Origin: Euglena gracilis | Taxonomy: Eukaryota | Assembly: GCA_039621445.1 (NCBI GenBank) | Contig: CP154954.1 | Location: 38,711,816 to 38,775,815 of the forward strand | DNA: 64,000 bases | Reading direction: 5' to 3' | Part shown: positions 1-64,000 of the stretch, piece by piece | Numbering within the stretch: the first letter of the stretch is position 1 | Layout of the letters: each line of letters starts with the position of its first letter | Made by a program: the position numbers and the translations under genes | The notes under the pieces: generated by a model | Databases searched by the model: none | Seen by the model: the letters and a program-made list of their open reading frames with translations, nothing else | What the model was told of the DNA's origin: nothing

Positions 1-205
1 GCCATGGCTATACACATCGGCAAACACACGAGGGTACAGATTCTCCAGCTCCTTTGTCCCGGGGGGTTGGTGCTACGGGCAGCAAGGAGTGGATGATTTG
101 TTGTTGCCCCCTCCTCTCCAGGGGTTTTCTTAAGCCGGAGGGGACCCTACCCCTGGGGGGGGGGCATCTTTTTTCCAGCCAGTGCCTCCCATCCGGGCTG
201 CGGAT

Positions 206-698
206 CAGGGGTTTTCTTAAGCCGGAGGGTACCCTACCCCCAGGGGGGGGGATCCAGCCAGCCAGCAGCTCAAATCCAGCCAGCAGCCCAAATTCGGGCT
301 GGGAGCCCCCCCGGGGGGGGGGGGGTCGAGTGAAATAAAGTCGGGTCCAGCCCGGCCGGAGGCCAGGCCAGCCGGCCGAAGGCCGGGCTAGCCGGCCACA
401 GGCCGTCCAGCAAACTGGGCTACCCAGCTCACCTATGCCTGCATTTTTTCCCCTCATCACAGCTTCCCAATCACAGCCCCCCAGCCTTGACCAAGCTCCA
501 TCCATCAAAATGTCGAAAATGGCAAAAATGTTTTAGAAAATTTTGTTTTTCATTGACCCAGCCCAGCCCAGCCCCCTCCAGCCCCGGACCCCCCCCCACG
601 GGGGGGCCCAGCCAGCAGCTCATTTCCAGACAGCCGCCGTTTTGCCAGCCCGAGGCTGGACCCCCCCCCCCCCCGGGGAGTCCTTAAGAAAACCCCTG
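206..698. mobile_element. Non-autonomous hAT-like TIR element (MITE family A)
   Basis: TIR CAGGGGTTTTCTTAAG...CTTAAGAAAACCCCTG; perfect 8-bp TSD CTGCGGAT (198-205, 699-706); closely similar copy at 35205-35693; a second, related left end starts at 119. Confidence 0.85.
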
Positions 699-2584
699 CT
701 GCGGATCCCCCCCAAGGGGCCAACTGATATAAAGTTTGGGCCAGCCTGTAACGCCGAACATCGCCAAAATTTTTGGAAAAAGGGACCAAAAATTCCCCCA
801 AAAATGGCATTATTTTTGGGGGGTCCTCACCTCCAAATCTTGCCTGAAAAATGCCAACCCAGCCTTTTAGATTTAGATTTGGGCTTTTGAGGGCATTTTT
901 TAGGTGCCTGTTGGGTCCAGCTCCCTGCCAGCCGCCCCCTCCCCCTGGACCCCCCACCCAACAGGGGGTCCAGCCAGTACCTTTTTCCCGCTGCCCGGCT
1001 CCTCTCTCCCTACCAGGGAGGTTTTTTTTGGTTTGGTTTGGTATGGCTCTCATACAAGGCGCAGTGCCGCGCTTCAGCGTGGGCATTGCCAAGCACCACG
1101 CCGCCCGTGGGCACACCAAGAGCCAGCGCCGCTCGTAGAACAACGGCAGGGACTGAAAAAGACAAGGAGGGGGTTCGAGGGGTTGCCGTTGAACATCGTA
1201 CGAGGCACTGAAGGGGGGGGCAAAGAGGCGATTGTCCAGGTGTCCACCTCATCCCAGAAATTTCTTGCCCGGTTTGCCGCGCCTTTCGACATGTTGCCCC
1301 CCTCCCGCCGCGAGGAGGCTGGGCACCGCTGGCTGGGGTCTCGGTGGGAGGGTCCCCCAGGGAGGGGTGACCCGCTTTGCGCCGTGGCGGGCAGGCCTGA
1401 GGCCGGGAGGCCTGGCTGCCGGTCCGCACCAACGAGATGCTGCGCCGCCGCCGCCACCTCGATGAGCAGGTGCGGTGCTTCCTGAAGGCATGCGCCGCGG
1501 AGGACGGCCAGGGCACCCGGCGGTGGCTCGGAGCCGCCCCGGTTTGTTCGCCTTTGGTGGTTGGGTCGCAGCCTCTTTTTGGTCGTTTTCCACGAGGAAA
1601 AATGCCATGCGGTTGTCTTGAGTGAAAGGGTCCTGCAGCAGGTTTTTTGCTTTCTTCTGAGTGCTTTTCTGTTTTTTTTATTTCAAGTTTCATTCAAGTG
1701 AAAGAGTTTCCTGCTGTTCTTTGCAGATTTTTTTGTTCTTTTGCAGTCCGGACAGAGGATACAGAAATTATGGGAAAACGTCTTGATTTTCCTATAGCTT
1801 CTTTTTCTCGTTGTCTTTGTCCGACATCTTTTTCCTTTGCCTTTTGGGAGGCAATCGAGGGGGCTTGTCAAATTTCACACACACACACATACACACACAC
1901 ACATACACACACATACACATACAACAAGACAGGGTTGAAATATGGTCTATTTTGAGGATTTATTCTGGAATGAATAGTGGAGAATCACCAACCAGAAGGT
2001 TACGTTAAGTCAAAATTTTCCCATATTTTTCCCCGTCATTTTTGCCCTTAATTATTTTTGCCCTGTAATTGTGTTCGTTTTCCCCTCCTTACGGCGCTGG
2101 GGTATGCCATCAGCGATTGGGCTTTCCTGCATCGTGGCGAGAATGAACCGAAATTCTGTTTGAATTTTCCAAGGAAAGTTATGGCAAAAATTTTGGGAAA
2201 GCTATGGCAAGGAAATCAAGCAACAGGCCATGAATTTTTGTAATTCCAAATTTCTGGGTAATAAATTATATTTGCGTTTTAATGACCTTGAGTGAGAAAG
2301 GATCACAGCAGCTCTTAACCACTGGGCGGTAACCACCTGGGGGGGGGATGACCACCCCAAATTTAAGCAACCAGTTGCTTATGTTTGGGGTTCCAAAATC
2401 GGCTCCAGGGGTTGCTTATATTTTGGGGTTGCTTACATTTGGAATCATTTGGAATTCGCGGAGTTATGTTGTTTTTATGCCGCTTTCATGAAAATTCTTT
2501 CATATTGTCTAGTTAGGGGTTGCTTGTATTTGGGGGTGCTCATATTTGGCTGTCGGCCGAAAATAGGCCAACATTCTTTATGTA

Positions 2585-3143
2585 CCTCCCCCCCTCCCTT
2601 GTCCAACGACCGGCCTTGTGCAACGACCACCCCCCGGTCAGTAGCGATCTTTTTCCAGGTGACCTTTTTTTCCCAGACGTTCGCGTTTGTAATTTTCACA
2701 AATTTCCACCAGTATCCCATCTGTAGTTGATTTCCATTCTTTTTTTGCCTGGTTTCCTGCAAATCATCACCTTTTGGCCTTTTTTGGCCATGTTTTTGGC
2801 CATTTTCGACCACTTTTGGACACTTTTGGCCACTCTGGGCTGCATTTGGCAATTTAAACCACTTTTGGCTGCTTTGAATGCATTTTTGCTTCATTTATGC
2901 CAATTTTTGGCTGCTTCTGGCTATTTTTGCACATTTGTGGCCATTTAAAGCCACTTCTGACAGCTTTTATCCGCTTTTTGCCCCCTTTTGACCAATTTTG
3001 GCCATTTTGTTCACCTTTTGTTCACCTTTTGTTCACCTTGGGACGAAGCGGGAGAAAAAATTTTGACCCTGGTCTTGTCTAACGACCCCCCCCCCCCCGG
3101 TCAGTCGATATTTAGTGGTCGTTGGACAAGGGGGGGGGGGAGG
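2585..3143. mobile_element. MITE with TA target-site duplication
   Basis: TIR CCTCCCCCC..CTTGTCCAACGACC / GGTCGTTGGACAAGGGG..GAGG flanked by TA at 2583-2584 and 3144-3145; same TIR family at 51095-51506. Confidence 0.75.
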
Positions 3144-4901
3144 TACACATTGGGGGGGTTAGCAAAACAAAGGGGTTCTCATCTGCTTGAATGCAAGCTG
3201 ACGGGGGTTTCGACGGCATTTTTCCAGTTTTTTTTTTCCGTTGGACCTGTGTGGGGTGGGGTTGGGGGGACGCATGTCGTTTCGATAGGGATAAGGGTTC
3301 TGGTTGGGAAGAAAAGTTGGGATTCAAAATCTGGCGGAAATCCGGCCTAAATCCGGCCTTCTAGAATTCTAGAATTCAGGCCGAACAGCCCTGAATTCTG
3401 AAGTCCTGAACCTAACCCTGTTCCAGAAACCCCAACCCTGGCCCATTTTTGTTTCCAGTAGGCCCGAACCCCAACCCTGTATCGGGGAGAGCTTGCTACA
3501 CCGTCCGGGACATCTCTGGTGGGGAAGGCGAAAATGCAGGCAAATTGGAGGTCCAGTTTATCTTCTTGAACGTGGGGGGGTCCAAACCCCCCTGAGGCGT
3601 GGGGCAATCCCCCCCATCAATACACTAACCAGCCCTCTGGGGCCCAGTGGTCACGGTGTAAAGGCTGCCAAGATCCCAAAATGAATTCCCTTTTTAGGTG
3701 TGAAGCACCAATCCCCCTCCCCATTTTTCTCTCCTCGCCTGAGCTCCTCCAGGTTCATGCATATTCTCGAGGTGTCCAGGAAATGGTAACCGCAAGGGGA
3801 AATCGCAATAAATACCTTTTGTAACTCCACCTGAGGGGTATATTCCAATCGGCCCAGATTCATTTAATCATCATTTGTGTGGTGCTCTCCACAACCATCA
3901 ACAGTGCCCTGCTTTTGAATCTCGCGATATTCAAAATGAAGTTGAAATGGACTTCGATTTCAGTTCTGCTACGCCCCACACCACCCCGAATTTCATACAG
4001 AGGCCCAACACGTACCACCCAGACGAGTTGCTGGAATACACCCACCGATCTGCCATGGGCTGTGCTGTCTCTGGATTTGTGTGCTGTGGTCTGGTTGTGT
4101 TTCATTTAGCCTTCCCCCCTCCAATTTGAATGCACGTTCATAGGTGATTTGCACCTATGCACTTTGCATAGTTTTTTTTCCGAATGGCCACCGAAGTTGC
4201 AGGTGTGGTTGTATGGTGGTGCATCACCACCTTTGGTGGCCGGGGGTATGGTTTTATCTGGACCGCGCATTTGTGCAACAGGGGGGGGGGGTGTTTATTT
4301 TCCTTTTTCAGCTGTCGGTTCAATTGACCAAGAGAAACAGGGAAGACTTCCTCATTTCTCAGTGCAATGTTCTTAAATAAAAAGTGGAAAATGCACCGCA
4401 TCTGGGGGTTGGTCTGTGCGTGCCCCCCCCCCCCCCCGAACAGACCCCCTTAAGCGGATTTTTTGCCTTTGTGCCGAAAATGAATCGTTGTGCAATTGTT
4501 TTGGATATGTGCCTTTAGAAAACTCCTTCAAGGGAAGTGCCCCCCATGCCAGGGGGGCCAAAATGGACCCCTTGGGAAGGGGCTTTGGGATACCCTCCCT
4601 GAGGGGCAGTTGCCCCCTCCCAAACGTATGCTGTTGTTCAACTTGTTATTTGACAGTTTTCCCTGCCGCGCCAACATTGGGGCAGCGGTCAGTGGGAGAG
4701 TGTCGGAGGTTGTCATTTTCGAAGTCCCCCCCAAAGGATGAGCGCGGTCCGCCGCCCAGAACGTCAGAGAGCTCTTCCCCCCTCCTTCCGGCAGTCTCGG
4801 TACTCTCGTCACAGCGAAACCACCCGCACCAACGGGGACGCCCGACGCATTTTGACGCTTCTGGTTGTTAACCTCATGGTGCCCAAAGCCATTATTTTGT
4901 T

Positions 4902-5738
4902 GGTGGTGGTGGAGGAGGAGGAGGTGGTGGTGGTGGTGGTGGTGGTGGTGGTGGTGGTGGTGGTGGTGGTGGTGGTGGTGGTGGGTGGTGGTGGTGGTGG
5001 TGGTGGTGTGTGGTAGGTGGTGGTGGTGGTGGTGGTGGTGGTGGTGGTGGGTGGTGGTGGTGGTGGTGGGTGGTGGTGGTGGTGGTGGTGGTGGGTGGTA
5101 GTTGGTGGTGGTGGTGGTGGTGGGGGTGGTGGTGGTGTTGTTGGTGGTGTTGGTGTGGTTGGTGGTGGTGGTGGTGGTCGTGGTGGTCGTGATGGTGGTG
5201 GTCGTGGTCGTGGTGGTCGTGGTCGTGGTGGTGGTGGTGGTGGTGGTGGTGGTGGTGGTGGTGGTGGTGGTGGTGGTGGTGGGCGTGGTGGTGGTGGTGG
5301 TGGTGGTGGCGGTGCTGGTGGCGGTGGTGGTGGTCGTGGTGGTGGTGGGAGTGGTGGTGGTGGATGGTGGTGGTGGTGTTGGTTGGTGGTGGGTGGTGGT
5401 GGTGGTGGTGGTGGTGGTGGTGTGGTGGTGGTGGTTGGTGGTGGTGGTGGTGGTTGAGTGGTGGTGGTGGATGGTGGTGGTGGTGGTGGTGGTGGTGGTG
5501 GTTGTGGGTGGTGGTGGTGGTGGTGGTGGTGGTGGTGGTGGTGGTGGTGGTGGTGGTGGTGGTGGTGGTGGTGGTGGTGGGGGTGGTGGTGGTGGTGGTG
5601 GTGGTGGTGGTGGTGGTGGTGGTGGTGGTGGTGGTGGTGGTGGTGGTGGTGGTGGTTGGTGGTGGTGGTGGTGGTGGTGGTTGTGGGGGGTGGTTGTTGG
5701 TGGTGGTGGTGGTGGTGGTGGTGGTGGTGGTGGTGGTG
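4902..5738. repeat. Imperfect (TGG)n trinucleotide tract
   Basis: Direct reading; poly-Val/Gly/Trp ORFs are by-products. Confidence 0.95.
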
Positions 5739-6640
5739 TTTTTGGTTTTTTTGTGGGGTTTTTGGTTGTGGGGGGGCTTTTGTTTTTTTGTTTTGGTTTT
5801 TTTTGTGGCCTGTGGTGTGGTGATTTGGTCATTTGGGTTTAATTTGCCCTGGTTTTTGTCGTTTTGGGTTTGCTGAGGGGGGCCTTTGATTTTTGTTTTT
5901 TGTTGTCTGGGGGTTTCTTGTTTTTCTTGGGTTTTGTTGTTGTTTGTGGGGTGTTGTTGTTGCAGTTTTTGGTTGCTTTTTTGTGGGTTTGCCTTGATGA
6001 TGGTTTTTTGGGTTGGGTTTGATTTTTGTTGATTGGCTGTTTAGCTTGTTGGGTTTTGTTTTTTTGGGTTTTTGGGTTTGCTTGGCTTTTTGTGTTTGTG
6101 GTGTTGGTTTCTTTTTTTTTTGGTTGTTTGGTTGGGGGTTGGGGGTTTTGGTTGTGTGTGTGGGGGGGGGTTTTTGCTGTGTTGTTGTTTTCTGTGGGGT
6201 TGTGGTTTTGTTTTCTGGTGTTTTGTGTTTTGTTTTGGGGTTTCTCTGTTTTTTTGGGGGTTGTTTTTTTGTGTTTTTTGTTTGTTTTTGATTTGGTTGA
6301 TGGTCTGGGTGTTTGGTTTGGGGCGGCTGACGGTTGTTTTTGGCTGTGTTTTTGGTTTGTTCTTTTTTTCTCCTTTTGTCTGGTCTCTTTTTGGTCTTTT
6401 CTTGCTTTGTGCTGGTTTCATGTTGGTTTGCTGGCTGTTGTTTTCCTGGATTTTTCTGTCTCTTTGTCTGCTGGGTGGGTGTTTTTGTTTGTTGTATTTT
6501 TGGCTTTGTTGTTTTTTTTTGTTTTGCGTTTTTTTTTTCCTGGTTTTGCTGTTCGTTGTTGTGCTGTTTGTATTTGGGTTGATGCTGTTTCTTGTGTGAT
6601 CGTGAGTTTTTGGGTTTTTCTTTGTTTTGTGGGGTTTTAC
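5739..6640. repeat. T/G-rich aperiodic low-complexity block, possibly low-quality sequence
   Basis: Almost no A, no period; directly abuts the broken 3' end of DIRS copy 1. Confidence 0.75.
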
Positions 6641-6657
6641 TTGTCCCCTCTGAAAAA

Positions 6658-9388
6658 TCAGAAGCACTTTGGTGAAAGATTGTCAAGTTTAGGGTATAAT
6701 CCCCTGGGTCCTTTTGCTCCCTGGTCAGGGAGTCTGCCAATTGCTCTTTTGTGGGGACCCAAACCACCTGCAAATTGATTTTCTTTTCCTGACAATGATA
6801 CAGCAGGGGTTTTAAGATGGAATTTAGGTAGGGCTTTCTGCCTCCCCATTTTGTTAAATAACTTACAGCCACCTGGCTGTCCACATGAAGCATTATTGTT
6901 TGCTTTGGTTTGGCCAGACTTTTTACTGTCTCCACTGCTGACATCAACTCTTTTTGGGTGATGTGAAGGATGTGCAGGTCCCTCCAAAAATCCTGCACTT
7001 TTTGGCCTGAATTTTTGTCCAGCCCCCCCCCACTGCCAGGTGCTGCTGTCTGAGAACAGTTCCTGAGAGGCCTGGGATTGAAATGCCCTGCCAACACCTG
7101 GCTGCAAAAACGTTTTTAACTCCACAATTTGATCTTTGACCACCTGGGGAATGGTCAGGGTGTGGTCCCAACCCCACTTTGTGTGTAAATCCACCATTTT
7201 GCAAAGTTGATCTGTCAGAATTCTGAGAAAAGGCATGGAAACTAAATAGCTTCTGACTTGCCCTACAATAGAGCTGAGTTTTCTGCAGCTCATCTTTTGT
7301 GCTCTCAGCACCTTTCCTAATTCCTTTCTTAGGCATTTTAATTTTTCCTGTGGAATTTCCAGCTGGCCTTTTTTCAAATTGATCCACTGGCCCAAATGCT
7401 TTATTTCTTGTGTTGGTTCCAGACATGATTTGGGGAGGTTTATTCTGAAACCTGCCAGTAAAAGATCTTTTTTTATTTCTGCCAAATGCTGGGCTGCTGT
7501 CTTTTTGCTGGGGGCTAACAGCAAAATGTCGTCTAGGTAGATGAAAACTACCTTTCCTTCCTTTCTCCATTTTCTCTCCCAAACTCTCATGAGAGTCATA
7601 AATTTTTGTGGCAGGCTGCTTATACCAAAGCATGCAGCTTGAAATTGCCACGTTTCCCCCCCCCCCCACCTGCATGCACAGATGTTTTTCCAGACTGCTG
7701 TGCAGTTTTAAGTGGAAATATGCATCTTTCAGGTCTATTTTTCCACAGAACCAACCCTTTCTGAGATATGGGAAGATGTTTCCCATGTGTTCCAATCTGA
7801 ACTTCTGGGGGGTGAAATGGAGATTTAACTGTCGACAATCTGAAATCAGTCTTTCCTTGGTCTTTTCCCGTTCCTTTTTGGAAATGATAAAATAAGGGAC
7901 AAAATGTTTTGCTTCCTCTGGGGGGATTTGCCTGGTTGCCCCTGCACATTCGTATTCTCTCAGAATGTTCTGGGCGGTCATTATTTCTTGGGGAGTTTTG
8001 AAGGGAATTTTTAAGGACATCTGAGGGGGAAGATCTGCCCTGACCCCTTCCCTTATCAGGTTTAATACCTCTGTGCTGGCCCCTGCCTTGACCCAATGGG
8101 GAATGCTGGCCTGCAGGGCCATGAATGGGGGCACCCCTGGGTGTAATTTGTCTGGGGATTCCACAGGCCCCATCACTGGGGTCCTTCCCCCTGGCTGCCC
8201 CATCACTGGGGTCATCTCTGGCTGCCCCATCACTGGGGTCACCTCTGGCCCTGCCATAGGGCTTCCCAAGGACAGGCTTTCCCCCTGTTTTTGAAAGATG
8301 GGGGAAGGTCTGTTTCTGCAGTGGGGAGGTACATATAAAGCTGGGGGGTGTGGGCTGATTATCTTCTGGGGGGGCCCTGGTGTAGCCAATCTTGGGCCTC
8401 CCCCCCAAGGGCTGTGGTCTTGAATGCATTGGCCTCCCATGGCCACCTGATTTTGATTGAAATGGCCTCCATTGGCCTTGATATTTGCCCCCTGGCCTCC
8501 ATTGGCCTCTTGGATATAATGGCCTCCATTGGCCTTCCCCTGAAAGGGGGGCTGCTTGCTTGAATGGGCAGCTCTTTGACTCTGAATAAAATGGCCTCCA
8601 TTGGCCTCTTGATTTTGAATACAGTGGCCTCCATTGGCCTTCTGTCCCCGATGGGGGGGCTGTTTGCTGCATTGATTGGCAGTCCCTGAAGGGTTTATGT
8701 TTAAGGCAGCTGTGGGGTAAGATGGACATACCTTTCCCCTGGGGCCTTTCAGCCTTTGCTTCTGGCTTCCATAGCCTTGCAGTTGGGCTCCATGCCCTTG
8801 ATAATGATGGCTGCCATAGCCTTGTTGAAAAGGGTCGCCATGCCCTTGATGTAATGCTTTCTTTGGAATGTTCCCCTTGAGAGGGGGTGGTGATGGGAAA
8901 CCGGGGGGGTAGTCTTCTCGACCTGTCTCCCCATTTCTTGCCCTCTGGGCTGTGGGCTGTTGTTGTCTTTGTCTCCTCGACTTTCTGGCCACCAATGTCC
9001 AGGGTCCATGGCCGTCGTTGAATGATTGGAATTGAAAATTTTTTGGGAAAATGGAAGATGTGGGGGTTGCGACGGCCACGGAGTGGTGTTGTGCTCCTGC
9101 CCCGTCGTCGTCTCCAGCTTCTGCTGCTCCTCCACTCTTCTCCACTTCCAGTTTCTTCCTTGAAACTCCTTGTGCTGCAGCTCGACAGCTTGGTTCCATG
9201 TTGGTTGCTCCGGCGCCTGCTGGAACTCCCTCTTCTCCAGCTTCTGCTGTCTTCCCTGGGGTTCTTTTTTGCTCCACTGGGCTGCTGGACGCCAGGTCTG
9301 GTGCATCTCTCATGGAAACAAAATTTTCCTTCCTCCGCTTTTCCGTGTCGTCTGAATTGCTCTTCCTTCTCAGTATTGATTGATCCAA
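6658..9388 (-). pseudogene. DIRS pol (low-complexity N-terminus, RT, RNase H), frameshifted
   Basis: YFIISKK..RLISDCRQLN, KIDLKDAYFH, FIYLDDILL (YLDD at 7528-7539), IKHLG, LFSDSSTWQWG, HITQKEL, HVDSQVAVSYL, WVPTKEQLADSLTR, spread over ORFs 6944-9388, 6658-7599 and 5829-7097 with shifts at G runs. Confidence 0.92.
8160..8640 (-). repeat. Short coding tandem repeats inside the copy 1 ORF
   Basis: 27-bp unit x3 (TPVMGQP) at about 8165-8250 and about six ANGGH/ANGGQ-type units (TGGCCTCCATTGGCC) at about 8430-8640. Confidence 0.8.
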
Positions 9389-9583
9389 TTGCTGAACGTT
9401 GCTGAACTCGTTGAGTTGAAATTTCTTTCTCCTTGAGGTCGAAGGGCAGAATTAGGAATCAGCCAACTCCGGCAACAAAAAGCAGTAAGAAGCACCCCCC
9501 GCGCACGCACAAACACACCACAACAGAACAGCCGGCAAGGAAAGCAGGACCTCACCATCTCGCAGTGCGGAGCCCGAGTGGTC

Positions 9584-9730
9584 AAATTTTTTCCAACACA
9601 TCTTTCATTGAAGTCCGTTGAACACGTGATTGATTTTTGTCTTCCGTATTGACCGCACTCGTAGAGTTGAAAGTCTTTCTCCTTGAGGTGGAAGGGCAGA
9701 ATTAGGAATCAGTCAACTCCGGCAACAAAA
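9584..9730 (-). mobile_element. Fragment of a third (host) DIRS copy: inner part of left ITR and 5' region
   Basis: 9655-9730 aligns with 9405-9480 of copy 1 (GAGTTGAAA..TCTTTCTCCTTGAGGT.GAAGGGCAGAATTAGGAATCAG.CAACTCCGGCAACAAAA). Confidence 0.8.
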
Positions 9731-9884
9731 GAGTACTCCCGGGAAGCATGACCAGGGAGGAAGTGACCATGAGGGCGGAGCACAAGAGGGGGGTGAGATC
9801 CTGCTTTGTGTGCCGGCTGTTTTGTTGTTTGTGTTCTTTTTTGGCGGGGTGCTTCTTACTGCGACTTTGGTGCCGGAGTTGGCG
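9731..9884 (-). repeat. Right ITR plus 3' terminal extension of DIRS copy 2
   Basis: 9801-9884 is an imperfect inverted repeat of 14393-14473; 9731-9797 is the reverse complement of 10008-10074 with one mismatch in 67 bp. Confidence 0.9.
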
Positions 9885-10007
9885 ATGATGTGCCTCCGAC
9901 ACCGACTTGGCGAAGGTGAACCGCAGGGGCCCCCCGGCCCGTGAGCAGGGGCGTTTCCCCCCCCCCCCCCCGGGGTTTGTTTTTTTTTTTGGGGGGGTTG
10001 GGGGGGC

Positions 10008-10110
10008 CTCACCCCCCTCTTGTGCTCCGCCCTCATGGTCACTTCCTCCCTGGTCATTCTTCCCGGGAGTACTCGACCATTCGGGCTTCGCACCTTCAGG
10101 GGGTGAGACT
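10008..10110 (+). other. Internal complementary region (ICR) of DIRS copy 2
   Basis: + strand reads ...CCCGGGAGTACTC|GACCATTCGGGCTTCGCACCTTCAGGGGG, the element 3' end joined to its 5' start (reverse complement of about 14472-14507). Confidence 0.92.
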
Positions 10111-10164
10111 GTGTGTGTTCACGACCCCTTTTTCAAATTTTTTTTTTTGCCGAATCCACCGCCC

Positions 10165-11050
10165 CCATCTAGGTAATGGGCTGAAAAAGCTGGCATTTTT
10201 CCACTGCCCAAGTTCACAGCCTCCTCACTGGACAATCCCAGCTTTTTGTACATCAAAAACTGCCTCCTGCCCCCCTGGTGCTGTGGGCTTTCCATTGGGA
10301 AATGGGAATGCCAAAAAGTGGAAGTCCAGCAAACGGCCTTTGTCAAAGAGTTGATTCTGTTGGAGGACAAGGGTTTTTTGCCATCCAAACTCCACAACAT
10401 GGGGCACCCTGGGGGATGAAGATGTTCTCTTCACATACTCTCTCATCAAATGATATGAGACTCAAAGATGGAATGGAATCAATCTTCAACACTTGCTCCC
10501 ACTTTGGTGAAGGCCATCCCTTTCTCCTGACCAAAATGAAAATTTTTCCCCCACCACTGAAATGGTCCTCTGGGTTCTGGCCAGGTCCACCCCCCTGTGA
10601 AGAGCCAAAAGTCTGAAAGAAATGATTCTCCATCTCAATTCCACGATGGACATGTCAGAAATTTTTGTATGGCTCTGCAACTGCAAAATGGGTAGGGGGT
10701 CCCAAAAAACAGCGCACCTCTGCTCTGAACGATTTCATGCCTTTTTGACCTTTTTCAGTAAAGGAGGTAATCTGAGGGACTCCCAACCAGGTAATATTGC
10801 AGTGAGGCATACGCACATCGAGCATCGCTTTGTGACAGTTTGTGAAGGTCCAGCAGGGCACTGGCCAGCTCCATCTTGGAGACTTGCAAGGGCTCCAGTC
10901 CTTTCTGTTGCAAAATTACAAACAGTTTTCTGAATGCACTGTCATAACGTTTCAGTGGTCCCAAACTCCTCAGGACATTTTCAATGTCTTGATGTGACAT
11001 TTTTTGCTGTTCCAAAAGGAACCTGATACCACTGTGCAAGCCAGGGGCCA
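10165..11050 (-). pseudogene. Tyrosine recombinase (YR) ORF of DIRS copy 2, multiply frameshifted
   Basis: N-terminal LKRYDSAFRKLF; box I-like FRLLALHRGVDLART (about 10580-10625); HxxR motif QWKAHSTRGAG (10265-10297); ELGQWKN and AHYL with candidate catalytic Tyr (about 10170-10220); overlaps the end of pol as in DIRS. Confidence 0.85.
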
Positions 11051-11400
11051 TTTTGGCTTTGGCATTGATTGCCCCCAACAGTTGCTGAACATGCCTTCCC
11101 TGGGGGGTAAGACCAACATTCCTGTCCCTGGTTTGGACATTTTGATTAATAGGGGCCACCATGGACTCGAAACCCACATGGGTGTCACCAAAAGACATTT
11201 CACCTGCTTGTTCAGCCTCAGTCTGATGAGCCATGGAAAAATTACCTTCCATGGGGGGTTGGCATAAACCTCTTTGGCTGAGCTCAGGTCGCATTTCAAT
11301 GCATCCACCAGAAAAGCCTGGTGGTGTGGCCATCTGGCCACAAATTTTTTGGAATTTTGCATTTCCTGGAGATGCAAACATGTCTGTGTCTGGAGCAATG
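10970..11400 (-). pseudogene. DNA N6-adenine methyltransferase-like domain at the pol C-terminus
   Basis: DTDMFASPGNAK (11355-11390), VDAL, VYANPPW (YANPPW at 11249-11266), LLVTPMWVSSPWWPLL; one frameshift in an A run. Confidence 0.88.
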
Positions 11401-13301
11401 TCCTTTCTGAAGAACCTCAAAATTTGGGTGAACAGGCTTGGGCACAGGGTATAATCCCCCCTGTCTTGATCCCACCTTGTGAGGGGGTCTGCCAACATTG
11501 CTGCTGAAGGAACCCACTGAACCTGCAACTGAACTTGGTTTTCCCAACACCAATGAAACAGGGGTTCCAAAATCTGATTGAGGTGTGTTTTTCTGCCTCC
11601 CCATTTGGTAAGGTAACTCAGTGCTACCTGATTGTCTACATTTAACAGCACTGTCTCCCCTGGCTGGGCAAATGCTTTTACTGTCTGAACAGCTGCCATC
11701 AGTTCTTTCACATTTATGTGTAAGCAATTTTTCTCCCTCCAAAATTCTTGGATGATTTGATTTTGGGATGAATCCACTCCCCCCCCCCCATGCCCATGTG
11801 GAGGAGTCTGAATGGAGCACCCTTTTTGCCTGTTGCAGGAAAGGCCTGCCCAGGCCTGGCTGCAAGTATGCCTTCAGCACTTTGATTTCCCCTTTCAGCC
11901 TTTCTGGAATGTCGATGCAAAAATCCCAGCCCCTTTCTTGGTGCATCTGGCTGAACTTTAAAAGCTCCTGGGTTACCAGCCTTAAAAATGGCAGAGCAGG
12001 GAGGTAACTTCTGACTTGCCCCAGAATGCTGGCTATTTTTTTCTGCAACTTATTTTTTTGGCCAGCACCACCTTGCCCAGTTCCTTTCTGATAGTTTTTA
12101 ATTTGTGTGGGGGCACCTCCAGCTGACCTTTTTCCAAGTCTATGATGAACCCCAAATGCTGCAGCCTTTGTGTGGGAGTAAACACAGACTTTTTCTGGCT
12201 GACCTTGAACCCAGCCTCCCCTAATGTGTCCAGCATTTGCAGTAAATGTTTTTTTCACCAAATTTTCTGTTGAACCAAACAGAATGATGTCGTCCAAATA
12301 GACGAACACCTGCATTCCCTTTGACCTCCACAGTTTTAACAGAACTTTCATTAGTGACATGAACAATTTTGGGAGGGTGCTTAGGCCAAAACAGGCCCCC
12401 CTGAAACTCCCACAGGTCTGATCCCACTTGAATTCTGACAAATTTTTTGAAATCGTTTTCCAGACCCAGATGAAAGTATGCATCTTTCAAATCTAGTTTG
12501 ACTGCCCAATCCCCCTTTTTTCAGAGTGGGGAAAATTGTGGACATGTTTTCCAAAGTGAACTTCTCTGGACAGCAAAATTGATTTAGATCTCGACAATCT
12601 GTGATAAGTCGATGCTTGACCCCCTCCCCTTCTGGTTTGGACAACACAAACCAGGGTACCAGATGGGCAGTGTCTTGGGCATTTTGTACTTTTTTGGTTG
12701 CCCCACTTTCTTGGTACTCCTGCAAGATTTTGGAGGCCAGGCTGATTTCCTGCACTGACTTTTGCTGCTGCCTTTTTGACAGACACAGGGGTAGGGGGTG
12801 GTCTGGCTGCACACCTTTTTGAATTAGTGCTACTACCCACTGATTTGCATTTTCCTGCCACCATGGCAGACATTTTCTTAGCCTCTGAAACAGAGGCACC
12901 TTTTCCCATGCCCTTTCTCTGAAATCCAGGCTTTGAATGATTCCTCTCTCCCATTCCATAGGGGGGGAGTTTGTGCTGGGCCAGGCCCCTGTCCCCATGA
13001 GCCCTTGCCAGACTGGGGATGGCTTCAGAGCAGGGGTCAGCAGGGGGATTACCTCCTCCATGGAGCTCAGCTGGGGGGTCTCTCCCCCACTCCATTGATG
13101 GTCTGGCTGTGATGGCTTCACCCCTTCTTGGGGACTTTGATGCTTCAGGCTTTGATGCTTCAGGCTTTGCCCTTGCCTTTCCTGTGGGCATGAGTAGGGA
13201 GTGGGAAGATTCAGTAGGGTATCCATACCCCTTCTGCCATCCTGGGTTCTTCCACAGGCTGCCATAGCCTTTTCCTCTCCCAGCCTTGCCTTGGCTGCCA
13301 T
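11400..13301 (-). pseudogene. Reverse transcriptase and RNase H of DIRS copy 2, frameshifted at homopolymers
   Basis: WFVLSKP..HRLITDCRDLN, LKDAYFH, ACFGLSTLPKLF, FVYLDDIIL (YLDD at 12289-12300), LQHLGF, LHSDSSTWAWGG, HINVKEL, NVDNQVALSYL, WVPSAAMLADPLTR. Confidence 0.95.
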
Positions 13302-14313
13302 AGCCTTTGCCTTTGCCCCACTTGAACTTAAATCCTTTATTTCCTGTGGGGATGGGAAAATGAGACATAGAATGTCTTGAAAAGGCTGTTGCCAAGCCTG
13401 CTTGATTCAGAGCCCATTGGGCTTTGTCCACAGCCAAGTCTTCTTTGGAGAACAGCCCGTTGTTGGTGCTGGGGATTGCCCCTGGAATGCTGCACCTCTT
13501 CCTCTCCTTCAGCAGTGTCTGTTCCATCTCTGCTACAGCAAAAAACAATTGTTGTGCCAATATTTGATAATCTGTCTCCACACTGCCATACAGGCATGCC
13601 ACCATCCTTTCCAGGTGTAACATCTTTTGTTGCCATGACTTCAATTGTTTATCCCAGGCCCCTTTGCCGTCTGCGTTGTGATTGTTATCCTCTGCACGAC
13701 TTTTCATCCCGTTATACCTGGGCAGCTCCCCCAGGACCATCTTCCAGGGGAGTCTCACTCCCTTTTCGACGTGCCGAAGGCACGCTGCCAGCTCTGGCGC
13801 CAGGGGCGCCAGTTCTTCCTGCCAGGGGAGCCGTTCTTCCGCGTCGTCGTTGTCGTTGTCCTCCTCGTCTTCTCCGTCCTCCTCCATCGCGGACCGCTCC
13901 GCTCGTGGCGTCATCCCTTTGTCTTTCTTCGAACTCTTCTCCAGCCAACGATCCGCCAACTTGAACGCCACGTCCGCTGCTGTCTGCCCCAAGTCAATCA
14001 GTGGTACCTCCACCCAGCCAACGCCACCGAGTACAAGACGACGAAAGGGACTGGGCGCTGGAGAAGGGGGAAAGAGAGGACAGTTGCGCGGCCACGATGG
14101 AAGGGGACTGCCCAATAGCTTCCACACTTGTCCCCGTTGAAAAAAGAGCTCGCTCCACGAATCTCCGATTCGATCCTCCCACCTGGTCAACTTTCCCTGC
14201 GCGTCGTGCCATCCGCCTCCCAGCCAGTTCTGCCCGGCCGCGATGACGGCCGAGGATTCCGGGGACGCCAATAGCTTCGCCACCTTGTCCCCGTTGAAAA
14301 AAGCTCGCTCCAC
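12493..14313 (-). CDS. gag-like ORF1 of DIRS copy 2 (606 aa), overlapping pol in another frame
   Basis: Long uninterrupted ORF starting just inside the left ITR; acidic stretch, helical core and GKGKGYG-rich segment; assigned by position, not by a recognised motif. Confidence 0.75.
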   Translation of the reverse strand: MERAFFNGDKVAKLLASPESSAVIAAGQNWLGGGWHDAQGKLTRWEDRIGDSWSELFFQRGQVWKLLGSPLPSWPRNCPLFPPSPAPSPFRRLVLGGVGWVEVPLIDLGQTAADVAFKLADRWLEKSSKKDKGMTPRAERSAMEEDGEDEEDNDNDDAEERLPWQEELAPLAPELAACLRHVEKGVRLPWKMVLGELPRYNGMKSRAEDNNHNADGKGAWDKQLKSWQQKMLHLERMVACLYGSVETDYQILAQQLFFAVAEMEQTLLKERKRCSIPGAIPSTNNGLFSKEDLAVDKAQWALNQAGLATAFSRHSMSHFPIPTGNKGFKFKWGKGKGYGSQGKAGRGKGYGSLWKNPGWQKGYGYPTESSHSLLMPTGKARAKPEASKPEASKSPRRGEAITARPSMEWGRDPPAELHGGGNPPADPCSEAIPSLARAHGDRGLAQHKLPPYGMGERNHSKPGFQRKGMGKGASVSEAKKMSAMVAGKCKSVGSSTNSKRCAARPPPTPVSVKKAAAKVSAGNQPGLQNLAGVPRKWGNQKSTKCPRHCPSGTLVCVVQTRRGGGQASTYHRLSRSKSILLSREVHFGKHVHNFPHSEKRGIGQSN

Positions 14314-14507
14314 AATTGTCGAAAAACTGATTCATCCTCTGATGTCAGAACTGCGTACGTTGCCATTTTGATGTTGTCAGGGCGTTAATATCCGCCAACT
14401 CCCGTCCAAAAAGCAGTAGAAGCACCCCGCAAAAAGAACACAAACAACAGAACAGCCAGCCGGCACAAAGCAGCCTCTCCCCCTGAAGGTGCGAATCCCG
14501 AATGGTC

Positions 14508-14604
14508 CAGTTTTCATTCCCCGCGCACGCACACCACACCAGAACAGAACAGCCGGCAAAGAAAGCAGGGCCTCACCATCTCGCAGTGCGGAGCCCGAGT
14601 GGTC
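14508..14604 (-). mobile_element. 5' end of the host DIRS copy, split off by copy 2
   Basis: 14519-14604 closely matches 9497-9583 and ends in the same CTCACCATCTCGCAGTGCGGAGCCCGAGTGGTC. Confidence 0.85.
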
Positions 14605-14653
14605 CTTTTTTTTTGAGTGGTGCCCCACCGCTTCAGAGACGCCAGCATGGGGT

Positions 14654-15052
14654 CAGGGATATTTTTAAGTTTGGCCCCCGGGGGGGGGAGGTGGGTCCGC
14701 CGGACCCCCTCCCCGCCGGAGGGGGGTGGGATATACTTTCGGCGCCCCAGGCGCTGAAAAAATTCTATTTTTAGCACTTTTCGCGATTTTTCGGCCATTT
14801 TTGGTGGGTCCCCCAGGACCCCCTCCCCCCCCCGGGGGCCCCAGGGTTCGATATAAGGACAGGTGGGGGGTCCACCCCCCCACCTGTCCAGGGGGGGTCC
14901 GGACCACCCCTGCTGGCCAGGAGGGGGGGGGGGGGTGGGGGGACACCCCCCCCACCTAAACCACGTACGCCCTCCTCATATCGAACCCTGGGGGGCCCAG
15001 GGGGGTGGGTGTGTGGGGGGAGGACCCCCCCCCGGTCTTAAAAAAACCCCTG
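14654..15052. mobile_element. hAT-like MITE (family B)
   Basis: CAGGGATATTTTTAAG...CTTAAAAAAAACCCCTG; perfect 8-bp TSD CATGGGGT (14646-14653, 15053-15060). Confidence 0.85.
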
Positions 15053-16877
15053 CATGGGGTGGGCCCGTTTAGGGGAAACATTTTTTTTCTGACCCTCATT
15101 TTCCCGAATTGGTGTTTTTCCAGAAAAAAAAACCGTCTTCGAATTTCGGGCTTCACCCTGATCCCAATTTAACTTCTTGCTTCATCTTTACGGAACCCAC
15201 TCAACCTGCACATCAGTGTGGAGTGGTGTGGGGGATTTTTCGCTCTCTGATAGCAAGGTTAAATTGAAATGGGGGGGAGGGGCTCTCGCCCTCCCCGGCG
15301 CATTCTTTTGCGCGATAAAATTCCTCCCAGTGCAACCCCCATGTTGTCTGCAATTAGTTCTGGGAAGATAATCTCCCACAAACGTGAACAGCCGATCTTG
15401 GCTGGATTTCAGGTGGGTGGGTGGTTGGTTGAGGGGTGCTGTGGGTTCAATAAAAGTGAGAGATGGATTCACAAAATGATGGACTCGGTTGATTGACTGG
15501 AGGAAGAATGCCAAATGATTTAGAGACTTCTGCACACAAACCCAAAAAAATTGTGGATCCTTTTGCTTCAAATGACAACAGCGAACAAAAAAAAATGAAT
15601 TTGAGTTTTGGTTTTCACAGGAACCTGGAACCTCCCCCGCCAAATTCAAACTGCAGGAAGGTGGGGGTCAGACCATCCACAAATTGCTCTTTGAAACAGA
15701 AAATAATGCGGGCGGAATTAATCAACTTGTTCTTCAAGGTTATGGGTGACACTTGCTTTATTCTCAGGTTATTGGTTAATTTTTAACGTTCTATGATACA
15801 AGAGCGCAACGCATCGCAACGTGTGCGGATGGCGATGCTGGGACAGGACTGCACGGGAAAGCACGGTGGGGGGGGGGGTGGTTGACCCCCCACGGTGGGG
15901 GGGTGGTTGACCCCCCACACCACAGCATTTCCACAGATTTTTTTAAAACAAACCCGCCTGGCGCAAAAGCCGCGGGGAAAATTCATTGGGGGGTCGAAAT
16001 TGGTGCTGCCGGGAATACAGCTGGTTGTTGGGGGGGAGGGGGTTGACCGTGGCTGCTTCGCCGATTCCCGTACTGCCTTGGGTGGGGGGGGGCAGGCCTC
16101 AGCAAACAAGCCAGTGAATGGCAGGCAATACAATGGCAAAGAACAGGGGTGTCCAGAAACACCCACCTCCTGCCGGGGAACACTTGGAACGACCTGAGAG
16201 AATGGGGGGGATGGACCGGTGAGGGGTCATTTGGCTGGTCACATGCATGCTGAACCTAACACCAAAGTTGTTGGGAAATCCCTGTTTCATCGTTGAAAAT
16301 AAACCAAAAAATGCTCAGTTAATGATTTTCTGGAAGATTTTTCATGTGGAAATAAAAGGAAAACAAAAAAAAAAAATGCCACCAAATTCTTTGGAAAAAT
16401 GAGAACCCATTTCAAAAAAAATCGAAAATTTTTTGACTTCGATTTTTGATCTCGTCAGGCCCCAGTCCGGCCTTTGGCCGGCTACTGGGCCTAAAGGCAA
16501 GACCTTGAAGCGCGGTCCTTAATGCGACAAAAAAAAGCAAAAATCCGGTCCCCTGTGGACTGCCCTAGCAACATGGGAGGTTGGAGAGGCTGCAGGTTGC
16601 CACACCTTGTCCAGGCAAAGCCGTCCGTCAGTTGCGGGTACTGCACCCCCCAGTTGGGGAACAATCAGAACATCTGGAAATTCTCAATACGGGGCTTGAA
16701 AGCAGTCCAACTGTGGCCACCCAGCGCCAGGCACCGCTCCTTGCTGGTGATAAAACGACACTCTGCCTCCTCCACCTTTCGCAAGCTGAGAATGGATGGA
16801 GGGGGGCACATGGGCACAAATGCGTCCACACACACGCACACACACACCCACCCACACCCACACCCACACCACCCACA

Positions 16878-16909
<32 letters not shown>

Positions 16910-17780
16910 TGCACACGCACACGCACACGCGCACCAACACCCACATACACAGGTTATGACCGTGCCACCCCCTGTTCATTTTCACCCCCAAAAAGAAAAC
17001 AGTCAGCTGCTTTTTTCTGGAAACCAATCGAGTCATGGCCAGTTCCCCCCCAGGACCCCAACCCCAAAGGTCCCCCCCCCCCCCAGCACCCACCGGGGGA
17101 CGGTGCCCACAGGACCCACTGACCGTGGAGTTCCGGGCGCCTTTTGTCCCCCGCCCCGGGGGGGGGGGGGGAGGGGCTACCGCCCCCCCCCCCCCGACCC
17201 CCCCCAGTCTTCAAAATAACCTCATCTTTTGGTGCAAAAATTTTGCCAAGAATTGCGGGACCCCCCCCCAGGACCCCACCAAGACAGGGTCCTGGGGGGG
17301 AAACTGGCCATAAATGAACCAATCACCCACTTCTGACCCTGGGGAGCCCCGACTCAACTGCAGCCAGGGTGGAATCATAGAAATATGGAATAAAAATATC
17401 AACGTATTTCGTCTTTGGCACTCTCATCTGTATCAACATCTTTTAAAGCGACATTTGTTTTGAAAGTATTCCATCAAGCATTCACGAGTAATTACGGTTT
17501 ATACTCCTTTAAATTCAGAAGCTTCACCAAGGGGAAATACCATAGGAATAAAATTAGCCAGCCACCAGGGATTTCCTTTTTAAAAATGGGGGGTCCCTCT
17601 GCCCATTTTGGATCCCCCCATTTCCTGGCATTAAAACAATCTGGCCCCGAAAACATTTTGGGATTTGGGGGTGCTGAGAGGCAGAGGTTGTGGCATCAAC
17701 GGGGAGTTTGGGGGATAGGGAACATGCCATTGCTTTGCCAGGAGGGATTGCCAGGAGGGACTCCAAAAGGCCACAGGCAA

Positions 17781-18061
17781 CAAGCTTGTGCTTTCCAACC
17801 CGGGGGGGGAGGAGGTGGGTGGGTGCTATAGGGTGCCTGCCACGAGCAGACACACCCCGGGGGGGTTCCGGGGGGGGACCCAGAAATTTTCATTGAAATT
17901 GTCTTTTCCGGGCACCCGGCGCCGGGGTCGGAGGGGGGTGCCTGCTGTGGGCAGGCACCCCCAAAACCCTACCCCCTGGGGGGGGGTCGGATCGGGTGCT
18001 ATAGGGTGCCTGCCCCTAGCACCCCCCCCCGTGGGTAGGCACCCGACTCAGCACAAGCCTG
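17781..18061. mobile_element. Short TIR element with internal GGGTGCTATAGGGTGCCTGCCCCTAGCACCC palindromes
   Basis: Ends CAAGCTTGTGCT...AGCACAAGCCTG; similar copy at 22461-22725 and a right end at about 18770-18841; TSD not preserved here. Confidence 0.55.
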
Positions 18062-18839
18062 GTCAGCACCCAACTAAAATACGGCCTGGTGGTGGGTTCA
18101 AAATTTGCAAAAGAAATTTCCTTGTGCTTGTGCACCTTGCCCACCAACGATTGTAGGAATCCAGTTTGGGGGGGGGGGGGGGGGGCGCAGCTTGGTTCCC
18201 CACCTGAAATAGGTGGAGAGGTAGGACCCCCCAACAGGATTGGGGGGGGGGGGTGTCGACCACCCCTCCTCCAACCACCCGCCGCGTTTCGGGGATTATC
18301 GTGAAGCCACGTGGGGGGCAAAAAAAAAACAACAACAACTGTTTCTTGGCAGACACAATCCCCGGTGCAGGGGGGGACGCAAATGTGTTTTATTTTGTTT
18401 TTTTTGTGTTTTTCGATTTTGTGAAAATTTGCGTTTTTTTGTGTTTTTTTCCTGTCGACTTTTAGATCCTTGCTGGGAATTCTTTGACTGAATGAAAAAC
18501 TCCTCGGTTTGCCCCCGATCATCCCCCGACGCCGAAAATTTTGTCAATTCTGCGTTTTTTTGGGGGGGGTCAACAGAATGCTTATCTTCGAGCAAAAAAT
18601 TGACAAATTTGGTATCACATTTTCTGTATTGGGGAAATGGGGGTCAAACGAGGAATTTTGGCAATCAAAAAACTTTTCCAGCAAAAATGCAAAATTGCTG
18701 GCGGAAAAAAGGCGCAAAAAGAGCAATTTTTGCCAAACCAAATGGCCAAAATGGCCCCCGGGGGGTAGTCAGATGAGTGCTGGAGGGTGCCTGCCCCTGG
18801 CACCCCCCCATGGGGTGGGCACCTGACTAAGCACAAGCC

Positions 18840-20740
18840 TGTAACCCCCCCCCAAAAGTAAGGCCCTCCATTTCAGCAAAAATAATAAATGGCAAGGATG
18901 GAGAACGAAGGAATGCCAATTGATTGTTCAAACCCCCACCCACACACGCACACCTCATCTTCACCGTCGCGGCTGGGCGCATGCCGCTCCAGCCCACCCG
19001 CCTCCGCCACTCTGCCAGCGGCTGCGGCGGGGCTGCCTTCTGGCGACCCCGGTGTGGCCCATCCCAGAGTGCAAAGCATTGGTGCCTGTTTTTTCTGCGA
19101 ACGGCTTCGGACCTCATGCTGCCCCCACCAAAACGGACGGCCAAACATTTGGTTAGCCATCTGAAAAAAGACCCGCCCAGATTAAGCACACAGCCACCAC
19201 TGAGAGCTCTTTTCCCACTGGACTGGGTTCTGGTGGAACCAACTTTTTTGTTGTGGAAACAAATTGCCGCAAAAAAAAGATAAAATATGCGGCGACCGTC
19301 AATACAACCAGCATTGTCTGCCCTGGCCCAATGCCACCCACCACCAAACATCAGGAGACACATCAACATTGGTCAGTGTATCAAATCAAATGCATGGCAT
19401 GGCAAGGCACTTATCATCCAATGCCTGAACCTAAACCTCATGCAATGGCCTTGTTTCTGGCACGACCCAAGAAACAAACAGGGTGGCCAAGAAAACAGGC
19501 ACAAGGTGTGAGGAGAGCAGATAGAGCACTGGTAGAAACTCGAGCTGGCCGAAGCAAACCTTTGGCTGCCTTTGCAGCCAAAGCACAGTGAGCAGGGCCC
19601 AATGTGGCCAAGGTGGCCACTGCGAAGCGGAAAGAGGTCCAAAGCAGCCAAAGCTGAACCACGGCAAGTGCAAGACCAAAGCCCTCAAGACAGGTCCAAG
19701 GTGGCAAAACTGCTTCAAAGCTGCTGAAGCGCTGCAGAACGACGCAAGACCGCATCAAAGGAGGTGGCCGAAGGAAGAAGGGCAGAAAGAGCAGGAAAGC
19801 AGGCCAAGAACACGGCCAGAAGCAGTTGACCATTGGCCACCACTAACCACCTTTCACCCGTTGTCTGGCTTGGGGTTGTAAAATGCCTTGCCTGGGCATC
19901 ATGTGTCTGGTGGTGGGGCGGCATATGGGCAGGCTGCAACCCCGCCCACATGGGAAACAATCAAAAAAAAAACTTCTCAAAACTTGACAGAATTGAATGC
20001 ACCCCCCAATGACGTGTTTGCAGAAATTTTGCAAAAAAATTGACAACAGAATAAACCACACAGCTTCTCCATGAAAACTCCACCAAGCCTTTATTCAGGG
20101 GCACCTGCCCGGAGGGCATCGGCGGGATGGGACAAACTGAGGGATCAGTGTGCCCCCTCTTGCACCTGGGTGACAAATTAACCGCCTGACCCACCGTGGC
20201 CCTCACAGCCAAATCAATCCAACCTATAATGATGGGGATGCCAGGTGTGAAGCAACCAGAAGGCGCTGTTGCTCCTGCGCTCCTGCCTGCCTTCAGTGCC
20301 CCTTGGCAACGTACCCCACTGGGGAAAAACGCCAACCCTGGTGGACTGCATGTGTCGTGCGTTAGACGTTGAACCTTCATCGAGTGCGTGTGCGTGTGTG
20401 TGCGAGCGTTCTCCAGAAACGTGCACATCTGCATGTCTGTGGGTTGTATGGCCTGGGGTTGAGGTGGGGGTAAAGCATGCTTCCATTCCACCATCATATG
20501 CCCCCCACACATGTGTCCATCGCACGCGTTCAGTGCACCCTCCTGGGGGTGCGTACCAGCGTCCACGGTTGAGGGACACCCAGAAACGGTGAGCTGCGGG
20601 GGGGGGGGGGGGGGAGCAGGGGGCACTGAATTGGCAGATGGGGAACGGGTCCTCGGTGGGCGATGGCAGCTGCAGCAGCACCATGGCTCAAGGGTGGACT
20701 GGAGGGGGTGGCCGAGTGCCAGGCTGGCCTGAATGCACCG
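18840..20740. repeat. Dispersed repeat / segmental duplicate of about 50230-53690
   Basis: Long collinear similarity, for example 18950-19145 vs 50790-50995, 19185-19980 vs 51508-52310 and 20470-20720 vs 53435-53690. Confidence 0.85.
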
Positions 20741-20819
20741 AGGGAAAAAAAACAAAACAAAATTCTTTAAAAAAGTTCTCGCCGTGACGCAGGGGAGATG
20801 GGCATCCGCAAATCCCCAT

Positions 20820-21177
20820 CAGGCTTTTGCTTGAGGGATTGCAGTGCCCCCGGGGGGGGGGGGGCTGGACAGCAGCTAGTCCAAATTTGGCTAGTGGGTT
20901 TTCTAGCAGGGCTAGCTAGTGGAAATTTTTTTTCCAGTGACCGGCGCGAAGCGCCAAAAAATTTTTTGGGACACTCAAAAATGGCCAAAAATGCCCGTGT
21001 TTGGCTATTTTTGGGAATTTTTGGAACAAAATCAGCCAAAACCCTGTTAAAAACCTCATTTTTCCAGTCCGGGGGAGGGGGAGGGGGGAGGGGGGTTTAG
21101 CTGGTCCAATTTTTCCAGTGTCCAGCCGATTGGCTAGCCAGTACCCCCCCCCCCAGGGGTCCTTAAGCAAAAGCCTG
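20820..21177. mobile_element. hAT-like MITE (family C)
   Basis: TIR CAGGCTTTTGCTT(G/A)AGG...CCTTAAGCAAAAGCCTG; TSD ATCCCCAT/ATCCCGAT (7 of 8). Confidence 0.8.
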
Positions 21178-21226
21178 ATCCCGATGCATGATTCCCACTC
21201 AACTAGGCCGGGACTCCCCACCCAGG

Positions 21227-21518
21227 CAGGGGTTTTTTTAGGCCGGGGGGGGGGGGGAGGGGGGTCCCCCCACCCACCCACCCCCTTGGGGGTGGCCCCC
21301 CCCGGGGGGGAGGGGGTCCCGGGGGACCCACAAAAAATGGCCGAAAAATCGCGAAAAATGCTAAAAATAGAACTTTTTCGGCGCCTGCGGCGCCGAAAAG
21401 TATATCCCACCCCCCTCCGGGGGGGACCCCCCCGGGGGGGGAGGGGGTCCAGCGGACACACCCACCCTGCCCCTCCCCCTCCCCCCCCCCGGGGGTCCAA
21501 ACTTAAAAAAAATCCCTG
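21227..21518. mobile_element. hAT-like MITE (family B, opposite orientation to 14654-15052)
   Basis: CAGGGGTTTTTTTAGG...ACTTAAAAAAAATCCCTG; TSD CACCCAGG/CACCCGGG (7 of 8). Confidence 0.8.
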
Positions 21519-21684
21519 CACCCGGGACACAAAACTCAAAAAAACTCTGGGCTGAATTCGACTGTGGGGGAAGGGGTGGGGCTCAATGCCATGAAAGGGG
21601 GGGGTGTGCCAAAAATCGCAACCAGCCCCCGGGACCAGCTCAGTGGGTTCCCCACCAGACATTCATTCAGTGTGGTTCAAAAAA

Positions 21685-22380
21685 GACATGTGAACCACAA
21701 AAAATTTTTCAGTGTCCACAGGTGAACCACAAAAAATTTTTGGTGTTTACAGGTGAACCACAAAAAAAGATTTGTAGCGCCGCAACATTGGATTCAGATT
21801 TCATTTAGTGCGCCGCGGCGAAGTTTGCCGTGTCACAAATTTGTTCTTTCCGCGGTGCACGCGGCGCACAATAAAATTTTTGCTGCGGCACACATGCGAA
21901 GTCTGGGATGCCGGTTCGGGCAGAAATTTCCTGGGATGCCGGTTCGAGGTCCCAGACACCGGTTTGGGCATGAAGACGGAGCCCCCAGACACGGTTCACA
22001 ACAATGGAGGATGTGGACCCAATCAATTTCTTGGCCTCCTCAATCAAATGCCAACTCCTTTGGGGAATCGGATGGGGAATCACCATTCGTGCCATCCACG
22101 GTGATTAATGGAAACGTTTCCCAACTGTCAAATCCTTCTTCTTTTAGAAAAGATTTGCAGCGCATTGGATTCAGACTTTCACTTAGTGCGCCGCGGCGAA
22201 GTTTGCCGCGGCACAAAACTGCTTTTTTTCCGCGGTGCACGTGGCGCACAATCAAATTTTTGTTGCGGCACACATGTGAACCACAAATTTTTTTTGGTGT
22301 CCACAGGTGAACCACAAAAAATTTTGGTGTCCACACATGAACCACAAAAAAAGTTTTCGTGTCCACAGTGAACCACAAAA
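21685..22380. repeat. GTGAACCACAAAAAA-based ~31-bp repeats flanking an internal ~120-bp duplication
   Basis: Repeated (GT)GAACCACAAAAAAATTTT at 21690-21765 and 22275-22380; 21785-21897 duplicates 22163-22277. Confidence 0.7.
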
Positions 22381-22460
22381 TGACTACCTTGGTGTACCAC
22401 ACCAAATGAATGCCTGTTCCCCACCCCCAAAAACCCCATAAACACCAGCGCAACCACTGG

Positions 22461-22725
22461 CATGCTTGTGCTTACCAACCCGGGGGGGGTGCTATATGGT
22501 GCCTGCCCCTAGCAGACACACCCCGGGGGGGGGGTCTGGGGGACCCAGAATTTTTTCATCGAAAATGGCTTTTCCGGGCACCCGGCGCCGGGGTCGGAGG
22601 GGGGTGCCTGCTATGGGCCCCCAAAACCCTACCCCCTGGGGGGGGAGGTCGGATCGGGTGCTATGGGGTGCCTGCCCCTAGCACCCCCACCCCCCATGGG
22701 GTGTGCACCCCACTAAGCAAGCCTG
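22461..22725. mobile_element. Short TIR element, same family as 17781-18061
   Basis: CATGCTTGTGCTTA...TAAGCAAGCCTG; degenerate flanks ACCACTGG/ACCACCGC. Confidence 0.55.
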
Positions 22726-23123
22726 ACCACCGCTCAACGCCCCCGAATTGCAAAAATTAGAAAAATGCCTGCTGCTGAAATTCAGTTTTGACTCCAAATT
22801 GGGAACCGGCTGGGAAAATGGTGCTGCCTGGACCCCCCCAGGGGGTGGCAGGGATGATCAATTAACCACCAAAGCAGGGACCAAGCGATTAACTGGGTGT
22901 CCCAGATTGATTAACCAAACTTCTCAAAAGCAAAACCACATCGTTGCTGAAAAGCATTTATTTGTCGGAAAAATCTTGGGTTGAAATGGGAAAGTGCCAA
23001 GCGGGGGTAAGCGGGGGTGTCTGAGAGGGGTTCTGTTTCGCCATCCCACTGCCACTGAATTTTCTCTCAGTCGTCATTGAAGGAGTAGGGATAGGGCAAA
23101 AATTTTGCTATTCGGTCCGACAG

Positions 23124-23583
23124 CAGGGGGGGGGGAAATGCGCTCGCCCGGCCTCGGAAAAAATGCGCAAAAAAGCGCAAAAAAATGCGCAAAAAATGCG
23201 CATTTTTGGAAAAAAATGCGCAAAAATGTGCAAAATCCGAGAAAAAATGCGCAAAAATCACGAAAATGCAAAAATTACCCAAAAACACGCAAAAAATGGC
23301 ACCAAATTTGAAGAAATTATGTAGAATAATGAGGAAAATGTAAGTTTCAAAAAAAGTCGAAAATTTCAAATTTTTGCAAAGAATTGCAAAAATGGTCAAA
23401 AAATGCGAAAATTTTGGAAAATCACGAAAAAATGTGCCAAAAAGCAAAAAAATGCGCTGAAAAAAATTTGCGCAAAAAATGCGAAAAAATGCGCAAAAAA
23501 TGCGCATTTTTGGAAAATTTGACAAAATGCGCAAAAAATGCGCAAAAATGCGGGAAAATGCGAAACGCATTTTTCCCCCCCTG
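23124..23583. mobile_element. hAT-like MITE with internal AAAATGCGC repeats
   Basis: CAGGGGG..GAAATGCG...CGCATTTTTCCCCCCCTG; flanked on both sides by CCGACAG(C). Confidence 0.75.
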
Positions 23584-23654
23584 CCGACAGCAAAAAGTGG
23601 ACCAGGCTTCTTTTTAAGACCCCGGGGGGGGGAGGGCCCGCCACCCACCCAGAG

Positions 23655-26018
23655 TGCGCATGCACAGCCACCCCCCCCCACCCCCCCCACCCCCCCACCC
23701 CCACCCCCACGTGCAACGCTACCACACTGGCACTGACCAACACTTTCAATTTTCAAAAGTGAACGATCAGCCATTTTTTTTTTGAAAATCATTCTGGCCC
23801 CTTGGGGAGCCCCAGCTCAGCTGCAAGCCGGCCCAGCCTTCTCTCCTAAAATTGTCTGCCAACCAACAACAAAGACCAGCTGAAAATGGCTGCCAGCACG
23901 GATCTTTTTGTTTGGAGGCATGCCTTGTGCAAAGCCCACCCGCATGAAGACCATTTTTCGACCACAGTATCCAATACCTTCAGCACCTGAAAACAAAAAA
24001 ATGTTTCCGACAAACCCGGCACACATTTCCTCTCCTCACGTATGGTCACTTCCACTCTTCAAAAGAAACACGACATTCATCCTGCGGGGGGGGGGGGAGG
24101 GGGACTGGGCACAGGGGCTTTTTTAAGACAGGGGGTCCCCGCAACACCCCCCCACACACTTTTCCACACAGATGGCCAAAAATCACGAAAATCCTAAAAA
24201 AAAGGCTCCTTTTCAAAAATTTTCAATCGCCTTCGGAAAGTATATCCAGGAGGGAGGGGGGGGGGCAGACCCAACCACCCCCCCTACCCCCCCCATAGGG
24301 GTCCAAGACTAAAAGAACTCCTGAAAACAACAAAGAGCCACTCTGGAACTAAAACACAAGTCGAGCCTCCGCCGCAAAAAAAGTGGACCCAGGAATGGGG
24401 GCTGGCTAGCTGGGATTCCAGCCCCCCCCCCACCTGCCCTCCCAATGAAATTAGAGCCCTTGACAGCATAACAGCATTGCCACACCTTCTCGGGGAAGAA
24501 CCGTCCTTTGGATGCGGCAGGGATGTATGGGAAGCCGAGGGGGAGTCCAACCCCCCCCCCCCGCCTCCGAACGCGACAGGGGGAGGGTCGGACCCCGCCT
24601 GCGACTGCGAAACGGAAAATGCTCGGAAAACTATCCATCATATGGGCCGTCAAAGGGCCGGATGGCAAGCCAAAACTGCTCAACAACAATTTTTTGATTC
24701 TTCACCAAAATAAACACAAAAACTGCTCATTTTTAACCATTTTACACCCTGCGGATAACATCAAAGCATTGACAATGTGCAATATCCTGAAAAATGAGGG
24801 GGCAGCAAACTTTGCATTTGTCGAAATGCAGCGCTGGCAGCAAACTGTCCGATATTTTTGGAACCAGGGGGGTCTGGACCCAACCACCCTACCCCATTGG
24901 GGGGGAGGGGGTTGGGACCCCCCCCCCGCACAATCTACCCCAAACCCGAAAGGCTTCCCATACATCCCTGGGGTGCGGGTACTGCACCTCCTTGTTAGGG
25001 AACACCCAGAACATCTGGAAAATCCCAATATGGGGCTTGAAAGCCATCCTGCTGTAGCCATCCAGGTCCAGTAACTGCCTCTTGTGGGGGAACACAAATG
25101 CACATCCTGGCCCTCCTCCATCTGCCGTTTCATAACCTGAGAACGGGGAGATGAACAGTATGGGGACACCATCAAAAACACATGCGAACGCATGCACAGC
25201 CACCCCCCCCCCACCCCCCCACCCCCCCACCCCCACCCCCACGTGCAACGCTACCACACTGGCACTGACCAACACTTTCAATTTTCAAAAGTGAACGATC
25301 AGCCACTTATATTTGAAAATCATTCTGGCCCCTTGGGGAGCCCCAGCTCAGCTGCAAGCCGGCCCAGCCTTCTCTCCAAAATTGTCTGCCAACCAACAAC
25401 AAAGACCAGCTGAAAATGGCTGCCAGCACGGATCTTTTTATTTGGAGGCATGCCTTGTGCAAAGCCCACCCGCATGAAGACCATTTTTCGACCACAGTAT
25501 CCAATACCTTCCCACTCTTAAAGAAACACACTATTCATCCTGCGGGGGGGGAGGGGGACTGGGAACATGGGCTTTTTTTCAGACAGGGGTCCCGCAACAA
25601 CCCCCTTCCACACACCTATGCTCCTCTCCTCACATATGGTCACTTCCACTCTTCAAAAGAAACACGACATTCATCCTGCGGGGGGGGGAGGGGGACTGGG
25701 AACAGGGGCTTTTTTAAGACAGGGGGTCCCCGCAACACCCCCCCACACACTTTTCCACACAGATGGCCAAAAATCACGAAAATCCTAAAAAAAGGCTCCT
25801 TTTCAAAAATTTTCAAGTGCCATCGGCACCGAAAAGCACATCCAGGAGGGAGGGGGGGGGCAGACCCAACCACCCCCCCCTACCCCCCCCATAGGGGTCC
25901 AAGGCTAAAAGAACTCCTGAAAACAACAAAGAGCCACTCTGGAACTAAAACACAAGTCAAGCCTCCGCCGCAAAAAAAGTGGACCCAGCAATGGGGGCTG
26001 GCTAGCTGGGATTCCAGC
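23655..26018. repeat. Local direct duplication (about 23655-24422 and 25188-26018)
   Basis: Near-identical blocks from CGCATGCACAGCCACCCC to GCTAGCTGGGATTCCAGC. Confidence 0.85.
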
Positions 26019-26258
26019 CAGGCTTTTGCTTAAGGACCCCCCGGGGGGGGGGGTACTGGCTAGCCAATCGGCTAGACACTGGAAAAAGTGGACTAGCTAG
26101 ACCCCCCTCTCCCCCCCCCCCCGGGGGGGGGGGGGGGGGGTCCGGGGGTCCCCCGGACTGGAAAAAAAAAATTCCTCCGGCGCTGTGCGCCGGAGGAAAG
26201 ATGGGGTTATTAACAGGTTTTTGGCTGATTTTGTTCCAAAAATTCCCAAAAATGGCCA
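26019..26258. mobile_element. Family C MITE, broken by an A-rich run
   Basis: Left TIR CAGGCTTTTGCTTAAGG; collinear with 31000-31230 until it degrades into poly-A; empty site at about 24422. Confidence 0.75.
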
Positions 26259-26301
26259 AGAAAAAAAAAAAAAAAAACAAGAAAAAAACCAAATAAAAAC
26301 G

Positions 26302-26332
<31 letters not shown>

Positions 26333-26397
26333 AAAAACACAAAAAACTAGAATAAAAAAAAAGAAAAAAAAAAGAAAAAAAAAAAAAAAAAAAATTG

Positions 26398-26491
<94 letters not shown>

Positions 26492-26529
26492 AAAAAAAAC
26501 AAAAAAAAAAAAAAAGAAAAAAAAAAAAA

Positions 26530-26563
<34 letters not shown>

Positions 26564-26612
26564 AAAAAAATAAAAAAAAAAAAAATAAAAAAAAAAAATA
26601 ATTAAAAAAAAG
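26259..26612. repeat. About 350-bp near poly-A tract, possibly artefactual
   Basis: Direct reading; starts mid-MITE. Confidence 0.85.
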
Positions 26613-26759
26613 AATCCCCATCCCCACCCGCCGCTTCAATTTCAGCAAAAGCCCCGCGAGGCCCCGGGCAGCCGGCGGTGGCGCTGCTGCCGCCTGGCAT
26701 CCCCCGAGGTCTGTCTCGCAGAACACAAACCCGCACAAAAAGCACAAAAAAAAAGCGTA

Positions 26760-27165
26760 CCCCCCCCTAGTCGTATGACCGGGTTCCTGCAACCTGTGAC
26801 CGGGGGGGGGGGGTCATAACACCCCCATAACCTGCAACCTGTGACCGGGGGGTGGTCATAGATGAGGGGGCGGTCGTAGAAGTGTGTGAAAACTGTCCCA
26901 AAATGGCAGATTTACCCCCCCCCAAAATGTCCCATTTTTCAAAAATCCGGCGCTTCGCGCCGGCAGGGGGGACCTTATTTTGGGGGGGTCAATTTCATGG
27001 ATTTTTGCTCGGACCGGCCAGGGGGGGGACTTATTTTTGGGGGTTAAATTTTTCGCAACCTGCAACCTGTGACGGGGGGGTGGTCATAACACCCCCATGA
27101 CCTGCAACCTGTGACCGGGGGGTGGTCATAAATGAGGGGTGGTCGTACGACTAGGGGGGGGGGGG
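26760..27165. mobile_element. MITE with TA TSD (TIR CCCCCCCCTAGTCGTA(T/C)GACC)
   Basis: TA at 26758-26759 and 27166-27167; internal CCTGCAACCTGTGACCGGGG repeats; internally deleted copy at 32218-32348. Confidence 0.8.
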
Positions 27166-27497
27166 TAAATGCCGTCTGATAACGTTGCCGAGCCTGCAAG
27201 CGTAATTGCTCCGAAAACAACAAAAGCGAAAAATGCCAAAAACCACCACCCAACTTGTGGTGGGCCCAATATTGACCACCACCAAACATCAGCAGGGTTG
27301 TCAAGATAAGTCAGCTCCGTCGCAATGCAACTGCTGGCCAGGCACTTACAACCTGCCCCTGAATTTTTGCACCACCCGTTCAAAAATGGCCACCAAGAAA
27401 GGCATTTGCTTTGGTTATGTGGCTTGTGGCTGCGCTTTGCCCAACTGACGTCATCTCTCACCAAAAACATTCTGCCGCCTTGGACTCTCACCGCCCT

Positions 27498-30400
27498 GCT
27501 TGCTTGCTTCGGACCAACCATTTGCTTGCTTCATGCCAACCATTTGCTTCCTTCGGCCGTGCCATTTGCTTGCTTCAGCCACACTGGCAGCCATTTGCTT
27601 GCTTCGGCCACTGGCGACAATGCCATTTGCTTGTCATGGCATTTGCTTGCTTCGGCAGCGCTTGCAGCCATTTGCTTGCTTCAGACCGGCTGTTTGATTG
27701 CTTCGGCCGCGCTACCAGCCATTTGCTTGCTTCAGCCATGCCGGCAGCCATTTGCTTGCTTTGTTGCTTTGGCCGCGCTAGCAGCCATTTGCTTGCTCCG
27801 TCCACACTGGCAGCCATTCTTGCTTCGGCCGCGAGCAGCCATTTGCCAGTCTTCAAACCGGCCATTTGCTTGCTTCGGTCACGCCAACCATTTGCTTGCT
27901 TCGACCGCACCGCCAGCTATTTGCTTGCTTCGGCCACGCTAACAGCCGTTTGCTTGCTTCGGCCACGACGGCAACCAGTTGCTTGCTTCGGACCGGCCAT
28001 TTGCTTGCTTCGGCCGCGCTAGCAGCCATTTGCTTGCTTCAGACCGGCCATTTTGCTTGCTGCAGCCACAATGGCAGCTATTTGCTTGCTTTGGCCGCGC
28101 TGGCAGCCATTTGCTTGCTTCGGACCGGTGGCCGAGCCAGGAGAGGGTGGAGAGGGCTTGGAGGGCCGAGAGGACACCGCGGATATATTGCTTGCTTCGG
28201 CCATGCCGGCCATTTGCTTACTTCGGCCGCACTGGAGCCTTTAACTTGCTTCGGACCGGCCATATGCTTGCTTCGGCCACTGGCAACCTTTAACTTGCTT
28301 CCGACCGGCCTTATGCTTGCTTCGGCCGCACTGGCAGCCATTTGCTTGCTTCGGCACTGCCAGCGACCATTTGCTTGTTTCGGCCGCGCCAGCAGCCATT
28401 CGCTTGCTTCAGACCGGCTATTTGCTTGCTTCTGCTTGCTTCGGCCACGCCGGCAGCCATTTGCTTGCTTCGGCATGCTAGCAGCCATTTGCTTGCTTCG
28501 GCTGCGGGCAGCCATTTGCTTGCTTCGACCGCACTCGCAGCCCTTTGTTGGCTTCGGCCACGCGCGCCATTTGCTTGCTTCGGCCGCGCTAGCAGCCATT
28601 TGCTTGCTTCGCACCGCCATTTGCTTGCTTCGGCAGCGCTGGCAGCCATTTGCTTGCTTTGGCGCGCTTGCAGCCATTTGCTTGCTTTGGCGCGCTTGCA
28701 GCCATTTGCTTGCTTCAGACCGGCCATTTGCTTGCTTCGGCTGCACTGGCAGCCAGTTGCTTGCTTCCGTAACGTCGGCAACCACTTGCTTGCTTCGGCC
28801 ACGCGCGCCATTTGCTTGCTTCGACCGCACTAGCAGCCACTTGCTTGCTTCGGCCATGCTAGCAGCCGTTTGCTTGCTTCGGACCGGCCGTCTGCTTGCT
28901 TCGGCCACGCCGGCAGCCAGTTGCTTGCTTCGACCGCACTCGCAGCCATTTGTTTGCTTGCTTGCTTCGGCTGCACTTGCAGCCACTTGCTTGCTTGGCT
29001 GCGCTACCAGCCATTTGCCTGCTTCGGCCGCGCCGGCAGCCATTTGCTTGCTTCGACCGCACTAGCAGCCATTTGTTTGCTTTGGCCGTGCGCGCCATTT
29101 GCTTGCTTCGGCCACGATAACAGCCGTTTGCTTGCTTCGGCCACGACGGCAGCCATTTGCTTGCTTCAGACTGGCCGTCTGCTTGCTTCGGCCACGCCGG
29201 CAGCCAATTGCTTGCTTCGACCGTACTAGCAGCCATTTGCTTGCTTCGGCCGCACTTGCAGCCATTTGTTTGCTTGCTTGCTTCGGCCGCACTTGCAGCT
29301 ACTTGCTTGCTTGGCCGCGCTGCCAGCCATTTGCTTGCTTCGACCGCACTAGCAGCCATTTGTTTGCTTTTGCCACGCGCGCCATTTGATTGCTTCGGCC
29401 ACGCTAGCAGCCGTTTGCTTGCTTCGGCCACGCCTGCAGCCATTTGCTTGCTTCGGACCGGCTGTTTGATTGCTTCGGCCACGCACGCCATTTGCTTGCT
29501 TCGACCGCATTCACAACCCTTTGTTTGCTTTGGCCACGCACGCCATTTGCTTGCTTCGGACCGGCCATTTGCTTGCGTCGGCCGCACTGGCAGCCATTTG
29601 CTTGCTTTGGCGCGCTTGAAGCCATTTGCTTGTTTCAGCCGCGTGGTCCATTTGCTCACTTCGACCACGCCGGCCAGTTGCCAGCTTTGGCCGCGCCAGC
29701 AGCCATTGCTTGCTTCGGACAAGCCATTTGCTTGCTTCGGCCGCGCTAACAGCCATTTGCTTGCTTCGGCCACCCCACCAGTCATTTGCTTGCATCGGCC
29801 GCCCTAGCAGCCACTTGCTTGCTTCGGCCATGCACACCTTTTGCTTGCTTCGGCCGCCCTAGCAGCCATTTGCTTGCTTTGGCGCGCTTGCAGCCATTTG
29901 CTTTGGCGCGCTTGCAGCCATTTGCTTGCTTCAGCCGCACTTGCGGCCATTTGCTTGCTTGGCAGCGCTACCAGCCATTTGCTTGCTTCGGCCGCCCTAG
30001 CAGCCATTTAATGCTTTGGCGCGCTTGCAGCCATTTGCTTGCTTTGGCGCGCTTGCAGCCATTTGCTTGCTTTGGCGCGCTTGCAGCCATTTGCTTGCTT
30101 TGGCGCGCTTGCAGCCATTTGCCTGCTTCGGCCACGCTAGCAGCCGTTTGCTTGCTTCGGCCACGCCAGCAGCCATTTGCTTGCTTCAAACCGGCCATTT
30201 GCTTGCGTCGGCCGCACTGGCAGCCACTTGCTTGCTTAGGCGCCCTTGCAGCCATTTGCTTGCTTCGACCGCACTAGCAGCCATTTGCTTGCTTTTGCCA
30301 CGCGCGCCATTTGCTTGCTTCTGTGTGAGGAGACGCGGAGTTTGAAGCCGAGGCACTGAGGCAAGACACATGATCTAGATGGACATGATGGCTGCCGGCC

Positions 30401-30925
30401 CCACCTGCGCTAGCAGCCATTTGCTTGCTTTTGCCGCGCTAGCAGCCATTTGCTTGCTTCGGCCGCGCTAGCAGCCATTTGTTTGCTTTGGCCACGCATG
30501 CCATTTGCTTGCCCGCGCCAGCATCCATTTGCTTGCTTCGGACCGGCCATTTGCTTGCTTCGGATCGGCCAATTGCTTGCTTCGGCCGCACTGGCAGCCA
30601 TTTGCTTGCTTCAGCCACGCCAGCAGCCATTTGCTTGCTTCGGCCGCACCGGCCATTTGCTTACTTCGGGCGGGCCATTTGCTTGCTTCGGCCACGCCGT
30701 TACTAGCTTTGGCCGCGCCGGCAGCCATTTGCTTGCTTCAGCCCCTGGCGGCCATTTGCTTGCTTTGGCACGCTTGCAGCCATTTGCTTGCTTCGGCCGC
30801 ACGGGCCATTTGCTTGCTTCGGCCGCACTTGCAGCCATTTGCTTGCTTCGGCCACGCCGGCCGCCGTTTGCTTGTTCAGCCGCACTTGCAGCCATTTGCT
30901 TGCTTAGGCCACGCCGGCCGCCTTT
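27498..30925. repeat. Minisatellite: constant GCCATTTGCTTGCTT core with short variable GC-rich linkers, over 100 units
   Basis: Units of about 20-30 bp; linkers such as CGGCCGCGCTAGCA, CGGACCG, TGGCGCGCTTGCA and CGACCGCACTAGCA recur. Confidence 0.95.
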
Positions 30926-30999
30926 GCAGCTTGATGGTGTGTTTCGGTCAGCCTCAGCTTGTCTCCTGCCTTGGACCTACAACTAAGTGTTCCGGCCAC

Positions 31000-31436
31000 C
31001 AGGCTTTTGATTAAAGACCTCCGGGGCTGGGGGGGTTCTGGCGGCCAATCGGCTAGACACTGGAAAAATGGACCAGCTGGAACCCCCTCCCCCCCCCGGG
31101 GGGGGGGGGGGTCTGGGGGTCCCCCCCCACTGGAAATTTTTTTTTCTTCTGGCGCTGTTCGCCGGGGTGGAAATGAGGTTTTTAATAGGTTTTTTGGCCG
31201 ACTTTGTTCCAAAAATTCCCAAAAATGACCAAAAATGGGCATTTTTGGCCATTTTGGGGGGGGGTCCCGAAAACATTTCTGGCACTTTGCACCGGTCACT
31301 GGAAAAAAATTCCACTGGCTAGCCCTGCTAGCAGACCCCCCCCCCCGAAATCCCACTAGCCAAATTTGAACTAGCTGCAGTCCAGCCCCCCCCGGGGGGG
31401 GGGGGGGGGTGCTGCAATCCCTTAAGCAAAAGCCTG
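31000..31436. mobile_element. hAT-like MITE (family C)
   Basis: CAGGCTTTTGATTAA...CTTAAGCAAAAGCCTG; TSD CCGGCCAC/GCGGCCAC (7 of 8). Confidence 0.8.
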
Positions 31437-32217
31437 GCGGCCACCCTGGCAAATGGTTATAAATGCCTGGCCAGGACATCATATGTCTGGTGGACGGGCC
31501 CAACTGGGACCCTGGCAAAAATTGCTGGAAAAACCATCAAGCCGGACGGAAACTTCGGGAAATGCTAGAACATCAGTGCCAAACTTTGGGGAAAACAAAC
31601 AGTAACAAAACCCCCACCAAAGGGGATGCCAGGCAGACCGCTGCGGCAACGCTGGCCTCCTTCCCCGCCGCCCCACGGCACAACGGGAAGGCCCAGTGGG
31701 GGGGGGGGGGTCGACGACCCCCCACCAATTTTGGGAAAACGGGGATTTGGCCGGGGAAAATTTTTGAAATTCTTTTTGAAAAAATGCACCCAAAATACAT
31801 GCTAAACATGGTTCAGAAATTGGTATTTTTTAGAAGGGGGTTGAAAGGAACGAAACACAAAAAAAATGACCAAAATCTTGGCACAATCCAATTTTACTGA
31901 GATTTTTTCTCTTCCAGAAATTGGTGCTCCATGAAATACGGGAAGACGTGGCGGGGGGGGGATCCCCCCCACCGACCATCCTGGCTATTTGGCCGATTCC
32001 GGTTCTGCCCTACGCCGCCTTGCCGGCCCGCCGTGGCCTGCCGGCGGCGGCCGTGGGGGGGGGGGGGCGGTGTGGGCCTCCGGCGACACCGGGACGGCCT
32101 CGCCCTGCAACCCACCAAAGGGGGGGGGGGGGGAAGGGGGGGCAATGGTTCTCTAGTATGCAATAGCAAAAACGCCCTCCCACCCGCCTGGTGTGAAACG
32201 TCGAATTACTTAACATA

Positions 32218-32348
32218 CCTCCCCCAGTCGTATGACCGGGTTCCTGCAACCTGTGACCGGGGGGGTCATAACACCCCCCATAACCTGCAACCTGTGACCG
32301 GGGGGGTGGTCGTAAATGAGGGGTGGTCGTACGACTGGGGGGGGGGGG
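32218..32348. mobile_element. Internally deleted copy of the 26760-27165 MITE
   Basis: Same ends CCCCAGTCGTATGACC...GGTCGTACGACTGGGG. Confidence 0.7.
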
Positions 32349-32429
32349 CAGGTTTTTTGCCCCAGAAACAGCCTGCAAAAGGTGGGACAGCGGTTGCCCT
32401 CAATTCCAGGAACTGGGGGGGGTGCCAAA

Positions 32430-33610
32430 ATGCCATTGCCGGAACCGTTTCAACAATTGTCCCCCAATTGCAAATTGGCGGGGGGTCAATTCGGGGTTTG
32501 GTGACCTCTCATCCTGGGCAAGAGCGCACGCACCCCAGCCCCCCCCTTTGTCTCCACCCTTCAATCAAATTTCAAATACCCCACTCAAATGCTTGTGGTC
32601 AACCACACACACCTTGGCGGTGGATGGCATTCCCAATTCTCTAAAACACATCTTTCCTGTTCTTTTCCTGGAAAGCTTGCCTGAATCTCACACTTCAAAA
32701 AATGATCCAGTATTTCATCCAATCCACCGATTGCCAATTCCCTTGTTTGCATCCCACAACACAGGGCTGTCCTTTTCCAATTGTTCCCCAACGAGGGCTG
32801 CTTCAAAAGCTTTGTGTCACATTTTGGTTCCCATTGCCTGGCAAAAATAAAATGGGGGTCAAAAAATTGGTAAAACAAAATTGACTGGTTGTTTTCGATT
32901 TTCGAAAAACCTCGTGCCTTTTTTGGCTGAATCAAAAACACTCAATATTGTCACTTTTGACGTGGTGAGAGACATCACCTTCATAACAACCGTCATCCAA
33001 ATCTGCGTCATCGTCTTGCAGATATTCAATTGTTTCGAAATCAGGTTCCATTCGAAGCATGCTCAATCTCAATGAATCATCATTTCTTGCAATGGATCTG
33101 CAGAAGGTGCGGAAGCAGCGTCACATGCATAGGGGGTGGTTTGGACCAGCGGCGGAACACCACATTATCGGTTGCCAAATTGACCGAACCCAAGATATGG
33201 AAAAATTTTCCAAAAATCAGGCATACCCACTGCTGAAATTTAGTTTTCACACCAAATTGAGAACCGGCTGGGAAAAAAGACCCCCCCAGGTAACCGCTAA
33301 AGCGGGGAATGAGTGATTAACCATGGTTAACACGGTTAAAACGGACAGAGATTGGTTAACCAAACTTCTCACGCAAAACCCACATCATTTGATGAAAAGC
33401 ATTTCCTCGTTGGACAAATGTTGGGCCGAAAAAGCAAAATACTGACGGGGGTGTTTGAGAGGTGCCTGATGGGGCACAATCCGCAGGCACCAAGGCCAGC
33501 TGGGTTCCCCGCCCCCCAAAAACCGAATAATAACGAAAACCACTGCAGCTCAACACCCCCGAATGGTGAGATTTTGGCAATTTTTTCGGCATAAATCGGG
33601 GCGGGAGACA
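32430..33610 (-). pseudogene. Dispersed repeat carrying a decayed chromodomain-like and endonuclease VII-like coding remnant (copy A)
   Basis: Minus-strand fragments EYLQDDDADLDDGCYEGDVSHHVKSDNIEC, QWEPK, KEQERCVL/RELGMPSTAKVCVVDHKHLSG and GVRALL/CPG; homologous to 45930-47240 and 48800-49850. Confidence 0.4.
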
Positions 33611-33639
33611 GGGGTTATTTTCAGCGCCTGGTGGTGTTT

Positions 33640-34023
33640 TTCGACACCCCCCCAGTTCCTGGCATTGAGGCAATCTGGCCCCGAAAACCACGCCCGCCCC
33701 CCCTTCCGCCCCGATTTATACCAAAAAATTGCCAAAAATTTGCTATTGTGGGGTGCTTTCAGCAGTGGTTTCGGTTATTATGGGGTTTTTGGGGGGTGGG
33801 GAACCCAGCTGACCTGGTCCCGGGGGCTGGTCGCACGTTTTGGCACCCCCCAATTCCTGGCACTGAGGCAATCTGGTCCCGAGAACCACGCCCCCCCCCT
33901 TCCGCCCCGATTTACACCAAAAAATTGCCAAAAATTTGCAATTGTGGGGTATCTTCAGCAGTGGTTTCAGGTATTGTGGGGTTTTTGGGGGTGGGGAACC
34001 CAGCTGACCTGGTCCCGGGGGGC
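33640..34023 (+). repeat. Two monomers of the ~200-bp satellite
   Basis: Same unit as the main array; continues at 35178 after a MITE. Confidence 0.9.
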
Positions 34024-35177
34024 CAAGCACCTATGACAGATTCCAAATTTTAGCCCGCGGTCGGCTGCGGTCGGCTGCGGTCGGCTGCGGTCGGCAGCGG
34101 TCGGCAAAGTAGTTGGCTGCAGGTGGGGGGCAGGCCAACAAAAAATGAGCATATATCACAACCACACAATCCACTGTTGCCGACTTTTGGCCACTTTTCG
34201 CTGCTTTTGGCCAGTTTTTGATCTTTTTGGACTGCTTTTGGCCACTGTTGCCAACTTTTGGTCGATTTTTGCTGCCTTTGCCCATTATTTCCTGCCTCTT
34301 GCTTTCTTTTGGTCACTTCTGTTGCTTTTGCCCACTTTTTGCTGTGTTTTGGCTGCTTTTGGCCAGCTTTTTCTTTGCTTTGACCTCTTTTGACCACCTT
34401 TGGCCTCTTTAACCCACTTTTGACCACTTTTCTCTGCTTTTGGCCATTTTTACCCACTTCTGGCCACTTTCAGGCCCCTTTAAACGCCTTTTTGTGGCTT
34501 TTGATATCAAGAGCAGTCAAATGTAACCTAAAAATGGCCTAAAAGTGGCAAAAAATGGTTAAAATGGCCAAAAGTTCCAAAAGCAGGCAAAAAATAATAA
34601 TAAAAATGCCCAAAAATGGCCCCAAAATGACCCTGCTTTTGGCCAAGTTGGCCATTTTAGCAGCTTTTGTTCACTTTTGGCAACAAACTGCGCAAAATGC
34701 TCAAAATGGTCAAATTGGACCAAAAAAGAGACCAAAAAATGGGCAAAAATAACAAAAAAAAGGTCGAAAGTGGCTTAAATGGTTAAAAAATGGCCCAAAA
34801 TGGCCCAAAATGGCCCAAGAGCAGGACAAAATGGCCCAAAATTACAAGAAGTGGGCAAAAAAGTGGCCAAAAATGCTCAAAATAGGTCAAACTGGGTGAA
34901 TTATGGTGACAAATGGGCCAAAAGGGGACAAAAGCGACCAAAAATGGCCAAAAAGGGCCAAAAGTGGCCAAAAGTGACAACATGAGCCAGATGAGCCAGA
35001 AAAATCTCAACATCTGGGATAAAAATGAGCCTAATTCCTCATTCTCACTGAAAAATTGACATCAATTAGAAAAAAAGTTGCGCGGTCGGCTGCGGTCGGC
35101 TGTGGTCGGCACCCCACCTATGACAGTCCTGAAACCCGCGGTCGGCTGCGGTCGGCTGCGGTCGGCATAGGTGCCTG
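34024..35177. mobile_element. hAT-like element (family D) with 10-bp GGTCGGCTGC subterminal repeats, inserted in a satellite monomer
   Basis: TIR CAAGCACCTATG...CATAGGTGCCTG; flanks CGGGGGGC/CCGGGGGC. Confidence 0.8.
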
Positions 35178-35204
35178 CCGGGGGCTGGTCGCACGTTTTG
35201 GCAC

Positions 35205-35693
35205 CAGGGAATTTCTTAAGCCGGAGGGTACCCTACCCCCGGGGGGGGGGGGTCCAGCCAGCCAGCAGCTCAAATCCAGCCAGCAGCCCAAATTCGGGCT
35301 GGGAGCCCCCCCCCCCGGGGTCAAGTGAAATAAAATCGGGTCCAGCCCGGCAGGAGGCCGGGTCAGCCGGCCGCAGGCCGGCCCAGCCGGCCGAAGGCCG
35401 GCCGGCCAATTGTGCTACCCAGCTCACCTGTCCCTTCATTTTTTCCCCTCATCGCAGCTTCCTCCATCACGGCCCCCCAGCCTTGACCTAGCTCCACCCC
35501 TCAAAATGTCGAAAATGGCAAAAATGTGTTAGAAAATTTTGTTTTTCGTCGACCCAGCCCAGCCCGGCCCCCTCCAGCCCCGGACCCCCCCCCCCGGGGG
35601 GGGTCCAGCCAGCAGATCAAATCCAGCCAGCAGCCTTTTTGCCAGCCGGAGGCTGGACCCCCCCCCCCCGGGGGGTCCTTAAGAAATTCCCTG
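35205..35693. mobile_element. hAT-like MITE (family A) inserted in a satellite monomer
   Basis: TIR CAGGGAATTTCTTAAG...CTTAAGAAATTCCCTG; perfect TSD TTTGGCAC (35197-35204, 35694-35701). Confidence 0.9.
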
Positions 35694-38600
35694 TTTGGCA
35701 CCCCCCAATTCCTGGCATTGAGGCAATCTGGTCCCGAGAACCACGCCACCCCCCTTTTGCCCTGATTTCAACCAAAAAAATTGGTATCTTGTTCTTTAAA
35801 CCACGCCACCCCACCCCCTTCCGCCCCGATGTATACCAAAAAATTGCCAAAACTTTTGCCATCGTGGGGTGTTCACCAGCAGTGGTTTCACTTATTGTGG
35901 GGTTTTTGGGGGTGGGGAACCCAGCTGACCTGGTCCCGGGGGCTGGTCGCACGTTTTGGCACCCCCGATTTCCTGGCATTGAGGCAATCTGGTCCCGTAA
36001 ACCACGCCCGCCCCCCCCTTCCGCCCCGATGTATACCAAAAAATTGCCAAAACTTTTGCCATCGTGGGGTGTTCACCAGCAGTGGTTTCAGTTATTGTGG
36101 GGTTTTTGGGGGTGGGGAACCCAGCTGACCTGGTCCCGGGGGCTGGTCGCACGTTTTGGCACCCCCGCTTTCCTGGCATTGAGGCAATCTGGTCCCGAGA
36201 ACCACGCCACCCGTAAACCACGCCCGCCCCCCCTTCCGCCCCGATGTATACCAAAAAAATGCCAAAATTTTGCAATTGTGGGTGTTTTCAGCAGTGGTTT
36301 CGGTTATTGTGGGGTTTTTGGGGGGTGGGGAACCCAGCTGACCTGGTCCCGGGGGCTGGTCGTACGTTTTGGCACCCCCCCCAATTCCTGGCATTGAGGC
36401 AATCTGGTCCCGAAAACCACGACACCCCCCCCCTTCCGCCCCGATACCAAAAAATTGCCAAAAATTTGCTATTGTGGGGTGTTCACCATCAGTTGTTTCA
36501 GTTATTGTGGGGTTTTTGGGGGTGGGGAACCCAGCTGACCTGGTCCCGGGGGCTGGTCGCACGTTTTGGCACCCCCCAATTCCTGGCATTGAGGCAATCT
36601 GGTCCCGAGAACCACGCCACCCCCCCCCCCTCGCCCCGATTTATACCAAAAAATTGCCAAAACTTTTGCCATCGTGGGGTGTTCACCAGCAGTGGTTTCA
36701 CTTATTGTGGGGTTTTTGGGGGTGGGGAACCCAGCTGACCTGGTCCCGGGGGCTGGCCGCACGTTTTGGCACCCCCCAATTCCTGGCATTGAGGCAATCT
36801 GGTCCCGAAAACCACGCCCCCCCCCCCGCCCTTCCGCCCCGATTTATACCAAAAAATTGCCAAAAATTTGCTATTGTGGGGTGTTCACCAGCAGTGGTTT
36901 CAGTTATTGTGGGGTTTTTGGGGGTGGGGAACCCAGCTGACCTGGTCCCGGGGGCTGGTCGCACGTTTTGGCACCCCCGCTTTCCTGGCATTGAGGCAAT
37001 CTGGTCCCGAAAACCACGCCACCCGTAAACCACGCCCGCCCCCCCCTTCCGCCCCGATGTATACCAAAAAATTGCCAAAAATTTGCAATTGTGGGGTGCT
37101 TTCAGCAGTGGTTTCGGTTATTGTGGGGTTTTGGGGGGTGGGGAACCCAGCTGACCTGGTCCCGGGGGCTGGTCGCACGTTTTGGCACCCCCCAATTCCT
37201 GGCATTGAGGCAATCTGGTCCCGAAAACCACGACACCCCCCCCTTCCGCCCCGATTTATACCAAAAAATTGCCAAAAATTTGCTATTGTGGGGTGTTCAC
37301 CATCAGTTGTTTCAGTTATTGTGGGGTTTTTGGGGGTGGGGAACCCAGCTGACCTGGTCCCGGGGGCTGGTCGCACGTTTTGGCACCCCCCAATTCCTGG
37401 CATTGAGGCAATCTGGTCCCGAAAACCACGACACCCCCCCCTTCCGCCCCGATGTATACCAAAAAATTGCCAAAATTTTGCCATCGTGGGGTGTTCACCA
37501 GCAGTGGTTTCGGTTATTGTGGGGTTTTGGGGGGTGGGGAACCCAGCTGACCTGGTCCCGGGGGCTGGTCGCACGTTTTGGCACCCCCCAATTCCTGGCA
37601 TTGAGGCAATCTGGTCCCGTAAACCACGCCCCCCCCCCCCGCCCTTCCGCCCCGATTTACACCAAAAAATTGCCAAAAATAGCAAAAAAATTTTTTTTGC
37701 TATTGTGGGGTGTTCACCATCAGTTGTTTCAGTTATTGTGGGGTTTTTGGGGGTGGGGAACCCAGCTGACCTGGTCCCGGGGGCTGGTCGCACGTTTTGG
37801 CACCCCCCAATTCCTGGCATTGAGGCAATCTGGTCCCGAAAACCACGACACCCCCCCCCTTCCGCCCCGATTTATACCAAAAAATTGCCAAAAATTTGCT
37901 ATTGTGGGGTGTTCACCATCAGTTGTTTCAGTTATTGTGGGGTTTTTGGGGGTGGGGAACCCAGCTGACCTGGTCCCGGGGGCTGGTCGCACGTTTTGGC
38001 ACCCCCCAATTCCTGGCATTGAGGCAATCTGGTCCCGAAAACCACGACACCCCCCGCCCTTCCGCCCCGATGTATACCAAAAAATTGCCAAAATTTTGCT
38101 ATTGTGGGGTGTTCACCAGCAGTGGTTTCGGTTATTGTGGGGTTTTGGGGGGTGGGGAACCCAGCTGACCTGGTCCCGGGGGCTGGTCGCACGTTTTGGC
38201 ACCCCCCAATTCCTGGCATTGAGGCAATCTGGTCCCGTAAACCACGCCCCCCCCCCCCCCGCCCTTCCGCCCCGATTTACACCAAAAAATTGCCAAAAAT
38301 AGCAAAAAAATTTTTTTTGCTATTGTGGGGTGTTCACCATCAGTTGTTTCAGTCATTGTGGGGTTTTTGGGGGTGGGGAACCCAGCTGACCTGGTCCCGG
38401 GGGCTGGTCGCACGTTTTGGCACCCCCGCTTTCCTGGCATTGAGGCAATCTGGTCCCGAAAACCACGACACCCCCCGCCCTTCCGCCCCGATGTATACCA
38501 AAAAATTGCCAAAAATTTGCAATTGTGGGGATGCTTTCAGCAGTGGTTTCGGTTATTGTGGGGTTTTGGGGGGTGGGGAACCCAGCTGACCTGGTCCCGG

Positions 38601-41600
38601 GGGCTGGTCGCACGTTTTGGCACCCCCCAATTCCTGGCATTGAGGCAATCTGGTCCCGAAAACCACGACACCCCCCGCCCTTCCGCCCCGATTTATACCA
38701 AAAAATTGCCAAAATTTTGCTATTGTGGGGTGTTCACCATCAGTTGTTTCAGTTATTGTGGGGTTTTTGGGGGGTGGGGAACCCAGCTGACCTGGTCCCG
38801 GGGGCTGGTCGCACGTTTTGGCACCCCCCAATTCCTGGCATTGAGGCAATCTGGTCCCGTAAACCACGCCACCCCCCCCCCTCGCCCCGATGTATACCAA
38901 AAAATTGCCAAAAATTTGCTATTGTGGGGTGTTCACCAGCAGTGGTTTCGGTTATTGTGGGGTTTTTGGGGGTGGGGAACCCAGCTGACCTGGTCCCGGG
39001 GGCTGGTCGCACGTTTTGGCACCCCCCAATTCCTGGCATTGAGGCAATCTGGTCCCGAAAACCACGCCACCCCCCCCCTTCCGCCCCGATGTATACCAAA
39101 AAATTGCCAAAATTTTGCCATCGTGGGGTGTTCACCAGCAGTGGTTTCGGTTATTGTGGGGTTTTGGGGGGTGGGGAACCCAGCTGACCTGGTCCCGGGG
39201 GCTGGTCGCACGTTTTGGCACCCCCCAATTCCTGGCATTGAGGCAATCTGGTCCCGAAAACCACGACACCCCCCGCCCTTCCGCCCCGATTTATACCAAA
39301 AAATTGCCAAAATTTTGCCATCGTGGGGTGTTCACTATCAGTAAATTCAGTTATTGTGGTGTTTTTGGGGGGGGGGACCCAGCTGACCTGGTCCCGGGGG
39401 CTGGTCGCACGTTTTGGCACCCCCCAATTCCTGGCATTGAGGCAATCTGGTCCCGAAAACCACGCCACCCCCCCCCCCTTCCGCCCCGATTTATACCAAA
39501 AAATTGCCAAAATTTTGCTATTGTGGGGTGTTCACCATCAGTTGTTTCAGTTATTGTGGGGTTTTTGGGGGTGGGGAACCCAGCTGACCTGGTCCCGGGG
39601 GCTGGTCGCACGTTTTGGCACCCCCCAATTCCTGGCATTGAGGCAATCTGGTCCCGTAAACCACGCCACCCCCCCCCCTCGCCCCGATGTATACCAAAAA
39701 ATTGCCAAAAATTTGCTATTGTGGGGTGTTCACCAGCAGTGGTTTCGGTTATTGTGGGGTTTTGGGGGGTGGGGAACCCAGCTGACCTGGTCCCGGGGGC
39801 TGGTCGCACGTTTTGGCACCCCCCAATTTTTGGCATTGAGGCAATCTGGTCCCGTAAACCACGACACCCCCCCCCTTCCGCCCCGATTTATACCAAAAAA
39901 TTGCCAAAAATTTGCTATTGTGGGGTGTTCACTATCAGTGGTTTCAGTTATTGTGGGATTTTTGGGGGGGGAACCCAGCTGACCTGGTCCCGGGGGCTGG
40001 TCGCACGTTTTGGCACCCCCGCTTTCCTGGCATTGAGGCAATCTGGTCCCGAAAACCACGCCGCCCCCCCCCCCCTTCCGCCCCGATTTATACCAAAAAA
40101 TTGCCAAAATTTTGCTATTGTGGGGTGTTCACTATCAGTGAATTCAGTTATTGTGGTGTTTTTTGGGGGGGGAACCCAGCTGACCTGGTCCCGGGGGCTG
40201 GTCGCACGTTTTGGCACCCCCCAATTCCTGGCATTGAGGCAATCTGGTCCCGTAAACCACGCCAGCTCCCCCGATTTATACCAAAAAAAAATTGCCAAAA
40301 TTTTGCCTTTGTGGGGATGTTTGCAGCTGGTGGTTTCAGTTATTATGGGGTTTTTGGGGGTGGGGAACCCAGCTGACCTGGTCCCGGGGGCTGGTCGCAC
40401 GTTTTGGCACCCCCCAATTCCTGGCATTGAGGCAATCTGGTCCCGTAAACCACGCCACCCCCCCCCCTTCCGCCCCGATTCATTCCAAAAAATTGCCAAA
40501 AATTTGCTATTGTGGGGTGTTCACCAGCAGTGCCAAAACGTGCGACCAGCCCCCGGGACTAGGTCAGCTGGGTTCCCCCCCCCAAAAACACCACAATAAC
40601 TGAATTCACTGATAGTGAACACCCCACAATAGCAAAATTTTGGCAATTTTTTGGTATAAATCGGGGCGGAAGGGGGGTGGCGTGGTTTTCGGGACCAGAT
40701 TGCCTCAATGCCAGGAATTGGGGGGTGCCAAAACGTGCGACCAGCCCCCGGGACCAGGTCAGCTGGGTTCCCCACCCCCAAAAACCCCACAATAACTGAA
40801 ACCATTTGCTGAAAATACCCCACAATAGCAAAATTTTGGCAAATTTTTTTGGTATAAATCGGGGCGGAAGGGGGGTGGCGTGGTTTACGGGACCAGATTG
40901 CCTCAATGCCAGGAATTGGGGGGTGCCAAAACGTGCGACCAGCCCCCGGGACCAGGTCAGCTGGGTTCCCCACCCCCCAAAAACCCCAGAATAACTGAAA
41001 CAACTGACGGTGAACACCCCACAATAGCAAATTTTTGGCAATTTTTTGGTATAAATCGGGGCGGAAGGGGGGTGGCGTGGTTTACGGGACCAGATTGCCT
41101 CAATGCCAGGAATTGGGGGGTGCCAAAACGTGCGACCAGCCCCCGGGACCAGGTCAGCTGGGTTCCCCACCCCCCAAAAACCCCACAATAACCTGGCATT
41201 AAGGCAATCTGGTCCCGTAAACCACGCCAGCTCCCCCGATTTATACCAAAAAAAAATTGCCAAAATTTTGCCATTGTGGGGATGTTTGCAGCAAGTGGTT
41301 TCAGTTATTATGGGGTTTTTGGGGGTGGGGAACCCAGCTGACCTGGTCCCGGGGGCTGGTCGCACGTTTTGGCACCCCCCAATTCCTGGCATTGAGGCAA
41401 TCTGGTCCCGTAAACCACGACACCCCCCTGCCTTTCCGCCCCGATTCATTCCAAAAAATTGCCAAAATTTTGCTATTGTGGGATGCTTTCAGCAGTGGTT
41501 TCGGTTATTGTGGGGTTTTTGGGGGTGGGGAACCCAGCTGACCTGGTCCCGGGGGCTGGTCGCACGTTTTGGCACCCCCCAATTCCTGGCATTGAGGCAA

Positions 41601-44600
41601 TCTGGTCCCGTAAACCACGACACCCCCCCCTTCCGCCCCGATTTATACCAAAAAATTGCCAAAAATTTGCTATTGTGGGGTGTTCACTATCAGTGGTTTC
41701 AGTTATTGTGGGATTTTTGGGGGGGGGGAACCCAGCTGACCTGGTCCCGGGGGCTGGTCGCACGTTTTGGCACCCCCCAATTCCTGGCATTGAGGCAATC
41801 TGGTCCCGAAAACCACGCCGCCCCCCCCCTTCCGCCCCGATTTATACCAAAAAATTGCCAAAATTTTGCTATTGTCGGGTGTTCACCAGCAGTGGTTTCG
41901 GTTATTGTGGTGTTTTTGGGGGGGGGGGGAACCCAGCTGACCTGGTCCCGGGGGCTGGTCGCACGTTTTGGCACCGCCCAATTCCTGGCATTGAGGCAAT
42001 CTGGTCCCGTAAACCACGCCAGCCCCCCCGATTTATACCAAAAAAAAATTGCCAAAATTTTGCCATTGTGGGGATGTTTGCAGCAAGTGGTTTCAGTTAT
42101 TATGGGGTTTTTGGGGAGCTGACCTGGTCCCGGGCAGGCACCTATGGTCACTTCCCATTTTGGTGCTCTGGTCGGCCCTGGTCGGCCCTGGTCGGCCCTG
42201 GTCGGCCCTGGTCGGCCCTGGTCGGCCCTGGTCGGCCCTGGTCGGCAAATAGTCGGCCATAGGTGGGGGTATCGTCACAGAAAAAAAGATTGTGAAAAAT
42301 GACCCAAAATTACCAAAAGGGCGTAAAATGGCCAAAATGCCATAAAATATGCTCACATTGACCCAAATTAGCCCAATATTTGCCAAATCAGTGACAAATG
42401 GCCCCCAAGTTAGCAAAAACTGATCCGTAATGGCCAGAATGGGTGTAAAACTGGAGATTTGTGGGGAAATTATCCAAAAATGGGTTGAGTTCTTCAAAAT
42501 ATACAATATACTGGCACAAAATGCTCAAAAATGGTCAAATTGGACCAAAAAGAGACCAAAAAACATAACGGTCCGTGGTGGCTTAAATGTGGTCAAAAAT
42601 GGCCCTAGAGCAGGACAAAATGGCCCAAATTACAAGAAGTGCGCAAAAAGTGGCAAAAAATGGTCAATAGGTCGAAATTGGTGAGATTTGGTGACAAATG
42701 GGCCAAAAGGGGACAAAAGCGACCTAAAGTGGCCAAAAGCGGCCAAAAGTAGCCAAAAGTGACAACATGAGCCAGACGAGCCAGAAAAATCTCAAAATCT
42801 GGGATAAAATTCCTCATTCTCACTGAAAAAATGACATCAATCAGAAAAAAAGTTGCACGGTCGGCTGCGGTCGGCTGCGGTCGGCTGCGGTCGGCAACCC
42901 ACCTATGACAGTCCTGAAACCCGCGGTAACCCGCGGTCGATGCTGCCAGGCCAGCATCGTCCTGCATCGCCCAGCACCGCCCAGCATCATCAAAGGAGCT
43001 TGGTTCAGAGGGAAAGCTGCCTAAGTCCTTCATCCATTCCCCTTCGGTCGGCCAATCACATGCAAGTCGGCCCTGGTCGGCCCTGGTCGGCCCTGGTCGG
43101 AACCCCCACCTACGGGGGTCTTGAAAATCATAGTCGGCCCTGGTCGGCCCTGGTCGGCCCTGGTCGGCCCTGGTCGGCCCTGGTCGGCCATAGGTGCCTG
43201 GTCCCGGGGGCTGGTCGCACGTTTTGGCACCCCCCAATTCCTGGCATTGAGGCAATCTGGTCCCGTAAACCACGACACCCCCCCCCCTTCCGCCCCGATT
43301 TATACCAAAAAATTGCCAAAAATTTGCTATTGTGGGGTGTTCACTATCAGTGGTTTCAGTTATTGTGGGATTTTTGGGGGGGGGGGAACCCAGCTGACCT
43401 GGTCCCGGGGGCTGGTCGCACGTTTTGGCACCCCCCAATTCCTGGCATTGAGGCAATCTGGTCCCGAAAACCACGCCGCCCCCCCCCCCCTTCCGCCCCG
43501 ATTTATACCAAAAAATTGCCAAAATTTTGCTATTGTCGGGTGTTCACCAGCAGTGGTTTCGGTTATTGTGGTGTTTTTGGGGGGGGGGAACCCAGCTGAC
43601 CTGGTCCCGGGGGCTGGTCGCACGTTTTGGCACCCCCCAATTTCTGGCATTGAGGCAATCTGGTCCCGTAAACCACGCCAGCTCCCCCGATTTATACCAA
43701 AAAAAAATTGCCAAAATTTTGCCATTGTGGGGATGTTTGCAGCAAGTGGTTTCAGTTATTATGGGGTTTTTGGGGGTGGGGAACCCAGCTGACCTGGTCC
43801 CGGGGGCTGGTCGCACGTTTTGGCACCCCCCAATTCCTGGCATTGAGGCAATCTGGTCCCGAAAACCACGCCACCCCACCCCTTCCGCCGTGATTTATAC
43901 CAAAAAATTGCCAAAAATTTGCTATTGTGGGGTGTTCACTATCAGTGGTTTCAGTTATTGTGGGGTTTTTGGGGGTGGGGAACCCAGCTGACCTGGTCCC
44001 GGGGGCTGGTCGCACGTTTTGGCACCCCCCAATTCCTGGCATTGAGGCAATCTGGTCCCGAAAACCACGCCACCTCCCCTTCCGCCCCGATTTACACCAA
44101 AAAAATTGCCAAAATTTTGCTATTGTGGGGAGTTTTCAACATTGGTTCCAGTTATTCTAGGGTTTTTGGGGGTGGGGAACCCAGCTGACCTGGTCCCGGG
44201 GGCTGGTCGCACGTTTTGGCACCCCCCAATTCCTGGCATTGAGGCAATCTGGTCCCGTAAACCACGCCACCCCACCCCCCTTCCGCCCCGATTTATACCA
44301 AAAAATTGCCAAAAATTTGCTATTGTGGGGTGTTCACCATCAGTTGTTTCAGTTATTTTGGGGTTTTTGGGGGTGGGGAACCCAGCTGACCTGGTCCCGG
44401 GGGCTGGTCGCACGTTTTGGCACCCCCCAATTCCTGGCATTGAGGCAATCTGGTCCCGAAAACCACGCCACCTCCCCTTCCGCCCCGATTTCCACCAAAA
44501 AATTGCCAAAATTTTGCTATTGTGGGGATATTTGCAGCAAGTGGTTCCAGTTATTCTAGGGTTTTTGGGGGTGGGGAACCCAGCTGACCTGGTCCCGGGG

Positions 44601-45925
44601 GCTGGTCGCACGTTTTGGCACCCCCCAATTCCTGGCATTGAGGCAATCTGGTCCCCTAAACCACGCCAGCTCCCCTTCGGCCCCGATTCATTCCAAAAAA
44701 TTGCCAAAAATTTGCTATTGTGGGGTGTTCACCATCAATGGTTTCAGTTATTGTGGGGTTTTTGGAGGTGGGGAACCCAGCTGACCTGGTCCCGGGGGCT
44801 GGTCGCACGTTTTGGCACCCCCCAATTCCTGGCATTGAGGCAATCTGGTCCCCTAAACCACGCCAGCTCCCCTTCGGCCCCGATTTATACCAAAAAAAAA
44901 TTGCCAAAATTTGCCATTGTGGGGTGTTCACCATCAGTGGTTTCAGTTATTCTAGGGTTTTTGGGGGTGGGGAACCCAGCTGACCTGGTCCCGGGGGCTG
45001 GTCGCACGTTTTGGCACCCCCCAATTCCTGGCATTGAAGCAATCTGGTCCCCTAAACCACGACACCCCCCCCGATTTATACCAAAAAATTGCCAAAATTT
45101 TGCTATTGTGGGGATATTTGCAGCAAGTGGTTCCAGTTATTCTAGGGTTTTTGGGGGTGGGGAACCCAGCTGACCTGGTCCCGGGGGCTGGTCGCACGTT
45201 TTGGCACCCCCCAATTCCTGGCATTGAGGCAATCTGGTCCCGTAAACCACGCCACCCCCACCCTCGCCCCGACTTCCACCAAAAAATTGCCAAAAATTTG
45301 CTATTGTGGGGTGTTCACCATCAGTTGTTTCAGTTATTTTGGGGTTTTCGGGGGGGGGAACCCAGCTGACCTGGTCCCGGGGGCTGGTCGCACGTTTTGG
45401 CACTGCTGGTGAACACCCCACAATAGCAAATTTTTGGCACCCCCCAATTCCTGGCATTGAGGCAATCTGGTCCCCTAAACCACGCCAGCTCCCCTTCGGC
45501 CCCGATTCATTCCAAAAAATTGCCAAAAATTTGCTATTGTGGGGTGTTCACCATCAGTTGTTTCATTTATTGTGGGGTTTTCGGGGGAGGGGAACCCAGC
45601 TGACCTGGTCCCGGGGGCTGGTCGTACGTTTTGGCACCCCCCAATTCCTGGCATTGAGGCAATCTGGTCCCGTAAACCACGCCAACCCCCCCCCCTTCCG
45701 CCCCGATTTATACCAAAAAATTGCCAAAAATTTGCTATTGTGGGGTGTTCACCATCAGTTGTTTCAGTTATTTTGGGGTTTTTGGGGGTGGGGAACCCAG
45801 CTGACCTGGTCCCGGGGGCTGGTCGCACGTTTTGGCACTCCCCACTTCTCAACATTAAGCCAATCTGGCCCCGAAAATTACCCCACCCCCCTCCCGCCCC
45901 AAATTATACCAAAAAAAGTTGCCAA
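35694..45925 (+). repeat. ~200-bp tandem satellite array (roughly 45 monomers)
   Basis: Unit GGAACCCAGCTGACCTGGTCCCGGGGGCTGGTCGCACGTTTTGGCACCCCCCAATTCCTGGCATTGAGGCAATCTGGTCCC...ATACCAAAAAATTGCCAAAA...TTATTGTGGGG recurs about every 200 bp; internal inversion at 40530-41192 and insertion at 42135-43200. Confidence 0.97.
42135..43200. mobile_element. hAT-like element (family D) with GGTCGGCCCT 10-bp subterminal repeats, inside the satellite
   Basis: TIR CAGGCACCTATGG...CCATAGGTGCCTG; perfect TSD GTCCCGGG (42127-42134, 43201-43208); interior homologous to 34690-35150. Confidence 0.9.
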
Positions 45926-45929
45926 AATT

Positions 45930-47240
45930 TAAAATGATCCAGTGTTTCATCCAATTCACCGATTGCCAATTCCCTGTTTGCATCCCACAACACAGGGCTA
46001 TCTTTTTCCAATTGTTCCCCAACGAGGGCTGCTTCAAAAGCTTTGTGTCACATTTTACAACATTTTGGTTCCCATTGACTGGCAAAAATAAAATGGGGTA
46101 AAAAAATTGGTATTTGTCTGTTATCGCACAACATACCCCCCCCCCTTCGGTTATCGCACGACGCCCTTTTTTTAGGCTTTATAGGGTTATTTGAAGGAGT
46201 AGGGTTAGGTGTGCACATGCCATGTTGCGCTACATGGCCACATTGCGCTTCATGGCCACGTTGCGCTACATGGCCACGTTGCGCTACATGGCCACGTTGC
46301 GCTACATGGCCATGTAGCGCAACGTGGCCATGTAGCGCAACGTGGCCATGTAGCGCAACATGGCATGTGCGCACCTAACCCTACTCCTTCAAATAACCCT
46401 AAATAACCCAAAAAAAGGGTGTCGTGCGATAACCGAAAGGGGGGGGGTACGTCGTGCGAGGTTGGTTGTTTTCGATTTTTGACAAACCTCGTGCCTTTTT
46501 TTGCTGAATCAAAACAACTCAATATTGTCACTTTTGACGTGGTGAGAGACATCACCTTCATAACAATTGTCATCCGAATCTGCGTCATCGTCTTGCAGAT
46601 ATTCAATTGTTTCAAAATCAGGTTCCATTCGAAGCATGGTGATTGCTCAATCTCAATGAATCATCACTTCTTGCAATGGATCTGCAGAAGGCGCCACATT
46701 CATAGGGGATGGTTCTGGTCACGGGGGGAACACCATATTTTCGGTTGCGAAATTGACCGAACCCAAGATATGGAAATACTTTTCCTCAAATTTGATTTTC
46801 ACACCAAATTGAGAACCGGCTGGGGAAAAAGTAGCCGCTAACAGGCCAAGTAACCGCCAAAGCGGGGAATGAGTGGTTAACCATGGTTAACACGGTTAAA
46901 ACGGACAGAGATCCAAACTTCTCACGCAAAACCCACATCATTTGATGAAAACCATTTCCTCATTGGACAAATCTTGGGCCGAAATAGCAAAATACTGACG
47001 GGGGTGTTTGAGAGGTGCCTGATGGGGCACAATCCGCAGGCACCAAGGCCAGCTGGGTTCCCCGCCCCCCAAACACCGAATAATAACAAAAACCACTGCA
47101 GCTCAACACCCCCGAATGGTGAAATTTTGGCAATTTTTTTCGGCATAAATCGGGGCTGGGGGGGGGAGTGACTTTCAGGGCCAGATTGCCTCAACGCTAG
47201 GAACTGGGGGGGGGGGTGCCAAAATGTGCGACCAGCCCCG
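45930..47240 (-). repeat. Copy B (partial) of the chromo/EndoVII-like dispersed repeat, ending in an inverted satellite monomer
   Basis: Collinear with 32697-33605; interrupted by a fold-back element. Confidence 0.8.
46124..46459. mobile_element. Near-perfect fold-back (palindromic) MITE
   Basis: TA-CCCCC..TTCGGTTATCGCACGAC...GTCGTGCGATAACCGAAGGGG..-TA; centre made of 18-bp GCGCTACATGGCCACGTT units in both orientations; absent from homologous sites at about 32875 and 49250. Confidence 0.85.
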
Positions 47241-47241
47241 G

Positions 47242-48760
47242 CAAGCACGTATAATCAAGCCCAAAAATTCCCCCGTTTTTGGCCGTTTCAGGCTACTTTA
47301 GGCTATTTTAGGTCATCTAAAGCCATTTTAGGCCATTTTAAGGTATAGGTGGGGGTTCTGAAAATCATAATTTTGCGTCGTTGTTGTCCTGAAAACTGCA
47401 TGCTAACGTGTGCGAACCTTCTGTTATTCAGTAATGAGTAATGTACATCCAAAAAAGCATGCAAAATTCATGAACACTAGATCTAAACCACGGGAAGCTC
47501 AACAATTCTTAATTCATCCCCACAGAATTATGGCAGTGAAAAATTTTCAGGGAAACAAATTTTGGACAAAGATTAAAAGATTTTATTTTGCACTGCCAAA
47601 AAAGCGTCCAGTTTTTTTTGTATTTTGTGAAATCTATACCATTTTAAGGGATTTCGAAAAAAGAAGTTTCTGACTTTTCTGGGGAATAATTCATCTTCAC
47701 TGTCTGCACGTGGCTCATATTTTTCCCATCTGGTCCAAAATCTATGTTTCCCAAAGTTCTAGGTTGTGTGTTGTGTGGAGCAATTTTGAGGGGTTTAACT
47801 CGAGAAGGTGGGGGAATTGAGGGTAATGAGTGGAGACTTTTTTTTGTCGGGTATTTCACAGGCCACTATGACGTGATGATGGGAGAGTAAATTTGCACGA
47901 GTGTCAAACTTCCAGCAGGCTTTGCACAAAAAAAGGCCAAAGTTTTTGGAAAAAAATGGGGGGCGAAGACACACAAATTAAGGAACCATGTTTGCATGGA
48001 AGGAGGAGGAGAGCCAAACGCTGGGGGGGGGTATGCATACAAAGTTGGTAACTGCAGATTGACTCCCAAGCCTGAACCTCCCCCAAAATATAAGAGACCC
48101 CACCCACGCCATAACACACCCCCAACCTCAGACGGCATTTGGGGATTTTCGGTCCAACGCCAAATTTGATACTGTTGCCTGGTGAAATTCAATTTGTTTT
48201 TGGCATTGTTTTAGCCATTTTGGGCCCTTTTTGGCGATTGCAGAGATCAAAGGGCAAAACTCTCTTTTCCGTGTTTGGTTTCCCCCTTGGAGAAACTTAA
48301 CTCTAAAAAGAAAACCCTCTGAAGACGTTCATAAATAAGAGAGAATCTCATTCATAGTTGTTAGTGGTTGTTTAGGTCATTTGATCTTTCGGCGTGATTA
48401 CTTGTGGTTTTGGAAAATCCCCCAAAATTCAGCTACCAAAAGAAGGTTGGGGACCGTGGATTTGGGGACTGATACTATATTGGTTGAGATAAAAAGTGGG
48501 GCTGTGCTCCTCCACCAAATCCACTGTTCGCCGTCCACATTGACAAAAGACACCAAAAATCATTACCTGAATGGCTACAATTGTTCACAAAATAAATTGT
48601 TGTGCAACAAAAATTTTCCCATTTTAGGCCATTTTAGGCCATTTTAGGCCATTTTAGGCCATTTTAGGCCATTTTAGGCCGCCATTTTATGGACCCCCAC
48701 CTACAGGGGGTCAAAAAGTCATTTCAGGCCATTTTAGGCCATTTTAGCTATAGGTGCTTG
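47242..48760. mobile_element. hAT-like element (family D ends) with GCCATTTTAG subterminal repeats and a unique AT-rich interior
   Basis: CAAGCACGTATA...TATAGGTGCTTG; flanks AGCCCCGG/GCCCCCGG within a reverse-oriented satellite monomer. Confidence 0.75.
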
Positions 48761-48769
48761 GCCCCCGGG

Positions 48770-49930
48770 AACAGGTCGGCTGGGTTCCCACCCCCCAAAA
48801 ACCCCATTGTTGCCGGAACCATTTCAACAATTGTCCCCCAACTGCAAACTGGCGGGGGGTCAATTCGGGGTTTGGTGACCTCTCATCCTGGGCAAGAGCG
48901 CACCCCAGCCCCCCCCTTTGTCTCCAACCTTCGATCGAATTCCCCAGTCAAATGCTTGTGGTCAACCACACACACCTTAGCGGTGGATGGCATTCCCAAT
49001 TCCCCAAAACACAGCTTCCCTGTTCTTTTCCTGGAAAGCTTGCCTGAATCTCACACTTCAAAAAATGATCCAGTATTTCATCCAATCCACCGACTGCCAA
49101 TTCCCTTGTTTGCATCCCACAACACAGGGCTGTCCTTTTCCAATTGTTCCCCAACGAGGGCTGCTTCAAAAGCTTTGTGTCACATTTTACAACATTTTGG
49201 TTCCCATTGACTGGCAAAAATAAAATGGGGGTCAAAAGATTGGTAAAACAAAATTGGTTGGTTGTTTTCGATTTTTGAAAAACCTCGTGCCTTTTTTTAC
49301 TGAATCAAAAAACACTCAATATTGTCACCTTTGACGTGGCGAGAGACATCACCTTCATAACAACCGTCATCCAAATCTGCGTCATCGTCTTGCAGATATT
49401 CAATTGTTTCGAAATCAGGTTCCATTCGAAGCATGGTGATTGCTCAATCTCAATGAATCATCATTTCTTGCAATGGATCTGCAGAAGGTGCGGAAGCAGC
49501 GTCACATGCATAGGGGGTGGTTTGGACCAGCGGCGGAACACCACATTTTCAGTCGCCAAATCGACCAAACCCAAGATATGGAAATTTTTTTCCAAAAATC
49601 AGGCATACCCACTGCTGAAATTTAGTTTTCACACCAAATTGAGAACCGGCTGGGAAAGAGGTGCTGCCTGGACCCCCACAGAGGGTGGCCAAAGCGGGGA
49701 ATAAACAATTAACCGCGATTAACTGGGGGTCCCAAATTGATCAACCAAACTTCTCAAAGAAAACCACATCATCACTGCAAAGCATTTTCCACGCCGGAAA
49801 AATCTTGGGCCGAAATGGCAAAATGCCAAGGGTGGTGTTTGAGAGGTGCCTGGGGGGGGGGTGCCCGCCCCAGGGACCAAGCTGGGTTCCCCATCGTGGA
49901 AACCCCATTATTACCGGAACCACACCCAAT
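48770..49930 (-). pseudogene. Copy C of the chromo/EndoVII-like dispersed repeat
   Basis: MLRMEPDFETIEYLQDDDADLDDGCYEGDVSRHVKGDNIECF (about 49310-49434), SQWEPK (about 49195-49212), KEQGSCVL and GMPSTAKVCVVDHKHLTGEF (about 48936-49030). Confidence 0.4.
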
Positions 49931-50229
49931 TTTTCGGGATGAATTGGTGCCTCCAGTGGCCCCTCTCCCCACCTGTTAGAGCCCTGGACTGCCGAACCGC
50001 TCCTTTGGCCAACAAGCAGGGCAACACACAACTGGCATCGCCCTCAAAAGGAAAACGCCTGCCATGTGTGAGGTCAGCACTCCTTGGCCGCATAACAGCA
50101 GTGCCACACCTTCTCTGGGAAGAAAGGTCCGTCGAGTGTGGCAGGGGCGTATGAGAAGCCCTGAGGGGGAGAGGAGAATGGGGAGATGAACGGTGGGGGG
50201 GCACCATCAAAAACACATTCAAACACATG

Positions 50230-53200
50230 CACAGCCACACCCCCCTGAAAGTGAGGCCCTCCATTTCAGCAAAAAGAAGAATTGGCAAGGATGGAGAATG
50301 AAAGAATGCCAAGTGAAGCCCAAAAAAACTCGAAAATTTTGATAAGATTGCGGTTTTGGTTGGGCCAGAGCTGGCCGCAGCCCAACCAATGACTGCCTGC
50401 CCATCAAAATGACTTCCCTTTTTTTGGAGGAAAAATATATGCTGGGCCTTTTTTAAAAAAAATTTTCACTGTCAAGTGCCGACAATTTGCAGGGGCTCAC
50501 GCGGAGACTAGAATGATGTTCAAAAAACTGTCGTTCATTTTGAAACGAGGTCACCATCCACTTCAGAAAAAAAAACCGGTCAGCCACTTTTCAAAACCAA
50601 TCACTCATTTCCCACCCTCCCCCCACCTGGGGGGAGTCGGTTGCTCTGGAGACACCGAGGGAAAACTGCCTCAAAAGCAATGGATTTAGGCCAAAAACAC
50701 CCAAAAAAATTCCGGTGCGGAGGGGGGAGTCCAGCCCCCCACAAAAAAAAAAACTCCTCACACGGAAACCCAAACACCTCCCCACATGTGCACGCCTCAT
50801 CTTCACCGTCGCGGCTGGGCGCATGCCGCTCCGGCCCGCCCGCCTCCGCCACTCTGCCAGCGGCTGCGGCGGGGCTGCCTTCTGGCGACCCCGGTGTGGC
50901 CCATCCCAGAGTGCAAAGCATTGGTGCCTGTTTCTCTGTGTACGGCTTCGGACCTCCTTTCAACCCATGCTGCCCCACCAAAACGGACGGCCAACCCTTT
51001 GGTTCCGTCCCCACAGAGGAGGGGTCCATTTCATCGCACGGGGAGGGGGGGGGCACTTGAACTAACTAGACTGAAAAAAAGCGCGCCCAGACTACCCTCC
51101 CCCCCCTATGTCCAACGACCAGTAACCTCTGTCCTCCGACCGGGGGGGCGGTCGTTGGACATAGGGTAGTGACCAAAAAGGTGTCCTCTGACCGGGGGGG
51201 TGGTTGTTGGACAAGGGGTCAAAAAAAAATGTTGGCGGGTAATCGGGACCTCACCCCCCCAAAAAGGTCAAATTTTTCCTTCCGGCGCTTTGCGCCGAAA
51301 ATTTTGGGCAATTTTGACAAATTTTTGTCCAAAAAGTGCCAAAAATGGCATTTGGGCCAATTTTTTGACCAATTTGGGGCACAAAAATTTTCGGCCCGGC
51401 GCTTCGCGCCGGGACCAAAATTTTCGCCAAACCTCCAAAAAGGTGTCCTCTGACCGGGGGGGTGGTCATTGGACATAGGGGGGTCGTTGGACATAAGGGG
51501 GGGGGGTAAGCACACAGCCACCAGTGAGAGGTTCTTTCCCACTGGGGGTTGGGTTCTGGTGGAACCAACTGCTCTGTTCTGGAGGTGTGTTGCCGCAAAA
51601 AAAAACATAAAACATATGTGGTGTGTCAACACAGCCGGCATTGTCTGCCAGGCCCAATGCCACCCACCACCAAACATCAGGAGACAACATCAACATTGGT
51701 CAGTGGATCAAATCAAATGCATGGCATGGCGAGGCACTTATCATCCAATGCCTGAACCTAAACCTCATACAATGGCCTTGTTTCTGGCACGACCCAAGAA
51801 ACAAAGAGGGTAGCCAAATAAAACAGGCACAAGATGTGAGGAGCAGATAGAGCACTGGTAGAAACTCGAGCTGGCCGAAGCACACCTTTTGGCTGCCTTT
51901 GCAGCCAAAGCACGGTGAGCAGGGCCCAATGTGGCCAAGATGGCCACTGCGAAGCGGAAAGAGGTCCAAAGCAGCCAAAGCTGAACCACGGCAAGTGCAA
52001 GACCAAAGCCCTCAATGCAGGTCCAAGGTGGCAAAACTGCTTCAAAGCTGCTGAAGCGCTGCAGAACGACGCAAGACCGCATCAAAGGAGGTGGCCAGCG
52101 TGACCGAAGGAAGAAGGGCAGAAAGAGCAGGAAAGCAGGCCAAGAACACGGCCAGAAGCAGTTGACCATTGGCCACCACTAACCACCTTTCACCCATTGT
52201 CTGGTTTGGGATCATAAATGCCTCGGGACATCATGTGTCTGGTGGTGGGCAGCATATGGGCAGGCTGCAACCCCGCCCATATGGGAAACAATCAAAAAAA
52301 TTTTTCACAAAACTTAAAAATCAAAGATCACAAAACTGAGAACAAATTTCACAGGAAATTTCACAGGGAATTGGCAACAGGAACAAGCCACATGGCTTCT
52401 CTATGAACACACCAAATTCACCTGCCCCGAGGGCATCGGTGGGATGGTACAAACTGAGGGATCGGTGACGTTTTCAAAAGACAAAAAAACTGTGCCCCCC
52501 CCCTCCTGCATCTTGGTGATAAATTTCTTTGAGTTAACCGCTGGCCCAACCCGTTGTAGCCTTCACCACACCTCTGCCAAATCAAACCAACCCCAAAATG
52601 ATGGGGACGCCAGGCCGGAGGCGCTGCTGCTCCTGCGCTCCTGTTGCTGCTGCTCCTGTGCTCCTGTAGTTGCCGCTGCCTTCAGTGCTCCTTGGCAACG
52701 TACCCAACTGGGGGAAAAAATGCGAACCCTGGTGGACTGCATGTGTCGTGCATTGGACGCTGAACCTTCATTGTGTGTGTGTGTGTGTGTGTGTCTGTGC
52801 GCGCGCGCGCGAGCGTTTGCCAAAAACATGCTCATCTGCGTGCCTGTGGATTGTATGGCCACCTGAGGGAGACAACAACATGCACAACCATTGAGGTAGC
52901 ATCGGGCACTGGGCAGACAGGTGGGGGTGGGTGCTGGGCTGGCATGGGCAGCACACACGTCGAAGTCGAACTTCATGGTGGAGAGGACCTGAATGTACCA
53001 GAGGGCAATGATGCAAAATAATGAGGGAAAACACACCATACTGCAATCCAGTTTCAGAAAAAACCAGTCACCCCTTGCCCCCCGAATGGGAAAAGAACAC
53101 TGGGCGGTATGGGCTGCACTCTACATCGAACAATTGCATGGTGAGGATGAAAAGCAAAGTATAATGCCTTTGGAAACTTCGAATCCATGCGCTCCACCGC

Positions 53201-53690
53201 CTTCCTTGTTTCCATCCTGCCATTTTTGACTGAAGTCAAGCGCGACACCTCTCTTCGTGCGTGTTCCCGCCAATCCAGCAGTGCACACCTGAGCGGTTTG
53301 CGGCGAGAGGTGTGCAGAGGTGCTGCTTCGCATATGCCCCCGCGCACGCCCCTGCGCCTACCACCCGTGCCTTCGCTGCCGCCTGCCAGATCCCTTCAGT
53401 GACCCCTGCTCATACCACGCCGGGTTCGCCGGGTTGAGGTGGGGGAAAAGCATGCTTCCATTCCACTCCACCATCATATGCCCCCACACGTGTCCATCGC
53501 ACGCGTTCGGTGCACACTCCTGGGGGTGTGGTACAAGCGTCCACGGGTTGGAAGAGGGAAACCCAGCAACGGTGAGCTGCCAGGTGGGAGCAGGGGGCCC
53601 TGAGTTGGCGGGTGGGGAGGTGCTCGGTTGGCGATGGCAGCTGCAGCAGCACCATGGCTCCGAGGTGGACTGGAGATGGGGCTGAGTGCC
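50230..53690. repeat. Duplicate of 18840-20740 with extra insertions
   Basis: Collinear similarity; insertions at about 50315-50775, 51095-51506 and 52870-53430. Confidence 0.8.
51095..51506. mobile_element. MITE with TA TSD (same TIR family as 2585-3143)
   Basis: TA|CCCTCCCCCCCCTATGTCCAACGACC...GGTCGTTGGACATAAGGGG..G|TA; empty site CCCAGATTAAGCACAC at 19176-19191. Confidence 0.88.
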
Positions 53691-54664
53691 AATCCCCTGC
53701 TCACCCCCGCAACCAAGGGGAAAAAAAACTGGCAGATGCCTGACCAAAACACCGACCAAAATTGTCCCCAGCCAGAGGAGAATGCATTGAAAAGCTTTCC
53801 TGTCAGACTTGCATGTACATGTATATATTCCATTTTTTCCAGAATTTTCCCTGAAAATCACGACCATTCAAAAAAAAAACTCAGTTCACCTGAATTTCTG
53901 ATCTTCTGGTGATCACATGTTCTCATAACCCAGAATGTTTGCACGTGTGCGCGCATTGTCCCGGACCATATTGCCGGGGGAGCAGGGTGCAGTGGCCGCC
54001 CGCGTGGTGAGAGGTCGACCTGAAAATGCAATCACCCAGGGGTGGGCAATCACCCACCCCTCAATTATGATGCTCAGCCCCCCCAAAAGCAAGGGTCCAG
54101 ACCCCCCCCCAGTCGTTGTTTTGGGGGTGTGCTGTTGTACTGACACAACCCTGTCGAGCATTCTTCTCAAGGGCACCGATTTTTTTGGTCAAAAATTTCC
54201 TTCCGCACTGGTGGCACCAAAGCATTTTTTCTTTGCATGGTGCTGTGGTGGGGAGGGGGGGGGGGTCGACCCCCCCCCCCGGTCTTAAAAGAAATCCATA
54301 AAATTCAGGGAGTGGTGTTCCATTCAAACCCTGCAGGTTTTGCTTTGCTGTGTGCTGGTCTGGGGGCAGCTTTTGGTGCAATAAAAAAAAGTGATAAAAA
54401 GAGACAATTGTCCTCATTTCATGTGGATTCACTCAATCAATTGTTTGCACCGGGGTTCAACAAAAAAGCGTTCGGGGCGGGGGGGGGGGGGGGGGGGAAG
54501 TTTGGGGGGGGGGCATTTGGGGGGGGGGGGAAACAAAGAAAATAAAAACAACTAACAAACCGCTAGGCGACTTGTGGGTGTCGTGGGGATTGCAGCCCTC
54601 GCCAAATGAAAACTGGCCCAAAATACATTATTTACAAATTTATTTTTATAAAACCATTGTGAGT

Positions 54665-54673
54665 GTGATGATA

Positions 54674-54716
<43 letters not shown>

Positions 54717-54720
54717 CGAT
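54665..54720. repeat. (GAT)n microsatellite
   Basis: Direct reading. Confidence 0.95.
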
Positions 54721-57643
54721 GTGCGACGAGAACGACCATGATCATGATTATTATATATCACTAACGTGAACAAAGGCGTCGCGGGTACCCTGGGGGGGGT
54801 CTGGCGGACCGACCCACCACAGGGAGGGGGGTCTGGACCCACCCACCCAACCCCTGGGGGCCTCGGGGGGACCCACTTTTGGGGGGTCAATTCTGGGTCC
54901 AAAAAAAATAGACAATCCAAAAGTTGTGCCCGGGGGGGGGAGGGTGGGTGGCTGACCCGGGGGGGGGGGGGTCGGGCTGAGTGGGTACCCCACCAGAGGC
55001 GGAGTTTTGTTCTATTTTTTTTGAAAAAAAATCCTTGCATCCAACTCTGTGGGTGGGGCAATGAGAGGGGCGAGCAGCGGAACACCTGGCGGGCAGGCCG
55101 GCCAATGCTTCGGAGGGCGCTGGGGAGGGGCTGGGGGACTGGGGGCTGCCCGCACCCGCACCCGCACCCGCCGTTCCGGCTGCGGCCGCCACCGCCTCCG
55201 CCGCCGGCCCCGGCTGCCGCGTCTTCAGTGCCCCCTGGTCGCGCCGCAAGCCAAAGACATACGGGGGGTGGGGGTGCGGCGCAGGCTGCGTGAGGTGGGG
55301 GCGAGGCGCGGGAGAGACAGCAGGGGATGGACTCCACCAACTCCACTAACCTATACCAGAAACGTGTTTTGGTGTGCGTGCATGCGCAGAAGCGTGCGAG
55401 TCACCCAGGAAAGTTTTTGACACACTGGGAAGCAAACTAATATGAAAAAACCAGAGTCGCAAACCACCAAAGCCTGGTGGGCGGTGCCACGGGGCACTGG
55501 ATTGGAAGGGGGGTTGTGGTAGGGCCACGTTGTGAGAGGCCGAGTTCAAAATAAAAATAAATACTGATGGAATGGAATACAACATGCAACGTGCCAATAT
55601 TTTTTTAAAAAAAGAGAGAGGATAAGAGAGTCCAAACCAAATTGCTTCCAGAATACACAGATAAACCAACCTTTCTACAAAATGCATTTTCAACAAAAAA
55701 CAATTGAAACACAGAATATCATTTCTTGATCAAACAAGGAAACAGAAAACAATGCTAAATAGCTATAACGTTAATAAAATACAATAAATCAACAACTGAG
55801 TTTTGATGGTTGGGCAGAAACAACAAAATTTGAATCAGGCACAAACGACTCCCACCACTGCTGAATAAAAAATTGCAAGTTTCAATGATGCCTCACAAAA
55901 ACTTTGAAGCCCACAACACTGTTGGTGCCCACAGCAACAAAAAAAGTTGGTTGTGCACAGACTTTTTCCCAAAAACGAGTCGCAAAAAATTGGTTCTCAC
56001 ACGTGACCCACAAAAAAGACCTTGGACGAATGCAAGTTTCATGGTGATGACCACCATCACATTCTGTTTCCCAAACCCATGCTCCCCCCCTTTTCATAGA
56101 GCACAGCAGCAGATGTCGTTTGATGCCAGAATCAGGACAAATAGCAAAAAAAAAAGAAAATGATGATGTGGTTGCCATTGGCCCATCACCATAGCCCTTT
56201 TGTTCCACCATTGCCACCATGTGGTTGGCAGTTGACGGGAGGTGCCAAGGGCAATGTTTTGGGTAACACCTTTAAACAAATGCCAAGGTGCAATTCAAAC
56301 CCCCCAAAAAACACTTTTGGCGTCTTCCCACCAGCTTACAACTTTCACACTCCATTTTTTTTTCACAACAGCAACACCTCTGGACACCATTCGTTGCAAA
56401 ACTCCTCCAGCCATCATTGAAAACACGGCTCCTCAGGCTCCACCCACACCAACAAAAAAACCAACCCAAAAGTAGCCCCCAGGCACGGCAAAAAGGAAAA
56501 AAAAAGTCGGCGGAGAAGGCGGCGATGTTGTTGTAATGAATGAGAGGAGAGGGAGGATTGGGCGGCGGCTGAGGCGATCCTGGGAGCTGTCATTTCACCC
56601 CCGTGTGCCCAGCCCCCCCACCCCACACCCCCCGGGGCCCTACGCTATGTGACAGCCCCCGCCAGGCGGGGCAGTCAGGCGACAAGCGAAGGGCCGGTTG
56701 GGAATCCCGGCTACGGTGTCCCCCCTCACCCCCCCCCCCCTACGGCCCCGCTCCCAACCGGCCCTTCTCGCGGCGGAAGGCCAAGGGGGTCCCCCTTCCC
56801 CTTGGCCGCGGTCTGCCCGGTTTGCCAGGCCCAGGGCCCTGGCCCAGCCGCGCTTAGTGGCGCCGGGGCGCCCGGGGTGGCCGGGGTGGCGGGGGGGGCA
56901 GCCTCGGGGGCGGCCTCCTTTCCAGGCGGGAGGGGGATGGGGCATGGGAGGGAGGGGATGGGGGGTTGGGGGAGGGCTGGTGGGCAGCCCACATCGCTGT
57001 GGGCCGCCCGCCAACCCTGCCCCCGGCGTGCGTGCCAACCGCTGCGGGTCGTGGCCACCGTCCCCTTTTAAACCGGAGAGGGAGGAGAGGGCGCAAAGCA
57101 GGGGGGACTGATGGGGGGCCGGCATCCCTGTGGGCCACCCACCAGCCTCCCCCTGGCAGGGAGGGGAAACTGTGCCGGGAGGGAGGGAGGGGGCGTAGAT
57201 CCCAAAAGCAAGGGGATGGGGAGAAAAAGAGGCCTGGCAGATGCGCTGGGTGGAGCTGAGGGGCCGGGGCTGAGGGGCTGCCCACCGCGGCCTGCAAGGT
57301 GGGAACTGCGCTGTTGGGCTGAACCCCCAGTTTGCTGGGCTTCGTTTGGCATTTTTAAGGCTGGTATTGGGGGGGGGATGTGGAATTCCCCCAAAATAGG
57401 ATCTCGTCACAGAAAGAAAACCTTGTCTGTCACCCTGCAACAGAACCCATCCTTTTGGGTATCATGCGACCTTCTAAGGTCTGCTTCCAAAACCACCCCC
57501 CATGCCCTGATTTATGCCTAAAAATTGCCAAAATTTTGCTGTTCGGGGGGAGGCGGGCGGCAGTGGTTCTGGCATTGATGGGGTTTGTGGCGGTGGGGAA
57601 CCCAGCTGACCTGGTCCCGGGGGCTGGTTGCGCATTTTGGCAC

Positions 57644-57909
57644 CAGGGGTGTTTTTAAGACCAGGGGGGAGGGCCCCCCACCCACCCCCTGGGGGGGGAC
57701 CCTCCCTGGGAGGGGGTCCCGGGGGGCTCACAAAAAAATTACCGAAAAGGCGCGAAAAGTGTTAAAATGCACAATTTCAAAAATTTTCGGTGCCAAAGGC
57801 ACTGAAAAGTATATCCCACCCCCCTACGGGGGACCCCCCCGGGTGGGGGGCTTGGCCAGACGACCCACCCTACTCCCCCCCCCGGGTCCATGACTAAAAA
57901 AAACTCCTG
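57644..57909. mobile_element. hAT-like MITE (family B) inserted in a dispersed satellite monomer
   Basis: CAGGGGTGTTTTTAAG...CTAAAAAAAACTCCTG; perfect TSD TTTGGCAC (57636-57643, 57910-57917); monomer sequence on both sides (about 57500-57960). Confidence 0.85.
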
Positions 57910-60163
57910 TTTGGCACCCCCCGCTTTCCTGGCATTGAGGCAATCTGGCCCCTAAAACAACGCCCCCACACACAAGCACACACATACCACATAAAGCCCA
58001 GGGGGCTGTTTGCCAAGCTGCGGATGGAGCGCACATAATGGGGCTGCTGATAAAACCACGGGGAGCCTGTGAGGGGGAAATATTGAGGAGAGAGGCTTCC
58101 TCGAGTCCTTCCAGGCTATTGTCAGTTTCGATATTCCCAACCGTTCCTCAGGAGAAACCACCACGGATCCCATGCATCCCAAAATCCGTCATTTGCCCAG
58201 GGCTTCAGATGATCAGGCACGATTCAGATTTTTGAGGCACCCCAGGGTGGACCCACCCCCACACGTGTTCCCTTCTCAAACACACAGAGACATTCCAATG
58301 GGGAGACACAACCTCTCAAATGACCATCAACAATGGAGAGGGTGTTAACCAGGGTTGGATGGGAAGCCCTTCGGGATTGAGGTAGGTGGGAGGGGGGTCC
58401 GGACCCTCCCACCCCCCCCCTCCTTGACAGGTGCCAAAAATAGCAGAAAATTTTCTTCCGCTGCGGAAAATGAGCAAAAACACCCCCTTTTGCTGACTTT
58501 TGGACATATTGCCCATTTTTTGCCCACCCCCCCCCCTCTGTGTCGGGAGGGGGGGTCCGACCATACATCTCTTTAAGGACCCCGGGGGGGGGTGCTGGGC
58601 TAGGGCTAGAAGTTTGGGCTGGCTAGAAATTTGGGCTGGCTAGCCCGCCCCCCCCCCCTGGGGGGGGGAGGGGGGGGTCGGACCCATACATCTCTCTAAG
58701 GTTTTGCGAACCCCCCCCCCCGGGGGTGCGGCTGCAGCCAGCCCCGATTTGGGCCCAGCCCAGCCGCAGCAGCACCCCCCCCCGGGGGGGTGCTGCTAGC
58801 CCAGCTAGCCAGCCCCTTTTTTGGGGGTCCAGCCCAAAATTTTTCGGCGCAAAGCGCCGAAATTTTTTGAAAAATTGTGTTCAAAAGTGGCCAAAAATGG
58901 GGTTTGGGGGCGTTTGGGGCATTTTTGGGGGGTTTCAGATGCATCATTTTTTCAAAACTGTGTTTTGCAGGTCATTTTTGGGCATTTTTCCGATTTCAGT
59001 CTAGCTCGCCCCGGTTCGGGTCCAGCCGGGGTCCAGCCCCCCCCAAGGCTTCCCATCCAACCGTGGTGTCAACACACAGCAGGCTCAAATAGAGGCACAC
59101 CACGTTGTTATGTCCCACGTGGCGGAAGCCAGGGGCCATACGGACTGGGGCCCCCGTTCCGCGCCGGGAACCCTCGCTCGGCCAGGGCGAACCGAGGCCA
59201 AGCGAGGTCATCCGACACGGCCGGGGGGGGGGAGTGCAGGGGATGTGCTGTCATTGCAGGCAGCCTCCTTTGCCACCACCAAAAACCAGGATTGCCAGGA
59301 GCAGTGTGGTCAGGGTAGAGCCGATGGTCTGTCCAACACAAACTGACTTTTCAAAAACCGGTCACCCACTTCCAAAAACCAATCACCCACACCCTGCCCC
59401 CTGCCCCCCACCCCAGGGGGGGATGGTCAGTTACACTGACCACTGGGCCAAAATGACAAAATGGCAAAAAAATGTGCCGAAAATCAATGCACTTTGGTTA
59501 AAAAAAACCCTAAAATTTTCCGGCGCCTTTGGTGCTAGGTGGCCGACCCCACTGCCCTCCAGGGGGGGGGGAGCTAAAAACCAATCACTCACTCCGAAAA
59601 AAATTGGTCAGTCACCGGGGGGGGGGGGGGGGGGGCACACTCCATGGCAAGCAATGGTGTGGTGCAGAGGGTCAAAGACAGTTTCCCGGGAGACCATTTC
59701 AGGGGGGAGGGGTGGGGACAAAATCCCAATAACCAACCCCCTGCTCTGGCACATAAACAGCTGGGACAATTTCCTGGGCAGGTCAGGGTCGGAGGGGGAA
59801 AAGTTGACATTATCGGCCACCGGGGACAAAAAAAAACCGAAAAGCATTTTTCCACAAATTTGTGGCTGGAAGCCTGGAGAAAATGTTCAGAATTTTTTAA
59901 CCGGCTTTTGAACAAAAAAAAAAACAAAGAGACAGGTCAGCATGAACAAGGGTGGGAGACAGGTCCCCATGAAGACAGATTAATGGGCAGGTACAGAGGG
60001 CAGACAGAGGACAATTCTCCCGGCATCACAATGTCACAACGTTGCCAGGAAGCTGCCAGGCGGCTGCCGGGGGCTGACGGCCACACGCTGCTGGATCGGC
60101 GGCAGCGTTGGTGTGGTGGTGTTGTGGGCTGACTCACAGGCAGGCTAGTTTCCGGTGCAAGCA

Positions 60164-61890
60164 GGGTGGCCGGGGGCTTCGGGGGTTGAGCCGGAGGTGC
60201 GGGGGTGGGCCCAGGGTGGCCGGGGGCTTAGGGAGGTTAGGTCGGAGGTGTGGGGGTGGGCCCAGGGTGGCCGGGGGCTTCGGGGGTTGAGCCGGAGGTG
60301 CGGGGGTGGGCCCAGGGTGGCCGGGGGCTTCGGGGGTTGAGCCGGAGGTGCGGGGGTGAGCCCAATGCTGTGGGGGTCGGTGGTTCAGGCGGTGGGGTTC
60401 AGGTGGCTGTGCACAGCACCCCCGTTCCGCGCCGGGAACCCTCGCTCGGCCAGGGCGAACCGAGGCCAAGCGAGGTCATCCGACACGGGGGAGGGGATGT
60501 GGCAGGGTGGCCGGGGGCTTCGGGGGTTGAGCCGGAGGTGCGGGGGTGGGCCCAGGGTGGCCGGGGGCTTCGGGGGTTGAGCCGGAGGTGCGGGGGTGGG
60601 CCCAGGGTGGCCGGGGGCTTCGGGGGTTGAGCCGGAGGTGCGGGGTTGGGGCCAGGGGGGCCGGGGGCTTCGGGGGTTGAGCCAGAGCTGCGGGGGTGAG
60701 CCCAATGCTGTGGGGTCGGTGGTTCAGGCGGTGGGGTTCAGGTGGCTGTGCACAGCACCCCCGTTCCGCGCCGGGAACCCTCGCTCGGCCAGGGCGAACC
60801 GAGGCCAAGCGAGGTCATCCGACACGGGGGAGGGGATGTGGCAGGGTGGCCGGGGGCTTCGGGGGTTGAGCCGGAGGTGCGGGGGTGGGCCCAGGGTGGC
60901 CGGGGGCTTCGGGGGTTGAGCCGGAGGTGCGGGGGTGGGCCCAGGGTGGCCGGGGGCTTCGGGGGTTGAGCCGGAGCTGCGGGGGTGAGCCCAATGCTGT
61001 GGGGGTCGGTGGTTCAGGCGGTGGGGTTCAGGTGGCTGTGCACAGCACCCCCGTTCCGCGCCGGGAACCCTCGCTCGGCCAGGGCGAACCGAGGCCAAGG
61101 GAGGTCATCCGACACGGGGGAGGGGATGTGGCAGGGTGGCCAGGGGGCTTCGGGGGTTGAGCCGGAGGTGCGGGGGTGGGCCCAGGGTGGCCGGGGGCTT
61201 CGGGGGTTGAGCCGGAGGTGCGGGGGCGGGCCCAGGGTGGCCGGGGGCTTCGGGGGTTGAGCCGGAGGTGCGGGGGTGGGCCCAGGGTGGCCGGGGGCTT
61301 CGGGGGTTGAGCCGGAGGTGCGGGGGTGAGCCCAATGCTGTGGGGGTCGGTGGTTCAGGCGGTGGGGTTCAGGTGGCTGTGCTCAGCACCCCCGTTCCGC
61401 GCCGGGAACCCTCGCTCGGCCAGGGCGAACCGAGGCCAAGCGAGGTCATCCGACACGGGGGAGGGGATGTGGCAGGGTGGCCGGGGGCTTCGGGGGTGAG
61501 CCGGAGGTGCGGGGGTGGGCCCAGGGTGGCCGGGGGCTTCGGGGGTTGAGCCGGAGGTGCGGGGGTGGGCCCAGGGTGGCCGGGGGCTTCGGGGGTTGAG
61601 CCAGAGCTGCGGGGGTGAGCCCAATGCTGTGGGGGTCGGTGGTTCAGGCGGTGGGGTTCAGGTGGCTGTGCACAGCACCCCCGTTCCGCGCCGGGAACCC
61701 TCGCTCGGCCAGGGCGAACCGAGGCCAAGCGAGGTCATCCGACACGGGGGAGGGGATGTGGCAGGGTGGCCGGGGGCTTCGGGGGTTGAGCCGGAGGTGC
61801 GGGGGTGGGCCCAGGGTGGCCGGGGGCTTCGGGGGTTGAGCCGGAGGTGCGGGGGTGGGCCCAGGGTGGCCGGGGGCTTCGGGGGTTGAG
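60164..61890. repeat. G-rich higher-order tandem array: 2-4 copies of a 50-bp unit alternating with a ~140-bp unit
   Basis: CAGGGTGGCCGGGGGCTTCGGGGGTTGAGCCGGAGGTGCGGGGGTGGGCC repeats; five CCCAATGCTGTGGGG...CATCCGACACGGGGGAGGGGATGTGG modules. Confidence 0.95.
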
Positions 61891-64000
61891 GGGTTGGTGT
61901 TGTGGGCTGACTCACAGGCAGGCCACTTTCCAGTGCAAGCACAGAATTCCTCTCCCCCTGGAAACTGTCTCCAGACAAATCAGCGAGTACAGGAGGTCAG
62001 GTCAGCAGGTACCAGGCTTTTTTTTTACCGACCGGGGGGGCACACCCCCGAGGGGGGGGGGGGGGGCAGCCCCGGGGTGCCCGTGGCCGGCTGAGTCCTT
62101 GCCAAAAGGGAAAAGAAAATAAAATGAAAATTTTTTTGAGGAAACGGGTCACTGGATACAAGGGCAGGAGAAGGTCCCCCTACCCCCCCCCCCTTGTCCA
62201 ACGACCACTGATGTTCGTCTCTGACGGGGGGGGGGGGGGGTCGCTAAAATGGCCAATGTTGGTCTCCGACCAGGGGGTGATGGTGGTCGTTAGACAAGCG
62301 GGGTGGACCCCAAGTCAGAGGAAAATTTACCATAGATGGGGGTATATGGCCTTTTTTGGGCTGTTTTTGGCCATTTATGCTATTTCTTGACTACGGTTGG
62401 CCACTTTTGGCCAGTTTTGGACATTTTTGGGACACTTTTGGGAATTTTTAGGCATTTTTGACCGCTTTTTGCCATGTTTGGTCGCTTTTGCCACTTTTGG
62501 CAACGGTTGGCCACACTTTGGCCCCCTTTGCCCATTTTTGCCAGAGACAAAACAAAAAAACTTTGCATGCGGTCCCTTCACTCCTGGGAGGTTTCCAACC
62601 AGGGTTTTTTTTTAAGACCAGGGGGGGTCCCCTCACCCACCCACCCCCTGGGGGAGGGAGAGGTCCCGGGTGACCCACTAAATTTCCCTCCAAAATGGCC
62701 AAAAAATCGCGAAAAATGTTAAAAATAGCACCTTTTCAAAATTTTTGATGTCTTCGGCGCCGAAAAATATACCCCACTCCCCGCTGGGGGGACCCCGGGT
62801 GGGGACTTGGCCGGACCCCCCCTCCTCGACAGGTGCCAAAAATAGCAGAAAATTTTCTTCCGGCGCACAGCGCCGGAAAAGAGCAATAACACCCCTTTTG
62901 CTGACTTTTTGTATGCCAGATGACATGGAAAAAGGGTGATTTTTCAAAATTTTGAGGCAACGAGGATTTTGCAAAAAAGTCCGGAAAAAATTGGCAGGAT
63001 TTCTGTACGCCCCCCCCAGTTTTTTTTTTGGAATTTCCTGTACGGCCAATTTTTTCCCAATCAATTTTTTCGGCTCCAATCACGGGGAGGGGGGGTGGGT
63101 CGGACCCCCCCCCCTACCTCGAAACTGAGGGGGGCCAAAGATTTTTCGATTTCATGGACGGGCAAAGGGCTGGAAATTGGGTCGAAATCGGTCAAAAATC
63201 CCTGATTTTTCTTTGAAAATCGATCCAAAAATGCTCAGTTTTGAATTTTTTTGAACCCTCCTCCCAACGTCTAAGGGGGGTCCGGGCCCCCCCCCCCCGA
63301 CCACCTCACCCCCCTAGGGAGGGACCCCCCCCACCACCTACCTCAATACCGAAGGGCTTCCCATCCATCCCTGGACCCCCCACCCTCCCCCCACACCCGG
63401 GGGTCCAAGACTAAAGAAACCCCCAGATTCCAACCTTAACAACCTCCCTCTCCCAAAACTGTACAGCCTTTGTATGAGCAAAAAAAGGCCTCGGTGGGAC
63501 CGGGGACGCTGACGGGGGGCGTCGGTGGTGGCAGTCGGAGGCGTTGTTGGAGCAGGGGCGCTGACCAACGGATGGTTGCCACGGGGTGGCGATGGCGGTG
63601 GTGGCAGCGGCGGTGGGGCGGAGGGCGAGGGCGTGGCAGCTCCCATCACCCGGGCTGGCCAGCAGGTGCGCCAGGGGCCAGCACCACTTGGTGCCCATGG
63701 CCCTGGTGGTGGGGGTGGGGGTGGTGGGGGTGGTCAGTGGGTGAGGGATGGGGGTCTCCCGTGCGGGGCTGGTTGGCTGTGATGCGATGCACCCCAACTC
63801 ATATCGGTTGGGCTCTCCTCCGGTCCAGCCCCCCCCCCCCCTAAACAACGCCGGGGTCAGGCTTCTTTTTAAGGCCCTGGGGGGTCCCCCAACCCAGCCT
63901 GGTGCAGGGGGGGGACCCCTCCCCCCAATAAAATCGGGCTGTTTGAGGCCATTTCCCTTCGCGCTGAAACCCATACCCAGGTTTCTGCTGACTTGAAAAG

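What the first reader, a model, noticed from the sequence alone, without database searches (positions are those of the whole stretch)
33990..57920. A satellite monomer as a landing pad: five hAT-like insertions from three families within ~40 bp, with sites reused exactly
Seen: in CTGGTCCCGGGGGCTGGTCGCACGTTTTGGCACCCC, family A (35205) and family B (57644) both duplicate the same 8-mer TTTGGCAC. Family D-ended elements duplicate CCGGGGGC twice (34024, and 47242 on the other strand, both with one homopolymer discrepancy) and GTCCCGGG once (42135). No insertion is seen in the remaining ~160 bp of the monomer. Known: CAG..CTG ends with 8-bp TSDs are typical of hAT elements, which usually have only weak target consensus. 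Inference: a shared transposase, or a factor bound to the conserved half of the monomer, directs integration. This may be an undescribed satellite-targeted DNA transposon system.
Basis: partly seen in the sequence, partly recalled or inferred. Interest (0 to 1): 0.75.

Follow-up and report, generated by a model that had tools for sequence, protein, structure and literature searches.

The report
Transposon hot spots in a satellite repeat
Small cut-and-paste transposons have landed repeatedly at the same few bases of a 199-base tandem repeat, most likely because those bases fit the usual target taste of this transposon type, not because a new satellite-seeking system exists.

Summary
A sixth element (21656-22416) sits in a solo monomer copy at positions 182-189.

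The events are independent. The two elements at TTTGGCAC share no detectable similarity, and each has a closer relative outside the satellite.

Site use is non-random under a uniform model (p about 1e-3). The signal lies within classes of elements that share ends, not across them.
- Three class-specific sites in a 43-bp arc give p about 0.14.
- Only 10 of 199 monomer positions fit the hAT target pattern nTnnnnAn. The A, B and E insertions use two of them.

The A/B class is not satellite-specific. The D class is (3 of 3) and stays unexplained.

New here: public contigs suggest the conserved half is a roughly 104-bp module, far more abundant than the rest of the monomer and shared by other roughly 200-bp repeats.

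No genome was held, so the genome-wide census could not be run. Earlier notes of this scan describe the same kind of MITE in this genome, which they call Euglena gracilis, but not this satellite pattern.

The parts
33497..45930 (+). Main array of the 199-bp satellite, about 50 monomers. It is interrupted by El1, El2 and El3, and holds an inverted stretch of about 3.3 monomers at roughly 40530-41190.
   Evidence: TRF periods 197-201; BLAST of the consensus; 46 copies of the 36-mer hot zone.
34024..35177 (+). El1, a D-ended non-autonomous element of 1154 bp. Ends are CAAGCACCTATG... and ...CATAGGTGCCTG, with subterminal (GCGGTCGGCT)n. The TSD is 34015-34023 CCGGGGGGC and 35178-35185 CCGGGGGC, monomer positions 7-14.
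35205..35693 (+). El2, a family A MITE of 489 bp with a perfect 16-bp TIR CAGGGAATTTCTTAAG. The TSD TTTGGCAC lies at 35197-35204 and 35694-35701, monomer positions 26-33. It sits in the same monomer copy as El1, 28 bp away.
   Evidence: It is 88% identical over its full length to the non-satellite copy at 206-698.
42135..43200 (+). El3, a D-ended element of 1066 bp with TIR CAGGCACCTATGG and subterminal (CTGGTCGGCC)n. Its internal part is 80% identical to El1 over 493 bp. The TSD GTCCCGGG lies at 42127-42134 and 43201-43208, monomer positions 4-11.
47242..48760 (+). El4, a 1519-bp element with D-like ends (CAAGCACGTATA... and ...TATAGGTGCTTG) and subterminal (CCATTTTAGG)n. It lies in a minus-strand monomer copy that belongs to a 1.1-kb repeat unit. 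The TSD is 47235-47241 GCCCCGG and 48761-48768 GCCCCCGG, the complement of positions 7-14.
   Evidence: The automatic scan missed it because of the 1-base homopolymer difference in the TSD.
57644..57909 (+). El5, a family B MITE of 266 bp with ends CAGGGGTGTTTTTAAG and CAGGAGTTTTTTTTAG. It sits in a solo, about 80% diverged monomer (57492-57967). The TSD TTTGGCAC lies at 57636-57643 and 57910-57917, positions 26-33.
   Evidence: It aligns at 72% to the non-satellite copy at 21227-21518.
21656..22416 (-). It lies in a solo monomer copy. The TSD TTCCCCAC lies at 21648-21655 and 22417-22424. This equals GTGGGGAA, monomer positions 182-189.
37938..38041 (+). One copy of the conserved module of about 104 bp (monomer positions 168-199 plus 1-72). 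It contains all the insertion sites and three CTGGTC motifs. Its core is GGGGAACCCAGCTGACCTGGTCCC, present 48 times in the window with 3 or fewer mismatches.
   Evidence: Per-position conservation is 0.981 in the module against 0.921 elsewhere. One search gives the contig depth, the borders and the two-copy contigs.
45371..45445 (+). A rearranged monomer. Positions 1-33 are followed by a 39-bp inverted piece (positions 154-116), then the monomer resumes at position 25, so TTTTGGCA(C) stands on both sides. The patch shares a 66-bp identical junction with the inversion border at 40494-40559.
   Evidence: The junctions lie at short homologies (GTG; TTTTGGCA and TGCCAAAA), so a transposon footprint is not required.

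Best explanation
The region is a 199-bp satellite array, with scattered solo copies, into which non-autonomous hAT-type transposons have inserted independently. These are the CAG..CTG, 8-bp-duplication MITEs that earlier notes of this scan describe in this genome. I count at least six such insertions.

Each class of elements, defined by shared ends and so presumably by a shared transposase, uses its own favoured few bases of the monomer.
- The A/B class uses TTTGGCAC (positions 26-33).
- E uses GTGGGGAA (positions 182-189).
- The D-ended class uses the very GC-rich GTCCCGGGGGC (positions 4-14).

The reuse arises because the transposase's ordinary sequence-level target preference meets a target that is repeated nearly unchanged in every monomer. 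The same best site is therefore offered again and again. For A, B and E that preference is the canonical hAT pattern nTnnnnAn with a G+C-rich centre.

Shown: the insertions, their independence, the non-uniform use of sites, and the fit to nTnnnnAn. Inferred: that sequence preference alone is sufficient, that elements with shared ends share a transposase, and that D has a GC-rich preference of its own.
For: 1. **Independent events.** There is no BLAST match between A_35205 and B_57644. A_35205 is 88% identical to A_206 over the full length, and B_57644 is 72% identical to B_21227; both relatives lie outside the satellite. El1 and El3 are 80% alike but sit 3 bp apart. El4 shares only its ends and low-complexity matches with the other D elements.
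2. **hAT-type target pattern.** Of 13 accepted TIR/TSD elements in the window, 5 have duplications fitting nTnnnnAn. The window frequency of that pattern is 5.1%, giving a binomial p of 3e-4. The five are A_206, A_35205, B_57644, C_20820 and E_21656. The pattern itself comes from the Hermes literature (PMC10368747, passages read).
3. **Few candidate sites.** Only 10 of 199 monomer positions fit the pattern: 26, 63, 100, 104, 114, 115, 125, 139, 142 and 182. The A, B and E insertions use 26, 26 and 182. The chance that A and B coincide is then about 1 in 10. It is about 1 in 6 among the six sites with a G+C-rich centre (my count).
4. **The A/B class is not satellite-specific.** Copies at 206-698, 14654-15052 and 21227-21518 lie elsewhere, with unrelated duplications.
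5. **Target choice follows the end type, not the subterminal repeat.** The three D-ended elements carry three different 10-mers yet hit the same 11 bp.
6. **Cross-class clustering is weak.** Three class sites within a 43-bp arc of a 199-bp circle give 3 x (43/199)^2, about 0.14 (my arithmetic).
Against: - **D class.** All 3 copies in the window lie in the satellite, which covers 16% of the window, so 0.16^3 = 0.004. All 3 lie within 3 bp of each other. None fits nTnnnnAn. No non-satellite D insertion exists here from which a preference could be learned.
- **A, B and E still favour the module.** All 3 events use module positions (26, 26, 182). Three of the ten fitting positions lie in the module (26, 63, 182); none of the seven fitting positions in the A+T-rich half is used. 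That gives 0.3^3, about 0.03, with n = 3.
- **Overall enrichment.** 6 of the 13 accepted elements sit in satellite-like DNA. One search computed p = 0.016 for 6 of 14, counting the doubtful pair at 3541-4128. The window was chosen after the fact.
- **Diverse targets elsewhere.** The non-satellite duplications of the B-like copies (CATGGGGT, CACCCAGG) show that the preference is loose. Exact reuse is therefore not guaranteed by it.
- **The sites lie in the best-conserved part of the monomer.** If that conservation reflects function, one would expect insertions there to be removed, not kept.
Confidence: 0.55

Rival explanations
1. Directed integration. The conserved module of about 104 bp is bound by a protein, or has a special chromatin state such as an accessible stretch between positioned nucleosomes. 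Alternatively, it mimics transposase-binding subterminal repeats. In each case transposition complexes of several families are steered into a window of about 50 bp.
For: - All six insertions lie in an arc of 51 bp, from position 182 to position 33 counting the duplicated bases. The duplication starts span 43 bp. The uniform-model p is 0.003 for six.
- The arc lies inside the best-conserved part of the monomer (0.98 against 0.92).
- That part appears to be a separate and far more abundant module.
- D-ended elements are 3 of 3 in the satellite.
- The A, B and E insertions use only module positions among the ten nTnnnnAn positions.
- The module carries CTGGTC three times, at positions 1, 14 and 63. 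El3's subterminal repeat is CTGGTCGGCC. hAT transposases read subterminal repeats with BED domains (PMC10368747, passages).
- The arc equals 199 minus 147 bp, the size of a nucleosome linker. This is my inference. The preference of Hermes for nucleosome-free DNA is recalled, and the term occurs once in PMC10368747.
Against: - Per class, the clustering is not significant (about 0.14).
- The A/B class also inserts outside the satellite, at unrelated sequences.
- The three D elements have three different subterminal 10-mers, one of them unrelated to CTGGTC, yet share the site. Mimicry of subterminal repeats is therefore unlikely to set the target.
- A shared 6-mer between a 10-mer repeat and a 104-bp module is expected in about 39% of random cases (my arithmetic).
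- The arc is the G+C-rich half, while the A-tracts lie in the other half. Simple sequence rules would therefore put the nucleosome on the arc, not the linker.
- The module shows no special single-strand fold (z = +1.03).
Confidence: 0.27
2. Chance plus selection of the window. A few insertions in one array happen to coincide, and the case was picked out of very many windows because it looked striking.
For: - There are only six events.
- The scan covers some 250,000 windows, according to the description of the search of earlier findings.
- Conditioned on nTnnnnAn, the A/B coincidence is only a 1 in 10 event.
- Cross-class clustering has p of about 0.14.
Against: - Under the uniform model the joint probability of the span and of two exact coincidences is 2.5e-5.
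- The D class alone gives three hits within 3 bp.
- Few windows can hold an array with five or more TIR/TSD insertions, so the multiple-testing burden is much smaller than the number of windows.
Confidence: 0.12
3. The shared sites descend from one ancestral insertion that was copied along with the satellite. The elements then diverged or were replaced.
For: Satellites spread variants by unequal exchange. The inversion junction is indeed present twice, as a 66-bp identical stretch at 40494 and 45439.
Against: - The elements at shared sites are unrelated inside. There is no A-B match, and El1 and El4 share only their ends and low-complexity matches.
- Each has closer relatives at other sites.
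- No insertion is repeated in neighbouring monomers.
- El1 and El3 are related but sit 3 bp apart, with different duplications.
Confidence: 0.03

Closest known systems
hAT-superfamily MITEs with the target preference nTnnnnAn (Hermes, Ac/Ds, Tol2 as studied members; PMC10368747, passages read)
   Same: - 8-bp target duplications.
- Short inverted ends beginning CAG.
- Subterminal short repeats.
- Non-autonomous copies.
- 5 of 13 duplications in the window fit nTnnnnAn, against 5.1% background.
   Different: - No transposase was seen, so membership is not proven.
- The D-ended class uses very G+C-rich targets that do not fit the pattern.
- The D-ended class has an unusual end design: TIR, then 10-mer tandem repeats, then an inverted copy of the TIR core.
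Euglenid MITE-like elements linked to nonconventional introns
   Same: - CAG...CTG ends.
- Inverted terminal repeats.
- Duplication-like direct repeats of 8 bases.
- The same genome, according to the earlier notes.
   Different: - Those reports concern copies in genes that are removed from the RNA.
- Here the copies sit in a satellite.
- Nothing was tested about transcription or splicing.
Target-specific transposons of multicopy sequences: Dada DNA transposons in small-RNA genes, Pokey in rDNA, R1/R2 and TRAS/SART retrotransposons (all recalled, not looked up here)
   Same: - Repeated use of one nucleotide position in a highly repeated host sequence.
- The D-ended class is 3 of 3 in the repeat.
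   Different: - In those families essentially all copies sit in the target, and the element encodes the specificity.
- Here the A/B class has 3 of 5 copies elsewhere.
- The sites differ between classes.
- No encoded targeting function is known.
Nested-insertion preferences of plant MITEs (Tourist and Stowaway inserting into other repeats; recalled)
   Same: Short non-autonomous DNA transposons accumulate at particular sequences inside other repeats, simply because their short target motif recurs there.
   Different: - The superfamilies differ, with TA or TAA targets.
- The targets there are other transposons, not a satellite monomer.

Membership tests
hAT superfamily (non-autonomous members) | 8-bp target-site duplication | tested here: met
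   Of 13 accepted elements, 7 have perfect 8/8 duplications: 206, 14654, 14842, 21656, 35205, 42135 and 57644. The other six differ at one base or by one homopolymer base: 20820, 21227, 24518, 31000, El1 and El4.
hAT superfamily (non-autonomous members) | Short terminal inverted repeats of the YARNG type (motif recalled, not from a call) | tested here: inconclusive
   The A/B ends CAGGG fit. The D ends (CAGGC, CAAGC) and the E ends (CAGAC, CAGGC) match only CAR.
hAT superfamily (non-autonomous members) | Target preference nTnnnnAn | tested here: met
   5 of 13 duplications fit, against a window frequency of 5.1%, p = 3e-4. The feature is not met by the three D-ended elements.
hAT superfamily (non-autonomous members) | Mobilised by a DDE transposase with a hAT dimerisation domain and a BED finger | not testable with these tools
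   No genome is held. None of the 57 ORFs of 150 aa or more that I scanned (of 111 listed; those inside tandem arrays were left out) has a transposase domain. The only hits were RVT_1, in 2 ORFs.
Target-specific (site-specific) transposons of repeated host sequences | Nearly all copies of the family lie in the target repeat | tested here: not met
   For the A/B class, only 2 of 5 complete copies lie in the satellite. The D-ended class is 3 of 3, which is too few to decide.
Target-specific (site-specific) transposons of repeated host sequences | Insertion at one fixed nucleotide position of the target | tested here: inconclusive
   A/B: 2 of 2 satellite insertions at positions 26-33. D: 2 of 3 at positions 7-14 and 1 at positions 4-11. 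E: 1 at positions 182-189.
Target-specific (site-specific) transposons of repeated host sequences | The element or its transposase carries a device that recognises the target | not testable with these tools
   No autonomous copy is available. The likeness of El3's repeat CTGGTCGGCC to the module's CTGGTC motifs is not shared by El4.

The most novel reading that the evidence does not exclude
The conserved module of about 104 bp appears to be shared by a very abundant family of roughly 200-bp tandem repeats in this genome. On this reading it is a true integration platform. A factor bound to it, or its chromatin state, steers at least the D-ended hAT-like elements, and perhaps several classes, into a window of about 50 bp around the core GGGGAACCCAGCTGACCTGGTCCC. 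That would be a satellite-directed DNA-transposon system of a kind I did not find in print. My searches were made, in which I saw only listings, titles and the starts of abstracts.
Probability: 0.2. Interest if true: 0.7.

Novelty: new member of a known kind. Interest (0 to 1): 0.35.

Why it matters
If the ordinary reading is right, the value is descriptive.
- It gives a clean, small data set on the target taste of the MITE classes that are thought to feed Euglena's nonconventional introns.
- It shows that a satellite monomer can act as a natural, many-times-repeated target array for reading such preferences.
- It also flags a conserved module of about 104 bp that seems far more abundant than the satellite around it and that no paper I could search describes.

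If the D-ended class really seeks the module, it would be a rare case of a cut-and-paste transposon aimed at a satellite. It would also give a handle on whatever binds the conserved half of this repeat.

Tried and rejected
1. **Whole-genome census.** No genome is held for this window.
2. **Public metagenome contigs.** Two scans, one with a 22-mer of the hot zone and one with the family A end, each gave 0 matches.
3. **Census of junctions from public contigs** (runs X10, X4, X7, X5 laid on one rotated monomer).
   - Only 24 of 231 loose-end rows are shown.
   - None of the shown rows at positions 4, 7 or 26 ('before') or 11, 14 or 33 ('behind') continues as CAGG.. or ends as ..CCTG.
   - The one row at position 33 (run X5, 5 contigs) continues into satellite-like sequence.
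   - Only about 1 in 100 laid contigs runs on for 20 or more unlike letters.
   - Contigs from roughly 1x data drop rare variants, so this says nothing about absence.
4. **Transposon footprint at 45371-45445.** The TTTTGGCAC duplicate around a 39-bp inverted patch looked like an excision scar at the same site. However, its junctions lie at short homologies (GTG; TTTTGGCA against its inverted copy at positions 115-122), and the same junction stands at 40494-40559 as a 66-bp identical stretch. Template switching or copying explains it without a transposon.
5. **Right border of the inversion.** BLAST put it at position 32. Reading the bases shows position 161 on the minus strand joined to position 44 on the plus strand. 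It is not at the hot site.
6. **Solo fragments that start at position 25** (17606 and 32398). No convincing element end or duplication abuts them.
7. **Hairpin or cruciform in the module.** The DNA fold gives -17.4 kcal/mol and z = +1.03, with 172 of 200 shuffles folding as well.
8. **Control for the TIR/TSD scan on the reversed sequence.** It gave 25 pairs. The 20 that I printed all lie inside the satellite, where its oppositely oriented monomers mimic ends; the last 5 were not inspected. The control is therefore uninformative inside the array.
9. **Pairs that I dropped.**
   - The 16 pairs that share the start 32279, paired with successive monomers.
   - 14748-21387, 54047-56968 and 58953-63243.
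   - The doubtful pair 3541-4128.
10. **Earlier-notes look-ups by sequence.** The look-up for the satellite and the one for El3 found nothing. The one for element A returned only an unrelated note from another genome.
Full report
**Setting**

The window is repeat-rich eukaryotic DNA with no Rfam family at gathering score. Of 111 stop-to-stop ORFs of 150 aa or more, I scanned 57 against Pfam and left out those inside tandem arrays. The only domains were reverse-transcriptase fragments, in 2 ORFs. No transposase is present.

Earlier notes of this scan call the genome Euglena gracilis. They describe small CAG..CTG elements with 8-bp duplications that resemble Euglena's nonconventional introns. 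I did not verify the organism.

The published idea that such introns derive from MITE-like elements is stated in PMC12501133 and PMC11282704 (passages read). No whole genome is held.

**The satellite**

- TRF reports arrays of period 197-201 from 33648 to 45927.
- I built a 199-bp consensus from 37 monomers, chosen by an exact 17-mer anchor, so positions 1-17 are invariant by construction.
- BLAST of the consensus maps about 50 monomers between 33497 and 45930. It also maps solo or partial copies at 17606, 21582/22416, 32398, 47050, 48775 and 57492-57967.
- Satellite-like DNA covers 10,262 bases, or 16% of the window.
- The core GGGGAACCCAGCTGACCTGGTCCC occurs 48 times, 44 of them exact.
- Conservation among the 37 monomers is 0.981 for positions 168-199 plus 1-72, and 0.921 for the rest.

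**The insertions**

All five listed insertions are as described; coordinates are in the parts list. On the consensus the duplications map as follows:

| Duplication | Monomer positions | Elements |
|---|---|---|
| GTCCCGGG | 4-11 | El3 |
| CCGGGGGC | 7-14 | El1 and El4 (El4 in a minus-strand copy) |
| TTTGGCAC | 26-33 | El2 (family A) and El5 (family B) |

I then ran a systematic scan for CA[AGT]...[CTA]TG pairs, requiring 3 or fewer mismatches in 14 bp of inverted end and 1 or fewer mismatch in the 8-bp flanks. It gave 32 pairs with 17 distinct starts. I accept 12 of them, plus El4, which the scan missed because of a 1-base homopolymer difference. The rest are listed under Tried and rejected.

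One accepted pair is a sixth satellite insertion. Element E (21656-22416) has the perfect duplication TTCCCCAC. This equals GTGGGGAA, positions 182-189 of a solo monomer copy.

The seven accepted elements outside the satellite are:

| Start | Duplication | Note |
|---|---|---|
| 206 | CTGCGGAT | family A |
| 14654 | CATGGGGT | B-like |
| 14842 | GGGGGCCC | nested in the element at 14654 |
| 20820 | ATCCCCAT / ATCCCGAT | class C |
| 21227 | CACCCAGG / CACCCGGG | B-like |
| 24518 | GGATGCGG / GGGTGCGG | |
| 31000 | CCGGCCAC / GCGGCCAC | class C |

Monomer-by-monomer alignment shows only 4-16 bp duplications or deletions elsewhere in the monomer.

**Independence**

- A_35205 and B_57644 give no BLAST match to each other.
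- A_35205 is 88% identical over its full length to A_206.
- B_57644 aligns at 72% over 274 bp to B_21227.
- El1 and El3 are 80% identical over 493 bp but sit 3 bp apart.
- El4 shares only its ends and low-complexity matches with them.

The 'one ancestral insertion' refutation therefore fails.

**Is it more than chance?**

Under uniform insertion along the monomer, one search gives:
- Five starts within 22 bp: p = 8e-4.
- Two exact coincidences: p = 6e-4.
- Both together: p = 2.5e-5.
- Six starts within 43 bp: p = 0.003.

The units of this test are not independent in kind, however.
- Families A and B, and also C, share the end type CAGGGnnTTTnTTAAG. They are probably moved by one transposase lineage.
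- The three D-ended elements share CARGCACSTAT.
- Counted per class there are three preferred sites (26; 4-7; 182) in a 43-bp arc, which gives about 0.14 (my arithmetic).

The solid signal is reuse within a class.

**What explains reuse within a class?**

- Five of 13 duplications fit the canonical hAT target pattern nTnnnnAn (PMC10368747, passage), against 5.1% of window positions, p = 3e-4. The five include all the A, B and E insertions in the satellite.
- Only 10 of 199 monomer positions fit the pattern. Six of those have a G+C-rich centre, as the fitting non-satellite duplications do.
- The A/B coincidence is then a 1-in-10 to 1-in-6 event.
- The A/B class also inserts outside the satellite.

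This is what an ordinary, loose sequence preference does when the same target is offered in every monomer.

The D-ended class is different.
- None of its three duplications fits the pattern.
- All three lie in GTCCCGGGGGC.
- All three copies in the window are in the satellite (0.16^3 = 0.004).

A strong taste for very G+C-rich targets would explain this, but the window holds no non-satellite D insertion to test it. The three D elements carry three different subterminal 10-mers: GCGGTCGGCT, CTGGTCGGCC and CCATTTTAGG. The likeness of one of these to the module's three CTGGTC motifs is therefore unlikely to be what sets the target.

**New finding from public data**

I laid Logan contigs of four runs of 'organism A' on one rotated monomer, 37871-38069, which is positions 101-199 plus 1-100.
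- Summed word depth is 1e5 to 7e5 over about 37941-38038, with the peak at 37955-37975, which is the core.
- It is 1e4 to 3e4 over positions 101-163, and 6e2 to 1e4 over positions 77-100.
- In 4 of 4 runs, loose ends mark 37937-37939 as a border. In all four, loose ends at 38041 to 38046 mark the other.
- In 4 of 4 runs, a contig holds two copies of this stretch about 200 bases apart, with 95 unlike letters between them.

Contig depth is one figure per contig and is not a copy number, so the ratio is only indicative. Together with the borders and the two-copy contigs, it suggests that the 'conserved half' is a module of about 104 bp. That module would be shared by other roughly 200-bp repeats and be much more abundant than this satellite's other half.

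The assembly paper reports 9.85% tandem repeats and does not use the word 'satellite' (PMC11252322, passages). Four strings from the module and the D end occur in no held paper.

The same lay could not deliver the junction census (see Tried and rejected).

**Verdict**

The elements are non-autonomous, hAT-like in every feature that could be tested, and independently inserted.

The landing-pad pattern is real as a description. For the A, B and E elements it is most simply explained by ordinary hAT target preference acting on a repeated target.

Confidences:
- Ordinary target preference: 0.55.
- Steering device or chromatin effect: 0.27. This remains open, mainly for the D-ended class.
- Chance: 0.12.
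- Common descent: 0.03.

A search for a described case of hAT MITEs aimed at a satellite monomer found none among the 15 listed of 59 papers (I saw only titles and the starts of abstracts). The comparisons with Dada, Pokey, R1/R2 and nested plant MITEs are recalled, not looked up.

Noticed in passing
34024-34150, 35060-35177, 42135-42270, 43040-43200, 47242-47360, 48600-48760: Each end of the D-ended elements has the same design: TIR (CAxGCACCTAT), about 20 bases, a run of 10-bp tandem repeats, then an inverted copy of the TIR core next to a G or C run (ATAGGTGGGGG or CCCCCACCTA). The 10-mer differs between elements (GCGGTCGGCT, CTGGTCGGCC, CCATTTTAGG). Each end therefore looks like a small foldback unit.
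   Followed up: partly
40530-41190 and 45371-45445: A stretch of about 3.3 monomers is inverted within the array. Its left junction joins position 154 on the plus strand to position 33 on the minus strand. Its right junction joins position 161 on the minus strand to position 44 on the plus strand. The left junction recurs 5 kb away as a 66-bp identical stretch inside a 39-bp inverted patch. A contig of run X10 also shows an opposite-strand joint between 37922 and 38003.
   Followed up: partly
32436-33628, 45931-47182, 48810-49892: A unit of about 1.1 kb occurs three times in direct orientation (77-95% identity). Each copy ends in a minus-strand, diverged copy of the satellite monomer, and copies 2 and 3 are in tandem. 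The satellite may be an amplified piece of this longer unit, or the reverse.
   Followed up: partly
46113-46459: A long palindromic, foldback-like insertion lies in copy 2 of the 1.1-kb unit and is absent from copies 1 and 3. Its ends are not of the CAG..CTG type. Its centre holds an 18-bp tandem repeat (46215-46364).
   Followed up: no
119-165 and 206-698: A truncated 5' end of family A (about 45 bp) lies 42 bp upstream of a complete family A copy. The two events are close together, as El1 and El2 are in the satellite (28 bp apart, in the same monomer).
   Followed up: no
5800-14300 (minus strand): Long open frames of up to 835 aa, with two reverse-transcriptase fragments (RVT_1, E = 1e-9 and 1e-5). 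These are decayed retrotransposon copies.
   Followed up: partly
26019-31436: A class C end (CAGGCTTTTGCTTAAG) is followed by a 351-base A run (26261-26611) and a 3.3-kb array of a 29-bp repeat (27640-30927). The stretch closes with a complete class C element at 31000-31436.
   Followed up: no
4901-5738; 60162-61890: A (TGG)n run of about 275 units, and a very G+C-rich 50-bp tandem repeat organised in higher-order units of about 290-340 bp.
   Followed up: no
18844-20721 and 50237-53691: A segmental duplication inside the window, with 80-89% identity over about 1.9 kb in several pieces.
   Followed up: no
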